In this document: positions 1-48,387 of the stretch, piece by piece
How the letters are laid out: each line of letters opens with the position of its first letter
Numbering within the stretch: the stretch's first letter is position 1
DNA from: a virus
Lineage: Duplodnaviria; Caudoviricetes
Reading direction: 5' to 3' (one strand)
IMG/VR virus record: IMGVR_UViG_3300035544_000029
Location: 1-48,387 of that record
DNA length: 48,387 nucleotides
Notes under the pieces: generated by a model
Seen by the model: only the letters and a program-made list of their open reading frames with translations
What the model was told of the DNA's origin: nothing
The model's database searches: none
Translations under genes and position numbers: made by a program

Positions 1-34
1 TCGTATTTAAGTTTCATATCGTAAAATTGGCAGC

Positions 35-128
35 GCATAACAATGTATAAAATTAATGCGCTATGTTACGTTAGTGCTATTATTTAAGTGTTGTGGTTAG
101 CGCACTAATCTTATACTAACCGTTATAG
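35..128 (+). repeat. attC-like hairpin A
   Basis: GCATAAC (35-41) ... GTTATAG (122-128); left arm aac-aat-gtataaaattaatgcgcta matches the reverse complement of the right arm, aac-ggtta-gtataagattagtgcgcta. Confidence 0.8.
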
Positions 129-139
129 TCCAGTTTGCC

Positions 140-394
140 CTAAAAATGTTCTCCACATTCTAAACACATTTCATGGTGTTTACCAGTAACAGCAATATTA
201 TCAGAGCCGCAGTTTGGGCAAACCGTATCTATAACAAGCGGTAATACACCATTATTTTTAACTGCTTCCTGTAAAAATTTCATCATCTTCCTGCTATTAT
301 TAGCACTCGGGCGCTCAAATATTCTAAATTCTTCCTCCACCTGTTCAAGTAGTTCATTAAGTTCTTCCTGTGTCATAATTGTTTCGTTTTTCAA
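140..394 (-). CDS. small Zn-ribbon protein, cassette-borne
   Basis: CPNC...CLEC motif; the ORF starts inside hairpin B (likely ATG near 376) and reads through its left arm (NGVLPLVI). Confidence 0.65.
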   Translation of the reverse strand: MKNETIMTQEELNELLEQVEEEFRIFERPSANNSRKMMKFLQEAVKNNGVLPLVIDTVCPNCGSDNIAVTGKHHEMCLECGEHF

Positions 395-434
395 ATCCGT
401 TAAAAATCACGGTGCATACCGCCAGCCGTTATAA
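229..434 (+). repeat. attC-like hairpin B
   Basis: CTATAAC-aa-gcggtaatacacc ... ggtgcataccgc-cagcc-GTTATAA; the flank gggcaaac..ctataac is complementary to the cassette start gttatagtccagtttgccc at 122. Confidence 0.8.
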
Positions 435-719
435 GCCATTTGAAGTGCATTTTCTGCATTTTACCCCTCATTTTGGAGCATTTTTCTCAATAAGTGTGCA
501 TCAAAGGTATATTTTAACCCTCGTTTAGTCAATATCACTTAACTTTCTTTGTGATTCTTTACATTTCATTAATGGCTAAATTCCAACATCAAATACACAC
601 TCAAAATCGCGGCCTATGTAATTGCCTGTTTTTCACTATCGACAGCCCGCGCTCCGAGATTGGAACGCGAACATTAAAAATGTACAAAATATTGCTATGT
701 GTACATTACAAAAAAGTGG

Positions 720-950
720 CTATTTTGATTTTGGCGGGCGTTTAGCTTCCAGATATTCAAACAAAACCAGGTCGATTAATTCAAAAGGAGAGATACACTC
801 TATCTCTAAATAGGGTATTCCCTTGTCTGCGTGCCCGGCTTCGTTGGGGGTAAAGCTAATTATGACTTTGCCATCGGGGGAAGCCCCCTCATATTGGAGG
901 GTTCCCCACATCATCACTCTTTTTAGTTTCTCTGCCTGTGTCCGCTTCAT
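720..950 (-). CDS. hypothetical protein (putative early region)
   Basis: ORF co-oriented with neighbours, AT-rich leader. Confidence 0.6.
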   Translation of the reverse strand: MKRTQAEKLKRVMMWGTLQYEGASPDGKVIISFTPNEAGHADKGIPYLEIECISPFELIDLVLFEYLEAKRPPKSK

Positions 951-1050
951 TTGTTATCATTTTTTTTAAGGATTACTAATATCCACATTACAATAACAGA
1001 TATTAATAGGGCAATTCCCCATATTAGCATAAATGTTTCTTTTGGTGTCA

Positions 1051-1368
1051 TCACATCCTCATTTTAAAATACGTCATTCCGTTAGCTTCAAAATATTCAA
1101 CTGCCCGGACTACATCCCCGATAACTATCTCCTTGCCTTCAATATAGGCATCTCTGGCGGCATCAAAAAACGGGGGAGTGCGCTCAGGATAAAGCAAGGT
1201 TATTTCATTTCCGGCCTTGTACCAAATATCTCCGGCTTCGTCAATATATGCGTAGCCATTCCGAGACGCTTCTAATTCAGCCAGCCTGTCCGGCCTTACA
1301 TCAATACCTGTGTGCCTGACCGCATCCTTGAGGGTCATTAACACCTTAACAATCCTAAATTTTTGCAT
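1051..1368 (-). CDS. hypothetical protein
   Basis: ORF in tightly packed minus-strand series. Confidence 0.65.
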   Translation of the reverse strand: MQKFRIVKVLMTLKDAVRHTGIDVRPDRLAELEASRNGYAYIDEAGDIWYKAGNEITLLYPERTPPFFDAARDAYIEGKEIVIGDVVRAVEYFEANGMTYFKMRM

Positions 1369-1379
1369 AATTTACTGTA

Positions 1380-1700
1380 TTACTGTATTACTGTTCGGTT
1401 CTTAATCTCTTTGAATGGTAGCAGGGAGAAAACTATCTCCGCATTGTCAATGATAAATTTTCTCCATTCCCATATACTCCCCATCGTCCGGGGGCATCCA
1501 AACACACGCTTTAAATAACGTTTTAGGCGGCGTTTAGTGTATATCCCGGCAAATCTCTGTACCTCATGCCCTGACTCTGTGGAGATGGTTAAAATTAGTT
1601 CTATTTTGCCGGGATGGGAGTCCATTGTGATTACCCTGGTCAGTATCCGGCCATTCTTTGCGGCCTGTTTAAATAATATTCTTTGTTCTATAATGTCCAT
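1380..1700 (-). CDS. hypothetical protein
   Basis: ORF in tightly packed minus-strand series. Confidence 0.65.
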   Translation of the reverse strand: MDIIEQRILFKQAAKNGRILTRVITMDSHPGKIELILTISTESGHEVQRFAGIYTKRRLKRYLKRVFGCPRTMGSIWEWRKFIIDNAEIVFSLLPFKEIKNRTVIQ

Positions 1701-1758
1701 GATTTTTGTTTTTACTTGTTCCGATTTTTAATCGGAGGGTCTTCATAAAAACCCTCCC

Positions 1759-2085
1759 TTAATTACCTCTGTCAGCCCATTGTTTGGGTATATAACACTC
1801 TTTAGTCCTATCCCCGGCATTTCTCAACCATGAATCAACAAAGGGAGTGCGTGTATCAGGGTGAAACAATCTTTTAGCGCTCACTTTATCAAATGTCAGA
1901 GCGTAATAAAGCCCCCTTTGTTTGACAAACTTAAATCCCTGCCTTGTTAGAGCCATACATAGCTTAGCAAATTGATATTGTTTGTCTGCCTGTGTTTTTT
2001 GTTGTCCTGCTGTCTTCATAGTTTTTTTATTATTATCTAAGCAACATCTGTTCTTTGTAAGCGAAGTATGGTCCAGCGTCTCCAC
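1759..2085 (-). CDS. hypothetical protein (true start probably MKTAG near 2019)
   Basis: ORF track; the downstream ATG avoids overlap with the next gene. Confidence 0.55.
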   Translation of the reverse strand: METLDHTSLTKNRCCLDNNKKTMKTAGQQKTQADKQYQFAKLCMALTRQGFKFVKQRGLYYALTFDKVSAKRLFHPDTRTPFVDSWLRNAGDRTKECYIPKQWADRGN

Positions 2086-2284
2086 CTTCCCAATTAAAAT
2101 AAACTACACTTGAATCCGTTACGATAGCGAAGCCACCCACATCAAACAAGGGGAACCATCCATGAAATTTTTCCTGTCTTTTATTGCAAATATCTACAAG
2201 AATTGCAGTAAATTGTGGATTGTTATTTAATTCGGTTGTACTCTCACAGCCAAAATAAAATAAAAGATTTTTCATTGCATTCAT
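2033..2284 (-). CDS. hypothetical protein
   Basis: ORF track, AT-rich leader. Confidence 0.6.
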   Translation of the reverse strand: MNAMKNLLFYFGCESTTELNNNPQFTAILVDICNKRQEKFHGWFPLFDVGGFAIVTDSSVVYFNWEGGDAGPYFAYKEQMLLR

Positions 2285-2309
2285 AGCAGTAATTTTTAAT
2301 TGTTATTTG

Positions 2310-2555
2310 TTAGTCTAATTCTTGTGATGCATATTGTTTAAACCAGTTGTAGATAGAAGTTACAACTCCCCGCTTTCCCCTTGTTATCTTATCTACAAAG
2401 GTCATTCTCCCGGCTTCGTCTGTCTCGTACAAATCATCTTTGTCTGATTCAAAGAAAAAACCCCTAATTGTCCCTTCATATTTACGCTCAAAAAATACGC
2501 GCGATGATGGGATGCTCTTAATCTGTCCTGTAATTTCTTTTTTTGTGAGTCTCAT
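2310..2555 (-). CDS. hypothetical protein
   Basis: ORF track, AT-rich leader. Confidence 0.6.
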   Translation of the reverse strand: MRLTKKEITGQIKSIPSSRVFFERKYEGTIRGFFFESDKDDLYETDEAGRMTFVDKITRGKRGVVTSIYNWFKQYASQELD

Positions 2556-2634
2556 GGCTGTTAATTTAAAAATTTCTGGCTTATGCCATTGTGCCCGGAT
2601 TAGAAACCAATCCGCACCGGGCGGTTAGAAGGTC

Positions 2635-2916
2635 TTAAATCTTATTAAATCTTTTCATACCGTCAAACTTGCGGCTTTTTACACTCTCCCCCTCATTAAG
2701 ATTGTAAAATTCTCCTAATGATAGACGCACCACGCGCCCGGTATTTAGTTTTATCTCCGCTCCGGCGTGGGCGGCGGCGTAAAAACCATTTACGCACTCA
2801 TCCCCACGCCACAAACTAAAATCGTGGGTTTCCGGGTGTTCCCACAGTTCAAAAACGCGGCCTGTTTCACTATCGGCGTACGTCCTGCCGGTTTGTCTTA
2901 ATGCACTTTTATTCAT
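2635..2916 (-). CDS. hypothetical protein
   Basis: ORF track, AT-rich leader. Confidence 0.6.
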   Translation of the reverse strand: MNKSALRQTGRTYADSETGRVFELWEHPETHDFSLWRGDECVNGFYAAAHAGAEIKLNTGRVVRLSLGEFYNLNEGESVKSRKFDGMKRFNKI

Positions 2917-2952
2917 AGTTATACTGTTAAACAGATTAGAGGGTCTTAAAAA

Positions 2953-3135
2953 TCATTGCCCCCATTCCTTCGTACATCTCTGAGAGATATAAACACCCAT
3001 ACCACAAAGGTGATATTCACCAACCAGGCGCCGGAGTTCTTTTCTAAACTCTTTGTGAGAGTTAAAATCATCCCGGTTTAATTCGTCCACCGTCTCAACT
3101 CCGGAAGCTGTTCGCATATTAAGGTAACGTGTCAT
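2953..3135 (-). CDS. hypothetical protein
   Basis: ORF track, AT-rich leader. Confidence 0.6.
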   Translation of the reverse strand: MTRYLNMRTASGVETVDELNRDDFNSHKEFRKELRRLVGEYHLCGMGVYISQRCTKEWGQ

Positions 3136-3231
3136 AACTTCTAATTTTTATAGATTAATATTTTGTTAAATAGGTTGGAGGGTCTTACAAAAGATATCCC
3201 AACCTACTACTCTCACATGCACATAAAGGTA

Positions 3232-3447
3232 CTAAGACAATTTAATTACAATTGGTTTGCGCTCTCCTATCTCTATATGTCCAGCTTCAATACTCATATA
3301 CTTATTTTTAAGGTAACGGTGAAGATCCTTCTTTGATTCATTAGCAAACTTCCGTTTCATTTGTGCGTAGGCGTCATCCTGTGCGTCACTCATGGATAGC
3401 TCACACAAAACGTCATAAATGCAATCAGCGAGTTTATTCGGTGTCAT
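3232..3447 (-). CDS. hypothetical protein
   Basis: ORF track. Confidence 0.55.
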   Translation of the reverse strand: MTPNKLADCIYDVLCELSMSDAQDDAYAQMKRKFANESKKDLHRYLKNKYMSIEAGHIEIGERKPIVIKLS

Positions 3448-3858
3448 AATTAGTTAGTATTAAACCCAAACACACAATATAGTAACATTGTAACACCCTT
3501 TGTAGGTAACTTTGTTTGGGGGGGGTGAGAGCACTAATATAATGCCAGTTCACCCGTCAACGTTCCTACAAAATAAACAAATAAGCTACATTAATACCTT
3601 TTGTGTGTATAGATTGGTTAAAATCACAATAATTTAAGTGTTAATTAGTTAGTCAGGATTGCCCACGGGGGCGGTATTCAAGAATCAAATCACAAAATGA
3701 TCAGTTAGGGCACAATATTAGTAGGTTATACCTGGCGCGTTCACTATCAGTAAGGGGAACACGCATTGAGATTTCAGACAATGAAGCCGCGAAGGCTTTG
3801 CATTGTTGGAGGGTGCCAATGAAGCACCCCCCGGAATATTTTACTTTGTGTGTGTACA

Positions 3859-4359
3859 TTATTTAAACAAGTTGAGAGATTCGCAAATGTCAATAATAAC
3901 GGCGTCTATGTGTATGGCCTGGCCTGAAGTGGTGCGCCCCCATAGATTTTCACCCATGATCACAGGTTCCCCAGCGTCCTGGAGTTTTTCCGCCAGCCAG
4001 CCGGACACTAACCACCATTCTAAAATTTCCTGCGGTTCGTCTTCAAGACCCTCTAATTCGGATATTTCATCCCTTATTGCGTCCTCTTTTTCCTCATCTC
4101 CATTATCGTATGCTTCATCCGCCAAGGTATCCAACCGGTTAATTTCCTCACCTCTTTGATCCTCGGTTCCTCCTGCGAATTTTGCGTATTCTCCGTAATA
4201 CTCCGGGAGGGTAAACATATTTTCGACGTCATCCATAGAAAAAGGGGCTTCGCTTGATTCGTGACTGAGAATAAACTCAACCATTTGATTAACGTTTGCG
4301 TAAACTTCGCGCTCTACAAATTCGCTTGCGATTCTTTGTTTGTTTGCTGTTGCGTTCAT
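3859..4359 (-). CDS. highly acidic phage protein (possible DNA mimic / anti-restriction)
   Basis: very D/E-rich 166 aa with EWWLVS..LAEKL..GE..WGRTTSGQAI; first gene after the promoter at 4424-4431. Confidence 0.6.
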   Translation of the reverse strand: MNATANKQRIASEFVEREVYANVNQMVEFILSHESSEAPFSMDDVENMFTLPEYYGEYAKFAGGTEDQRGEEINRLDTLADEAYDNGDEEKEDAIRDEISELEGLEDEPQEILEWWLVSGWLAEKLQDAGEPVIMGENLWGRTTSGQAIHIDAVIIDICESLNLFK

Positions 4360-4423
4360 AACAAAAGTTTTAAAGTTAATAAATTAGTGGTTTGACTTCG
4401 TGTTATCTGTAATGTTCTACGAA

Positions 4424-4431
4424 CAAATCTA
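4424..4431 (-). promoter_or_regulatory. Bacteroidota-type -7 promoter element (TAGATTTG)
   Basis: matches TAnnTTTG upstream of the leftward gene series. Confidence 0.5.
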
Positions 4432-5232
4432 AGCCCTTTTCCTGCGTCCACCAAATAAAAACTGTTAAAAGAAAGTTAATGAACACTAAAGAAAGTTAAA
4501 GCGTTTAGCCGGTGAACGTATCATTTTAAAGATCAAAGCAGAGCGCCCGACAGGCGCGGGTTTCGTCTCGTTCCGCCACGGGAGAAACAAAACAAACAGA
4601 CTGCAAAGATTACACAGTTGTATTTGCCCACACAGTTAAACGGGCTTTGCCCACCAAAACAAAAGACCCTCCACCATCACACCAAGCCGCAGCACCCGGA
4701 AGCATACAAGCACACACCGAACACCAAGCAGTCAAAATAAAAAGCTGAAAATTTGAAAGGCAAACCGGTTCCGGCATTTGGCGAGCGACCGGGGGTGTCT
4801 TCGCCCAGGGGGTGAGGGCGACTATTTGCAGGGGGATTATCCCATATACCCCCCACTACAAGAAAAAATAACATCTATATAACTGCTTGTTATCTCACTA
4901 CAAGAACCTGATATTTCACATTCATAGTACTACAATAAAGCCTATTGGCTGATTGTGGCTGTCCCTTGTAAGTTAAATAAGGTTAATGCGGTGGTGTATT
5001 GTTTGGGTTATTGTTATATTTGGGTTTTATAGACCCTCTAACGATGTTCACGAATAATATATGTACACGTAACGTGAACGAGGATTAACTTTGAACACGA
5101 TTTAAGGGGATTAAATATAATTTTGGTAGTAGTGGATAGGTGGAGACGAGTTAAGCTAAATTTTGGGCTTATTTTGAATAAATTGATATTTCAGTAGTGT
5201 ATATACGGAAATTACATTCAAACAGGTGTGAA

Positions 5233-6438
5233 CTACCCATGAGCTAAAGACTCATGGGCTTCGGGCTTCACAGAGGAACGGCCTTTCAAAAGATTGGTTC
5301 TTACTTCCTCTCCACCCGTGTAATCGACAGTTCCTGCCGATATATGGTTTAATCCGAAACGAAGAATATTGATAGCGGCATTAACATCACGGTTATGATG
5401 AGTATGGCAAATAGGACACTCCCACTCACGGACAGACAAATCTTTAGTCTGTTTGTTGACATATCCACAGACATTACAAGTCTGCGAGGAGGGGAAGTAT
5501 CGGTCTATTTTCACAACCTTTTTGCCGTTCCATTCTGCCTTGTAGGTAAGCATGGAAACGAAGCTACCCCAGCTTGCATCAGTAATGGATTTGGCGAGGT
5601 GACGGTTTCTCTCCATACCCTTTACATTCAAATCCTCGATGCAGATGGTATCATATCTTCTAACAAGGGAAATGGAGCACTTATGCAGATAGTCTGCACG
5701 ACTATTAGCAATCTTATCGTGAAGTCTGGCAACTTTGAGCTTTTGGTTTTCAAACCCTCTGCTGCCTTTCTTCTTACGGGAAAGATGCTGCTGTGCTTTA
5801 GCAAGTTTGCGCTCGTATATTCTTGTGTAGCGGTTATTCTTAAAAGTCTCTCCCTCGGAAGTGATAAGCAAGTCCTTCAAACCCATATCAACACCAATCG
5901 ACTTATTAGTCTTTTCAAGCGGAGTTACGTATTCTTCTTCTGTAAATACAGAAACGAAATACTTGCCGCTTGGTGTCTTGGAAATAGTTACCTTGCCGAT
6001 TTTGCCTTTTATCTCACGGTGTACACGGCACTTGATACCCTCCTTGAACTTGGGTATAAAAAGCCTGCCACCTGCGACAGATGCAAATTGCGGAACGGTG
6101 AAACTATTTTTGGAGCGCTTGGATTTGAACTTAGGAAACTTCGCACGCTTCTGAAAGAAATTAGTATAGGCTACTTCAAGACTTCGTATAGCGAACTGCA
6201 AGGTTTGAGAATTTACTTCTTTAAGCCATGCGGTTGCTTCTTGCTTCTTCAATTCGGTAAGAGTCTTGGCTTGTGCGTAATAATTATCGCTTTTACCAGT
6301 GAGTCTATATTGCTCTTTACGTTGATTGAGAAAGTAATTATACACAAATCGAGCGCAACCGAAATGCCTTGCCAGCAAATCGGCTTGCACCTTATTCGGG
6401 TACAGTCTGAACTTGTATGTTCGATTAATCTTTCTCAT
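5233..6438 (-). CDS. tnpB: RNA-guided endonuclease TnpB
   Basis: MRKINRTYKFRLYP start, HTH, RuvC GVDMG / IEDL / RDVNAA, CNVC..CPIC zinc finger. Confidence 0.95.
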   Translation of the reverse strand: MRKINRTYKFRLYPNKVQADLLARHFGCARFVYNYFLNQRKEQYRLTGKSDNYYAQAKTLTELKKQEATAWLKEVNSQTLQFAIRSLEVAYTNFFQKRAKFPKFKSKRSKNSFTVPQFASVAGGRLFIPKFKEGIKCRVHREIKGKIGKVTISKTPSGKYFVSVFTEEEYVTPLEKTNKSIGVDMGLKDLLITSEGETFKNNRYTRIYERKLAKAQQHLSRKKKGSRGFENQKLKVARLHDKIANSRADYLHKCSISLVRRYDTICIEDLNVKGMERNRHLAKSITDASWGSFVSMLTYKAEWNGKKVVKIDRYFPSSQTCNVCGYVNKQTKDLSVREWECPICHTHHNRDVNAAINILRFGLNHISAGTVDYTGGEEVRTNLLKGRSSVKPEAHESLAHG

Positions 6439-6498
6439 ATCGCTTACAAAGATAGTAATTATTTTGTAAACAACAAAACTTTTTCGTATATTTATGGC

Positions 6499-6903
6499 AT
6501 GGAAGAAAATTATAATCACAAAAATAGGCATAAGTATTACCTAAAATGTCACCTTGTATTTTGTATTAAATACAGAAGAAAAATACTCAATGGTGATTTT
6601 GATAACGACATCAAAGCAGTATTTCTGTCAATAGCGGATAATTCTGATTTCAATATTGATATTATGGAAACAGACAAAGACCATATACACTTTCTAATTA
6701 GTTATCCACCAAACATATCTGTAACATCAATAGTTCGGAAACTAAAACAAGAGAGTACAATTTTTGCTTGGCACTTATATAGTACGATGTTGAGAAAATA
6801 CTTTTGAAAAGAGAAAACATTATGGTCGGATGGATACTTCGCATGTTCCATAGGTGAAGCAAATCCAAACACAATAAGGGAGTATATCAGACAACAAGGA
6901 TAG
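6499..6903 (+). pseudogene. tnpA: Y1 (HUH) transposase TnpA with an internal TGA
   Basis: HLVFCIKYRR and DHIHFL motifs; KYF*KEKTLWSDGYF with TGA at 6805-6807 where W is expected; the frame continues to IREYIRQQG* at 6903. Confidence 0.9.
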
Positions 6904-6973
6904 TGCCTTACATCCCACAAGCTAAAGACTTGTGGTTTTTACGGCACTTGCTATAAATTGTTTAATTTAAAAA

Positions 6974-7237
6974 TTGATTATTATGAAAAGATTGTTAGAA
7001 CAACAGGAAGAGATTATTGATAATTATTCTCTGACCAAGGGGGCTACGGAGGATGACTTGCGTATAGCGATTAATCAGCACGCCATGGTTGTGGGGATGA
7101 ATGGAGTGTTGCGTCCTATTGAATGGGATGTGCGTCCACTATGTTCGGACACTGATGGATGTGTTTCATGTACAGTAGAGTTCGATACGATAGATGGTTC
7201 TTTTTGTGCTAAGTGTGGTCAGGTTTATCCATTTTAA
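6974..7237 (+). CDS. hypothetical protein with C-terminal CxxC pairs
   Basis: CVSC...CAKC. Confidence 0.6.
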   Translation: MIIMKRLLEQQEEIIDNYSLTKGATEDDLRIAINQHAMVVGMNGVLRPIEWDVRPLCSDTDGCVSCTVEFDTIDGSFCAKCGQVYPF

Positions 7238-7249
7238 ATTAATAATGTT

Positions 7250-7627
7250 ATGAGAGAGATTTTATTTAGAGGAAAAGTTTTAAGGAGTCATTCTTATCCG
7301 GAGATGGTTGGTCAATGGGTTTATGGACATTATTTTGAAGATTTAGTAGGAGGGGAATTGGAGGGTTTTATTTTTAACGCTCCCACTTCTTTTTGTGTTG
7401 ACCCTCGGACTGTTGGGCAATTCACTGGCCTTCGTGATAGCAACGAGAATAAGATATATTCTGGGGACGTTATTAAGACCCTAAGCGGTATTGCTGAAGT
7501 TGTTTTTGATAGCGGGATGTTTGCGTTAGAAAGCCCAGGAAGCGAAGCGATAGATTATGATTTGTTTTTGGTTGCCCCGATAAGTGTTATTATCGGCAAT
7601 GTATTTGAGGAACCTTTTAAACAATGA
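7250..7627 (+). CDS. YopX-family protein
   Basis: MREILFRGK...WVYG...TVGQFTGLRD.N..KIY.GD...IGNVFE signature. Confidence 0.9.
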   Translation: MREILFRGKVLRSHSYPEMVGQWVYGHYFEDLVGGELEGFIFNAPTSFCVDPRTVGQFTGLRDSNENKIYSGDVIKTLSGIAEVVFDSGMFALESPGSEAIDYDLFLVAPISVIIGNVFEEPFKQ

Positions 7628-7630
7628 ATC

Positions 7631-7846
7631 ATGAACAATCTTGATATAATATCAGACAATATCAGCAAGCAATTAGCCGGGTTGAAATTAATGATAGGCA
7701 CTACTTCTCATAGGGAATGTAAAATATGCGGGAAGCCTGCTGTGTGGAGTGTCCGTGGAGATGGTTATTGTGATGAACACATTGAACTAAATAAATCGCA
7801 GAAAAGAGCTTTAAGACTTATTTCTATTATTATGCAATCATTTTAA
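7631..7846 (+). CDS. hypothetical protein (CKIC..YCDEH)
   Basis: ORF in operon. Confidence 0.55.
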   Translation: MNNLDIISDNISKQLAGLKLMIGTTSHRECKICGKPAVWSVRGDGYCDEHIELNKSQKRALRLISIIMQSF

Positions 7847-7856
7847 TAAATTAATT

Positions 7857-8330
7857 ATGAAAAATGTTATGAGAGAAGAAATATGTTCGTTTGAACTGGC
7901 TAAGCTTGCTAAAGAGAAAGGATTTGACATGGGGACAGTTCATTATTATACTAACAGGATTCTTACACCTGAAGAACAAGAGGCTGGGTATAATTTTTCA
8001 AAGACCCCCCCACCATACAAGCTAAGAGAGTCATTTGTGGGAGAATCTGACAAATACATTCGCTTGCAAGACTTGGTTATTTTTAGGGAATTTGATATTG
8101 GGGCTCCCACTCATTCATCGCTCCATGTATGGCTCCGTGAGAATCACAATATCCTTGTCTGTGTTTATTCAAACGCTTCAGGCTATCTGTGGGAGGTGAT
8201 GAGAGCAAAAGGAGGAAGCACTATGCGTTGGAGTGAATTTGAGGGGGATGATGAAGAGAGTGGAGCTTATACGACATATGAAAGAGCAATGGAAGATGCA
8301 TTGGAATATGGGTTAAGTACCATTCGGTGA
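7857..8330 (+). CDS. conserved Bacteroidota-phage hypothetical protein
   Basis: SFELAKLAKEKGF...APT.S.L..WLRE.H...TYE.A pattern. Confidence 0.7.
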   Translation: MKNVMREEICSFELAKLAKEKGFDMGTVHYYTNRILTPEEQEAGYNFSKTPPPYKLRESFVGESDKYIRLQDLVIFREFDIGAPTHSSLHVWLRENHNILVCVYSNASGYLWEVMRAKGGSTMRWSEFEGDDEESGAYTTYERAMEDALEYGLSTIR

Positions 8331-8357
8331 TTTTAATTAAGACCCTCTGAGACGAAT

Positions 8358-8390
8358 AAAGCCGAGAGTTGTTGTGACCCTCGGCTTTTT
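8358..8390. terminator. bidirectional intrinsic terminator
   Basis: aaa-gccgag ... ctcggc-ttttt between convergent genes. Confidence 0.7.
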
Positions 8391-8416
8391 ATTTGATATT
8401 AACCCGATATTTCCTA

Positions 8417-8815
8417 TTATCGACCCTCCACCCGTTTTTCGTATTCAAAATAGGCATGGTCTGCCATCTCTGCGGATTTGTCTATTGTGTGTCCTTGGCT
8501 CATGGCGAGGTAGAATAGGTCAAACCATTTGTCACCGTCTGATTTTAATCTGCCTTGCACGTGGAGGGACTGTGTGTTGGCATAAGTAGCTGGAGCGTGA
8601 GCTAAGGCTGACACAGGCCAATTATAGCTATATTCATCTTCTTGGAGGCATACACTTGAGACTCCCCTTCCACCCGTGTTAGTCTCGCTAACGGTTAATG
8701 GTTGTAGCGGGGTTAATTTTTCGATTAAGTCTTGTGACACGAGCCATTCACGTGCCCTACCCTCGTCAACAATAACCACCTTATCCCCTGGCTTAAATTT
8801 TCCATCTGTACTCAT
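8417..8815 (-). CDS. hypothetical protein
   Basis: ORF track; FKPGDKV start. Confidence 0.6.
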   Translation of the reverse strand: MSTDGKFKPGDKVVIVDEGRAREWLVSQDLIEKLTPLQPLTVSETNTGGRGVSSVCLQEDEYSYNWPVSALAHAPATYANTQSLHVQGRLKSDGDKWFDLFYLAMSQGHTIDKSAEMADHAYFEYEKRVEGR

Positions 8816-8992
8816 AACATTAAAAGTTCAAATTAGTGTATCTTGTTTTTCTGACCCTCTTGATGATGGCCATTTTAAATCTATACGTAGCCTCTATTAT
8901 GAGCGTGTAATGTATCAAGTCGTCTTTCCTATGGTCTTTGTATATAGTCGCATAGTCTTTTCTTAGTTTCTTTAATAGCTTTATTCTCATGG

Positions 8993-9178
8993 CTAATGTG
9001 TTCTTCGTCCTAATATTATGAATCTATGCACCTCTACGTGCTTTGGAATAGTTATCTTGTTGCCTTGTTTGAGGGTCAATATAATGCTATTTGGTGTGAC
9101 CCTCTCTTCGGCTATTTCCTCCCTGTCACGGAAGTATGTGTACGTATCTATGTACTCTTGTATTTGTGGCTCTGACAT
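8993..9178 (-). CDS. hypothetical protein
   Basis: ORF track. Confidence 0.5.
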   Translation of the reverse strand: MSEPQIQEYIDTYTYFRDREEIAEERVTPNSIILTLKQGNKITIPKHVEVHRFIILGRRTH

Positions 9179-9227
9179 AGTGTTTTAGTTTTAGAATGAG
9201 TCCAGTTTTTTAATTAATTTACTGGAC

Positions 9228-9279
9228 AAATAATGAGATGTATATCGTATTAAAACGACGCCATACATGGGGGTTATCC
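9228..9279 (+). repeat. decayed short attC-like hairpin
   Basis: atgtat..cgt-attaaaacg-acg..atacat-gggg-GTTAT; same loop as hairpin F. Confidence 0.45.
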
Positions 9280-9543
9280 AATCCACTTAAAAAACCCTTT
9301 TGTGTATTCACATTCTTCGTTCTCGTGTTGGTTAATCAATGCGCTAATGGAATCCAAAACAACTCGTTCGTCATATTCCTTGGGATTTTCTGTTAATCCT
9401 ATTTCCATCTTAATAGTTTCTATAAGTTCTGACAATTGTTTTATCTTGTTGGCTTGACACATGACCAATGCCTCCCCTTGCTCCTGACCATTCATAAATG
9501 AAGCGTACCATCCTGCATGACTATGTATGTTTCTTACTTCCAT
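9274..9543 (-). CDS. hypothetical protein
   Basis: ORF track; its stop codon overlaps the GTTA core. Confidence 0.55.
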   Translation of the reverse strand: MEVRNIHSHAGWYASFMNGQEQGEALVMCQANKIKQLSELIETIKMEIGLTENPKEYDERVVLDSISALINQHENEECEYTKGFFKWIG

Positions 9544-9733
9544 TGTACTGTTAATTTTAGGAGTTATTATCCAATATACCCATCATAACGATTAGTTAAT
9601 GGGTGGGGAGCATCAATCTTCTTAGCCTGTCTCCGAACATATCGCTTGTGGCGTTTCTTGGCATAGGCAATCTCTTTGTGAGACAGCTTTACGTACTTCT
9701 TACTCATCTTATCTACTTGCTCCCCTTTGTCCA

Positions 9734-10036
9734 TTATACTATCCTTGTTAAAGCCTGGGCTTGTGATACCATATAATATTTATGACCCTCTAATTCAATC
9801 TCCGTGCAAGATTGTTTGGAAGCCACAATAGTTTCTCCCACCTGTACATCCATGGGGACAAATTCAATCTCTTCAAAGCCCCTGCGGATGACGATTCCGG
9901 GGCCAACGGCCACAACTTTACCCTTACAGAACCGGGTATTGGAAGTAGCTTCAGGAATAATAATACCTGTCTCTGTCTTTTTCTCTTCGCTCATCTTCTC
10001 AAAGATGATTACGTCATTTAATGGTTTGATGTTCAT
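9734..10036 (-). CDS. groES: co-chaperonin GroES
   Basis: MNIKPLND...KTETGIIIPE...GKVVAVGPG...VQVGE. Confidence 0.9.
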   Translation of the reverse strand: MNIKPLNDVIIFEKMSEEKKTETGIIIPEATSNTRFCKGKVVAVGPGIVIRRGFEEIEFVPMDVQVGETIVASKQSCTEIELEGHKYYMVSQAQALTRIV

Positions 10037-10038
10037 GT

Positions 10039-10311
10039 CTATTTGTTTACTGGTTCATATTTTTGTTCAAATTCATGTGGTCTTTCTGGATAATAAAACC
10101 CTTCACGTGTTAAGACTATATAATCTCCGGGTTCTGCTATTTGCCTACCAAACATTGTATCTATAACAATTCCGTGCCTCCCAGAGAATCCTCCTGGATG
10201 CCAGTCTGGTAGGCCATTCATCTTTAGAAACTTTTTTACATTTCTGAGAGAGACAACATCTGGGACTATCCATGCCTCAACGAACTTAGGGGTTTGCACA
10301 TACGTTGCCAT
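10039..10311 (-). CDS. hypothetical phage protein
   Basis: T..G...A.PGDYIV....G.YYP....FE..YE pattern. Confidence 0.7.
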   Translation of the reverse strand: MATYVQTPKFVEAWIVPDVVSLRNVKKFLKMNGLPDWHPGGFSGRHGIVIDTMFGRQIAEPGDYIVLTREGFYYPERPHEFEQKYEPVNK

Positions 10312-10323
10312 GTCTATTTATTT

Positions 10324-10650
10324 TTAGCGATTATCACCGCTTCCGTTTAACTTATTTCTCTCTTTACGCGAATTTAGCTTGTCAATGTTCATTTGGGCTA
10401 TGCGTTCCAACGGAAAGCCAAGGTCGTAAGCCAATGTGGCGCAATACCACATCACGTCTCCAAGCTCTTTGGCTATTTCTGCCCTTATCTGTGGAGTGAA
10501 TATTCCTCCATTGTCACGAATGACTTTTTTAACTTTGTCAGCAACCTCTCCTGCTTCTCCGGCCAATCCCAGGGTCGGGTAAATAACCTCATCTTTCTTG
10601 GGGTAGATTGCTGTCTCCAATGCTTTTGTCTGATAATCGTTTATTTCCAT
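10324..10650 (-). CDS. MazG-like NTP pyrophosphohydrolase
   Basis: LGLAGEAGEVADKVKK..RD...ELGDVMWY...NIDKL. Confidence 0.92.
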   Translation of the reverse strand: MEINDYQTKALETAIYPKKDEVIYPTLGLAGEAGEVADKVKKVIRDNGGIFTPQIRAEIAKELGDVMWYCATLAYDLGFPLERIAQMNIDKLNSRKERNKLNGSGDNR

Positions 10651-10763
10651 CTTGTCTCTGTTTTATTAAATAGTTTTTTATTCGTGTAAACAGATTGGTA
10701 AGCGTGTCTCGAACATCCGTGTATTCCTCGGTAGTTGTCGGAGTTTTTATTCGCACCTCCCAT

Positions 10764-11108
10764 TCAATGGTTTTGTGCATCTAAATATTCTTTATAATAA
10801 CGCAAATTCTGTAAGAACTGGATGTCGTCAGAAAGCACTTGAAGTAAATCATCTACTTGTCTTTGTACCCACCTAATAGGCTCTTCGTACCACTCTTTAG
10901 GCGTAACATCCCTAATGTTTGAAGATGCCAGCATTGACAATGAAGTCTTGGTAGTTGCGATGCTTTCTTCTGTTTCTTCGATTAGAGAGTCCAACTCGTA
11001 TTCGTTGTTTATTGTAACCCTCGACAAGAATATGTCTGCTGTAAAATCTATTCCGTACCCCATAATATTTCGTATTGTAATATGCAATATACTGTGTTTT
11101 GTACTCAC
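10764..11108 (-). CDS. hypothetical protein
   Basis: ORF track (likely start MGYGIDF). Confidence 0.55.
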   Translation of the reverse strand: MSTKHSILHITIRNIMGYGIDFTADIFLSRVTINNEYELDSLIEETEESIATTKTSLSMLASSNIRDVTPKEWYEEPIRWVQRQVDDLLQVLSDDIQFLQNLRYYKEYLDAQNH

Positions 11109-11115
11109 TCACAAG

Positions 11116-12096
11116 TTAATTATTCATAATTTTATAGGCTTCTGTAAACACTTTTTTGCGTTTCAATTCACTTAAAGTGTTGTCAACAACTTCCCCCCAT
11201 GAATCGTGGTCTATTTCTAACGGCTCTATGTCGCCAGTGGTTGGATTTAACCAAAGCAACGCCATTCTTTCTATGGAATAACCCTCGTACTGACTTAATA
11301 GCATATTGCCATAGATTCCTAATTGGAGGGAATATTCATACCATGGGCTGTGTGGGTAGTTTGAGAAAAGACCCTCTAAGTTGCCAAAGGGTCGCTTTAG
11401 CTTCGGGTTCTCCTTATTTGTTTTGTAATCAAGGATAACTATTGACTTTGTTCTGTGATTGATTAGAACAAGGTCTGACTGTCCGGCCATGCCGATGAAA
11501 GCATTAACAAGAACTGGCTCTGCAATAAACTCATACCCTAAGTCATAATAGGGCTGTAAGATGCCTTGCAAGTTGTCCAAATATGTAGCGATGATTGGGC
11601 GGGCCGGAGTTTTGCCGTACAAATATTTTATCGTAGCGTATATTTCGCTGTTTGGAACGTCATTGTTCTTAACTTTCATCTCACAGGCTGCATGGGCGGC
11701 TGTTCCGTAGTCCGTAGCTTGTTTGTTGTTTTTCTTCCATGCTGTGATGATTCTTTTGGCCCTCTTATCGACAGGAAGTATATCCCAATCTTTTTTGTTT
11801 AGGCAGTCACATTCGTAGCTTGGTTTTTGAGCGCAACGTGTAGCCATCTCATTCTCATTAAATGGGGGGACAAACAATCCCACGAAAGTTGTTACGGAAA
11901 TAAGAGGGGTTCGCACATCATTCTTCTCGATGAAGTAGAGGTGTGGTTCGTCTGCGTAGTAAACATTAAATCCTCGCCATATCGTGTGTTTGAACGGAGG
12001 GGCTACATCATTGTCATCGCAAGGCATTATTTCTATCTTGTCAACGAGAGGTTTTTGCTTAGCGAGTTTTTGTCCGAGTTTTTGTGCTATATCCAT
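11116..12096 (-). CDS. PD-(D/E)xK family exonuclease
   Basis: SVTT, GTAAH, AGQSDLV, DYKTN, YSLQL.IY motifs; start moved to MDIAQK because the upstream part overlaps a terminator and ncRNA region. Confidence 0.85.
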   Translation of the reverse strand: MDIAQKLGQKLAKQKPLVDKIEIMPCDDNDVAPPFKHTIWRGFNVYYADEPHLYFIEKNDVRTPLISVTTFVGLFVPPFNENEMATRCAQKPSYECDCLNKKDWDILPVDKRAKRIITAWKKNNKQATDYGTAAHAACEMKVKNNDVPNSEIYATIKYLYGKTPARPIIATYLDNLQGILQPYYDLGYEFIAEPVLVNAFIGMAGQSDLVLINHRTKSIVILDYKTNKENPKLKRPFGNLEGLFSNYPHSPWYEYSLQLGIYGNMLLSQYEGYSIERMALLWLNPTTGDIEPLEIDHDSWGEVVDNTLSELKRKKVFTEAYKIMNN

Positions 12097-12130
12097 AATA
12101 TATGTCGCAAATGTTTGCAATATTAGTGAC

Positions 12131-12159
12131 AAAAATCCCCCGGAATGATGCTCCGGGGG
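12131..12159 (-). terminator. intrinsic terminator after the tRNA cluster
   Basis: cccccgga...tccggggg stem followed by a U-run on the minus strand. Confidence 0.65.
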
Positions 12160-12374
12160 CTGAAGTCGCAGAACGGCTTCTTTACAACACCAACGCATGG
12201 TTGGGCTATTTTGTGCCCGTCTATTTCCAGGCTGCCACTCATAACCAAGCATAAGAGTAATGAACGGGAATTTCGCGAAACCATTGCTCGGCCTCATTTA
12301 ACCATTGGAGGATGGCTGCTTGGCCTTCACAGCTTTAGAGAGAAAGCTGGTCTTTATCCGAGACTTACAAATAA

Positions 12375-12462
12375 TGGTAGCGGGAGATGGAATCGAACAT
12401 ACACTTTCATTCGATGTCTCTAGGTTATGAGCCTAGAATGTTGCCAATTACACCACCCCGCA
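12375..12462 (-). tRNA. chimeric tRNA-Met(CAT)-like gene with an aberrant variable/T region
   Basis: GCGGGGTGGTGTAATTGGCAACATT-CTAGG-CTCATAA-CCTAG ... GTTCGATTCCATCTCCCGCTACCA; the 5' T-stem strand does not pair. Confidence 0.6.
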
Positions 12463-13208
12463 ATATATTTTTTTAATTTATAAAATTCTAATTCAACAAA
12501 TTCCTTGTTAAATTTACCTAAATCTTTAATAATATATGGTTCATAATCTAATTTGATTATTTCATTAATTTTTATCTTATCTCTATTTTGAACTTGTTTT
12601 AAAGAATGTTTCTTAGTTATTTGTTTATAATGCCAAATACCATTCCATAAAACAGCTAATTTATAATCATCGATGATTATGTCAGCATCCCATTCATTAA
12701 ACATCTTTTTATTAAAATAAACTACTTTAAATTCTTTTTCACATAATTCAGCAAAATATATTTCATTTTTACTACGTTTATTTTGTGATTGTGCTGATGC
12801 TAATCCACCACTTCTTTCATGACCTTTTAAAGGTAAATTATATTTTGTTGCACATGATTTAGAACAAAATCTTTGTTTCGTTTTTTTCTGTTTAAAAACC
12901 AAACCACAAAAATCACAATTAATTTCACGTGTTTTACTAAATTTCTTTGATAAAAGAAATTTATTCTGCTCACTCATTACTCTTTTATTAGAACAACTAC
13001 GTGAACAATAATATTTCTCTTTCTTTGGAAAGAGTTTTTCACGTTCATTAATAATTATTTCTTCACCACAAGCATTACAATTAACCTTGAAATCTTTATA
13101 TTGACCATACTTCTTATTATTCCTAATTTTACTCTGATGTTTGTTTTGACAACTAATACTACAATATTTATTAGTTACATCATTACCACAAAATAAGCAT
13201 TTATTCAT
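12420..13208 (-). CDS. Zn-finger repeat + Vsr/EDxHD-like putative homing endonuclease
   Basis: three CxxC...Y/FCSxSC repeats, then SKNE...DADIII...LWNGIWH...RDKIK; very AT-rich. Confidence 0.7.
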   Translation of the reverse strand: MNKCLFCGNDVTNKYCSISCQNKHQSKIRNNKKYGQYKDFKVNCNACGEEIIINEREKLFPKKEKYYCSRSCSNKRVMSEQNKFLLSKKFSKTREINCDFCGLVFKQKKTKQRFCSKSCATKYNLPLKGHERSGGLASAQSQNKRSKNEIYFAELCEKEFKVVYFNKKMFNEWDADIIIDDYKLAVLWNGIWHYKQITKKHSLKQVQNRDKIKINEIIKLDYEPYIIKDLGKFNKEFVELEFYKLKKYIAGWCNWQHSRLIT

Positions 13209-13244
13209 AATATTCAAATTTATTATAAATACTACGATATATTT

Positions 13245-13305
13245 AATCGAACCATCATACTCCTTCTTACGAGACAGGGCTGTAACCAACTTCAGCTATC
13301 CCGCT
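13245..13305 (-). pseudogene. 5' part of an interrupted tRNA (anticodon loop CT-CGT-AA)
   Basis: AGCGGGA-TA-GCTG..CAGC...GATGG-TTCGATT; pairs perfectly with CCATC-TCCCGCT-ACCA at 12375-12390. Confidence 0.75.
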
Positions 13306-13377
13306 TGGTCGGGGTTTTTGTCAATCTCTCTGAGTGTTCCCCGTGACCCTCAGTTCATCCGGGCGCTACCCGTCATC

Positions 13378-13454
13378 CGCTCCCCAACCCGGACTCGAAC
13401 CGGGATTTCTCACATCTCGTGTAAGCATCTCTTCCAAATTGAGTTATTGGGGTG
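13378..13454 (-). pseudogene. tRNA-like pseudogene
   Basis: CCCCAA/TTGGGG acceptor and perfect CCCGG-TTCGAGT-CCGGG T-arm; non-canonical anticodon loop. Confidence 0.55.
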
Positions 13455-13456
13455 TT

Positions 13457-13516
13457 TGCCCCGCAAGGAGTCCAACCTCGCCTTGGATGATGTGCATTCT
13501 CAATCATCGGGGCTGT
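13457..13516 (-). pseudogene. truncated tRNA-like element
   Basis: GCCCCG/CGGGGC acceptor and CGAGG-TTGGACT-CCTTG T-like arm; no D arm. Confidence 0.35.
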
Positions 13517-13609
13517 GCTTTTGTTTTCTATGTTCTGTTCTTATTCACCCAACAGAATCATTTAGAACAAAGTTAATGTTTTTGACCCTCTAATCAAAGC
13601 CAATAATGT

Positions 13610-13825
13610 TTAATTCTTGTTATTTTTTGCGAATTTATCAGGGATAGTAATTCCTAACGCCAGGGTTATTAGCCCCACAATTACTCGCAAGACCTCCGGG
13701 TCTTTGTCATCAATGACGGCATAGATGAATAGAGCAAACGCCACAATGGCAATGTGCCGCTTTGATGATGGATTGCCGTCAGCATCCAATAGCATCCCCT
13801 TAATCCAATTTAATAATCCTCGCAT
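13610..13825 (-). CDS. small two-TM membrane protein (holin-like)
   Basis: G.PSSKR followed by two hydrophobic helices. Confidence 0.6.
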   Translation of the reverse strand: MRGLLNWIKGMLLDADGNPSSKRHIAIVAFALFIYAVIDDKDPEVLRVIVGLITLALGITIPDKFAKNNKN

Positions 13826-14310
13826 ACCTTTTTAATTATTGTTTGTACTTGACCCTCCAAGTGGCCCATATCTCTGTGATTCAATATTACATTGTCGAAC
13901 ATACATCCGTACTTGTAGTCTTTGTCTCTGTCAAATCTCTCGGGTGTTGTTCGTTGCTTTCGCTCTTCCGTGGGAGCCAACACCAATACTTTTGTCACTT
14001 CAAACCGAGGGTCTTCCATTAACATCTTCAATCCCACTTCATCAATAACGTAGGAATAGCATGGCTTGTTTCCGAAAATAACACCACAATATTTGTACCC
14101 TCCATATACTGTTTCAGCAATTTTACCCTCTATCTTACCAAAGGCTTCTTCGCTAACAAACACATGATGTGTGTCATTTTCGTCTCTTTTAGGACGTGTC
14201 GTATGAGAAGTTACTGGCGGAATCCCATGCTTTTTTAGAATATCTGCAATGGTTGATTTCCCAGATCCACTCTTCCCAATGATGGCTATTATTTTTATTT
14301 TTTTACTCAT
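13810..14310 (-). CDS. guanylate-kinase-like P-loop kinase
   Basis: IIGKSGSGKST, SHTTRPKR..E, FVS. Confidence 0.85.
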   Translation of the reverse strand: MSKKIKIIAIIGKSGSGKSTIADILKKHGIPPVTSHTTRPKRDENDTHHVFVSEEAFGKIEGKIAETVYGGYKYCGVIFGNKPCYSYVIDEVGLKMLMEDPRFEVTKVLVLAPTEERKQRTTPERFDRDKDYKYGCMFDNVILNHRDMGHLEGQVQTIIKKVCEDY

Positions 14311-14567
14311 TGTCAATAACAAATTTAACTCCAAAAATTTCTTTGATAGTCCTATGCTTCTTAACGCCATTGTAACTCATATTGTGCTTAATGGCATATT
14401 ATGGTATTGTTTGCAGGTTCAAATAACCTCCGGCACGTTCAATGAATTGAACTAAAAAGCCATTTGGATGGTCGCTTTGCATCACATATTTATGCAAGTT
14501 CAATTCAAGTTTTCTCTCAAACTCCTTATATGTAAGGCTTTCCATATGGTTCAATTTATTGAATTAA

Positions 14568-14582
14568 TGTTACAATTACGTT
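14568..14582 (+). repeat. putative cassette insertion target, copy 1
   Basis: TGTTACAATTACGTT, identical to 17237-17251, at the left border of a cassette array. Confidence 0.65.
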
Positions 14583-14601
14583 GTGTTGCATTAAAAACGA
14601 C

Positions 14602-15018
14602 AACACAACACGCAATATAGCAAATACTACGTGCGTGTGTCGTTTCAGCGTCAGTGCTTATTCGGAGCAAAATGCCCCCACCGCACAATTAAACAGGCGT
14701 AATGTCAAGGTAATACTCTTTACCTTCTTCAAACGCATTGCTGGCCTCAGTTTCATAGCTAATTGTTAGCGACAAACTACCAGCGGGGGTAAACTTTGAA
14801 AAGGATTTATTTTCATCACTGCCTTCCAAAACAGGTGAAAATTCAACTTCCTTTTGTTCAAATTCTGGGGAATCTGTAATTCCCACACATTCAAATTTAG
14901 CTCTAACTTTACTCATAATAAAAAGGGTTTTACAAAGCCCGCCCAAGGCATTTTTTGTTCTGTCGTTGTTTGTTAGTTAATTTTTTGCCGTACGTGCCAT
15001 ATTGCTTACACGTTATAG
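14602..15018 (+). repeat. attC-like hairpin C with a whole gene in its loop
   Basis: ACACAAC-ac-gcaatatagca...tac / gta.gtgccatattgc-ttacac-GTTATAG; the start gttgtgttg (14580) complements caacacaac. Confidence 0.7.
14689..14916 (-). CDS. conserved small phage protein (cassette-borne)
   Basis: MSKVRAKF.C...EN..F.K.TP.G...F..GKEYYLD. Confidence 0.75.
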   Translation of the reverse strand: MSKVRAKFECVGITDSPEFEQKEVEFSPVLEGSDENKSFSKFTPAGSLSLTISYETEASNAFEEGKEYYLDITPV

Positions 15019-15034
15019 TGCATTTGCCCACGCA

Positions 15035-15301
15035 CTACGGAAGTTCAATATAGAAACCCCCACGCTCAACCATCACTTCCATTCCTGCAATCTCTTCTTT
15101 GTCATAACCTTCCTCAATCAATTCCGACTTAGTTCTTAATTCACATGGGTCGTCATCACCTGTCCAAATCAAATGACTGTTACTAATTTTGGCATCACCC
15201 AGCCCGCTCAATGTTTTATTACTTGCAACCACTATTAAATCTTGGTTTAATTGCTCTTTACTCATTTTGTCGAGCTTCTTTTTTAAGTCTTTAAGTTTCA
15301 T
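15035..15301 (-). CDS. hypothetical protein (cassette-borne)
   Basis: single ORF between GTTATAG (15012) and CTATAAC (15337). Confidence 0.65.
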   Translation of the reverse strand: MKLKDLKKKLDKMSKEQLNQDLIVVASNKTLSGLGDAKISNSHLIWTGDDDPCELRTKSELIEEGYDKEEIAGMEVMVERGGFYIELP

Positions 15302-15336
15302 CTTTTACTGTTTTAATGCCTACCCGCAAAAACGCA

Positions 15337-15468
15337 CTATAACATGCGGTCATAAAAAATTGCGGTGTAAGCGGTTAATATTTAATTTTCTACATTTATT
15401 CAAGTTCATTGGTTAGCGGAAAGTCGTGCAGTTAAATCCGCAACTTTTCATACCGCCAGCCGTTACCC
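15337..15468 (+). repeat. attC-like hairpin D
   Basis: CTATAAC-at-gcggtcataaaaaattgcgg ... ccgcaacttttcataccgc-cagcc-GTT; gcactataac complements the cassette start gttatagtgc. Confidence 0.85.
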
Positions 15469-15872
15469 ATACTCTTAATGCTCTCATCAGGAAGCCATAT
15501 TTCTCGATAGGGCTTTTTAACATACTCTTCTAATGGGTATATTTTATCATTTGCTTTGAAGCATTTATGGGTATGACCCTCTATGTCTATCACGTTGCAA
15601 TGGTTTTTCAGGTTGCAAGCAGACATAAATCTCATCCAATGAATCCTGTCTATACCAGGATTTCCAAATGATTTCAGCCCTAAAGCCTCCTGAGTCTCCA
15701 TGTTTCTCTGTAAATCATCAGCAATAAATTGCTTTTGATCATCACTCCACCTCTCCCAATATGCCTCCACCAACTGTGATGGAAGCATAGCGGAAGAGAT
15801 GGTTTGTCTGTTCATGGCATACCTAATAGCCATAATACAGGTTTCCCATTCTATTTCTGTGAGTGGTTTCAT
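15432..15872 (-). CDS. hypothetical protein; C-terminus supplied by hairpin D
   Basis: MAIRYAM.RQT...W motif; last codons (NGWRYEKLRI) read through the attC-like arm. Confidence 0.7.
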   Translation of the reverse strand: MKPLTEIEWETCIMAIRYAMNRQTISSAMLPSQLVEAYWERWSDDQKQFIADDLQRNMETQEALGLKSFGNPGIDRIHWMRFMSACNLKNHCNVIDIEGHTHKCFKANDKIYPLEEYVKKPYREIWLPDESIKSMGNGWRYEKLRI

Positions 15873-16120
15873 AATACAGCTACTACGTTTTCGTACAGCA
15901 CCAGAGACGTTCCGTCCTCCAATGGCACTTCCGTGTTTTGCTTATACAGGATGTGGTCTCCGGCTTCCAAGTTAATAGGATGTTTGGGCGTTCCTTTACC
16001 TGTGCGTAACACTTTACCAATGGACGGCTTTATGTTTTCAGCGTTTGGCAGGAATATTCCTGCTTTAGTAGTCTTATCGACTTTTTTCTCAATGATGATT
16101 TTATTTAATATTGGCTCCAT
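15869..16120 (-). CDS. groES: GroES-like co-chaperonin (second copy)
   Basis: KTTKAGIFLP...GKVLRTGKG...GDHILY. Confidence 0.8.
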   Translation of the reverse strand: MEPILNKIIIEKKVDKTTKAGIFLPNAENIKPSIGKVLRTGKGTPKHPINLEAGDHILYKQNTEVPLEDGTSLVLYENVVAVL

Positions 16121-16123
16121 AGC

Positions 16124-17203
16124 TTAATTATTTATCATTAATGGCATAATAAGAGATGTCATATTGTCTTCTCCTTGGATAATGGCCGCACGCGAGGGTT
16201 CTGACATCTTAAATGTTACTTCCTTGCTGTTTATGTTCCTCAATAGCCCGGCCAAAAATATTCCGTTAAAACCAATGGTTATATTGGCATGACCCTCGTA
16301 TGTCATTTTCTCTTCCCCTGAACGGCCAAATTCTATGTCGGAAGCCGTAATGACAAGATTATTGTTTTGAAACGACATATTAACCACATGGGAAATATTG
16401 GACACGCTTACAATCCTGGATAGGATGGCTTGAAGAGTATTTTTGTCTAACTTGGCTTCTTGGCTGAACTCGGTTGGAACAACAGACCTATAAGCAGGAT
16501 AATGACCCTCTTGCTTAACTTGAACAATGCGTTTGTTACTTGATTCTAACACTACTAAACCGCTATTGCTTTTGACTGTTATTTCAGACCCTCCCATTGA
16601 CGGAATGTGAGAAGCAACGTCCAAGGACAGCAATAGGCTTACATTTTCTTTGGGTTGACCCTCAATGTGTTCCGTCATTACCAATCTGTGACTGTCTGTA
16701 CCAACAAATGTAATGTTGTCCTGCTGAATATCCATATTGACAGAACTGAATACTGGCCGGAGGTCATCAGGCACGATAACACTCTTGGCGGCATTAACAG
16801 CGGAGATAAACTCTTCTCCTGTAAATGTCACAACCTCTTCGCAATCAGAGCTGTCGTAGTTTGGATAGTCCTTTGGGTCTTCCATAGCAATCTCATACTT
16901 TCCGTTTGAGTGTTTTACAATTAGCCTGTGCTTAATGAAGTCGGGAGTAATGTCAAGATTGCCTGATAGCTTTCCGATAAGGTTCTTGAAGTCCTGCCCC
17001 GATACGGCAAAGCTAATATCCTGACTCGAATCCACGGAGAGTGACGTGTAGAAGCCTGTCTCTTGGTTAATGCCCCTCATATACATAACATTGTTTTTAA
17101 CGTCACATACAATATTGGCATGAGCCGGAATGATTGTCTTTGATTTGATTCCTCTGGCGCAAAATGTTAGCGCATAATTTAGTTCTGATTGTTCTACATT
17201 CAT
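16124..17203 (-). CDS. dnaN: DNA polymerase III beta subunit (sliding clamp)
   Basis: 359 aa; RPVF, GTDSHRL, G.YP.Y..V.P, IGFN..FL, LIMP. Confidence 0.92.
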   Translation of the reverse strand: MNVEQSELNYALTFCARGIKSKTIIPAHANIVCDVKNNVMYMRGINQETGFYTSLSVDSSQDISFAVSGQDFKNLIGKLSGNLDITPDFIKHRLIVKHSNGKYEIAMEDPKDYPNYDSSDCEEVVTFTGEEFISAVNAAKSVIVPDDLRPVFSSVNMDIQQDNITFVGTDSHRLVMTEHIEGQPKENVSLLLSLDVASHIPSMGGSEITVKSNSGLVVLESSNKRIVQVKQEGHYPAYRSVVPTEFSQEAKLDKNTLQAILSRIVSVSNISHVVNMSFQNNNLVITASDIEFGRSGEEKMTYEGHANITIGFNGIFLAGLLRNINSKEVTFKMSEPSRAAIIQGEDNMTSLIMPLMINN

Positions 17204-17236
17204 GTGATAAAAGATTAGTTTATTTTTTTAAAGTGC

Positions 17237-17251
17237 TGTTACAATTACGTT
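17237..17251 (+). repeat. putative cassette insertion target, copy 2
   Basis: TGTTACAATTACGTT, identical to 14568-14582. Confidence 0.65.
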
Positions 17252-18071
17252 AGTGGCAATGCTTACCGAACACTCGACCAACAGCCAACTCATAGTATTT
17301 TACCTCTTTTTCAATCCCAATAAAATGACGGTTCAACTCCTTTGCTCCTAAACAAGTTGTGCCTACTCCCATTGTGTTATCCAAAATCATATCATTTTCG
17401 TTTGAGTACGTGGATATAAGGTATTTTACAAGTTCCAAAGGTTTTTGAGTAGGGTGTATTGGCTTTGGTTCATTATTAAAATTTAAAACAGTGGTAGGAT
17501 AGTTTGTATATTTTTGCAAATACTCTTTTGATTGTGATTTTCTATAATAATTATGCCCTTCAAAATCAGCACTACATTTATTTTTATCTCCATGCCTTGT
17601 TTTATTTATTTCTATTAAACCTTGCGGATTGTAAAGCATAATATTTTCATTCCCTGCCGCAGTAATAAATTTTGAAAAAACGGATATATTTTCATTTTGA
17701 TTTAATGGTCTATTTTTTGAATTTAAAAATCCAGTTTTTCTACTTTTTACCCAAATCCAGTCATACTTATACCATTCTAAATTACTTATTCTTAACATTG
17801 TAGAAAAAGGCTCTGCTCCAAATAAAACAACAGCACCATTATCTTTTATAATACGTTTATATTGTTCCCAAAGTGGCTCTAATGGTATTATACTATCCCA
17901 TTTGCAAGCAGTTGTACCATAAGGCAAATCTGCCAAAATTAACTGAACCGATTTATCAGGAATAAGAGGTAAAATATCCATACAATCAGCATTGAACAAA
18001 GCACTGCCACTAACATCGGCTATATGCAATAGCGGGTTCGGTGCGTTATTCAACATTTGTTCTACTATCAT
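17250..18071 (-). CDS. N6A/N4C DNA methyltransferase (beta class), cassette-borne
   Basis: DLPYG, HPTQKP, LDNTMGVGTT, FIGIE; N-terminus encoded within hairpin E; stop codon lies in the GTTA core. Confidence 0.92.
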   Translation of the reverse strand: MIVEQMLNNAPNPLLHIADVSGSALFNADCMDILPLIPDKSVQLILADLPYGTTACKWDSIIPLEPLWEQYKRIIKDNGAVVLFGAEPFSTMLRISNLEWYKYDWIWVKSRKTGFLNSKNRPLNQNENISVFSKFITAAGNENIMLYNPQGLIEINKTRHGDKNKCSADFEGHNYYRKSQSKEYLQKYTNYPTTVLNFNNEPKPIHPTQKPLELVKYLISTYSNENDMILDNTMGVGTTCLGAKELNRHFIGIEKEVKYYELAVGRVFGKHCH

Positions 18072-18137
18072 ATTTTATCTATTATTTAAAGTTTTGTGTT
18101 TCTAATCCGCTACTGCACATAGCCGTAGCCGTTATAC
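18008..18137 (+). repeat. attC-like hairpin E
   Basis: CACTAAC-at-cggctatatgcaatagcgg ... ccgctactgcacatagccg-tagcc-GTTATAC; agcactgccactaac is 14/15 complementary to the cassette start gttagtggcaatgct (17249). Confidence 0.88.
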
Positions 18138-18184
18138 ACCCACAAACATATTAAGATTACGCACACAATACAACACAAAAATAT

Positions 18185-18529
18185 TTAACTATTGTTAAGA
18201 ATTCCTACATACTCAGCAACGGCTTCATAAACAGCGATTATCGGGTCTTCATTCTCTATACCAATATCAACTCCCATTCCTGTGATTAAACAAACTGTTG
18301 TATCCGAACCAATACTGACAGAGACTACGCATCCATCTGACGCCACAGCATCTACCACAGCCATTAAATCCTCCCATTTGCCATAAGGGGCATAGATTGT
18401 GGCACTGTCAAAGTCCATATATCCATCCTCTTCTGTTCTCCACCATGTGAACCCATTAGCGGAGTCAATTTTTGCTACAGGAATCCCCATGTAGTCTGCA
18501 ATCATCTTTGTTCTTTCCATGGCTTTCAC
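18185..18529 (-). CDS. hypothetical protein
   Basis: IADYMG...W..LM.VV...YEAV.EY pattern. Confidence 0.65.
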   Translation of the reverse strand: MKAMERTKMIADYMGIPVAKIDSANGFTWWRTEEDGYMDFDSATIYAPYGKWEDLMAVVDAVASDGCVVSVSIGSDTTVCLITGMGVDIGIENEDPIIAVYEAVAEYVGILNNS

Positions 18530-19803
18530 TCTTCAAAATAATAAGGAATAGGAATTTTTATTTGTGACCCTCGGTCTATATTGTAGAACCGGAATCCAGA
18601 CTTCGTGTTCTTGAAATTTGTCTTTACCCAATTACTCGGAGGGCTAAATGACGGATAGGAATAGTAACAAAAGTCATTGCTTGTAGTATCGTCAAATACA
18701 GCTTGGTGTGAGTCTCCCTTGCTAAATTCAATGAAGTTGCCGTTATATAACCCATGTTCCTTACAATATTGGTCTATCTTCTCGGCTTGTTTGGCATCCA
18801 GGAATGGCTTAAATCCGAATTTTAGGTTTTTGCTGTCCTTACCATGGGATAACAGGAATGTGTGTTTGCCTACCACGTAGTGATTGATGAATCTTTTGAA
18901 GTTGTTTATTGAGACCCTCTTTCCGTATTTAGCTTCCCCTATTTTTTTGAATGACGAAGCCACAAAGTATCCGAACACGGATGCGTGATTATCCTCTGTG
19001 ATATTGTTGCAAATGATATAATCATAGTATTGGGACAAATTATCTAATAAAGATATTTTAAAGTCCAACGCAACATCAAAGGCTTCTTTGCTATTCATGT
19101 TTTGAGGGAGAGAGTGTTCACTCCTTGCTGTCTTCCCGTTTAGCCCGTCAAGAAAATCCCCTAAATCGTCAATATAAAGCACATTTGACGACTTGAATGC
19201 TAATACATGGGCAATCATATCATCGAGACGAGAAAACAGCTTATTCCTATCCCAAATTGAATCATATAGAGGGTCACCATCATCATTGACATCCATGGCT
19301 ATGTGAACGTCTGAATAAACTAATCTATCAAACCATCTGTCATTAGGAGCTGTTGTTATGACCCTCGGCTTCGTAACAGCCTTTAGATGCTTTTCAACAA
19401 TAGTGTCTAACTCATCCTCAATGTTATTTACCATATCTTCTTCCGGCGTATAAAAAACAATGTTATACGTCATGTGAGCGGACTGGTGTGAAACGAGTTT
19501 GGATGATTTTACTGATTCAAAAGGAAGGCCGTATTTCTGACAAAACTCTTCTATGCTAAGGAATTTATTCTGTTGGGCATCCCATGCAGAGGGTAAATCA
19601 GAAAAATAATCGTTTGGCTTGGTAGTGGTGGTCTCTTCCGGGGTGCTGTCAGATGTCTCAAACCACCATTGTCCGTAAACGGGTCTTTTTTTGGAAACAG
19701 ATTTGCTTATTGCAGCGTGTGTGATGTCAAGCTCTCGTGCGGCCTGACGCATAGATTCGTAACGGCCAATAACCTCGCCGTTAGAGTTTTTTTGTAGTAT
19801 CAT
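18526..19803 (-). CDS. NUMOD1-like domain fused to a metallophosphoesterase-like domain
   Basis: N-terminal YES..QAAREL.I....IS; SDVHI, LGDFLDG, DNH, SHG, GDSH. Confidence 0.75.
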   Translation of the reverse strand: MILQKNSNGEVIGRYESMRQAARELDITHAAISKSVSKKRPVYGQWWFETSDSTPEETTTTKPNDYFSDLPSAWDAQQNKFLSIEEFCQKYGLPFESVKSSKLVSHQSAHMTYNIVFYTPEEDMVNNIEDELDTIVEKHLKAVTKPRVITTAPNDRWFDRLVYSDVHIAMDVNDDGDPLYDSIWDRNKLFSRLDDMIAHVLAFKSSNVLYIDDLGDFLDGLNGKTARSEHSLPQNMNSKEAFDVALDFKISLLDNLSQYYDYIICNNITEDNHASVFGYFVASSFKKIGEAKYGKRVSINNFKRFINHYVVGKHTFLLSHGKDSKNLKFGFKPFLDAKQAEKIDQYCKEHGLYNGNFIEFSKGDSHQAVFDDTTSNDFCYYSYPSFSPPSNWVKTNFKNTKSGFRFYNIDRGSQIKIPIPYYFEE

Positions 19804-19864
19804 AAAAGGGTTGTTTTGTTTGCATGGCCCTAAGTTACAAAAAATTATGAGAATTAATTAAATA

Positions 19865-19919
19865 CAATAACAGTTTTGTGAAACGGAGCGTAAAACGACA
19901 GCACATAAAAGCATTAGCA
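19865..19919 (+). repeat. decayed short attC-like hairpin
   Basis: CAATAAC...gtg...gtaaaacgac...cac...ATTAGCA; attagcattaatac complements gtaccaatgctaac at 20358-20371. Confidence 0.45.
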
Positions 19920-19930
19920 TTAATACTACG

Positions 19931-20329
19931 TTAGTACTCATAATCAACACCAAGCAATATAAAATCTACAGATTCAGAGTAGTATCCGTTACTTTCGCCA
20001 TACCATCTAATATCTACATATCCTTTGATTGTTGCGAATTTGTAATAAGTCCAAGTACAAGAACCCCACTCATCCGCTTCTTTTGTTCGTTCAACATCTT
20101 CTTTAGAAGTTGGCTGGTAATTAGAAACTTCTTCCGCTTTTAGTATTGGACTTCCAACTAAATCTTGTAAGTCACCAACTATATCTTCAATCGAAACACT
20201 TTCGCAACAATCTTGTCCGTGATACATTTTATATTGCTTTCCATCTTCGCAAGTAAATATTATCTCGTCATTGCCTTTGTTTTCTACTTTAGTAAGTGTT
20301 TTGCCAATCAATTCTTTTAATCTTTCCAT
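19931..20329 (-). CDS. conserved phage hypothetical protein (cassette-borne)
   Basis: [26 protein letters not shown]...[24 protein letters not shown]. Confidence 0.8.
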
Positions 20330-20364
20330 TTTATTTAAGTTTTGTATTTGTGAATTTGTACCAA

Positions 20365-20417
20365 TGCTAACAATGTGTACCAGGCATTAAAACGACTTGT
20401 TACACTCAGCGTTATCA
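20365..20417 (+). repeat. short attC-like hairpin F (53 bp)
   Basis: TGCTAAC-aat-gtgtaccagg-CATTAAAACGA-cttgttacac-tcagc-GTTATCA. Confidence 0.75.
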
Positions 20418-21323
20418 AATCTTAGCATCCTTACATATATCTTTTAAGGCGCAACTCCGACACAATGACTCAGAGGGTCTTGCCTCAAATTCGCTATTCA
20501 TAGCATCCTTTACTCTCCTTACAGACTCTTGCACCAATGCTTCCAATAGCACTTCCCTTTGTGCATTCCATTGGTATTCATATTTGGCAAGCTGTCCGTC
20601 CATATCGGCTTTCCCTATCCCGGCTACGAAGAACCAAAAATTTATTTCTTCTTCGTCAATAGGGGTGTTATACAGACCCTCTAACTTATCGCTTTGCTCG
20701 GGATTAAATCGCTGTAAAAAATCCAATGGCTGGTCTTTATACCTCCTTGCGATAAAATGATAAAATAGGGGCTGATTCTTGACAATTTTGGCATAATCTC
20801 CCCAACAATGATTGCAAGCAGTCCTTACCCACTTATCCGCAATAGAAAAGAAGTCGCTGTAAATGTCTTTTGTCGTCTTTACATCTACTATGGAGAGAAT
20901 ATTGTTGACTAATACAGGGAATAAATCAAATTCTCCTTTTAGCCATATATGGGGTCTGTATTGGGCTATTAGCCTTACTTGTGTGTTGGAGGGGTTAATG
21001 CGAATACCATGGGCATACATATATCCATACAATCTATCCATCTGCCGCTCTATGCGTGTTTGGGCGACCCTCTTTGTGCCATCGTTTTTACGAGGTAGGT
21101 CTTCTACTTTTTCCCCTTGGGCACTGCTTCCGAGTAAGAGGGTCTCAGCATAAAGACCCTCCAACATAGGCAGCGTAGGACTTCGTGGATAATCCTCGGC
21201 AATGTATTTGTGATAATAACGCTTGGGGCAGAAGTCTATTTCTTCCACCTGATCGTCAATTACAAATACTCCGAGTTCTTTTGTTTCGGATTGTGAGAGT
21301 ATTAAATTGTTATTTTTTATCAT
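20415..21323 (-). CDS. PD-(D/E)xK (Cas4/RecB-like) nuclease
   Basis: FCPKR, GEFDL, IVDVKT, Q..FY, C-terminal CRSC.....C. Confidence 0.75.
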   Translation of the reverse strand: MIKNNNLILSQSETKELGVFVIDDQVEEIDFCPKRYYHKYIAEDYPRSPTLPMLEGLYAETLLLGSSAQGEKVEDLPRKNDGTKRVAQTRIERQMDRLYGYMYAHGIRINPSNTQVRLIAQYRPHIWLKGEFDLFPVLVNNILSIVDVKTTKDIYSDFFSIADKWVRTACNHCWGDYAKIVKNQPLFYHFIARRYKDQPLDFLQRFNPEQSDKLEGLYNTPIDEEEINFWFFVAGIGKADMDGQLAKYEYQWNAQREVLLEALVQESVRRVKDAMNSEFEARPSESLCRSCALKDICKDAKI

Positions 21324-21347
21324 ATTTAAGTAAAAGATAAACCCTAA

Positions 21348-21710
21348 TTATTTGGGTTCTGGTGTTGTCAAAAAATCATACAATTGCCCTGCTGTTCTCA
21401 TTGGAATTAAATTTCCATCTGCATCCCACACTTGCAATCTCAAATTTTCACTACCAAAATCAAGCTCCCAACAAAAATACGTTATCCAACTTTGGTTTGG
21501 GTCTTGCCATAAATCTACTGGCGCATCCTTCATGCTTTCTTCCAATAGTTGGATTGTAGCTTCAATTATAACATCATTGCTTGGCAATAAATTAGCTGTA
21601 CAGGCATTGGGAAATAAAATGTTAAGACCCTCGGCAAACCTGTGATCTTTTTGTATTTGAGCCTCTAATGACCTGAGGGTCTTTACAAATATTTCTTTAC
21701 TAATCATCAA
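21348..21710 (-). CDS. hypothetical protein
   Basis: WI.YFCWELDFG...LYDFL pattern. Confidence 0.7.
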   Translation of the reverse strand: MMISKEIFVKTLRSLEAQIQKDHRFAEGLNILFPNACTANLLPSNDVIIEATIQLLEESMKDAPVDLWQDPNQSWITYFCWELDFGSENLRLQVWDADGNLIPMRTAGQLYDFLTTPEPK

Positions 21711-21948
21711 ATAATGGCATTGAACTGTTCAACAATGTAATGGCCTCAACAATATCTTGCCGACTCTTTATGTGCAAATCAAATTCAACAGACAATATGT
21801 CGTCTGATACGTTTGGTAGTTCCTGAATCTCTTCTACGAGGTTTTTAAGACCCTCTAATGAGTCCTCTTCGCAAACGTGTGTTCTGTCTTCAACTTCCGA
21901 ACCATCGGTCGTATAGAAGTTTACTTTCATTCTGTGTATTCCACTCAT
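21700..21948 (-). CDS. hypothetical protein
   Basis: ORF in operon. Confidence 0.55.
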   Translation of the reverse strand: MSGIHRMKVNFYTTDGSEVEDRTHVCEEDSLEGLKNLVEEIQELPNVSDDILSVEFDLHIKSRQDIVEAITLLNSSMPLFDD

Positions 21949-21955
21949 AACATTT

Positions 21956-22156
21956 TTATTTTAGCGACGGGATTCCTCCATCGTCTCCGGTTAAAATTAT
22001 TAATATCCAAATGATAATCATCAATATTCCCATGACCACCAAAATCCATCTGGCAATGTAAGCACCCATACCCAGGCTCAATCCTATTCCAAACACCCAG
22101 AACAATGCCCACCATATCCAGAATAATACGTAATGTAATTTTGTTTTTCTAAACAT
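21956..22156 (-). CDS. small membrane protein
   Basis: two hydrophobic segments. Confidence 0.55.
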   Translation of the reverse strand: MFRKTKLHYVLFWIWWALFWVFGIGLSLGMGAYIARWILVVMGILMIIIWILIILTGDDGGIPSLK

Positions 22157-22448
22157 GACTTTTCGTTTTTGTTTGTAACAAATGTAACCTCTATCTATGT
22201 GAAAAACAAGTTAAAGATGCTTAAAAGAAGTGTATTTAACATAATGCGCCCACCTCCATTGTGGATAGATTTTAGCTTCGCTACGAACATCAGGATGGCT
22301 GTCGGGGATGTTTGATGTAAGACCCTCTGATTGGTATTTCCGTAAACACTCATTTTCGCATTTTTCTGCGAAATGAGGGAGACATTTGATTAAATCATTG
22401 TTCAATTATTAATAAATATCTATTAAATATCCAGTAAATCTTGTAAGT

Positions 22449-22545
22449 GTGTACTTTTTTTACGCCATAGTGTAGTTTTTTTACACCATTGTGTAATTTT
22501 TTTCGTCTAAGTGTATTTTTTTTACTCGGCATTGTATTTTTTTAA
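22449..22545 (+). repeat. five ~21-bp tandem repeats (iteron-like)
   Basis: GTGTAN-T(7-8) units at 22449, 22470, 22491, 22511, 22532. Confidence 0.75.
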
Positions 22546-22576
22546 AAAATGTATTGACTTGCTGCTAAAAACTCCA

Positions 22577-22584
22577 TATATTTG
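22577..22584 (+). promoter_or_regulatory. Bacteroidota -7 element TATATTTG
   Basis: consensus match 30 bp upstream of 22615. Confidence 0.6.
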
Positions 22585-22614
22585 TGACATACAAAAACAA
22601 AAAAGAAGCACGTT

Positions 22615-23340
22615 ATGAGTTATAGTAAATTCAGAAGCCTAAAAAACGGCTACAAGACATTAAAGGCAAAAGACATTGGAGGGTATGCCAAGGTAGAGTA
22701 TTCATTGATTGAGGATGAAAGGCTAAGACCGTCATTCAAATTGGTGTATGCGTACTTGCGTTCGTATATGAACCTAAAGACACAAGTATCATCCGTCTCC
22801 ATATCATTATTGATGAAAAAGACGGGTTATTCCAATGGAACTATCAATGAAGCTATAAAGTCATTAAAGAGGCATGGCATTATTGATGTGGAAAAAAGAG
22901 CGTCAAAGGTTCGTGATGATGCTTATAGTGTCTATCGTTTTAAAATTAATGATGAGCGCTTTGCTATGATTTCAAATATCTTCTTGGATTCAAGTAAACT
23001 AACATCAAAGGAAAAAGAATTTATAATCTTAATATTCCCATATATATTAGAAAATGATACGATAGGCTCTGTCTTTGAGCCAGTAACATTAACATCACTT
23101 GCAAAGAAAATCGGGCTAACAAGGGCAACCGTAAGCGATCGGATTGAATCATTGAAGTTAAAAAATCTATTGTTTGATTATTATAGTAGAAATGGAGGGA
23201 GAGAGCATTACACATTCGTAGGTTATGAATTAAACATGAAAGAAATAATGCTTGACAACACAAACCAAATAATAAAAGAAAGGAATGAATTGTATGAAAT
23301 AGTCAGAGAGAATGGAATTACTTATGAAACTAAATGTTAA
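22615..23340 (+). CDS. double-HTH protein, putative replication initiator or regulator
   Basis: two HTH-like segments (SISLLMKKTGYS..TI..AIKSL; LTSLAKKIGLTRATVS.RIESL); follows the iteron-like repeats. Confidence 0.65.
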   Translation: MSYSKFRSLKNGYKTLKAKDIGGYAKVEYSLIEDERLRPSFKLVYAYLRSYMNLKTQVSSVSISLLMKKTGYSNGTINEAIKSLKRHGIIDVEKRASKVRDDAYSVYRFKINDERFAMISNIFLDSSKLTSKEKEFIILIFPYILENDTIGSVFEPVTLTSLAKKIGLTRATVSDRIESLKLKNLLFDYYSRNGGREHYTFVGYELNMKEIMLDNTNQIIKERNELYEIVRENGITYETKC

Positions 23341-23358
23341 TCTTTAAATTTAATCAAA

Positions 23359-24138
23359 ATGGAAGAAGTAAGAAAGTTTGAGTACAATGGAAGCGAAATT
23401 ACGTTTAAGTTAGGTAATGGAGACACAATGATTAACCTAACTGAGGTTGCCAAGGCATTCCCGAGTAAAAACCTAACAAACATCCTTAACTCTAAAGAGA
23501 TGATTGAGTATTTGTTTGCTCTTGGGGGTGAAGATGATGATACCAAACTACATTTTTATAGTTTGGCTGATTCAGAGTATGTTAAAATTGTTCGAGGTGG
23601 TGTTTACAATGGAACGTGGGCGCATCAAAAAGTTGCCTTACGTGTAGCACAAAAGCTATCTCCACGTTTTGCTGTATGGGTTGATGAACGCTTAGATGAA
23701 TTAATGAGGCACGGGGCCACAGCCATCAATCCAGAAGACTTGCTGAATCCCGACTATGTAATTTCTGTTATGCAAGCCCTCAAAAAAGAACGTGAAGAGA
23801 AAGCACTTTTAGAGGCAGAAAACAGGAAGAACAAGCCACTCGTTGATTTTGCAAATACCGTGGCTGGAGCATCAGATGCAATTTCAATGGGAGAGTTTGC
23901 AAAAGTTGTGTATGACCAATCAAAAATGGGGCGTAACAAGTTGTTCCAATGGTTGCGTGAGCAAAAGATATTGGACAAGAAAAACCACCCATGTCAACGC
24001 TATATTGATAATGGATGGTTTTCTGTTCAGGAGCAGACGTACACTACGCCATACGGCAACGGCATAAACCTTAAAACTCTCGTAACGGGGAAAGGACAAA
24101 TCTCCATTATAGAAAGAGTTAAGGCAGAATTTCAATGA
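23359..24138 (+). CDS. KilA-N / antirepressor (KilAC) protein
   Basis: INLTEVAKAF, GTWAHQKVALRVAQKLSPRFAVWVD, NKPLVDFA..V...MGRNKLFQWLR...TLVTGKGQ. Confidence 0.9.
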   Translation: MEEVRKFEYNGSEITFKLGNGDTMINLTEVAKAFPSKNLTNILNSKEMIEYLFALGGEDDDTKLHFYSLADSEYVKIVRGGVYNGTWAHQKVALRVAQKLSPRFAVWVDERLDELMRHGATAINPEDLLNPDYVISVMQALKKEREEKALLEAENRKNKPLVDFANTVAGASDAISMGEFAKVVYDQSKMGRNKLFQWLREQKILDKKNHPCQRYIDNGWFSVQEQTYTTPYGNGINLKTLVTGKGQISIIERVKAEFQ

Positions 24139-24145
24139 TTCAATT

Positions 24146-24170
24146 AGAGGGGTGTTCAAGCCCCTCTTTT
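24146..24170. terminator. terminator hairpin between convergent genes
   Basis: agagggg...cccctct-ttt. Confidence 0.6.
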
Positions 24171-24184
24171 TGTTTTCTCTACAA

Positions 24185-24844
24185 TTACCTTGATTCAGCC
24201 CTTACTTCCCTTAATTTGACGGCAAATTGCCTATCCTCCGTCTTAAATTCTCTTTCCAGTTCCTGCTTGAATTTATCGTAGTAGGCATTCTGTTTCAGAA
24301 TCTTCTTGTAATGGGCTTTGCTCTTTTTTATCTTGTTATTCAAATACCGAGGGTCTTCATGCCTAATCTTAGACAAACATAGCATTTGTTCGTATAACCT
24401 CTTTAATTCTTTATTGAGGTATGGAGTAAATTCATACAATGTCTTGTTGTGCGCTCCATGTTTTTTAAAGACCCTCACAAGTTCGTGGGCAAACAGCTTC
24501 TTCATAAACTTCCTATTCCGGCGTAGTCCTAAAGAAGTCTTATTATCCCAATCATCCTTTCTGTGGTCATGTGTAAGAGTTGCAGCATATACGTCATCCA
24601 CAGTAAATGGTTGATTAGCGTGTAGCTGTATGATGACATCAAAGTCATTCAACGTAAGAAACTCGTGCCTGGTTAGAAAAATGTCTTTAACCAAAGGGAA
24701 AAACTCTAACCAAAAGAATCCTACATCCAGACGCTTCGTTCGGAATATAGCCTCCAATGAACGCCTGGAGCGTGTTCGTAAATATTTCTTGAAGGACTTG
24801 GAATAGTTGTGCCTATTGTCGTTGGCAGTGATAACTTCGTACAT
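24185..24844 (-). CDS. hypothetical protein
   Basis: 219-aa ORF with its own TAnnTTTG (24871-24878, minus strand). Confidence 0.65.
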   Translation of the reverse strand: MYEVITANDNRHNYSKSFKKYLRTRSRRSLEAIFRTKRLDVGFFWLEFFPLVKDIFLTRHEFLTLNDFDVIIQLHANQPFTVDDVYAATLTHDHRKDDWDNKTSLGLRRNRKFMKKLFAHELVRVFKKHGAHNKTLYEFTPYLNKELKRLYEQMLCLSKIRHEDPRYLNNKIKKSKAHYKKILKQNAYYDKFKQELEREFKTEDRQFAVKLREVRAESR

Positions 24845-24910
24845 ATCAATTAATTTTAAAATATATTGAACAAAGATAGCTTAAAACTTGTAAAAAAACA
24901 ATAAAAAGTG

Positions 24911-24918
24911 TATATTTG
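24911..24918 (+). promoter_or_regulatory. Bacteroidota -7 element TATATTTG
   Basis: consensus match upstream of the tail/lysis/packaging operon. Confidence 0.6.
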
Positions 24919-24938
24919 GCGAAAGTCCGTAACTGTTT

Positions 24939-27900
24939 ATGCCAAAGGTTGAAAAGTATATAGAATCTCCAAGGGTCTCCACAACAGACTTTGTGTTAGG
25001 CACTAATGACGAGGGAGAAGTAAAGCGTTTTCCGGGGAAGTATTTTATTACTTCGCTGGTTAACGAATTGCAATATCTCGCGTTGTGGCAAGACGAACGT
25101 GATGCACGCATAGAGGCGGACGACCTCCTTGGCATTCGCATAGACAACGTAGAATTGGCATATGGCACACGCATAACAGACCTCGAAAACGGCCTTGCCG
25201 GATATAAGATTGAGGTTGATGATATGCTATACGGCCCCGGAGGAATAGAAGAATCATATCAATCAGCCATAGTTCAGAAAGCAGACGAGATAAACTTGTC
25301 TGTTCAGCAGGAGTTATATGGAACAGGTGGTATTCAGGAGAGTTATCGTTCAGAGATATCTGTAGAGTCTGATTCCATCATTTCCACCGTTAATAATACA
25401 TTGTATGGCCCAGGAGGAATAGAAGAATCCTACACAAGCCAGATAACGCAATTATCAAACTCCATAGACCTTTCTATCTTTCAGAACGGAGAATTACAGG
25501 CCGGACTCCTGATAGAAAAAATCAATAATGACCCGAGCCGCATAGCATTAACGGCTGATGTTATTCAAATAGACGGCACTACATCATTCTCATCCAACTA
25601 TGACCCGTCAGAAAAGACACGTACTTTTAGAGGGTCTGTAGTCATACCCCCATATGACAACAACGATGAATGGTTTGCAGACGATGGCAATCATTATATT
25701 TGTATTAACCCAAAATCTTCAATAGAAAGCTATGACGAAAATGATTGGATATTAGCAACAAGATACGTAGGGAGTGATGAGATAAATGATTTTGTTGTTG
25801 CTGAGATAGACCCTCTAATCGGAGACATCCAACAGCAAATAGATAAGCAGCTTGTTTATTATTTCAATGACAGCACCAACCCAATAGATACGACAGGATG
25901 GGGAGCCACAGAGGTTTACAATAAGTGGTATCAGCCAGATACAGGGAATGCTTATGAGTGGCTATCAGACGGGAGTGGTGGATATGAATGGGTTGCCATA
26001 ACTGACGATGCCGTTATAGAATTGTTAGAAAGGGCTTCACAGGCGCAAGATACGGCAGATGAAAAACGCAGAGTGTTTGTTGTAGAACCTCCGGCCACGC
26101 CAACAACTCCTTATGATGAAGGAGACTTGTGGGTACAAGGGATTGATGGAGACATTCTTACGTGCGTAAATACCAAGGCTACTGGTGACTACGTAGATGG
26201 AGATTTTGCTAAGAAAAATAAATACACGGATGATACAGAGGCATTAAAAAAATCAACACGTTATATTTATGGCACAGACCCGTCATTGGATTGGGAAAAT
26301 GCCGCAGACCACGTAGCGGACGAGTGGGTTGTTCATGCAGAATTTAATGAGACAACATCTTCGTGGACGTTTTGGACTGGCTACCCAACACTCCCAACAG
26401 AACTTGATGGCAATTACATCAAGACTAACTTTGTTTGGGATGGCACGGAATGGGATATTGACGACACTCAGATAGACGGTGGGCGCATTATTACCAATAA
26501 AGTATTTGCCGAAAACATCTATGCTTCAGGCGCAACCCTTGGAGGGTTCAACATAACAGAAAACTACCTCAACTTAGGAACACAAATAAATTGGAATCCT
26601 AACTCAGCCACGGAAGGGTTGATAATGGGATTAGACACAGCAGATTCAAAGTATAAATTTTTTGTAGGTAATAACACAGACCATCTAATTTGGAATGGGT
26701 CTAACCTTATTATATCTGGATTTGCGCTAATAGGAGATTCAAGTTCTACTACCACTCTTAATGACCTTGCTCAATGGAATGATATTTTTGAAATAGTAAA
26801 TCCCGGACAGGTTAATGAGTATTTAAAGGTTAAAGCCCCTCTTGCTTCAACAGGAGAGATAGCCGCATGGTCAGGGGATTCAGAAGATTTCCCTCCGAGT
26901 ATTTGGGATAGTATGCGTATTGCTTCATCTACTTACGTTGGTGGTGTTAAATTAAGTAGTGATTTCAACATTGCTACGGACGGAACTCTAAGCATAAACG
27001 GAGATATTGGTAGTGGATTTGACGAAACATCTAATTATAGCCCATCAGGAATTTGGAACTTCACCGGAACGTTAAATTACGGAGGGAATGCCGTTGCAAC
27101 GCAAACATGGGCTAACGGACAGTTTCATCCACTTGGAGGGTCTTCCACAAACAACTTTGAAACAAACGACCTTGTCATTCACGGCACAGTTAATCACTGG
27201 GTTGGCGATGTTATCACGGTAGATGATGCACGGCTTCAACTCAATAGGACACAGGATGCCGCAACGGTTGCAAGTGGGATTGATATATACAACGGTACAA
27301 GTGTAGTGAGTTCTCTCCTGTACAGTACATCGGGCAGGTGGCAGATTGGAGGGCAAAATATTGCTACTGAGAGTTGGGTAGGTAATGGGTATTTGCCTTT
27401 ATCGGGAGGAGTATTGTCAGAAGGTTTGACAGTTGGATCATCAAGTAATTACCCTCAGATCGTATTTGGTGGAGATAATAGAATTCTTTTTAGGGCAGGC
27501 GATCTCTTGAGATACAGATATAATGGAACTGACGATGGTATAATTTGGCATTCTGGAAATGATGGCTCTGGTAGTGGTTTAGATGCAGATAAACTGGATA
27601 ATTTAGATTCAAGTCAGTTTTTGAGAAGTGACACAAATGATGTGGTAAATGGGCAATTAGATTTTAATGCTAAAGTCCGTTCAGCTTCAAGATATGGAAT
27701 GTTTGGTAATTATGATTCAAACTATGTACAAGGTATTTGGAGTATTGATACAGGTTATTCAATTAGTAAAACTAATAATGATTTTGGCAGTCAATTCGGT
27801 ATTACATACGCTCATACAAACGCAGGTACAAGTGGATTAAAAAAACCTATTACTGGTTGGGGACATCAAATTTTATTTACAAGTAATGGAGAAAGAAATA

Positions 27901-28208
27901 TTTCTTTATCATTAAGTGGAAACGCCTATTTTTCTGGCAACGTAGGCATTAGTACAACCTCCCCCACCGAAGCCTTAGACGTTAACGGGAACATCCTCGC
28001 CTCCGGCGAAGTAACCGCCTACTCCCATGTAAACACAAGAGATAGATTTAGGATATATAACAGCTCAGGAGCATTAAAATGGAGTATAGGAAATGATGAT
28101 ACGACAGATGACTTAGTTTTTTACAATGCTTCAGGAGTTAAACAGGCCTCACTAAGTCAGACAGGAGATTTAACGGCAGTAGGAGAGGTTACTGCTTATG
28201 GGACGTGA
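24939..28208 (+). CDS. tail fibre / receptor-binding protein
   Basis: 1089 aa; coiled-coil repeats, AQDTAD.KRRVF..P..PYD.GDLW, WHSGNDGSGSGLDADKLD, GEVTAY repeats. Confidence 0.85.
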   Translation: MPKVEKYIESPRVSTTDFVLGTNDEGEVKRFPGKYFITSLVNELQYLALWQDERDARIEADDLLGIRIDNVELAYGTRITDLENGLAGYKIEVDDMLYGPGGIEESYQSAIVQKADEINLSVQQELYGTGGIQESYRSEISVESDSIISTVNNTLYGPGGIEESYTSQITQLSNSIDLSIFQNGELQAGLLIEKINNDPSRIALTADVIQIDGTTSFSSNYDPSEKTRTFRGSVVIPPYDNNDEWFADDGNHYICINPKSSIESYDENDWILATRYVGSDEINDFVVAEIDPLIGDIQQQIDKQLVYYFNDSTNPIDTTGWGATEVYNKWYQPDTGNAYEWLSDGSGGYEWVAITDDAVIELLERASQAQDTADEKRRVFVVEPPATPTTPYDEGDLWVQGIDGDILTCVNTKATGDYVDGDFAKKNKYTDDTEALKKSTRYIYGTDPSLDWENAADHVADEWVVHAEFNETTSSWTFWTGYPTLPTELDGNYIKTNFVWDGTEWDIDDTQIDGGRIITNKVFAENIYASGATLGGFNITENYLNLGTQINWNPNSATEGLIMGLDTADSKYKFFVGNNTDHLIWNGSNLIISGFALIGDSSSTTTLNDLAQWNDIFEIVNPGQVNEYLKVKAPLASTGEIAAWSGDSEDFPPSIWDSMRIASSTYVGGVKLSSDFNIATDGTLSINGDIGSGFDETSNYSPSGIWNFTGTLNYGGNAVATQTWANGQFHPLGGSSTNNFETNDLVIHGTVNHWVGDVITVDDARLQLNRTQDAATVASGIDIYNGTSVVSSLLYSTSGRWQIGGQNIATESWVGNGYLPLSGGVLSEGLTVGSSSNYPQIVFGGDNRILFRAGDLLRYRYNGTDDGIIWHSGNDGSGSGLDADKLDNLDSSQFLRSDTNDVVNGQLDFNAKVRSASRYGMFGNYDSNYVQGIWSIDTGYSISKTNNDFGSQFGITYAHTNAGTSGLKKPITGWGHQILFTSNGERNISLSLSGNAYFSGNVGISTTSPTEALDVNGNILASGEVTAYSHVNTRDRFRIYNSSGALKWSIGNDDTTDDLVFYNASGVKQASLSQTGDLTAVGEVTAYGT

Positions 28209-28260
28209 TAATTAAGACCCTCTAATTGGAGGGGCAACAACAATAAACAAATTAAAAAAT

Positions 28261-29289
28261 ATGGCACTACCTACTACGAATCTAACCATGACGGCAGTAA
28301 GGAATGCTATTGGTGAATCTTCCAATAAGCTATCTGAATTGGTATTGTCTCCAAAAGTAAATCAATTTGGATTTAACGTGCCGGAAAGTATTCAATTAAA
28401 TACATTCTGGGGAAAAACTGTTGCCGAAAGAACGGACACTGCATTTAATTATCCGTTGGGATTATTCAGGGCTTACGATCACGATTGGATTGCTTGGTCG
28501 AAGCCAATCCCTGTAACATCAGATGTTGATGTTTCTCAGGATTTAACAACTCTAATCGGGCTTAGGAAGGCAGCACCATTTTTAGAAACAAAACCTTATG
28601 TGGCAGTAGCTCATAATTTCACTGTTGAATTTTCCAGAACAGATAACTTTAATAAAGGAGGAGGAGTTGAAATATTTACAGGCAATGTTACAGATAGCTT
28701 TGAAGTTGTATTCAGCAAGCAATATCCTCCCGATGGAGGTGTAGCGTTAAATGTAGGGGATACGTATTATTTAAATATTATTCACAATTCATCCCCTGAT
28801 CGAAGATGGTTTATTGAGGGTTCAAGTCTATCGCAAGCCAACAGCGCAGGGGATAATTATATTTATCAACAAGAAGTCCCTGCGGGTGGAGAGGTTTCTT
28901 ACTCCTTAAATATAATAAGTGAGTTTTATGTTGCATCAGAAAATTATAGTGACACCTTGAAATATCAAGCAGTGGCATCCTTGACTTGCAGGCTTGTTAA
29001 GACAATAGACGGGGTAGCCCAGACAGGTGCAACGGCTAATTTGACGCTTGAAATGCACACTGAAACAACTACTGGCCTAATAGGGAATGCAGTTGATATT
29101 TCAAAAAGTATTTCTACCGATCAGGACACCACGTTTAGTTTGCAGGCAAGTTACCCCAAAAACAGTGATACAGAGATTGGAGACACCTTATACATTGAAT
29201 TGTATTCTACTTATTTCAGCGTTGGGGATAACAACATATACAGCACTCGCACGGGCGTAGTTATACAGGACGGCCCTGCGCCAATATAA
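28261..29289 (+). CDS. tail-fibre-associated structural protein
   Basis: MALPTTNLTMTAVRNAIGE...LG.FR.YDH N-terminus; beta-rich remainder. Confidence 0.65.
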   Translation: MALPTTNLTMTAVRNAIGESSNKLSELVLSPKVNQFGFNVPESIQLNTFWGKTVAERTDTAFNYPLGLFRAYDHDWIAWSKPIPVTSDVDVSQDLTTLIGLRKAAPFLETKPYVAVAHNFTVEFSRTDNFNKGGGVEIFTGNVTDSFEVVFSKQYPPDGGVALNVGDTYYLNIIHNSSPDRRWFIEGSSLSQANSAGDNYIYQQEVPAGGEVSYSLNIISEFYVASENYSDTLKYQAVASLTCRLVKTIDGVAQTGATANLTLEMHTETTTGLIGNAVDISKSISTDQDTTFSLQASYPKNSDTEIGDTLYIELYSTYFSVGDNNIYSTRTGVVIQDGPAPI

Positions 29290-29312
29290 TATTTCACTTA
29301 AAACAAAAAACA

Positions 29313-29453
29313 ATGAGACGTAAAGACGAAAAAACAGGCCAAGGACAATCAGGAGGGAAAAACAATTTTACCCCTGTAAATAAAACGAACTACACCCCTT
29401 ACATTATAGGCGGTGTAATTCTATTAGCCATTTTGGCAGCAATCATTTTTTAA
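29313..29453 (+). CDS. small membrane peptide (not in the ORF track)
   Basis: MRRKDEK...YIIGGVILLAILAAIIF*. Confidence 0.45.
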   Translation: MRRKDEKTGQGQSGGKNNFTPVNKTNYTPYIIGGVILLAILAAIIF

Positions 29454-29494
29454 CCACACCCCCTCTTTTATTAGAGGGGCTTTAAAACTAAATC

Positions 29495-29713
29495 ATGGAT
29501 AATCAAAAACAAACATTCACACACGTAGCCATTCCCGTAGAGCTATTCAGAACAATTAGAATTAGCATGGAGAATGCAGTATTTCCTAATCAGTCTTTTG
29601 GTCAAGTGGCTAAAATGCTTGGAGAAATAGATAAGAGTGCTAAAGGAGTGTCTATTAATGAAGACCCTCAAATCGAAGAAAAAGAGAAGAAAACAAGCGG
29701 GTCTAAAAAATAA
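29495..29713 (+). CDS. hypothetical protein
   Basis: ORF in operon. Confidence 0.55.
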   Translation: MDNQKQTFTHVAIPVELFRTIRISMENAVFPNQSFGQVAKMLGEIDKSAKGVSINEDPQIEEKEKKTSGSKK

Positions 29714-29719
29714 GCAACT

Positions 29720-30526
29720 ATGCCAAGTTATAGCAAGTACCCAATAGCGATAGAATACACAAAAGACGACTTCCTCACTGGCAAGCTGCCAAATGGGGAG
29801 GTGCGTCACTTCACTTCTGACGCTGTGTTGGAGTTTATGAAAACATGGCTTCCTGATTTGGAAGTTAGCTTTAATAATGTGGAATCTATTACATTCGACA
29901 CAACGAATGAGGCTACACCAGCCATTGGAGAAATAGCTTGGAATGATTCTGACGGGACGATAGTTATTGGAGTAGTTGGAGGGTCTATCAAAATCCAAAC
30001 GATCGATAAGGAGATTCACGCTGCTACGACTAAGACAACCCCTATTGATACAGACGAATGGGGTGTATGGGATAGCGTCAATAGTGCATTAAGAAAAGTA
30101 ACATGGGCTAACATTAAATCTACATTAAAAACTTATTTTGATACTATTTATCAAGCTGTTTTAGTTTCTGGAACTAATATTAAAACTATCAATTCTGAGA
30201 GTATTTTAGGGAGTGGTAATATTGAAATTGATGCAGATAATACAATAACAATTCAAACCAAAACCGCCGCGTTCAATTTAGTCTCAGGCGATGAGGAAAC
30301 TTATATTCGATACACAGGTGCAAGTGATATAAATGTTACCGTTCCAAACACATTAAGAATAGGTCAGCCGATAACAATTTGGCAGGCCGGGGCAGGAGTA
30401 ATTACGTTAGTCGGCGATACCAGTGTAGTATTAAACGGTGATCTAAAAACAGCAGGACAAAATAGAGGCATTCAAATTATGAAAGTAGCAGATAATTTAT
30501 TTGATGTGATAGGAGGTGTAGCATGA
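29720..30526 (+). CDS. tail fibre protein (second)
   Basis: N-terminus similar to the 24939 gene; TWANIK.TLKTYFD, LVSGTNIKTIN.ESILGSGNI. Confidence 0.75.
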   Translation: MPSYSKYPIAIEYTKDDFLTGKLPNGEVRHFTSDAVLEFMKTWLPDLEVSFNNVESITFDTTNEATPAIGEIAWNDSDGTIVIGVVGGSIKIQTIDKEIHAATTKTTPIDTDEWGVWDSVNSALRKVTWANIKSTLKTYFDTIYQAVLVSGTNIKTINSESILGSGNIEIDADNTITIQTKTAAFNLVSGDEETYIRYTGASDINVTVPNTLRIGQPITIWQAGAGVITLVGDTSVVLNGDLKTAGQNRGIQIMKVADNLFDVIGGVA

Positions 30527-31194
30527 GCAGACTTTTAACGACTGGGATATTGCAGCAGGCAAGGAATTTAAGTCATCAAAAACAGTATGCGCTTAGTTTT
30601 GATGGGAATGATTATGTTGAAATTAATAATAATGGAATCTTTGATTTGCAACTTCCTTTTACTATTGAAATAAAAATGGTTGAAGCAATAGATGCTATTG
30701 ACAACTCAGTGCTATTGGAAAATAATCAGAATAACGGATATTCTATTCAACCTTATAGAGATACTTTAAAAATAAACTTAGGGGGGGTTGCTTTGCCGGA
30801 TCCTTCCTGTCCACGTCCTGAGAAAGATGGGTTGTTAAGAATGATTACGTTCACAATTAATGGTATAGACAATAATAATGTATATATTGATGGGATTGAT
30901 AACACTTTAGTTTCATCAACAGATAACCTTCCAATATATAGTTTTCAACCATTATACATTGGTTCAAGATTAGGGAGTTATGGTCATCGTGGATTAATAT
31001 CAGATGTTAGAATATGGAGCATAGCTCGTACCCAGCAACAAATTCAAGACAACTTCAATAAAAAACTAACAGGCAATGAACCTGGGCTTGTAGCATATTA
31101 TGATTTTAATGAAGGAGAAGGAAATATTTTATACGACAAGACACCCAATGCAAATCACGGCACAATATACGGAGCTACATGGGTAGAAATATAA
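30523..31194 (+). CDS. LamG/concanavalin-A-like domain protein
   Basis: ALSFDG.DYVE...G.ISDVRIWS.ART...LVAYYDFNEG.G..LYD...N.GTIYGATW. Confidence 0.85.
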   Translation: MSRLLTTGILQQARNLSHQKQYALSFDGNDYVEINNNGIFDLQLPFTIEIKMVEAIDAIDNSVLLENNQNNGYSIQPYRDTLKINLGGVALPDPSCPRPEKDGLLRMITFTINGIDNNNVYIDGIDNTLVSSTDNLPIYSFQPLYIGSRLGSYGHRGLISDVRIWSIARTQQQIQDNFNKKLTGNEPGLVAYYDFNEGEGNILYDKTPNANHGTIYGATWVEI

Positions 31195-31204
31195 CTATAC
31201 AATC

Positions 31205-31675
31205 ATGACGATCCTATACAACACAACAACAGAAAAATTAGGCAACAGGTACGACCCTCAATATTTAGTTGACGGAAAGCCCGGAGTACTGCCTGATCAC
31301 ATTGTAGAACTTGCAATAGTCGATAATCCACGACCTGAAACAACCGAAACGCAAACGGTATCACAGAAGTGGGTAATTGACATTGAACAGCGAGAATACA
31401 GGCAGGAATGGACTGTAAGAGAGCTGACAAAGAGGGAACTTGCACCTACTGTGATAACAAAAGCACAAGGGCTGTTAATGCTTAAAGCAATCGGACTGTA
31501 CGATCAATTCAAAGCCGACCTTGCATCGGCTACCGAAGAAGAACAAATCATTTTCGATGCCACAAAAGAGTGGGATATCAACAACAGCCTGATAAATAAA
31601 ATGCAAATTGCTTTTGGAATGTCGGATGATGAGAAGTGTGATTTCTTTATTAATGCGAGTAAAATAATTGTGTGA
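31205..31675 (+). CDS. tail fibre assembly/chaperone-like protein
   Basis: position; IT..QG...L...GL...W......D.FF..A pattern. Confidence 0.55.
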   Translation: MTILYNTTTEKLGNRYDPQYLVDGKPGVLPDHIVELAIVDNPRPETTETQTVSQKWVIDIEQREYRQEWTVRELTKRELAPTVITKAQGLLMLKAIGLYDQFKADLASATEEEQIIFDATKEWDINNSLINKMQIAFGMSDDEKCDFFINASKIIV

Positions 31676-31691
31676 CAAACATTAAGGGCTG

Positions 31692-31985
31692 ATGTACAAC
31701 CATAGAAACCATAGGAATATGACCCCACAAGACAAGCAACTAATTGACGAGATGATACGTGGTATAAGAGCTGAAATTAGCTCTCGTGACGAAGTGATTA
31801 TGCTTCACCTAACGCAGATATTGGAACAAACAAAAAAAACTAATGGGAGAGTGTCAAAGCTTGAATTAGAGACAGGAATTAGCAGATGGTTTGAACGAAA
31901 GCCTATTCGCTTCACCCTGTTTGTTATATTCTTTTTAGCATTGTCCGTAGAGGGCATTAGGTCATTTATAGAAGGATTATTGTAA
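31692..31985 (+). CDS. holin-like membrane protein
   Basis: EQTKKTNGRVSKLE followed by a C-terminal TM. Confidence 0.55.
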   Translation: MYNHRNHRNMTPQDKQLIDEMIRGIRAEISSRDEVIMLHLTQILEQTKKTNGRVSKLELETGISRWFERKPIRFTLFVIFFLALSVEGIRSFIEGLL

Positions 31986-32004
31986 TATTTTAAACAAATG
32001 AGTT

Positions 32005-32586
32005 ATGACTAAGATTAAGATTATTATTGTAATTGCATTAGTGGCAGCAATAGGGTATGTTATTACCCTCCAATCACAGGTAGCCAAGCTGAAAGACGAG
32101 CGTGATAGGATTAATAACAACTATCAGGAACAGGTAGAGGGGCTAAATAAAAGCCTTTCTTTTACTAAGCAGGAGCTACGTTCATACCTCGAACAAAACA
32201 AGGAATTAGACTCTTTGTTAGAGGCTGAAAAGATTAAGCCCGCCAAGATAAAATACATTACGAGGGTTAAGCATCATTACCACACCGATACAGTTGAAGT
32301 TAAAATAGGTGAAAAAGTGCAAAATAATGACTATCTTTACCCTATTGAATATGACAATGGCTGTTTATTTTTAGAGGGCGAGATGGACGTTAAAACGCCA
32401 AATTTGACGCTTAACAGGATTGAATATAACGACCAACAAGAACACATAGCCTACTTGAAGAAAAAAGACACGGGGAGACGGTTTTTATGGATATTCCCCA
32501 TACGCAAAGAATACTTAGAACTGCACACGAACAGCAAATGTGGAGAGAATACTGTTGAACAAATTAATATTATAGAAGATGACTAA
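32005..32586 (+). CDS. spanin-like membrane-anchored coiled-coil protein
   Basis: N-terminal TM, coiled coil, K.FLW motif; lysis-region context. Confidence 0.55.
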   Translation: MTKIKIIIVIALVAAIGYVITLQSQVAKLKDERDRINNNYQEQVEGLNKSLSFTKQELRSYLEQNKELDSLLEAEKIKPAKIKYITRVKHHYHTDTVEVKIGEKVQNNDYLYPIEYDNGCLFLEGEMDVKTPNLTLNRIEYNDQQEHIAYLKKKDTGRRFLWIFPIRKEYLELHTNSKCGENTVEQINIIEDD

Positions 32587-32836
32587 AGTTAGAGCTATTA
32601 CTTATTCTATCGGGAATAAGACGTATTTGCGTAGCGTAGGCTACTCTATCGAAACAGAAGTTGACGGGATGAAGACCCGCTTTACCATTTCTGAAATCAA
32701 TGAAATTAAGCACAAAAAAGAGACATGGTATGAGATATGGATAAAGAATGCTGACAATGAATTGGCGTTGTGGAAGCGTATTTTTCCTGACAGCATTGAG
32801 ATTGAATATGACAACTGTGATTTATTGACATTTTAA
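32579..32836 (+). CDS. hypothetical protein
   Basis: Y.IWI......LWK...IEY pattern. Confidence 0.6.
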   Translation: MTKVRAITYSIGNKTYLRSVGYSIETEVDGMKTRFTISEINEIKHKKETWYEIWIKNADNELALWKRIFPDSIEIEYDNCDLLTF

Positions 32837-32846
32837 ATAGAGGGTC

Positions 32847-33275
32847 ATGCTTAAACTTAAATTATTACGATTAGAATTAACAGAAGAGTACACGGAGGGG
32901 GTTCTTATTAATGAGAATATAAATGCTATTATTTGTGACACCCTCGAAGACAGAGTAAGAGATATTAATGCCGATGGGGATTTGAATGATGAAGATGAGG
33001 GTAAAGTTTATGGAGAGACAGCTATCCCATACGGCTCGTATTCTATTAAAGTAACATGGTCTCCGAAATTCAAGAGAAACATGGTATTGGTAGAAGATGT
33101 TCCGCACTTTTCCGGTATTAGGATGCACTGGGCGAGAACGGCCAAAAATCTTTTGGGGTGCATTGGTGTTGGAGAAAAATACCAAGACGGGAAGCTACGA
33201 AACAGCAATATGACCAATAAATTGGTTGAATTGTTAATGGAGCATGGAAACGAGGGTCAAATCACAATAGAATAG
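32847..33275 (+). CDS. DUF5675-like putative endolysin/peptidase
   Basis: CDTLED...KVYGETAIP.G.Y...SPKF...VP.FSGIRMH......GCI.VG. Confidence 0.8.
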   Translation: MLKLKLLRLELTEEYTEGVLINENINAIICDTLEDRVRDINADGDLNDEDEGKVYGETAIPYGSYSIKVTWSPKFKRNMVLVEDVPHFSGIRMHWARTAKNLLGCIGVGEKYQDGKLRNSNMTNKLVELLMEHGNEGQITIE

Positions 33276-33277
33276 AT

Positions 33278-33877
33278 ATGAAACCCATAAGAGATATTAT
33301 AGTAAGAGTAGAGAAGACCCACAAACAGACCATTAAGACCGAGAGTGGATTTGAATTATTATTGGACGAGAACATAAAGCAAGTCAAAGACACTATTAGG
33401 CATGGGGAGGTGGTGGCCGTTCCAGACGATATGCCCTGGGATGTAAGGGTTGGGGATGAACTGTATTTCCATCACGGCATTGTAGGAGAGACTGTTTTAA
33501 ATGACCAACCAAATTTAGAAAGCCAGTATTTGATAGACAGAGAAAAACATCTGTTTACTGTTCCAACAGACAAATATTGGCCCATGGCTTATGCAGTTCT
33601 TAGGGACGGAAAGTTTCAGGCTCTTAATGGCGTATGTTTTGTAAGGCCGATTATTCATAAGAAGTACAGCACGGATTTATATATCCCAAACAACGAAGAA
33701 GAATTGAAGAGTATTGGGGAGATGGTGTACTCAAATGACAACTTACGAGAGCAGGGGGTTGATGACGGAACAAAGGTTGTATTTTCAAAGGATTCTGAAT
33801 ATAAGTTTGACATTAATGGAGAAACCCTCTATGCGATGTTCGACAGATGGATTTTAGGCATATATGAAAGCCAATAA
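33278..33877 (+). CDS. tandem GroES-like domain protein
   Basis: TESG..L...GEVVAVP...VGDELYFHH, then FVRPI...GE.VY...G.KVVF..DSEY.F.I.GE.LY.M; lies just upstream of the terminase. Confidence 0.65.
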   Translation: MKPIRDIIVRVEKTHKQTIKTESGFELLLDENIKQVKDTIRHGEVVAVPDDMPWDVRVGDELYFHHGIVGETVLNDQPNLESQYLIDREKHLFTVPTDKYWPMAYAVLRDGKFQALNGVCFVRPIIHKKYSTDLYIPNNEEELKSIGEMVYSNDNLREQGVDDGTKVVFSKDSEYKFDINGETLYAMFDRWILGIYESQ

Positions 33878-36536
33878 TAAAAACAGGATAGGTTCGTTAA
33901 GAAAGTCTATATCAGAGATTATAGAAGTCTTGGAGGCTCCGTCTCATTTCAAAGACGACTATACTGGTACTGACATTAAAAGCTCGGTAAAGGTAAAGAA
34001 AAATGCCTTTGTCCGGGCTAAAAATTTATTGGCAAATCTCCAAACAATACAAACAGAGGACGCACGAAACTCAGACGCTCCGTGGTATGGCGAGACCATA
34101 CGCAAGCTAAACTCTGCCGCTGAATCAGCTATGACAGAGCTTTCTGATATTATGAAGAAGCCTGTTAACACACACGAGAGCGGAACGTCTGTTAATAGTG
34201 CTATTGATGCCAAGCAGGAAGCCTATGACTACATGAATGAGATATTTTATGGAGTTATAGAGCTAAATAGCGTGTTGGAGTCCATAGAAAACGGGGAGGG
34301 TGTCAAATCATTAAACACCAACGATTACAAGATTGGATTGGCTGAAGACCATGCTTATCGTGGTTTTTATGCTGAAAAGAAAAGAAAGATTAACCCTGGG
34401 TACAATGAGAAATTGGACGCCGTAGTTATTTCGTATGACGGTACGGTAGGGGAGATTATTGAATGCTATGGGTTGCGAATAGCCTTACCTAAGATTCCTA
34501 AGAAAACCCATTTTGAGAATTATCGTAAGAAATCCCATCTTCAATATTGGGAGCGCCCCAAGCTACCAGAGGGTCTTGCCAAAGAAACAGCACACCTCTA
34601 CCTAGACACCATAGAAGAAGAGTTCAGGCGTAGGGATGAAGGCTATTGGTTTATGAATAATGGAGAACCAGAGTACATTACAGGGTCTCATTATATGCTG
34701 TTGGCACATTGTAAGGCCGATGCAGAGTCAGGGGCTTATTTCCACTTCAGAAAAGCACACAGAGACTTGTTTTATTTCCTTGAAGCATCATGGGTGGATA
34801 ATCGGGCCTTGGGGATAATGTTAGGCAAGACAAGGCGTACAGGAGCGACACATGTGGCCGATGCCTTTGCTCTTACAAAAGCTATTAGCACCCGTGGAGG
34901 TAAATTTGGTATGACTTCCAAGAAAAACACGGATGCCAAACGTGCTTTTGAGAAACTATCTTTGATGTTTCGGGAATTACCGTTTTTCTTTAAGCCCCTC
35001 AACACGGGGGAAGGATTCTCAAACTCTTTGAATTTCTCCACACCATCGAAACGCACAACAAAGAACTCCCAAGGGAAAGTAACGAAGTATGATGACCTCA
35101 ATACTATTATAGACTACGAAGCAACGTCAGAGGACAGTTATGACGGTAGTGCATTGAATTTCTATATTGCTGATGAGTTTTCCAAGTGGCCGGAGGGAGA
35201 AGATATTCTTTCGCATTGGAGTAAGGTTAAGAAGACCCTCTTATCGGGTGGAATCATCCGTGGAAAGGCGTTCATCCTTTCAACCGTAGAGGGTGTTACA
35301 GGCGAAGCTGCTGACAGCGATTCAGCAAAGAACGGAGACAGATTTAAGGGGTTATTTTACGATTCAGACCTTACTACAAGGAATGAGAAAACACGCAAGA
35401 CGAAGTCCGGACTGTATAAGATTTTTATTTCAGCCTTGGATAATTTCGGAGGGTTTATTGACAAATACGGAAATTGCATAGCAGAATCTCCTGAGAAGCC
35501 AATAGAGGGGGTAAATGGGGAAAGCATCACTATCGGCGTTAACGAACATCTACACAACGAATGGGAAGCATACAAGAATGACCCAGCTCGCTTGAATGAT
35601 GAGATGCGTAAAGACCCTATAACAGAAGACGATATGTTTCGCATAGCATCAAAAGACTCTATGTTTAACGTTATCCGTCTGCAAGACCAGATAGACTACA
35701 ATGACAATTTCTATCTATCAGAGGGTCACAAAGGATATATTCAAGGTAATTTCAGGTGGATAGACCAAGACCCAGAAAAGGGAGCAGAATTTGTAGAACA
35801 GGTAAATGGTAGGTTTCAAATAATGCCATGGCTGTTAGATTATCCGTTTGCCAATGAGTTTGTCGTCAGGGGAGGTAAGAAAGCTCCCAAACATCCCGAT
35901 TTAGGGTGTCTCGGAATTGACCCATACAAAGTTAATAGGGCAAAGGACGGAAGAGGTTCTAAGGGGGCTATTATAGGATATATTGGAGCTAACCCATACG
36001 AGGGTCTGCCAAAGGAGCAGTTTTTCCTTGTTTACCTTGCCAGACCTCAATCAAAGGATATTTTCTTTGAAGATGCGTTAATGGCAATGACATATTGTAG
36101 TATGCAGGGATTGATTGAGAATAACATTCCTGAATTACTAACGGTCATGTATAAGAGGGGCTTAACAAAATACTCCATGCGAAGACCGGATAGGAACAAG
36201 CTGAGTTCTGATGAGTTGATGTATGGGGGTATTCCGGCCAACGATACAAACCTATTAGCCAACCAGGCATCATTCCTTGAAAAGCATATTAACGACCACA
36301 TAGGATATGCAAGTAATAACGACCATAGACCGATTGGGGAAATAGGGACTTGTCCGTTCAACGACTTGCTGTCTGATTGGATTAAGTTTGACCTGTTAAA
36401 CAGAACAAAATATGATGCCACTGTGGCGGCCTGTTTGGCCGTATATGGGACACAAAAATATTTATTGAAGAAAAGCAAGGCATGGGAGAAGCACAATACA
36501 AGCTTTAAAGCTTCAGACTTCTATGATTTTGTTTAA
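33864..36536 (+). CDS. terL: terminase large subunit with an N-terminal extension
   Basis: YITG.HY, KTRRTGAT (Walker A), YIADEFSKW (Walker B), GIDPY nuclease motif, IENN, YDATVA. Confidence 0.92.
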   Translation: MKANNKNRIGSLRKSISEIIEVLEAPSHFKDDYTGTDIKSSVKVKKNAFVRAKNLLANLQTIQTEDARNSDAPWYGETIRKLNSAAESAMTELSDIMKKPVNTHESGTSVNSAIDAKQEAYDYMNEIFYGVIELNSVLESIENGEGVKSLNTNDYKIGLAEDHAYRGFYAEKKRKINPGYNEKLDAVVISYDGTVGEIIECYGLRIALPKIPKKTHFENYRKKSHLQYWERPKLPEGLAKETAHLYLDTIEEEFRRRDEGYWFMNNGEPEYITGSHYMLLAHCKADAESGAYFHFRKAHRDLFYFLEASWVDNRALGIMLGKTRRTGATHVADAFALTKAISTRGGKFGMTSKKNTDAKRAFEKLSLMFRELPFFFKPLNTGEGFSNSLNFSTPSKRTTKNSQGKVTKYDDLNTIIDYEATSEDSYDGSALNFYIADEFSKWPEGEDILSHWSKVKKTLLSGGIIRGKAFILSTVEGVTGEAADSDSAKNGDRFKGLFYDSDLTTRNEKTRKTKSGLYKIFISALDNFGGFIDKYGNCIAESPEKPIEGVNGESITIGVNEHLHNEWEAYKNDPARLNDEMRKDPITEDDMFRIASKDSMFNVIRLQDQIDYNDNFYLSEGHKGYIQGNFRWIDQDPEKGAEFVEQVNGRFQIMPWLLDYPFANEFVVRGGKKAPKHPDLGCLGIDPYKVNRAKDGRGSKGAIIGYIGANPYEGLPKEQFFLVYLARPQSKDIFFEDALMAMTYCSMQGLIENNIPELLTVMYKRGLTKYSMRRPDRNKLSSDELMYGGIPANDTNLLANQASFLEKHINDHIGYASNNDHRPIGEIGTCPFNDLLSDWIKFDLLNRTKYDATVAACLAVYGTQKYLLKKSKAWEKHNTSFKASDFYDFV

Positions 36537-36582
36537 ATTTGCAAAAAAGAGTTAATTTTAGTATATTTCAAAAAATTGTTGT

Positions 36583-38934
36583 ATGAATTATTTTGCTCCT
36601 GATATGACTGCTGGGAATGCCGAAAAGGATTCGCCAGAATACGGGCTAAAGATGGCACGCTTTATTGAAAGCGAATGGTCATTGCCACGCATACAAGAAC
36701 GTAGAGCCAAGATGAAGCTTCTTCGCTCTCACATGGATGGGACAGTAGATGCTTCACACCTGAAGCCTATGTTTAAGAATGCCAAAGACCTATCAGCAAT
36801 GAGGGTTAACTGGAAGTATAGCTCGGAGGTTCCACGTATTGTAAATTCTATTATTGAGGGTTTTTCATACGACAAATACAGAACGTCTGTAAAAGGCGTT
36901 GATATGCACTCTCAGGAGAAGCGCAGTAGGTTCAGGAGAGAGAAGATGAAGGCCATGGTCACAAAGCAAGAAGCAGAGGCTTTGACGAACATGACCGGGA
37001 TGGACTTCAGGCCGCAGGGTATGGTTCCTCAATCCATGGAAGAACTTAATCTTTATATGGAATTGGAATACAAGCAGGCCACAGAGATAGCTGCTGAATT
37101 AGGCATACAGAAAGTTATGGACTATGGGGAGTGGCGAGAGACTTTTAATCATATCGCTGAAGATTTAGCATTATTCAGAACAGGAGTGGCTAAGGTTGTT
37201 CCAGACCCTCAAACTGCCCTGAAATTTGAATATGTTGACCCAGAGTCATTCATATATAGCCAAAACGTAGAGAAGAATAGGAATTACAGTGAGGCATGGT
37301 ATTTTGGTCAATATATGCGTATGCCAGTTACGGAGTTTGAGCGCATGACCAAGGGGAAGATACCTCCTGAAAAACTCGAACAGCTTATTGGCCGGTATGG
37401 CTACACCCTACATAAATGGGAGAGTATGTCAGAAGAAGAAAAGGAAATATCAGTAGATGTTATTCGATTCTGCTTCAAGACAAATCGTTACGACATTAAG
37501 AAGAAGAAGTACAATAAACATGGAGGGTACAAATACATAGACAAAGACGACTATTGGACTCCACCGGAAAATATGAAGTCTGAGGTTGTCCGTATTCCTT
37601 ACGAAGTGTGGTACGAGGGTCTATATGTTCCTGGTACAGATTTCGTAGCCAACTACGGCTTAATGGATAATATGATGAGAGAGCCAAAGAACGCTCGCAA
37701 GGCCGTAGCTCCATACATCCTCTACCGATTGTCATCCGAAGCTATTGGCGAGAAGATTGCTGAGATTTGCGATGATATTTATATCACACAGATTAAGCTA
37801 CGACAGTTGACTGTTAAGATGAAGCCCAAGGGATTTGCCATTGACATTGACGGTCTCGGTGATTTGGACTTGGCTGACGGGACGAAGCTATCTACCCTTG
37901 AAAGGGTCAGAATTATGAGGGAGGATGGAGACTTGCTATTCTCAGGTTCATCATTAGTCGATGAGATGCAAAATGTTAGGTCTCCCATACATGACCTGCC
38001 GGACGGAACGGGTCAGGACTTGGTTAATCTACTGAATGTTTACAACCACCACATGAGTAGATTGCATCAGATAACAGGTATTAATCCACAGGCTTCGGGG
38101 GCGGCCCCTCCAAGTAGGACTTCTGCTGATGTGTACCAAGGAACGTTGGCTGCCAGTCAGAGGGTCGTTAACAACATTTTCAATGGTTTGTTAAGCATTC
38201 AAAAACGCGCAGGAGAGGCCATATTAGCACGTCTTCACTCCGCATCAATGCTTGGAGAGACGGAAGACATTATCACGTCTATTTTGGGCGAATACACGAC
38301 AAATATGATAAAGGAAGTTGCTAATCTCAAACATTATCAATTTATCGTTAATGTTGACCTGAAGGCAACAGACGAAGAGCGTAGAGAACTTATCGAATCA
38401 TTGGCTGGAGCATTACAAACAGGTTCTATTGCCATTGAGGATAAAATAGACATTGAAGAGATAGAGAATTTGAGATTAGCTAAACAGATGATTAAGCTAC
38501 GTCAGAAAGCTCGGAGAGAGCAAGCTGAACGTGATGCTGCCATTAATCATCAGAGACAGTTAGAGCAAATGCAAGCGGCTGAACAGGCCAAGCTTCAACG
38601 TGAACAGGCCATGGCAGAGATAGAGAACATGAAGGCTACTGCCGAATACGAAATGAAAGCAAGGCTTCAAGCGTTTGAGAGCCAGGCTAAACTTCGTGAA
38701 ATATCTCTGAAAGGGCAATGGGATGTGGCAGAAGCCAATATCCGGGCACGGGCACAGCACACGAACGATGCCTACAAGGAAGACCGAAAAGATGAACGTT
38801 TGAATCAGCAAAGCACGCATCAGAGCGAATTAATAGAACAACGTCAGTATAACACACGTCCCAAAACTTTTGAGAAGCCTAAAGTGGATAATTCAGGCAT
38901 TGATGAGTTTGAGGGTCTAACACCTAATATTTAA
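36583..38934 (+). CDS. portal protein
   Basis: 783 aa directly after terL; ELNLYMELEYKQ.TEIA.E, YVDP, ITGIN, Q-rich coiled-coil tail. Confidence 0.88.
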   Translation: MNYFAPDMTAGNAEKDSPEYGLKMARFIESEWSLPRIQERRAKMKLLRSHMDGTVDASHLKPMFKNAKDLSAMRVNWKYSSEVPRIVNSIIEGFSYDKYRTSVKGVDMHSQEKRSRFRREKMKAMVTKQEAEALTNMTGMDFRPQGMVPQSMEELNLYMELEYKQATEIAAELGIQKVMDYGEWRETFNHIAEDLALFRTGVAKVVPDPQTALKFEYVDPESFIYSQNVEKNRNYSEAWYFGQYMRMPVTEFERMTKGKIPPEKLEQLIGRYGYTLHKWESMSEEEKEISVDVIRFCFKTNRYDIKKKKYNKHGGYKYIDKDDYWTPPENMKSEVVRIPYEVWYEGLYVPGTDFVANYGLMDNMMREPKNARKAVAPYILYRLSSEAIGEKIAEICDDIYITQIKLRQLTVKMKPKGFAIDIDGLGDLDLADGTKLSTLERVRIMREDGDLLFSGSSLVDEMQNVRSPIHDLPDGTGQDLVNLLNVYNHHMSRLHQITGINPQASGAAPPSRTSADVYQGTLAASQRVVNNIFNGLLSIQKRAGEAILARLHSASMLGETEDIITSILGEYTTNMIKEVANLKHYQFIVNVDLKATDEERRELIESLAGALQTGSIAIEDKIDIEEIENLRLAKQMIKLRQKARREQAERDAAINHQRQLEQMQAAEQAKLQREQAMAEIENMKATAEYEMKARLQAFESQAKLREISLKGQWDVAEANIRARAQHTNDAYKEDRKDERLNQQSTHQSELIEQRQYNTRPKTFEKPKVDNSGIDEFEGLTPNI

Positions 38935-38937
38935 GCC

Positions 38938-39213
38938 ATGGCTCCACCGAAAAAACCATACTCCCAACTCAGCGAGAGTGCTAAGTGGTACAGGAAAAAC
39001 AAAGAGGGTCGTAAAAAGAAAGCGGCCACAGACAAAAAGGTTAATGCTCGTCCAGAACAGCGTGCTAAGAGAAGTGAGCTAACAACGAAGAACAGAGCAT
39101 ATGACAAGAAACACGGAAAGACAAAGAGAAAGGGGAAGGACTATGACCATAAAGTAAAGAGGTATGTGAAGTCTTCCGTAAACCGTGGCCGAAAAGGAGA
39201 GGGTAACAGATAA
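38938..39213 (+). CDS. basic protein with an HNH-like remnant
   Basis: K/R-rich; GKDYDH......S.NRG. Confidence 0.55.
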   Translation: MAPPKKPYSQLSESAKWYRKNKEGRKKKAATDKKVNARPEQRAKRSELTTKNRAYDKKHGKTKRKGKDYDHKVKRYVKSSVNRGRKGEGNR

Positions 39214-39247
39214 CTAAAATAAAAAGCAAACGTAAAAAGAAATAGTC

Positions 39248-39622
39248 ATGGCAAAGAAGAAACAAGGCCCAAAGGCCGAACATCAACGTGGAACCAACAG
39301 GTCTTTTGCTTATCAGAAACAGCAACTTGGAACACAGCTATATGAATATGCAACAGGACATACATCGGAGTCCATGAAAAGGATAAAAAAAGCAAGGTCG
39401 CAGGGCAGAATAGCCGGAGGATTAGAGCAGGAGATAAAGGCAGCAAGAATTATTAAGAACAATGGAAGACCTGGTGAGTGGATGCCTAACACAAAAGCAT
39501 CTACGTATGATGCAAGCAATATTCAGACATGGATGCCTCCTCTAAAAGTCCCTAAAAGGATGACAGGAAAAAGTAAAATATCTACAAATAAAGTCAAAAC
39601 GAAAAAGAGAATTAAGAAATAA
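39248..39622 (+). CDS. basic hypothetical protein
   Basis: K/R-rich ORF. Confidence 0.5.
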   Translation: MAKKKQGPKAEHQRGTNRSFAYQKQQLGTQLYEYATGHTSESMKRIKKARSQGRIAGGLEQEIKAARIIKNNGRPGEWMPNTKASTYDASNIQTWMPPLKVPKRMTGKSKISTNKVKTKKRIKK

Positions 39623-39623
39623 A

Positions 39624-39647
39624 AAAAGCCCCATTATCGGGGCTTTT
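39624..39647. terminator. bidirectional terminator
   Basis: aaaagcccc-attatc-ggggctttt. Confidence 0.75.
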
Positions 39648-39737
39648 CTCGTCTTAAGGAAAACAGGAGTCGAAATTAAGAAACAATTTATCAAACCTTT
39701 GTTATACTTAATTAAGTTAAATGACTCCTGTGTATTG

Positions 39738-40094
39738 TTAAAATGGCAAACTGTCTTCTTCTTCCGGCTCAGGCGGAGCTACTGCATCATTGCTCTGTGG
39801 CGCACTGCTAAGAACCTCCACGTTAGCAAGCTTCAAGTCAGGGAAATACCTCGTTGTTCCGTCTTTCTCCCACTTACGGCCCCCGAGGAAAATACTAACA
39901 TTTACCTCATCTCCTACTTTTAGAGGGTCTAACTTATCCACATTATCCTGAACAGCATCAACGGGGATATAGTCTGAAAATTCCGGCTTATCTGTATTCT
40001 CTACAAATACAACAAGCACTCTTTTCTTGAATTTCTCTGTAATCTGTTGTGTCTCTCCTACATGGTGAACGACACCTTTTAAGTCGATTTTCAT
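39738..40094 (-). CDS. DUF3127 family SSB-like protein
   Basis: TQQITEKFKKR.LV...LKVGDEV.V...L.GR.W...YF; acidic tail ending in LPF. Confidence 0.85.
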   Translation of the reverse strand: MKIDLKGVVHHVGETQQITEKFKKRVLVVFVENTDKPEFSDYIPVDAVQDNVDKLDPLKVGDEVNVSIFLGGRKWEKDGTTRYFPDLKLANVEVLSSAPQSNDAVAPPEPEEEDSLPF

Positions 40095-40188
40095 ACAATT
40101 TACTTTTAATTTGTGTTTAACGTCTAAGGGCAAATGTAATGTGTTTGTTTTCCTTACGCAACACAATGTTTGTTAATATATCATAATT

Positions 40189-40578
40189 TTATTGCATTTG
40201 ATTTTTCACATCAAAATCACTTTCTTCAATAAATTTATATATCTCATCAGTTATCCAGTCTGCCAGATACGCTATGGGTTCATCATTATTGAAATCAGCC
40301 ACAATGCCACGGTCTGAAGCTATGAAGTTGGCGGCATGAATAGACTCATGTGTAATTGTGCCATGAGTTATTTTTCTATAACTATATAGAAAATTAAAAA
40401 TGACAGCGTAAGCGGCACGCCCATTGTAATTTACGGCCAATGTGTGACCATAAGGTTCTTCGTCTTTAAAATCAGGTATGTGCTTTTGCAATTCACTGCT
40501 ATCATTGGTAAGAAAAATTAGTAGCGTACCACGGTATAGCGGAATATGTACTTCTTTTTTATAGAAATGTTTTTCCAT
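40189..40578 (-). CDS. hypothetical protein with an HExxH motif
   Basis: ITHESIH...DEPIAYL. Confidence 0.65.
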   Translation of the reverse strand: MEKHFYKKEVHIPLYRGTLLIFLTNDSSELQKHIPDFKDEEPYGHTLAVNYNGRAAYAVIFNFLYSYRKITHGTITHESIHAANFIASDRGIVADFNNDEPIAYLADWITDEIYKFIEESDFDVKNQMQ

Positions 40579-40581
40579 GGT

Positions 40582-41031
40582 TTATTTTTTATATTTAAGA
40601 TATTCATGTCTTAATTCTTCTATCTTATCAAATTCTTCAGGATAATTTTCTTTCCTCCATTGCCTTCTTTGGCCTTCGTGCTTAGAATATCCAAGCTCAT
40701 CAAACTCTTTCAGTTGATAGCACCGTCTTTTAGAAGCCTCAAAAGATTCTACGGGGAGCGAGAAATGAGCACAATCAGGCCAGCCGCCTCGGAGTAGCTT
40801 ATGAGCACCAATCCCATAGTGGTTAGCAATGCAAAACTGTTCACCTGATGGCATAGTTATTCTTACAGCAGATAGGATGGCTTGAAGTGATGGGGCATTT
40901 AATTCGCACTCGTAATTGTACCACCAAAGCGGCTTGTCTTTGTTGGCCTTAACTTTGCACAAACCAAACTCAACACGAACAGGTTCCCCCTGCCATTGAT
41001 ACTTTGGATAAACTACTGTTTTCATTTTCAT
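40582..41031 (-). CDS. hypothetical protein
   Basis: 149-aa ORF in a minus-strand block. Confidence 0.6.
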   Translation of the reverse strand: MKMKTVVYPKYQWQGEPVRVEFGLCKVKANKDKPLWWYNYECELNAPSLQAILSAVRITMPSGEQFCIANHYGIGAHKLLRGGWPDCAHFSLPVESFEASKRRCYQLKEFDELGYSKHEGQRRQWRKENYPEEFDKIEELRHEYLKYKK

Positions 41032-41214
41032 AATAATATATGTTTGTTAATTTTTGTGTAATAGTATTTTGTTTGACCCTCTAATGGGAATTTATGATGG
41101 TTTTATAGCTCTTATTTTCCTTGTGTGCTACTTTAGTAGTATTATTGTTTTTCATATTATTAATATTAGATAAGTTATTAATGTATGTAAGAAAAGAAAA
41201 ACGTTAACGAAAAG

Positions 41215-41850
41215 ATATAGCAATCCCCTTGCTGGGGGAGGAGTGTTTGAAAGAACTCCTTACATTAACACACACCTTTTAATCGTTTGCATGGCAAGAA
41301 CAGTGCTTCACTCAGAGTCATCATCGCAAACAGAGCTAACCTGTTTGTAACTACTCTTCGCTATACCCAGGGAACAACTTACCTACTGTATGTTACACTG
41401 CAAAGGATTTTGTGTTAGCTTCCAACTAAATAATGTTTGTGCAGCAATTTAACATAACTTGTAGAGAGGAACTTTAGCCTCAAATCCACTACGTTTTTCC
41501 CAATTCTCTATCAGACAAACCGTATATGCCCGAGTCTCCGCTATGTGTGCTATATTTGCCCTATCGGGGACACCTCTCCGCTATGTTTAGGAATTATTTC
41601 ATCCTTGCAGATACTACCCGACTTCTGTCCCATTAAAAACGTTCAGCCTTCATGGGAGTACACGGGGCTACCGTGGGGCAATCGTTTTTTGGGGCATAAA
41701 AAAACCCCTTACTCGTTAGCAAGAGGTTTCTTTGGTAAGGCCCCTTGCTTGTTGTGTGAGAAAAATCGATGCCAAGAAAACAGGGATTTTTCGCAAGCAA
41801 GAAGGGCGAATTTCTTTATTTGTTTTCTTAGTCAAGATTTTCCTCACACG
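41215..41850 (-). ncRNA. candidate structured non-coding RNA(s)
   Basis: no credible ORF; promoter TATATTTG (41854-41861, minus), long inverted repeat, terminator and several hairpins. Confidence 0.4.
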
Positions 41851-41935
41851 CCACAAATATAATTACTTTTAATGGAAAATAAAAGAAAAACACAAAAAAC
41901 TTTCACAAAAATTTGTTTTTAATTGTTAAAGAATG

Positions 41936-41943
41936 TATATTTG
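41936..41943 (+). promoter_or_regulatory. Bacteroidota -7 element TATATTTG
   Basis: upstream of the scaffold/capsid operon. Confidence 0.6.
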
Positions 41944-41973
41944 CGATGAATAGATATTTTAAATAGAAGTGTT

Positions 41974-43023
41974 ATGGATAAAGAACCATTTAGCTTTTTT
42001 ACGAAAGCAAGTGACAAACCGGAAGAAACTCCAAAACAGGAAGAGCCTGTGGTAGAGAAGAAGGATGGTAATGAAGACCCTCCGGTTGAGGCCCCAAAGG
42101 ATGAGCCTGAAGAGCCGAAGGAACCACAAGAGCCAACGGACGATCCAAAAGAGGACAAGTTCGAGGGTCTGACAAAAGAAAAGATTTTTGAAGCATTAGA
42201 TCAAGATGAGAACGCTTATCTTGAATACCTGTCAAAGAAGACAGGAAGAGAATTGACAAGTCTGGAAGACCTGAAAGAAGTAAAAGAGGTTGAAAAAGAG
42301 CCTGACCTTCCCGAAGATGTAAAAAAATATTGGGAATTTAAGAAAGAAACAGGCCGAGGGTTCAATGACTTCTTGAAAGCAAATAAAGACTGGACAACCG
42401 AATCCAAAGAAGCTGTCGTAATGGAACACATACGGCAGAAGGAGGGGTTGGAAGGAGAATTGCTGAAAGAAGCGTTTGAACTTGAATATAGACCCGATGA
42501 AGATTCTTCTGACAGGGAAAGACGTTTGGCAGAGATTCGTTTAGAAAAACGGTATAACCAAGCGTTGCGAGACCTAAAGGAAAGCCAGAGACAATATGCA
42601 CTTCCTACCGATGAAAAGGACGGCCAGCGACAAGCGGCAGCCCAAAGGCAAGTGGAGGCAGAAAAGTTTCAACAAGGCATGACGGAAGCGGTTCGTGGTA
42701 TTGACAGACTTGCAGTGGATGATTTCTCGTATAAGGTGGAGAAAGACCCTCAAATTGAGCAAAGATTTTCATCTATCGAAAACATCCTTGCCAAATACAA
42801 AAAGGGAGACTCCTATGATTTTAAGTCTTTGGCCGAGACTATTATCGCCGGAGAGAATCATGCACAGTTTGCTAAGGCTTATGCCGAGCATTACAAAAAC
42901 AAAGTAGTGGAGGACGAAATGAAGAAAATGTCACATCAGCAAGACCCTACCAAGGCACAGCCAAGTGAAGGGCCACATGATGTGAGTATTGACAGAGTAA
43001 AATCGTTCTTCAGAAAAGTTTAA
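41974..43023 (+). CDS. putative capsid scaffolding protein
   Basis: acidic P/E-rich N-terminus, LPEDV.KY.EF.KETG; directly upstream of the capsid gene. Confidence 0.7.
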   Translation: MDKEPFSFFTKASDKPEETPKQEEPVVEKKDGNEDPPVEAPKDEPEEPKEPQEPTDDPKEDKFEGLTKEKIFEALDQDENAYLEYLSKKTGRELTSLEDLKEVKEVEKEPDLPEDVKKYWEFKKETGRGFNDFLKANKDWTTESKEAVVMEHIRQKEGLEGELLKEAFELEYRPDEDSSDRERRLAEIRLEKRYNQALRDLKESQRQYALPTDEKDGQRQAAAQRQVEAEKFQQGMTEAVRGIDRLAVDDFSYKVEKDPQIEQRFSSIENILAKYKKGDSYDFKSLAETIIAGENHAQFAKAYAEHYKNKVVEDEMKKMSHQQDPTKAQPSEGPHDVSIDRVKSFFRKV

Positions 43024-43043
43024 CGATTAAAATTTAAAAACAC

Positions 43044-44450
43044 ATGGCACTTCAAGATTTTGAATATCTATCCCCTGCTGACGCGATTAACCACGGTTTA
43101 ACGCCCACCGCAGAGAATTACATTGACTTGTATGACTTCTCTACTTACGCCCGCCCGGACGTTCGAGCAGAAGCCATTCGCAAGTATGACAACACAGTTG
43201 GAGGGTTCCTCAAAAAAATGGCAAGCGTAGAACAGTTGAAGTCTGATAAGTATATCTGGACTGAGCTGGAACGCAGAGCCGTAACTTATGATGACGCTGT
43301 TCTGACTGTTGGTGCAAGTAACGTATTGACCCGTGATGCTTCAGCTCCTGTTGCTTTTAGGTTGCACGAGAAAGTGAAGCTGTACACCTCAGCGGGAGCA
43401 GGAACATTTATTGTAACTGCTGTAAATTCCTCTACTTCCGTAAATCTCGGTACTTATGACCAAGGTTCTATTGACCTTGTAGCAGGATATACCGCTCCTA
43501 TTACAGGTATTTATACGTATTCTCTTGGTATTGAAGTTGGCAAAGGTTCTGCCGGAGCAGATTTTACCGCAGGATTAAAACTTCCTTATTCAGTTCATAG
43601 TGTACGTCCGGCCATTACCCGTAACGTATATACCGAGCTTGGTTCTACACCTCCTGTTGCAGGATGGGTAAGCATTAATGGTGAGTTCCGTTGGTTCTTA
43701 CATGAAATTGATGCAACCCGTGAGGACACTCTTGAGATGATCGAGAAGAAAGGTATGGAGGGTGAAGCTCCTGCTGTTGGTTCTGATGCTGAAACTCTTG
43801 GATTGCAAGGCACTCAGGGTGCTTTCGACCAGATAGAATCTCGTGGAGCTACATGGCTTGGACAAATCACTACTGCCCAAGATTTGGAAGACCTTCTGAA
43901 GCACTATAATAAAGTGCAGGGTGCTTATGTGAACTTGTTCATGTCAAGCATTGACCAGTCATTGGCCTTTGATAGCCTTGGCCGTCAGTTTAACGCTTCC
44001 TATGGAGATACCTCTGTCCTTGACAACCACGTTGGCGAGTATATGATGTCTCAGGGTGGAGGTAAGATTCTGAACCTCGGAACACAAGGATTTATCCACG
44101 GTGGATATACCTTCCTGCATCAAAACTCTAAGTATTTAACAGAAAATACTTTCCGTGGCAACGATGCTATTCCTGAAGCAGACAGGATGCACTTTTTCAC
44201 TATACCTCTTGGTATGACTCCTGTAATGGATGGAGACCAGAGCCTTGCCGCTAATCCTCGTACCGTTCAGCGTAACTACATGACCAAGATGGAGCTTCGT
44301 CCATTCAACTCATGGGCTGAGGGTGGAGCAACATGGTTGGCAAATAAGACCAACGGTGATGACTCCTTCAAGATTTATTTCTTGGAAGAATCAGCACTGG
44401 CTCTTTTCAATGCAGAGAAATTTGTAATCGGAAAAGGAACTGCTGTTTAA
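43044..44450 (+). CDS. major capsid protein
   Basis: 468 aa after the scaffold; W.E..R, G.QG.F..IE.RG, LG..GF..GGY.F; followed by a terminator. Confidence 0.82.
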   Translation: MALQDFEYLSPADAINHGLTPTAENYIDLYDFSTYARPDVRAEAIRKYDNTVGGFLKKMASVEQLKSDKYIWTELERRAVTYDDAVLTVGASNVLTRDASAPVAFRLHEKVKLYTSAGAGTFIVTAVNSSTSVNLGTYDQGSIDLVAGYTAPITGIYTYSLGIEVGKGSAGADFTAGLKLPYSVHSVRPAITRNVYTELGSTPPVAGWVSINGEFRWFLHEIDATREDTLEMIEKKGMEGEAPAVGSDAETLGLQGTQGAFDQIESRGATWLGQITTAQDLEDLLKHYNKVQGAYVNLFMSSIDQSLAFDSLGRQFNASYGDTSVLDNHVGEYMMSQGGGKILNLGTQGFIHGGYTFLHQNSKYLTENTFRGNDAIPEADRMHFFTIPLGMTPVMDGDQSLAANPRTVQRNYMTKMELRPFNSWAEGGATWLANKTNGDDSFKIYFLEESALALFNAEKFVIGKGTAV

Positions 44451-44459
44451 TAATAATTA

Positions 44460-44487
44460 AGGGGAGGGTCATAACCCTCTCCTTTTT
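44460..44487 (+). terminator. terminator after the capsid gene
   Basis: ggggaggg-tcataa-ccctctcc-ttttt. Confidence 0.65.
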
Positions 44488-44520
44488 CTCATTTTATACA
44501 TATATAATCTTAAAAACACA

Positions 44521-45297
44521 ATGGCACAACCAACATCAAACAAAGCACGCACGAGTGCTAAGAACCTCATTAAAGAACGCAGGCCCGCAGTAGATTCGGG
44601 GATGGCTGTGTTCGCATTAAACAAGGGTATTAATTTGCTTATCAGCCCTAAATTCACGTTCATTGACTCAGAGGGTAACAGGACTCATGTGAGATATGCA
44701 CAAGATCAAAACTCTATCTTCGTTGACGAACAGGTGGAGATTGACCCTATTAAGCTATCAAGAATTGTTCTGAATGAAAAGACGGTCATTAAGGACTCTC
44801 TGCTCATGGACTTTCTGCTTATCAATCCGAGTTTCGGCAAATTGTATAAGCTGATTGACCCGGCAGGAGAAGCCAAAAAAGAGATGGATAGGGTGAGTAA
44901 GTTTGATGATGTATGGGATTCTGTACGTCAGTTGTCTTTGGAAAACACCAAGGCATTGAATTTGCTTCTTAATGACGTTTCTCTAAGTCAAATGGCAAAC
45001 ACCACAATGCCTGAGTTGAGGCTGAGTATTAGGAAGATTGCAGAGAAAGACCCTGAAAGAGTTCAGGAAGCCATGGCAGACCCGGTATTGGAAACATTGT
45101 ATCTCTACCACATGGGAATAGCCTTGGATGTTATCAAATACCTACCACGCAGAGAAGTAGTTATTTGGACTGACTCACAAAAAGAATTGTGTAAAGTGCC
45201 GACAAATAAAGAGCCATCAATGTTCGTAGCCAGGCAGCTATTAACGGATGATTTCTTGAAAGCACGAGAACTACTTGAAACAAAATTGAATGATTAA
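44521..45297 (+). CDS. conserved protein downstream of the capsid gene
   Basis: RYA.DQ.SIFVDEQ pattern. Confidence 0.65.
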   Translation: MAQPTSNKARTSAKNLIKERRPAVDSGMAVFALNKGINLLISPKFTFIDSEGNRTHVRYAQDQNSIFVDEQVEIDPIKLSRIVLNEKTVIKDSLLMDFLLINPSFGKLYKLIDPAGEAKKEMDRVSKFDDVWDSVRQLSLENTKALNLLLNDVSLSQMANTTMPELRLSIRKIAEKDPERVQEAMADPVLETLYLYHMGIALDVIKYLPRREVVIWTDSQKELCKVPTNKEPSMFVARQLLTDDFLKARELLETKLND

Positions 45298-46018
45298 CAC
45301 AGTATATAACGTCGTTCAAGAACTCCTTAACAAAAACGGGTACGGGTTACTTACCCCTACCCGTTTTGTGTATTTTGCAGAGACGGCACAGCTAAAGGTG
45401 CTGAATGATGCAATAGAAGAGTTCATACAGAAAAAGCGCAATGCGGCACGCTACGACAGCCCAGAAACTCTTGACACGTTAGAGGCGTTGAAAGAGGTGT
45501 TTTTTGAAAGCACCACATTGTCTCGGGAAGTTGAGGGCACGGTGGAGGCGTATCATCTATTGCCGAGCGACTATATGCGGTGGGGTTCTGCCAATTTGGA
45601 TGACAACACGGAGATTGCTAAACAAGAGGGTCAATATAAAGCAAGGTTGGAACGCAATAGATTTGTAACACCCTCACTATCGACTCCGTACTGCCACATA
45701 GAAAACAATAAGCTGTATGTATATCCAACAAGCATAGGAGCCATTGATGACAATGGAACACTCATACCGTGGGATGAAGTAACTCTCAGCTACTATCGCT
45801 ATCCAAAGAAGCCAAACTGGACGTATCAGACTGTGATGGGAAAACCAGTATTCAATCCTGACAGTGCATTGTATCAGGACTTTGAACTGCCGCAATCTAT
45901 GATGGACAGGTTAATTGTTGAGATAGCAGAGATGGCAGGAGTACATATCAAAGAATCTACGATAGTTCAGTATGTTTCGGCAGCTAAGAATGAGGACTTT
46001 CAAAAAAGTAATAGGTAA
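45290..46018 (+). CDS. head-tail ring / tail tubular protein
   Basis: INTVY..V..LLNK..YG.LTP..F...AQ...YYRYPK.PNW.Y...DFEL. Confidence 0.7.
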   Translation: MINTVYNVVQELLNKNGYGLLTPTRFVYFAETAQLKVLNDAIEEFIQKKRNAARYDSPETLDTLEALKEVFFESTTLSREVEGTVEAYHLLPSDYMRWGSANLDDNTEIAKQEGQYKARLERNRFVTPSLSTPYCHIENNKLYVYPTSIGAIDDNGTLIPWDEVTLSYYRYPKKPNWTYQTVMGKPVFNPDSALYQDFELPQSMMDRLIVEIAEMAGVHIKESTIVQYVSAAKNEDFQKSNR

Positions 46019-47097
46019 TGGCAAAGTTTATATGGAAACCGGAAGTTATTGATTTTGGCTATGAGCCTGGGAACACGAGGGTCATAAAATTCATCCATGA
46101 AGCCACATCTATTACGATTAGTGGAAAGCCGTCATGGTTGGAAGATATTGACGTATCTTTTGACACTTTCAGTGGAGGTAGCCCGGCAAAAGGAACGCTG
46201 ACCGCGACTGTCCGGTTAGACCAAACACGAGTTCAGGAACAGGGGATTATTACCGTACTGTCCGATGCAGAGAGCTATATGATTCCTGTCGTATTCAATT
46301 ACGACTCCGAACACGTTCCTGTGATGGAGATTATTGATAATATCCTTATTTATGCCGGAGACGAAAGTTATGTGGGAGAACGAGACAGGCCCAAAGCTAT
46401 ATTGGCAGCTAAGAGGTGGATTCAGGACAATGCCGGAATATCAGGAACGAATGTAAGGTTTTCAGAAATATCTGTTGATGAGAACAGGGTTCATTTACCG
46501 GGAGATTTTGTTGACTTGCGTGGGGTGTATGTAGTTTCCTCAGATGGATATTTAAGACCCATGTACCAGTCAGACAATATTAACATTGGTCAGGAAGTTG
46601 TTCAGGATGAAGACGCTTTTGCACTCCTGGATGATGCTGGGTATGTTATTAGTGCCTTTGGTCTGACACCGAGGGTCGATAACGAAAACCCATACACTTA
46701 TTATGGTGTAGATGTTGGAGCCATATCTCAACTCGGCATGGGGCAAACAGTATATCAGATAAGAGCCGGAGAAGTTTCTGGGAATGGCTTGTATCGCTAT
46801 GACAAGCAGAACAGGGTTATACTTGTTGATGGCAATGTTATTAAGAACGTGGTGGTAGAATACTTCTCAGACCCTATATTAAGGCATAAGTTGAAGATGG
46901 ACATGGGCGAAATTCGTGTCCATAAACGCTATCAGGAAGCATTGGAGGCACACATCTATTACAAGCTCATAGAGATAAACAGACACGTCCCATTGTATGA
47001 GCGTAACAATGCTTTGAGGGTCTATAAAAGAGCCATGAAACGCGCTCAAATGAAAGGATTAGATTTCAATGCCTTACATCAGGCAATAAAAAGATAA
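46018..47097 (+). CDS. tail ring/adaptor protein with an N-terminal Ig/BACON-like domain
   Basis: LP.DFV....V, VVEY.SD, VHK..QEAL...IYY; beta-rich first ~95 aa with PSWL. Confidence 0.6.
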   Translation: MAKFIWKPEVIDFGYEPGNTRVIKFIHEATSITISGKPSWLEDIDVSFDTFSGGSPAKGTLTATVRLDQTRVQEQGIITVLSDAESYMIPVVFNYDSEHVPVMEIIDNILIYAGDESYVGERDRPKAILAAKRWIQDNAGISGTNVRFSEISVDENRVHLPGDFVDLRGVYVVSSDGYLRPMYQSDNINIGQEVVQDEDAFALLDDAGYVISAFGLTPRVDNENPYTYYGVDVGAISQLGMGQTVYQIRAGEVSGNGLYRYDKQNRVILVDGNVIKNVVVEYFSDPILRHKLKMDMGEIRVHKRYQEALEAHIYYKLIEINRHVPLYERNNALRVYKRAMKRAQMKGLDFNALHQAIKR

Positions 47098-47103
47098 TAG
47101 GAC

Positions 47104-48387
47104 ATGGTAAAGTTATCGGCAACATTTAACGGAGCAATGGACAGAGACTCCGATGACCGCTATATAAAACAAGGAGATTACCGCACCCTTAAAAATGGTA
47201 TCATAGACAGAGATGCTGACGGGGGTAGGTATCTTGTTAAAAATTTGCGTAGCTCTAAACTTGTTGCTGAATTACCCACGTCTGCAAAATTGGTGGGAGC
47301 AAAAGAGTATAAGGGTTTTTTTTATCAGTTCTATTACGACTCCATTACCCACGAGTTATCGTTGTATCGGGTTAATCCTTATGCCGAGAATGATTATGTT
47401 CGGATATTTGAGCGAGAATTAAAAGATACCTTTACGGAAGAGATTCCGGGAGACCCAGGTTCAACAACACCTGCTGGAACAAATTTCTACAACAACTTTC
47501 TATTGGCAGATGTTGGAGGTGCGTCACATCTCTACATATACAATGCTTTACAGGTCAATGGAGATATAACAGTTGATTCATCAGCTACTGCCGGAAGTGC
47601 TTTCGATTCCGAGGCTGACTTTAATTCGTATTTCAGGATAGCAAATGAGGGAACGCAGGATGAGTATGTTATTTGTAATGTTCCTATTGTGTCAAAGGTG
47701 GAGGCAGAGGGCCCTAATGAAAATACAATAACCACTACCGACTTCAGTTCATTTGCGGACTTCCAACAATATGTGACTGTAAAAAATAAAGGGTTGGCTG
47801 ATGAGTATATTGTCATCACACTCCCATTGCTCACAGAAGAGGTGCTTACGGCATTTACGTCAGAGGCATTTGCTTCAGCTTCTGATTTCACGTTTGAAGA
47901 CGTTGTAGAAGAGCCAACAGACCCGACAACAGTCATTGTGGGGGAGAATATTTATGAGGCCATCAATGAGATAAATTATATTGACTTCATAGAGAATCAA
48001 TCTAATGGAGACATAATGTGCTATTGGACGGATGGTGTGAACCCTCCGTTTAAGGTTAATATCTCGTGGCTATTGGAGGGTAATAATTATCACTACATCA
48101 GGGATATGTTCGTGGCAAAAGTTGTACCACCCGAGCCGTCAATCATCCCCTACCACGACTATTCTTACACAGGTGTAGATACAAGGCACGATGTTTTTCA
48201 ATTTGCCACAAGATATGTCTATCAGGACGGAGAAAAAACTCCATTATCTACGTATTCTAAGGCCGCTTTTTATCCGTCTATCGGAGAGCAAATAACATCG
48301 AATAGCCAAAACATAGGATATTACGTTGACAATGGCACACTTTATCAAATATCAGGCTTTGATAATTCGTCTCCCATAACTATATCC
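47104..48387 (+). CDS. tail stabilisation/muzzle protein (3'-partial, not in the ORF track)
   Basis: MVKLSATFNGAMDRDSDDRYIKQGDYRTLKN..., YWTDG.NPP.KVN, FQFATRYVY.DGE.TPLS; appears open to the window end. Confidence 0.75.
   Translation, partial: MVKLSATFNGAMDRDSDDRYIKQGDYRTLKNGIIDRDADGGRYLVKNLRSSKLVAELPTSAKLVGAKEYKGFFYQFYYDSITHELSLYRVNPYAENDYVRIFERELKDTFTEEIPGDPGSTTPAGTNFYNNFLLADVGGASHLYIYNALQVNGDITVDSSATAGSAFDSEADFNSYFRIANEGTQDEYVICNVPIVSKVEAEGPNENTITTTDFSSFADFQQYVTVKNKGLADEYIVITLPLLTEEVLTAFTSEAFASASDFTFEDVVEEPTDPTTVIVGENIYEAINEINYIDFIENQSNGDIMCYWTDGVNPPFKVNISWLLEGNNYHYIRDMFVAKVVPPEPSIIPYHDYSYTGVDTRHDVFQFATRYVYQDGEKTPLSTYSKAAFYPSIGEQITSNSQNIGYYVDNGTLYQISGFDNSSPITIS

Follow-up and report, generated by a model that had tools for sequence, protein, structure and literature searches.

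Exchange of hairpin-bounded one-gene cassettes at five scattered slots of a phage genome, with a likely part for an integron-like recombinase

The window analysed here is the whole 48,387-nucleotide stretch of a Caudoviricetes virus (IMG/VR record IMGVR_UViG_3300035544_000029). In the reading that we consider probable, the hairpins of this Bacteroidota-type phage delimit mobile cassettes of one gene each, which are swapped at G|TT in five scattered slots. In this reading, recombination likely acts on the folded bottom strands and is carried out by an integron-like tyrosine recombinase of Bacteroidota that has no IntI insertion; the host probably provides this enzyme. Cassettes are exchanged at their junctions, their ends are complementary, and their genes lie on the strand opposite to that of host cassettes. 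In addition, hosts and one large phage have sites of the same family beside a recombinase without the insertion. The system departs from the textbook integron.

Hairpin sites and cassettes in the window

An initial annotation of the window claimed eight hairpin elements, six clear and two decayed, and all eight were found. In a core-anchored arm scan, five of the six clear hairpins (38-125, 232-431, 14606-15015, 15340-15465 and 18011-18134) scored 13.5-18, all on the plus strand and none on the minus strand. The null model, 40 order-3 Markov copies of the window with a threshold of 13.5, gave a mean of 0.05 sites of at least 13.5 per copy versus the 5 seen, and 2 of the 40 copies had one. With the spacers left free, the four best sites showed spacers of 2-3 and 5 nt. 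The sixth hairpin (20365-20417), however, scored 9, i.e., background, and its fold is no better than those of shuffles (z 0.26). The two decayed hairpins (9228-9279 and 19865-19919) are statistically undetectable alone (z −1.47 and −0.11), but the TAAAACGAC loop that they share with hairpin 20365-20417 and the breakpoints of relatives support all three. A reverse-oriented hairpin at 14424-14572 reached 15.5 only with spacers of 3 and 7 nt and was missed by the family scan; it was left uncounted. The features are as follows.

35..128, plus strand: hairpin site 1; TAAC 38-41, crossover G|TT 122|123, score 18
123..428, plus strand: slot A cassette, from G|TT 122 to G|TT 428; hairpin 2, TAAC 232-235, score 15
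140..376, minus strand: 78-aa cargo gene of slot A (MTQEEL..., C-terminal Cys pairs)
9228..9279, plus strand: slot E, decayed or chimeric short hairpin; TAAAACGAC loop, G|TT 9273|9274
14568..14582, plus strand: slot B head, TGTTACAATTACG|TT, a 15-mer identical to the slot C head
14581..15012, plus strand: slot B cassette; 416-nt hairpin, CAAC 14606-14609, G|TT 15012, score 13.5
14689..14916, minus strand: 75-aa gene, phrog_6978-like, entirely inside the loop of the 416-nt hairpin
15013..15462, plus strand: second cassette of slot B; hairpin 4, TAAC 15340-15343, G|TT 15462, score 16
15035-15301, minus strand: 88-aa cargo gene of cassette 15013-15462
17237..17251, plus strand: slot C head, TGTTACAATTACG|TT, G at 17249
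17250..18131, plus strand: methyltransferase cassette of slot C; hairpin 5, TAAC 18011-18014, G|TT 18131, score 18
17250..18071, minus strand: N6/N4 DNA methyltransferase, 273 aa, PF01555
19865..19915, plus strand: slot D head, decayed short hairpin; TAAC 19869, TAAAACGAC loop, crossover decayed to A|TT at 19913
19914..20411, plus strand: slot D DUF7448 cassette; short hairpin 6, TAAC 20368, G|TT 20411
19931-20329, minus strand: DUF7448 gene, 132 aa, PF24240

These five scattered slots agree with the proposal of dispersed cassettes at four or more loci. Hairpin site 1 closes a cassette whose body falls before the contig start. All cargo genes lie on the minus strand, opposite to the classical cassette direction, a point on which the initial annotation was silent. 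The 78-aa gene, which matched no Pfam or PHROG family, starts within the loop of hairpin 2 and reads through its left arm. The methyltransferase gene starts in the loop of hairpin 5, with loop and arm together covering its first 20 codons; the crossover TTA doubles as its TAA stop. The hairpin annotated at 14602-15018 is real, with the correction that its loop encloses the complete 75-aa gene, whose homologues had a hairpin at 0 of 14 loci. The body of this cassette is just 12 nt (CATTAAAAACGA) and recurs in L037 and in the host locus L243. The slot C head adjoins the start of the beta-clamp gene, and the 15-mer that it shares with slot B is unrelated to cassette-array heads elsewhere; as a universal phage attI or landing pad, this 15-mer was rejected, 1 of 46 viral matches having a cassette-like partner. 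The word GACCCTC of the phage has 0 of its 68 occurrences within the cassette slots, where about 3.8 are expected.

The annotation further held that the bases after an upstream GTT complement those before the AAC of the next hairpin, and this shifted complementarity was borne out at four junction pairs. Between 17249 and 18014, 15 of 16 bases are paired with one A.C; between 15012 and 15343, 13 of the first 14 are paired, also with one A.C; 14580 and 14609 share 9 complementary bp; and 122 and 235 share 7 bp, then 8 more past a bulge. One assignment had to be corrected: hairpin 20368 has its partner in A|TTAGCATT at 19913, and thus the decayed 19865 element ends there. Such end complementarity, longer than 7 bp, is found in all five complete cassettes of the window.

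The minus strand was said to fold better, and its predicted energy is lower in eight of eight elements. The first scanner fixed the spacers at 2-3 and 4-6 nt and rewarded bottom-strand G.T pairs, so its results lean that way; with this bias, it found the bottom strand to be stabler by a mean of 2.4 kcal/mol and gave a loose RRRY tail (consensus GTTAG/T). The AAC/GTT cores and G|TT boundaries are borne out by the comparison with relatives and homologues. A strand-neutral scan, used to repeat the strand and fold test, gave a spacer excess of 2-4 nt at 74 of 79 sites, 131 A.C versus 35 G.T mismatches on the top strand, and a lower fold of the gene strand in 70 sites (higher in 8). The strand that folds better has the sense of the mRNA, and hairpins sit at the 5′ ends of genes, which would suit fixed, vertically inherited RNA elements (terminators or leaders). 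We regard this explanation as extremely unlikely, since the swapping of cassettes at their cores among strains contradicts it as the sole one, the fold bias of host sites, unlike that of phage sites, sits on the non-coding strand, and an Rfam search placed no family on the hairpins (its matches were one tRNA and two chance miRNA). The hairpins may nonetheless have a secondary RNA role.

Exchange among strains and other phages

Strains of this phage swap individual genes at junctions exact to the base, although several breakpoints fall elsewhere. The annotation had named a lack of polymorphism at the GTT cores of relatives as grounds for its own refutation; the check was run, and the relatives do differ there. 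Strain-level relatives, drawn from five studies and one JGI contig, differ at five of five slots, with breakpoints at 121, 14578-14582, 15458-15469, 17247, 18129-18130 and 20410, and the loose ends at these breakpoints resemble the arms of other hairpins. Runs X1 and X2, which could be the source itself, were left aside. At 121, a 30-kb contig of X6 matches onward, while on its other side 13 kb are unlike 1-120; one X4 contig likewise begins at 121, and the slot A cassette is also present in both X4 and X6. At slot E, X6 holds 759 different letters between 9230 and 9249, and X4 has a joint at 9230-9274. At slot B, identity ends at 14578-14582 in X3, X4, X6 and X8. The cassette 14581-15012 is present in X3, X4 and X8 and has no match in X6, where slot B carries a methyltransferase-type cassette and the backbone picks up again at 15458; X4 has 304 different letters in place of 15025-15315. 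At slot C, the methyltransferase cassette is replaced in L100, X4 and X6, and L100 shows an exact swap, in which both G|TT junctions are kept and the cassette between them is another one, of 340 bp. At slot D, X4 and X6 diverge past 19877, with 734 different letters between 19877 and 20410, and the identity of L101 begins at 19914, after a G. Such strain-level swapping at dispersed slots is what is new in this window. Among the assembled contigs, no clean empty site or excised circle of the window phage was seen. X8 has two weak joints, 19853-20412, where slot D might be empty, and 14945-14607; because of low depth and unaccounted-for letters between the joined parts, they were not counted as support.

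The present swaps could also be homologous or micro-homology recombination through shared hairpin arms and flanking backbone, with a site-specific origin long ago. Breakpoints off G|TT, inside hairpins or stems (9230/9249, 19877, 15024/15316), would agree with this, as would a hybrid hairpin (L026), the loss of a right arm (L014, L052) and the observation of refilled rather than empty slots. However, the left end of the methyltransferase cassette coincides with G|TT in each of the 19 full-length homologues, upstream of which just 5-13 of 30 bases are shared, and array heads are unrelated lone GTT sites. In cultured Muminvirus, moreover, three genomes with backbones 99.6-100% identical differ by cassette indels at G|TT, which include an empty lone site; 412 bp are inserted at a lone site. 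We therefore find recombination by homology quite improbable and favour exchange at the sites themselves; the right end of the methyltransferase cassette is at GTT in 16 of 18 homologues.

The same cassettes were found in unrelated Bacteroidota-type phages, in line with the suggested cassette pool among Bacteroidota phages. Elemovirus A, a cultured phage related through its terminase (35%), has no site of at least 12.5 in 61.7 kb, and a beta-clamp search of viral contigs returned no relative. A plasmid search with hairpin 5 gave 7 short and weak matches, and a phage search with slot B DNA gave 8 weak ones.

Host cassettes, candidate recombinase and proposed mechanism

The cargo was judged to be phage-type; the site family is not confined to phages and is also used by Bacteroidota chromosomes. 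Gene direction differs between the two: 53 of 86 phage cargo genes are on the bottom strand, none on the top and 33 unassigned, versus 46 top, 2 bottom and 9 unassigned among 57 host cargo genes at the same site family. Host cargo includes restriction, toxin-antitoxin and immunity genes, the immunity type accounting for 2 of 35 (SMI1/KNR4, WapI). Sites were found at 15 of 20 recombinase loci, versus a single site among 4 weaker Xer-type loci, and 39 of 41 host sites point away from the recombinase gene. Five of the 20 wide recombinase loci showed no site, nor did L196, L197 and L182, the last a 79% identical phage homologue with just 95 nt upstream. The candidate recombinase is thus linked to these sites by gene neighbourhood only.

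No integrase was found in the window by Pfam and PHROG searches, as the annotation had stated, and because the contig is only about 42% complete, we infer rather than observe that the recombinase is supplied in trans, probably by the host. The enzyme might instead be encoded in the unsequenced part of the phage itself, with cassettes and chemistry unchanged. The contig is linear and begins within a cassette slot, and in the 170-kb phage G001 such a recombinase heads an array of 27 detected sites. We nevertheless consider a phage-encoded enzyme unlikely, as PF00589 occurs in 1 of 17 cassette-bearing phage records, in 0 of 3 cultured (complete) genomes and in 0 of 3 records at least 90% complete, and dispersed small slots better fit secondary-site insertion than an array beside the enzyme.

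Another question is whether the sites could simply be standard attC, recombined by a classical IntI that has the I2 insertion. The GTT/AAC cores, the bottom-strand G.T bias and the shifted complementarity are as in classical attC, and HattCI called one site of the family attC in Qi et al. (PMC9892861); in that paper, however, this is the one site of six without IntI1 recombination. No conserved bulge is present: the arms stay in register at 77 of 84 phage sites and at 38 of 46 host sites (first scanner), window sites 232 and 15340 being exceptions with a 1-nt shift. None of six associated recombinases reaches the TIGR02249 cut-off, and the associated enzyme is about 43 aa shorter where IntI4 carries its insertion. 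The attC/IntI reading of the annotation therefore stands for the cores, the complementarity and the bottom-strand fold and fails for extrahelical bases, gene direction, spacer symmetry and the IntI insertion, and a wholly classical system is very improbable.

With a host-supplied enzyme without the insertion, an excised cassette would pair its own two ends into a 9-16 bp outer stem, a GTT/AAC core and an inner stem, the spacer being 2-4 nt longer on the cleaved side. The recombinase would cut the bottom strand at 5′-AA|C, and the cassette would enter either a site already present or a solitary GTT in double-stranded DNA, in the manner of attG. Entry at solitary GTTs would give rise to the dispersed slots, which would then grow from the head. 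Because the cassette gene is inverted, the hairpin comes to lie at its 5′ end, where it could supply start signals, and cassettes would be read from minus-strand operons of the phage. The methyltransferase would protect the phage against host restriction.

A broader and decidedly tentative picture is that Bacteroidota possess a further branch of folded-strand, integron-type recombination that works without the I2 helix, and that their phages exploit the enzyme with which hosts fill defence arrays, using it to load and rearrange inverted counter-defence cassettes at scattered slots. Cassettes might then be born by an ordinary phage gene entering either loop of an empty dumbbell cassette, with 14581-15012 as a snapshot. 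This unit has the standard CATTAAAACGAC outer loop and a whole gene in its inner loop, and homologues of that gene elsewhere lie outside cassettes; the unit bears on the question of cassette genesis.

Phage mosaicism is usually attributed to homologous or illegitimate recombination. With what is likely an integron-like host recombinase, a phage could quickly swap accessory genes, e.g., a DNA methyltransferase, and if the host enzyme acts, one system would serve both sides of the arms race, i.e., host restriction, toxin-antitoxin and immunity cassettes versus phage methyltransferase cassettes. The known rules of folded-strand recombination would become broader if an enzyme lacking the I2 insertion does act on sites that have no extrahelical bases. 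Cultured systems are open to testing, as Muminvirus isolates differ by such cassettes. Nilsson et al. link a missing methyltransferase to a 3-4 log plating difference.

Comparison with known systems

Classical integron cassettes resemble those of the window in the G|TT crossover, the AAC/GTT cores, the complementary ends and the stabler bottom strand, whose advantage in classical attC is 2.12 kcal/mol (Nivina 2016). The window family differs from classical attC in having no conserved extrahelical bases and a 2-4 nt spacer excess on the R′ side, and its end complementarity is 9-16 bp versus 7 in classical cassettes. In addition, phage cassette genes are inverted and start in the loop, whereas classical genes lie on the top strand upstream of their own attC.

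The rAID-1 clusters of Bacteroidales consist of a XerD-like recombinase, by definition over 44% identical to BF9343_RS08045, followed by co-directional low-GC genes with intergenic repeats that were likened to integrons (Ross et al., bioRxiv 10.1101/471110). A rAID-1-like layout is seen at 22 of 41 host sites. rAID-1 clusters are described as gut-bacterial immunity arrays, and the available text describes no folded site, crossover or phage form. The window is not itself a rAID-1 cluster because it contains no recombinase.

Phage attC clusters (CALINs) were published by Qi et al. 2023 (PMC9892861), who describe them in virulent phages, with methyltransferase cargo and no integrase; attC-type sites without an integrase and a methyltransferase cargo are likewise features of the window. 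Their P12002L_attC1, from a Polaribacter phage, is built like the window family (spacers of 2 and 5 nt, CATTAAAACGAC loop) and was reportedly not recombined by IntI1. For P12002L, two sites, called divergent, are given there, versus 9 co-oriented sites of at least 12.5 in 18.6 kb in our scan. Judged by eye, their attC2 of P12002L looks like the left arm with a different right boundary. Gene inversion, strain swaps and the enzyme are features of the window family without a report in the available text of that paper. Because Table S1 of its 10,705-genome screen, as far as available, shows no Flavobacterium phage, standard screens probably miss this site family.

The window sites, on a contig about 42% complete, are attC-type with no integrase nearby, as in CALINs and SALINs. 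SALINs are isolated cassettes at lone GWT sites (attG) far from the integrase (Loot et al., bioRxiv 10.1101/2022.09.11.507474), and by analogy, insertion of this kind would be the best model for the dispersed slots. SALINs, however, involve IntI and bacterial chromosomes, whereas the window has a phage target, repeatedly refilled slots and, in our reading, an enzyme of another type.

Hairpins, cassettes and setting in the window

The window is an entire virus record, linear, 48,387 bp long and ~42% complete, and its terminase and capsid-like proteins match those of Flavobacterium, Cellulophaga and Maribacter phages at 26–36%, suggesting that the host is probably a member of the Bacteroidota. 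All eight hairpin elements lie in the first 20.5 kb, amid small minus-strand genes. The initial annotation counted six clear hairpins and two decayed ones; five reach scores of 13.5–18 on the + strand, versus 0.05 per simulated genome, whereas the decayed pair and the short hairpin at 20365 have no significance on their own. A TAAAACGAC loop is common to these three. The elements form five slots, in line with the dispersal over four or more loci claimed earlier.

Cassette slots formed by the hairpin elements of the window
to 428, slot A
9230-9274, slot E
14580-15462, slot B
17249-18131, slot C
19869-20411, slot D

The shifted complementarity claimed earlier was found in every complete window cassette, the two ends of which are mutually complementary; the partner of hairpin 20368 is A|TT at 19913. 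Two cassette genes start in a hairpin loop and two between cores, one gene lies entirely inside a loop, and the methyltransferase stop codon is the crossover triplet. The right arm of hairpin 4 (15432-15462) encodes the last ten codons of a 146-aa backbone gene, and therefore the resident cassette sets the C-terminus of that protein. A mini cassette body without an ORF, GTT-N6-CATTAAAACGAC-N6-AAC, was observed at 14581-14609 and in loci L037 and L243, with compensatory changes in the variant from sequencing run X3; the CATTAAAACGAC word doubles as the loop of short hairpins.

Outside the cassettes, AT-rich 21-bp repeats (22435-22537) directly ahead of a replication-initiator-like gene at 22615 are a likely replication origin. 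The window also contains three GroES-like genes (9734-10036, 15869-16120 and 33278-33877), a tRNA gene with a long variable arm (12378-12462, minus strand), two inverted repeats outside the cassette family (14424-14572 and 41754-41849) and an IS200/IS605 element with TnpA and TnpB (5227-6951), which is cleanly missing from runs X4 and X6.

Cassette exchange at G|TT in strains and other phages

Contigs of strain-level relatives from five runs (X3, X4, X6, X8 and X9; five studies) were compared with window 13000-21600 and 1-10500, with possible source runs excluded. The initial annotation held that relatives lacking polymorphism at the GTT cores would count against cassettes; instead, the cassettes differ. 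At slot B, identity is lost at 14578-14582 in X3, X4, X6 and X8 and regained at 15458-15469, and X6 carries a methyltransferase-type cassette in place of the window content. At slot C, X4 pieces stop at 17247 and begin at 18130, an X6 piece begins at 18129, and the loose contig ends at these points resemble arms of other hairpins. At slot D, X4 and X6 differ from the window between 19877 and 20410, where both have 734 letters of other sequence, and a 30-kb X6 contig has 759 other letters at slot E and matches slot A from 121, then continues unlike window 1-120. In contig L100, which is 97% identical to the window on the clamp side and 82% on the other, the two G|TT junctions of slot C are exactly conserved but enclose another cassette, 340 bp long and likewise with mutually complementary ends. 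Evidence against such exchange is that some breaks fall inside hairpins or stems (9230/9249, 19877 and 15024/15316) and that neither a clean empty slot nor an excised circle was seen in the contigs of relatives.

The word GACCCTC occurs 68 times in window 1330-47016 (38 plus, 30 minus), ~25x the base-composition expectation and mostly after A or T, but 0 times in the four larger cassette slots, versus ~3.8 expected, and is also absent from the IS. The word is found in close relatives too, occurs only 3 times in the cultured phage Elemovirus A, and may form a protein-binding or priming grid.

Homologues of the methyltransferase were found at 79 loci, 19 aligning full length (two pairs being duplicates). 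The left end is G|TTAGTGG in 19/19, whose 30 bases further upstream agree at 5-13 positions, and the right end, judged by eye, is a hairpin arm at GTT in 16 of the 18 untruncated loci. Across 18 cassette-type loci (17 full-length methyltransferase loci and L019), 67 sites are gene-antisense and 3 opposite, versus 3 and 1 in 18 control methyltransferase loci. For a DUF7448 homologue (L101), the match to the window begins at 19914, after a G; in L103, L104 and other DUF7448 homologues, no hairpin lies directly past the gene in the stretch examined (20 of 80 loci viewed). Arrays are also present in three cultured Muminvirus genomes, with 9-13 sites each; the indels and substitutions that distinguish these genomes are located at GTT, and one of them adds 412 bp at a lone site.

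Site architecture, gene direction and recombinase

The consensus of 88 phage sites (left ACTG-N4-YAAC, right C|GTTR-N4-CAAT) is also present in Bacteroidota chromosomes. When 22 phage stretches were scanned in a strand-neutral way, 79 sites were found, of which 74 have an excess of 2-4 nt on the R' side, the side with the longer spacer. The better folding of the minus strand reported initially extends to this set: fold energy is lower on the gene strand in 70/79, and A.C mismatches outnumber G.T by 131 to 35. Cassette genes in Bacteroidota chromosomes lie on the top strand in 46 cases and the bottom in 2 (9 unassigned; 24 loci); those in phages lie on the top in 0 and the bottom in 53 (33 unassigned; 14 loci). 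One window-type site outside Bacteroidota was observed in a contig labelled Brocadiaceae (L097:10001-10119), and two further site-bearing contigs, possibly misbinned, are labelled Limnohabitans.

As stated initially, no tyrosine recombinase was found in the window, either among 71 scanned ORFs or by PF00589 or protein search of the ~42% complete record. One occurs in 1 of 17 cassette-bearing phage records. PF00589 is absent from six complete or near-complete cassette-bearing phages, which favours supply in trans for such phages in general rather than for the incomplete window contig in particular. The 170-kb phage G001 has, at 96000-115999 (L086), 27 detected sites in one array with many methyltransferase-like genes. 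At the head of the array lies a recombinase of the phage's own (298 aa), from which the sites point away as with intI. This recombinase aligns with IntI4 in two pieces flanking a ~43-aa gap and has homologues (E 1e-45 or better) in 70 of 201 Bacteroidota genomes. Among the 30 best recombinase loci, 12 have a site within 1.5 kb, all pointing away from the gene; when 20 of them, picked for long contigs, were widened to 20 kb, 15 had sites, and 39/41 sites pointed away. Four weaker Xer-type loci gave one site in 74 kb. The TIGR02249 cut-off was missed by all six enzymes (five host and the phage one), and NF040815 was passed by three.

Host cassette cargo includes type I and III restriction, GmrSD, MutH-like, toxin-antitoxin, immunity and transporter genes, with no Pfam match for 15 of 35 genes. 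A LinB-like nucleotidyltransferase (L248:8488-9258) and a small multidrug resistance protein (L251:1591-1920) were also observed.

Proposed mechanism and comparison with known systems

Beyond the observed exchange at G|TT, complementary ends, inverted genes and enzyme neighbourhood, the folded bottom strand would be cleaved by a host-provided enzyme, and insertion may occur at existing sites or at a lone GTT, by analogy with attG as described by Loot et al. (bioRxiv 10.1101/2022.09.11.507474). Gene inversion would let cassettes join minus-strand operons and, if genes run with replication, might bring the strand that folds onto the lagging template; cassette excision is reported to vary with orientation relative to replication (Loot 2017).

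In the openly accessible literature, no paper was found on inverted phage cassettes or the window-type site build. The accessible text of Nilsson et al. 2020 uses neither the word integron nor the word cassette. Ghaly's review, as excerpted, places Bacteroidota among integron-bearing phyla, and the 11 taxon models described by Ghaly include, in the excerpted text, none for Bacteroidota. The rAID-1 described by Ross et al. (bioRxiv 10.1101/471110) is possibly a gut form of the host recombinase/site system. Qi et al. 2023 (PMC9892861) found 17 phage CALINs and, according to the accessible text, tested six sites with IntI1; the only one not recombined is of the same family as the window sites. 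In classical attC, extrahelical bases guide IntI (Nivina 2016), whereas most sites of the window's family have no bulge further in. The window system is integron cassette-like in its working, but three features set it apart from integron cassettes: the extrahelical bases, the direction of the genes and the I2 insertion typical of IntI.

Follow-up and report, generated by a model that had tools for sequence, protein, structure and literature searches.

The heptamer GACCCTC/GAGGGTC is the fixed core of an asymmetric site of about 23 nt that is under selection on both strands in a phage clade. The site was studied in the window, the whole 48,387-nt stretch of phage DNA that was analysed. The explanation ranked first, although only tentatively, is that the heptamer is the priming site of a phage-encoded primase of the T7-gp4/DnaG type. 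Replication priming was absent from the possibilities listed in an earlier, sequence-only reading of this DNA, which had taken the heptamer for a phage self-mark.

In the window 68 exact copies were found (38 GACCCTC and 30 GAGGGTC on the plus strand), dispersed from 1330 to 47022 with a mean distance of 682 nt. Over-representation across the genome and on both strands had been reported before and holds, and all 22 coordinates quoted at the time are in the list. The excess is strong, but it amounts to about 23-fold (3.0 copies expected from an order-2 Markov model) rather than about 30-fold, and the GC content is 39.6% rather than about 37%. As previously stated, codon usage does not explain it. 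Genes contain 54 copies, against 4.4 in a shuffle preserving protein and codon usage (maximum 11 in 300, about 12-fold enrichment), 13.3 under a dicodon null (maximum 24 in 100, about 4-fold), 9.1 under a junction null, and 4.5 when GATC, CTAG, and GGWCC were forbidden. The codon and dicodon nulls rule out a codon or dicodon artefact. A repeat or transposon family was also rejected as the source; around the word only short imperfect matches were seen.

The word is written into most places that genes allow, on both strands, with 34 of the 44 easiest coding opportunities filled. Coding copies occupy all six strand/frame classes (23, 5, 9, 11, 1, and 5), and 14 of the 68 copies lie outside the 69 gene calls, which agrees with the earlier description of intergenic copies and several reading frames. 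The word is denser between genes (14 in 6,574 nt, or 6.6 kb) than within them (54 in about 42 kb). Selection acts equally on both orientations: relative to transcription the enrichment is 11.9- and 12.2-fold, and both are enriched on both genome arms (14.0 and 22.4 on the left, 7.6 and 10.9 on the right). Strand polarity was rejected, as coding opportunity explains it. On each strand there is one site per 1.0-1.6 kb. The per-strand spacing is random (CV 0.95 and 0.96; P 0.52 and 0.56), also after removal of the insertions (P 0.67 and 0.17), and same-strand clusters with copies 35-83 nt apart occur. With strands pooled and insertions removed the spacing is slightly even (CV 0.79, P 0.03, post hoc). 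No helical phasing of the copies was found. The spacing and strand-bias check proposed with the sequence-only reading gave random spacing on each strand and equal orientations. The densest stretch is 13300..22400 (22 copies, 2.4 per kb), which covers middle genes including a sliding clamp, a phosphoesterase, and a Cas4-like nuclease. The major capsid gene has no copies, but it also offers no frame-0 opportunities.

Four strain-variable segments contain no copies where 8 were expected. They are an IS200/IS605-type element (5227..6951, with TnpB at 5233-6531 on the minus strand), an HNH endonuclease insert (12391..13244, minus strand, GC 0.25), a small-gene segment (14583..15457), and an N6/N4 DNA methyltransferase cassette (17248..18128, minus strand, GC 0.32, one missed opportunity). 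Strain-level contigs from runs X3 and X4 skip the IS element and the HNH insert and have other DNA in place of the methyltransferase cassette. The HTH and KilA genes likewise have no copies; their block has cluster sizes of 3 and 5, like core genes. The absence of exact copies from the IS element, the HNH insert, and the methyltransferase, HTH, and KilA genes had been noticed before and is correct. The tail-fibre DNA, described as largely free of the word, still has 6 copies in the block 24939-31194. The word dates DNA in the phage clade, with recent insertions lacking it.

A newly recognised feature is that the heptamer is the core of a soft site of about 23 nt, with an A-rich, G-poor 10-nt tail on one side. 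In the GACCCTC orientation the site reads T at -10 and -7, T or G at -4, A or T at -2 and -1, the core, and then t-R-A-y-T-G. On the 3' side of GAGGGTC the base bias covers ten positions (4.6 A and 0.8 G per 10 nt, versus 3.0 and 2.0) and then returns to background. The many one-off variants reported earlier are above chance only at position 1 (40 vs 12.5) and as GCCCCTC (10 vs 3.3); the other 17 together number 46 against about 55 expected. Within the core, change is tolerated at two positions, T and C of GTC, and the enriched variants there keep the flanking signature (z 5.6 and 6.0). A palindromic GANNNTC site was rejected, since other GANNNTC words are at most 1.8-fold enriched, and truly palindromic versions are not enriched (GACCGTC 3 vs 2.2, GAGCCTC 2 vs 4.2). 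The word with its upstream flank folds at lower energy than shuffles of its own flank (-1.39 vs -0.87 kcal/mol), and GGGT occurs upstream of it 11 times against 4.1. A general hairpin site was rejected because the difference from random flanks (-1.39 vs -1.09 kcal/mol, SE 0.17) is not significant. Two word sites do lie in terminator-like stems. One is in a hairpin with a T run behind it, downstream of the capsid gene (44461..44487, plus strand), which probably acts as a terminator, and the other is in a similar hairpin at about 1734-1757.

The source phage is an uncultured oil-field virus of bacteria. Its terminase, portal, and capsid block (33864..44450, plus strand) is near those of Pachyviridae, Pervagoviridae, and Elemovirus, with the terminase 29-38% identical. 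Only one clade of Pachyviridae/Pervagoviridae-like Bacteroidota phages has the word. A check in relatives, suggested earlier, showed that sites are gained and lost between phages with saturated silent sites, and this turnover changes some amino acids. The suggested comparison with host k-mers covered 794 genomes of Bacteroidota, the likely host phylum. The word is not hyper-abundant in any of them (maximum about 230 per Mb, read by eye) and is about six times denser in the phage (1,405 per Mb), a result that speaks against a Chi or uptake signal of the host. For the extended pattern, the highest count in a set of 401 genomes is 25. In 200-kb slices of four high-ratio Bacteroidota genomes the word was found 36, 16, 7, and 26 times against 25.6, 15.6, 9.9, and 15.7, with no excess of T at -7. 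TAGCCTC was tried as a dialect in three word-free relatives (L019, L005, and L010), but it was not accepted (12 vs 4.5, eighth-ranked, post hoc). In the literature covered, mostly outside subscription journals, GACCCTC was not found in print as such a word; the one paper that contains it concerns a plant virus and is unrelated. A protein-read, phage-specific site is supported because the excess survives the codon nulls and because the word is missing from strain-variable DNA, turns over between relatives, and is not hyper-abundant in the sampled host phylum. This part of the self-mark claim stands, but a methyltransferase-type modification mark fits poorly because of the soft flanks over 23 nt and the position of the methyltransferase in a word-free variable segment.

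Building on the observed enrichment, equal orientations, soft flanks, absence from strain-variable DNA, turnover, and clade restriction, we infer that a primase could read 5'-GAGGGTC-3' as template on unwound DNA. The primer would start as ACCCUC and would grow to about 12 nt over the six bases 5' of the core, where the preference is soft. On the 3' side the enzyme would touch the A-rich tail of 10 nt. Sites would be needed on both strands, since each is a template at some stage. T7 primase sites are 5'-(G/T)2GTC-3' (PMC12839067), and GAGGGTC ends in GGGTC. In T7 exactly ten 3' nucleotides matter for primase binding, with A/T-rich sequence preferred and G worst at the first position (PMC12839067). 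Both this limit and the A/T-rich nucleotides 1-8 are seen here: more than four A/T in nt 1-8 were found at 62 of 68 word sites versus 160 of 246 other T7-type pentamers. The per-strand density falls within the Okazaki range of 1-6 kb (PMC12839067). Of six named relatives, the three with the strongest hexamer excess (Panino z 15, elemoA z 7.7, ctfjg026 z 6.4) all have an annotated primase or VirE-type gene of their own. The GACC excess in these three was not counted, as it is probably a by-product of GATC avoidance.

Several results count against priming. No primase gene was found among the 67 window proteins; if present, it would sit in the approximately 25 kb missing from the window (relatives have contigs of 71.5 and 75.2 kb). 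A 30,080-nt contig of run X3 reaches about 13 kb beyond the window's left end. Host priming is suggested by the window's Rep/O-like gene, its repeats, and an SSB of the kind found in phi13:2 and Gundel, two phages for which no primase is listed in the fetched stretches. The repeats, four to five direct copies of about 21 nt (22435..22537, plus strand), lie at the GC-skew minimum upstream of the Rep/O-like gene and differ from the heptamer; they are a putative origin or operator array. A double winged-helix protein like replication initiators (22615..23340, plus strand) has no word copies in its gene. Also unfavourable are the random per-strand spacing and the same-strand clusters, and GTC is not the strictest part of the word, unlike in a T7-type site. 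Other GGGTC, TGGTC, GTGTC, and TTGTC in the window are not enriched, T7's own GGGTC, TGGTC, and GTGTC are enriched at most 1.8-fold, and the T7 "-10 element" (TA/TG/GA/GG) is not enriched (19 of 68 word sites vs 67 of 246). The lack of C adjoining the core is partly due to genome-wide GGWCC avoidance. Phage phi38:1 has a primase-polymerase but no strong word (z 5.1).

A rather unlikely alternative to priming is a Chi-like stop signal: an exonuclease or helicase-nuclease that degrades DNA from a break would halt at GAGGGTC. Phage DNA rich in the word would then survive cutting, and pieces carrying it would have the advantage in recombination. The G-rich asymmetric core suits this reading, and saturation, uneven spacing, and both orientations fit breaks anywhere in a linear genome. 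In E. coli, A or G at 3' nt 4-7 enhances Chi (best flank TCGAAAA) and T weakens it (PMC5041463). At word sites A is raised and T lowered there (means of 2.19 and 0.69, versus 1.13 and 1.26), but G is depleted and not preferred. The enzyme could be the host AddAB or RecBCD, against which stand the 794 genomes, none near the phage density, the low counts of the extended pattern, and the slices without the T at -7 excess. It could also be the clade's own PD-(D/E)XK nuclease (20415..21323, minus strand, 5 word copies), which we take to be Cas4/AddB-like from its motifs (invariant Cys32, three nearly invariant C-terminal Cys, QxxxY). This clade-conserved candidate reader has 24 homolog clusters (46-96% identity), 2 of them on contigs equal in length to those with clade capsid genes. 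Against it, we know of no stand-alone nuclease that reads such a word, and two distant homologs (26-30%), found in 2 of 401 genomes, are in unrelated DNA without the word. That this nuclease, which has a clade-specific conserved insertion, stops at GAGGGTC and degrades unmarked host or competitor DNA, so that self is marked by sequence alone without base modification, is quite improbable.

Another unlikely reading is that the sites are coated by a phage protein which binds double-stranded DNA and so organises or shields the genome or tunes transcription. The slightly even pooled spacing and the higher density between genes agree with this, and a strict core with A/T flanks would suit helix and wing contacts. 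A candidate reader is a clade-restricted protein (24185..24844, minus strand) with just 7 homolog clusters in 1.84 billion representatives, 2 of which are on contigs equal in length to those with clade capsid genes. Its model resembles MarR proteins, but the match to this predicted winged-helix fold is weak (best Foldseek E 7.5e-3, none at or below 1e-3). PDB sequence searches with this protein and with the nuclease gave no match below E 0.07. MarR proteins are dimers on palindromes, whereas palindromic versions of the word are not enriched and its flanks are asymmetric. There is also no link to transcription direction or to TAnnTTTG promoter boxes (10 of 61 near a word site vs 9.5 expected). 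Very improbable is a HIP1-like drive, in which a methyltransferase and biased repair create the word with no benefit per site. Near-saturation of easy opportunities, the lack of spacing rules, and a symmetric adenine (both strands begin GA and end TC) are compatible with it. However, a methyltransferase site would not be expected to have soft preferences out to -10 and +6, the shortfall of near-miss variants is no larger than chance allows, and other GANNNTC words are hardly raised. The window's methyltransferase lies in word-free variable DNA and is unlikely to be the word reader.

For a putative phage reader protein the genome supplies a 23-position logo and three named candidates. If the word is a primase site, the phage rewrote silent sites and some amino acids for a priming map, far more strongly than T7, and genome sequence alone could reveal the specificity of primases. 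As a nuclease stop or a binding site, the word would be a modification-free self mark.

Among known systems, DUS/USS and HIP1 combine orientation-free saturation of coding DNA, amino-acid-changing turnover, and exclusion from newly acquired DNA, all of which the phage word shares. It differs in belonging to a phage, with at most about 230 per Mb in the searched host phylum against its own 1,405, and neither uptake machinery nor a cognate methyltransferase was found; HIP1 is also a palindrome. A KOPS-type polar site would switch polarity at origin and terminus beyond coding opportunity, and here both orientations are enriched on both arms. Cluster A mycobacteriophage stoperators are likewise many asymmetric sites throughout a genome, plausibly phage-protein-read, but they are 13-mers that follow the direction of transcription and lie in promoters and short stretches between genes (PMC9283540), whereas 54 of the 68 copies here are inside genes in equal orientations. 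Chi of E. coli RecBCD resembles the word in its G-rich asymmetric core and its preference for A over T, though not for G, at 3' nt 4-7 (PMC5041463); the word shows no orientation bias and no enrichment in the sampled host-phylum genomes. The NrS-1 primase-polymerase reads a long specific word (TTTGGTTA) and starts outside it, and the parts of that report consulted give no genome-wide enrichment (PMC8718748). Its sequence is different and the window has no AEP primase gene, but it is a phage primase able to read a long specific word. Compared with T7 gene 4 primase sites (PMC12839067), here a single 7-mer is enriched 12-fold against at most 1.8-fold for T7's own sites, T and C of GTC are tolerant, there is no -10 element, and the primase gene is not in the window. 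The two are alike in the GGGTC core end, the ten-nucleotide A/T-rich 3' bias, and the Okazaki-range density.

The heptamer GACCCTC/GAGGGTC is a real, strongly selected, clade-specific site, for which an extended logo is now resolved. The window (48,387 nt, GC 39.6%) contains 68 exact copies, 38 GACCCTC and 30 GAGGGTC on the + strand, where an order-2 Markov model predicts 3.0; it is the top-ranked 7-mer. All 22 positions quoted in the sequence-only reading are correct, and its claim that codon usage cannot explain the word holds: 69 gene calls carry 54 copies, against 4.4 with proteins and codon usage fixed (maximum 11 in 300 shuffles) and 13.3 under a dicodon null that contains the word's own signal (maximum 24 in 100). 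With GATC, CTAG and GGWCC forbidden, the coding expectation is 4.5. Dipeptides tied to the word are close to expectation (seen/expected: EG 72/67, DP 34/32, RV 44/39, TL 69/64), so codon choice accounts for most of the signal. Easy coding opportunities, in which Asp-Pro or Glu-Gly precedes an amino acid that has a codon beginning with C, carry the word in 11/11 Asp-Pro cases (1.1 expected) and 23/33 Glu-Gly cases (2.3 expected). CTAG, GATC and GGWCC are themselves strongly avoided across the window (3 vs 91, 26 vs 128 and 1 vs 48 expected), as expected under restriction pressure.

Compared with background positions of the same strand and codon position, base preferences in the flanks run from -10 to +6 in the GACCCTC orientation: T at -10 (z 4.6), -7 (6.6) and -4 (4.5) and A at -1 (5.0) upstream, and A at +3 (5.5), T at +5 (4.0) and G at +6 (4.3) downstream. 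This bias is not confined to the dominant frame or to genes: T at -7 is present in 34/45 sites outside that frame and in 12 of the 14 intergenic ones. On the other strand, ten A-rich, G-poor bases directly follow GAGGGTC before composition returns to background. Core variants are tolerated only at position 1 (40 vs 12.5 expected) and as GCCCCTC (10 vs 3.3); the remaining 17 one-off variants show no excess (total 46 vs about 55 expected). The flank signature recurs in variants at core positions 1 and 2 (z 5.6 and 6.0) and is absent from those at positions 3-5. Palindromic versions of the word are not enriched in the window. An imperfect 55-nt repeat with the word at its centre (2907-2961 and 3146-3200) lies between small early genes; early genes close by are exchanged between strains.

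On the coding strand GAGGGTC outnumbers the opposite orientation in raw counts (37 vs 17), but the two orientations are enriched to the same degree (11.9 and 12.2), and each is over-represented on either arm. Spacing is random overall (CV 0.86, P 0.13) and per strand; once four insertions are removed, spacing on the pooled strands turns slightly even in a post hoc test (P 0.03), and spacing on single strands does not. TAnnTTTG is a promoter motif of Bacteroidota, and the word shows no association with such boxes in the window.

Strain-level contigs skip or replace the IS200/IS605-type element, the HNH insert, 14583-15457 and the methyltransferase cassette. These four segments (4.3 kb) hold 0 copies where the density of the neighbouring DNA predicts 8.0 (P 3e-4), which bears out the proposed lack of the word in the IS element and the endonuclease insert. 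The HNH insert is flanked by tRNA-Met and tRNA-Leu (region 12375-13453). Site 45626 is missing from the near-identical relative L006 owing to a silent change, so word sites are polymorphic within the species.

Among related phage loci the word is found in L029 (7 vs 0.27 expected), L004 (4 vs 0.35), L002 (3 vs 0.33), L026 (5 vs 0.88), L001 (6 vs 2.2) and L025 (2 vs 0.89). It is absent from L027 (0.52 expected), L019, L005, L010, L011 and L012. Under synonymous shuffles, L002, L004 and L029 pooled give 9 vs 1.2, L026 and L001 10 vs 2.2, and L019, L005 and L010 0 vs 0.5. The 79 distant loci (terminase 35-39% identity) hold 9 copies altogether, at most one each; in six named phages the count is 2-6 per 50 kb. 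Between the window and L029 four-fold sites are saturated (0.34 identical), and aligned genes carry 7 sites per side, 3 of them shared; several gains alter amino acids. This turnover reflects ongoing selection or drive in two lineages.

Terminase matches at 29-38% identity include Maribacter phage Panino, Flavobacterium elemo phages, and Pervagoviridae/Pachyviridae phages of Cellulophaga and Tenacibaculum. A closer uncultured clade comprises 22 capsid clusters at 50-97%; since its contigs reach 71.5 and 75.2 kb, the window probably lacks about one third of the genome. Other words stand out in the named phages under synonymous shuffles: CTGTGG/CCACAG in coding DNA of Panino (L013, L148; PP540027.1; 84 vs 18, both strands), which encodes a primase/helicase and a polymerase, and AATACC/GGTATT (78 vs 33) and AGACCA/TGGTCT (45 vs 18) in elemoA (L014). 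In L018 (MW202828.1, 43747-49895) a perfect 16-bp palindrome occurs 11 times, mostly directly upstream of small genes, and looks operator- or promoter-like.

Runs holding the window's first 5 kb at a share of at least 0.2 are oil-field or subsurface metagenomes (6/16 runs). Bacteroidales are the likely host, because the TnpB carried by the IS element shares 95% identity with a Bacteroidales MAG and 88-89% with Prevotellaceae. The host survey drew 401 genomes from the order and 401 from the phylum to which that MAG belongs (794 distinct), a sample outside which the real host may fall. None showed hyper-abundance, the densest having about 230 copies per Mb (read by eye) vs 1,405 in the phage. 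A 14-letter pattern including flanks occurs 30 times in the window and at most 25 times, dispersed, per surveyed genome. In four genomes with a high word/control-word ratio, 200-kb slices gave 0.7-1.7x Markov expectation and no excess of T at -7.

Proteins that might read the word were sought among 67 scanned window proteins, which include no primase, helicase or polymerase. The window encodes a sliding clamp, SSB and two PD-(D/E)XK nucleases, of which 20415-21323 is conserved throughout the clade and has Cas4/AddB-like motifs. A clade-restricted protein (24185-24844) has a predicted model (pLDDT 73) with weak similarity to MarR folds. At the GC-skew minimum, a Rep/O-like double winged-helix gene (22615-23340, +) directly follows four to five ~21-nt repeats starting at 22435, together a possible iteron-type origin. 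Three GroES-like co-chaperonin genes (9734-10036, 15869-16120, 33278-33877) are present, and the window contains no GroEL.

On the features tested the word does not belong to the DUS, KOPS or stoperator (PMC9283540) families, and it is probably not a Chi site. A Chi-like nuclease stop is a rather doubtful second choice: the 3' tail also fits the Chi preference for A at nt 4-7 (PMC5041463), but the host form is weakened by the low densities in the surveyed genomes. Recognition by a double-strand DNA-binding protein is unlikely and ranks third, and a HIP1-like drive, in which a methyltransferase plus biased repair would create the word, is fourth and very improbable.

The first-ranked, tentative reading is that the word may be the recognition site of a phage primase. 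The final five bases of the core are T7's GGGTC, and T7 primase binding is governed by ten 3' nucleotides, A/T-rich, according to a biochemical study (PMC12839067); that A/T rule applies to 62/68 word sites vs 160/246 other pentamers. The evidence against a primase site is substantial. The T7 -10 element described in PMC12839067 is not enriched at word sites, GTC is the tolerant end of the core, spacing is random, phi38:1 shows no strong word despite having a primase, and the Rep-like module points to priming by the host. T7's own primase sites are at most 1.8-fold enriched in T7. Among known systems, a primase recognition site is the closest functional parallel to the word.

Follow-up and report, generated by a model that had tools for sequence, protein, structure and literature searches.

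A candidate integron-like mobile cassette with its gene inside the hairpin loop in a Caudoviricetes phage genome

Introduction

A short stretch of a tailed-phage genome raises the question of whether a gene that lies wholly between the arms of a long attC-like hairpin, behind an empty cassette body, belongs to a mobile cassette, and what such an inside-out layout says about how cassettes arise. The first making of integron cassettes has no reliable model (PMC4792948; PMC8618304). The window, meaning the whole stretch of DNA analysed here, is a complete linear IMG/VR record (IMGVR_UViG_3300035544_000029, 48,387 nt) whose genome completeness was judged to be 42%.

Results

Genomic context

The plus strand of the window encodes the terminase, the portal and virion genes, and the minus strand carries small early genes. 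The host is probably a member of the Bacteroidota, to judge from the closest relatives of the genes and sites. At least two attC-like sites were present with no integrase alongside, and no tyrosine recombinase gene is encoded in the window, both within a contig fragment that is 42% complete. Rfam covariance models run against the window gave only one tRNA and one chance match (E up to 1), and blastn of the array against annotated phages gave a single irrelevant match.

Several other features were recorded. The tRNA gene (12378-12462, minus strand) overlaps the terminal part of an HNH endonuclease ORF (12420-13289, minus strand), and an IS605-type TnpB gene lies within the phage at 5233-6531 on the minus strand (Pfam OrfB_IS605, Cas12f1-like). 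The octamer GACCCTCT is found in 31 copies against 0.95 expected, from 2938 to 45632, on both strands and in genic as well as intergenic positions. Four T-rich tandem repeats of 20-21 nt at 22435-22537, directly upstream of a replication-initiator-like gene at 22615, are possibly origin iterons.

Structure of the unit at 14580-15011

The features of the unit and of the other cassettes in the window are shown in Table 1. The empty body is closed by GTTGTGTTG (14580-14588), which pairs with CAACACAAC (14601-14609) in a perfect hairpin. The sequence-only reading had described an empty body with an 11-nt mini-loop; the body stood, but the loop here (CATTAAAAACGA) is 12 nt long with five A, one A longer than the 11-mer CATTAAAACGA. 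This extra A of the loop starting at 14589 is absent from the contigs of three other runs, and the canonical cap is therefore the 11-mer. An early idea that the A tract was a target duplication found no support.

The AAC at 14607 closes the empty body and also begins a long attC-like hairpin of 408 nt that runs to the GTT at 15012, and the whole ORF was found between the two arms, AAC/GCAATAT and ATATTGC/GTT, as had been proposed. The core GTT and the inverse core AAC are complementary inside the unit, and each heptamer differs by one letter from GTTRRRY/RYYYAAC. On each strand, the fold of the 439-nt stretch beat all 100 shuffles (z -3.3); the long stem is absent from the centroid fold on either strand. 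A search of the fetched loci for an empty precursor of the 408-nt hairpin gave only a 64-nt match of 73% to its left half.

Table 1. Positions of the unit, its gene and the other cassettes and sites in the window
Feature	Position	Strand	Basis or remark
attI-like target flank TGTTACAATTAC, preceding crossover G|TT	14568-14579	+	Direct repeat D12; other cassette starts directly after 14582/14583 in relatives
Empty cassette body, 30 nt: 9-bp GTT..AAC stem and cap loop 14589-14600	14580-14609	+	Hairpin search, folding, relatives, family covariation
Left arm of long attC-like hairpin: inverse core AAC 14607, short spacer, L stem GCAATAT 14612-14618, loop entry AAT	14607-14631	+	
Right arm: ATATTGC 14999-15005, 6-nt spacer, GTT 15012 opening next cassette	14988-15014	+	Unit end 15011; different cassette after 15017 in one relative
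75-aa phage gene, PHROG 6978, no Pfam; wholly within hairpin loop	14689-14916	-	
Upstream leader of 75-aa gene, likely small pseudoknot	14925-14949	-	Present also before non-cassette homologues
Next cassette, ordinary layout: 88-aa ORF 15035-15301 (-) in body; hairpin 15341-15464	15012-15461	+	Body swapped for 304 other letters in run X4
DNA methylase cassette: ORF 17250-18071 (-) begins in hairpin 18012-18133 and crosses left arm	17249-18130	+	
Mirror layout: DUF7448 gene 19931-20329 (-) in body; cap CATTAAAACGA (20385-20395) as hairpin loop	19913-20410	+	
Cassette with ORF 140-394 (-) across left arm of 195-nt hairpin (233-430); hairpin 39-124 precedes	122-427	+	
Probable decayed loop-type site, one mismatch to cap, without AAC	9241-9275	+	Folding not above shuffles

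All genes of the family units in the window lie on the minus strand. The 12-mer flank also stands ahead of the cassette at 17249, and this DNA methylase cassette has a 90% match in locus L080 with different neighbours. The hairpin of the next cassette also contains the end of a 146-aa ORF (15432-15872, minus strand), which runs through the right arm and has its stop in the loop, so that its last codons would have been altered by cassette insertion.

In the window the exact 11-mer occurs once, at 20385. There it forms the loop of a short hairpin (20369-20413) with the gene in the body, in agreement with the sequence-only reading; the first G of this cassette has decayed to A. Two decayed copies had also been proposed. 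That at 9249 is plausible, with TGTAT/ATACA arms, a 5-nt spacer and GTT at 9273, but it has no AAC and folds no better than shuffles. That at 19890 was dropped, being beyond two mismatches from the 11-mer and out of register. At two mismatches the 11-mer gave 36 matches in the window against 25 expected, and 2 of 100 shuffles were as high. Counts in the window alone are insufficient to prove the motif, for which the proof is comparative.

Breakpoints and mobility

Contigs of four other studies were compared with the window over 13800-16200. A 30-kb relative departs from the window at 14582 and matches it again from 15458, with 1974 different letters in between, and in two further runs a different cassette starts after 14582-14583. 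At the other end, run X4 contains 14594-15024 with one difference and then a next cassette with a different gene, and run X5 diverges after 15017. Four loose ends before 14578-14579 resemble hairpin right arms; these come from short contigs and may be parts of different cassettes that share this body. Among the viral loci, all six near-identical unit pairs (6/6) had unrelated flanks breaking at GTT, the right flank being missing in one. Crossover at G|TT between unrelated sites is seen here as natural breakpoints, not in an assay.

The arms had been expected to behave as one unit in related genomes, and the breakpoints at both GTT ends bear this out. The arm pairing score of the long hairpin is a modest 14, and a few chance pairs in the window score 12-13.5, which would suit an explanation in which the two arms are remnants of different cassettes pairing by chance around a resident phage gene. 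This explanation is largely refuted and very improbable, since relatives break at both ends, a homologous gene occurs in complete inside-out units with three different flanks, and 102 units share the same plan. To judge from its breakpoints, 14580-15011 is one mobile unit, and the inside-out layout is, on the comparative evidence, real, recurrent and mobile.

The 75-aa gene in the loop

At 7 of the 19 metagenome loci, from about four lineages, a homologue of the 75-aa gene lies just inside a hairpin right arm; 0 of 14 viral homologue loci lie in a cassette. Three of the seven, L430-L432, probably belong to a single lineage; each is a complete inside-out unit, their capped body is not the one seen here, and the neighbours differ in all three. 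In L427/L428 the left arm is lost. None of the branches in a tree of the family was supported, and the tree gives no count of captures.

The leader of the gene can be drawn as an H-type pseudoknot; among the 6 rows compared (window, L129, L130, L427, L429 and L437), 2 carry one G-C to A-U change. Covariation over these rows is weak (30 of 500 shuffles), and the leader had no Rfam match. It may be a translational operator. The leader is common to the window, two viral homologue loci and two non-cassette metagenome loci. Because it also precedes homologues outside cassettes, the gene likely entered with its own leader. The loop sequence resumes directly after the stop of the gene. In one contig of run X7, 14945 is joined to 14607 through 30 letters with a body-like end, and this single-contig junction would put the 75-aa gene into a body that is followed by the same left arm.

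Capped units in viral and bacterial collections

The strict pattern GTT-N5-GCATTAAAACGAC-N5-AAC was found at 49 sites in all of IMG/VR. The arms paired at 5/5 in 33 of these and at 4/5 in 14, and the partner arm beat the best of 20 shuffles in 40. When other closing pairs were allowed, about 310 stretches were obtained from the viral collection. A total of 119 distinct sites were examined (111 from the closing-pair scan and 8 added), and 108 of them pair at 5 or 6 of 6 positions. In the covariation set of 38 hand-picked rows, 5 hybrids included, 91.8% of cells were paired and 95 two-sided changes were counted against 31 in shuffled sets (0/500). Two-sided changes occurred at all six variable pairs of the cap stem, while CATTAAAACGA stays fixed.

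The loose pattern behaved differently in the genome collection, where hairpin context was lacking at 115 of 119 sites and two of three "body" calls were due to chance; the bare 13-mer is therefore not diagnostic outside phages. Unlinked sites in the loose viral scans were 57 of 100 and 37 of 119, and a scan with the 15-nt target gave 100 matches, about chance level. The 401 Bacteroidota genomes yielded a single real capped body, which lies 2.5 kb from a XerA-like recombinase.

The placement of the cap in either body or loop, noted in the window by the sequence-only reading, recurs in viral contigs, with 102 distinct body-capped units that have a confident partner arm and 99 loop-type sites in which CATTAAAACGA is the loop of a short hairpin. 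The body-capped units have hairpins of 112-139 nt (15 units) or 183-1413 nt (87 units). In the 87 long-hairpin units the longest ORF is on the bottom strand in 85, on the top strand in 0 and absent in 2, with a median coverage of 75%. The bodies of the loop-type units (63 delimited) measure 204-1145 nt and carry bottom-strand genes. The bottom strand was the better folded in 14 of the 15 gene-less units, and arm mismatches favoured bottom-strand G.T by 14 to 4. The loop is entered by (C/A)AT in the same register at both ends, and other short loops too start with CATT and end with AACG(A).

Sites with two copies of the motif (n=39) comprised 31 adjacent cassettes, 7 others and one 70-nt unit capped at both ends. 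This last unit is a circular permutation, plus one A, of a loop-type/body-type junction 3.4 kb away on the same contig, and the crossing falls in a shared CAAATA. Hybrid arms were seen in L533, L080, L463 and L517. Around 1501-1529 of L503, a single capped body is seemingly common to two oppositely facing hairpins.

Recombinases and arrays in phages and hosts

A tyrosine recombinase was found in 10 of 40 phage records carrying capped units (4 of the 16 near-complete ones) and none in the remaining 30 (12 of the 16). In nine of the 40 records a recombinase without the IntI insert adjoins the array. All analysable phage recombinases (9/9) are 263-296 aa long with the array immediately upstream and its sites pointing away from the gene; phage arrays reach up to 18 sites. 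Their catalytic motifs appear intact, recombinase neighbours of related arrays fall below the TIGR02249 (IntI) cut-off, and the I2 insert of IntI is missing, with 35 residues where VchIntIA spans 83. From their position only, we infer that these enzymes act on the adjoining cap-family sites. In the phage platforms L622-L631 (records G404-G441), the attI-like flank is TATAT-rich and the genes are co-directional with the recombinase.

Host chromosomes carry related enzymes of 280-400 aa, with an attI-like site and hairpins of about 120 nt downstream (10 of 24 analysable loci). Among 75 phage cassettes, from arrays chosen for carrying a capped body, 75 ORFs were on the bottom strand versus 5 on the top, and among 38 host cassettes 42 were on the top strand versus 6 on the bottom. 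The phage cassettes included 26 ORFs that straddle an arm with the start codon in the loop and 6 wholly in the loop; two host "gene in loop" calls were discounted as mispairings of identical repeats.

Role of the cap

The sequence-only reading had suggested that a gene can be added at either end of a capped stem, as a trace of cassette creation. A strong form of this holds that the capped stem is a pre-made acceptor of a dedicated cassette-making pathway, with new genes joined at either end. Gene-less minimal dumbbells were sought and found: 15 of the 102 body-capped units are gene-less, two near-identical gene-less pairs stand in unrelated flanks and so exist and move, and the 70-nt unit is capped at both ends. 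An attI-like flank precedes 14 of the 102 units, ORF stops cluster 18-27 nt from AAC in 42 of 85, and the 75-aa gene keeps its native leader with the loop resuming directly past the stop. The same genes were also found in body and loop positions (82% and 75% amino-acid identity), with the DNA match confined to the ORF and the borders unrelated; this fits independent loading but equally ordinary gene replacement. A whole-loop swap between the ends was rejected as unshown, the body/loop pairs sharing the ORF and not the borders.

Other findings speak against the acceptor pathway. The cap is not a requirement. Of 202 flanking sites that lack it, 43 measure at least 150 nt; gene-filled loops also follow other short bodies (38-80 nt) as well as bodies that carry a gene, and a whole gene in the loop was seen after bodies of 63, 80 and 195 nt and in the Polaribacter phage P12002L. 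The cap is nearly missing from host arrays, the presumed main birthplace of cassettes, where 0 of 38 bodies are under 70 nt and only the one genome in 401 has it. Neither a target duplication nor any other sign of joining was seen, and 0 of 63 loop-type units have a short body (the shortest is 204 nt), the double-capped unit apart. Such a pathway is unlikely. What held of the earlier suggestion is the cap at either end with the same genes in both positions; a place for the cap in a pathway that creates cassettes was not borne out, since gene-in-loop units do without the cap and it is rare in hosts. Capped units are a possible trace of cassette creation.

The 11-mer could instead be kept for a role in RNA, its transcribed strand UCGUUUUAAUG placing a UAAUG stop/start in a hairpin that couples translation across the cassette. 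In five gene-less units (L460, L482, L520, L530 and L578) an ORF of 41-45 codons ends exactly at the TAA of the cap, and the cap is enriched in phages, where the UCGUUUUAAUG strand is the coding strand. Against this, the gene stop lies 8-118 nt ahead of the cap in long units, the 11-mer is upstream of the gene in loop-type units, and at host sites, whose genes are on the opposite strand, the loop ends are likewise CATT..AACGA. An RNA role is improbable, more so than the acceptor pathway.

Comparison with known systems

The unit was compared with known systems through the accessible parts of PMC8946536, PMC2727003, PMC4792948, PMC8618304, PMC4889954, PMC5737381, PMC8352920 and 10.1101/2022.09.11.507474. 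Integron cassettes (IntI, attI, attC; class 1, Vibrio VCR) are alike in having GTT/AAC cores paired within the unit, G|TT crossover between unrelated partners, an unpaired central spacer, an L stem, a variable terminal loop, a tight ORF fit, ORF-less cassettes and arrays behind an attI-like site. They differ in hairpin length, attC sites being given as 57-142 nt in the part of PMC2727003 consulted, against 408 nt here and up to 1413 nt in the family. In the present unit the gene is in the loop on the bottom strand and not in the body on the top strand, the spacer is asymmetric (1-3 versus 4-6 nt), a fixed cap can stand at either end, and the associated recombinases are without the IntI insert. 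In hairpin length, gene position and enzyme, 14580-15011 is not a classical integron cassette.

Clusters of attC without an integrase were reported in virulent phages in the accessible text of Qi et al. 2023 (PMC9892861). Their P12002L_attC1 (30009-30055) is exactly a loop-type capped site, and it was the only one of six sites not recombined by IntI1 (PMC9892861). The P12002L clusters also share methylase cargo and the lack of an integrase in the phage; the cap, genes in loops and bottom-strand genes are not described in the parts of that paper at hand (PMC9892861). P12002L was found here to hold at least 11 cap-family sites with loops of up to 400 nt. The attC2 assayed in that paper (PMC9892861) overlaps the beginning of an oppositely read family cassette (L580, about 29175-29245 and 30003-30011) and may thus not be a natural site of the cap family.

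In rAID-1 of Bacteroidales, as described by Ross et al. (10.1101/471110), co-directional genes lie downstream of a XerD-like recombinase and the repeated motifs between them are called "reminiscent of integrons"; the host arrays of this study share that plan (10 of 24 analysable loci). The phage arrays differ: the recombinase is short and has the array upstream of it, the genes are on the bottom strand, and the cargo is phage rather than immunity genes (10.1101/471110). As defined there, rAID-1 has a 5' XerD-like recombinase more than 44% identical to BF9343_RS08045, and the window has no recombinase. Insertions at attG and SALINs, in the accessible part of 10.1101/2022.09.11.507474, likewise are single cassettes or short rows at GTT-type sites with no nearby integrase, but here a 12-nt flank is common to two targets and the enzyme is not IntI.

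Discussion

The reading favoured here, with a probability of roughly 0.6, is that 14580-15011 is an integron-like mobile cassette, likely moving as a folded single-stranded circle at G|TT with a XerA-like recombinase supplied from elsewhere. Single-strand exchange of the integron type is suggested by breakpoints at G|TT without partner homology and by the mild bias of folding towards the bottom strand. For single-stranded attC delivery, the accessible parts of PMC8946536 and PMC2727003 give loop length little importance, so a gene-filled loop would be tolerable in a replicating phage.

On the proposed mechanism, the excised circle would be a near-symmetric dumbbell whose two loops start with (C/A)AT at the same register and end AACGA/ACT-like. 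CATTAAAACGA would be the shortest loop retaining both shared ends, so that it would serve as the "empty" state at either end and spread with the units bearing it. Because phage transcription along the bottom strand would meet the loop first, genes would start in, straddle or fill it. Genes would enter the loop likely by ordinary phage recombination, the 75-aa gene with its own leader.

Bodies and loops would then be re-paired, likely through left-arm crossovers, for which one double-capped unit and a few hybrids are the basis; a recombinase without I2 may allow more of these than IntI. In the accessible part of PMC4792948, L-box exchange is rare with IntI (0.16% for IntI1) owing to I2 and extrahelical bases, and an enzyme without I2 may therefore perform it more often; no precedent for a single-stranded route without I2 was found in the same part of PMC4792948. 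A left-arm crossover re-pairs loops and does not carry a loop from one end to the other, and it gives no account of how one 11-mer reached both ends.

A wider reading is that Bacteroidota phages have an integron-like system of their own, in which a recombinase without I2 cuts either end of the symmetric dumbbell, a CATTAAAACGA-capped blank is loaded with phage genes at either end, and the arrays, which run from 70-nt blanks to units filled with genes, show cassettes being created. This is tentative and rather doubtful. A literature search, with subscription papers mostly outside its reach, brought up no paper describing genes inside attC loops, a fixed cap or such phage platforms. Tools for finding attC sites are limited near 200 nt and would miss long-hairpin cassettes.

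The units form a natural series: the double-capped blank, the empty body with an ordinary hairpin, and the gene in the loop, straddling an arm, and in the body. With this series, a candidate enzyme of about 270 residues and the cultured phage P12002L, the question of cassette origin becomes testable. Even on the plainer reading, the finding shows that whole genes are tolerated in attC-type hairpins and that phages have attC-like arrays adjoined by recombinases lacking the I2 helix.
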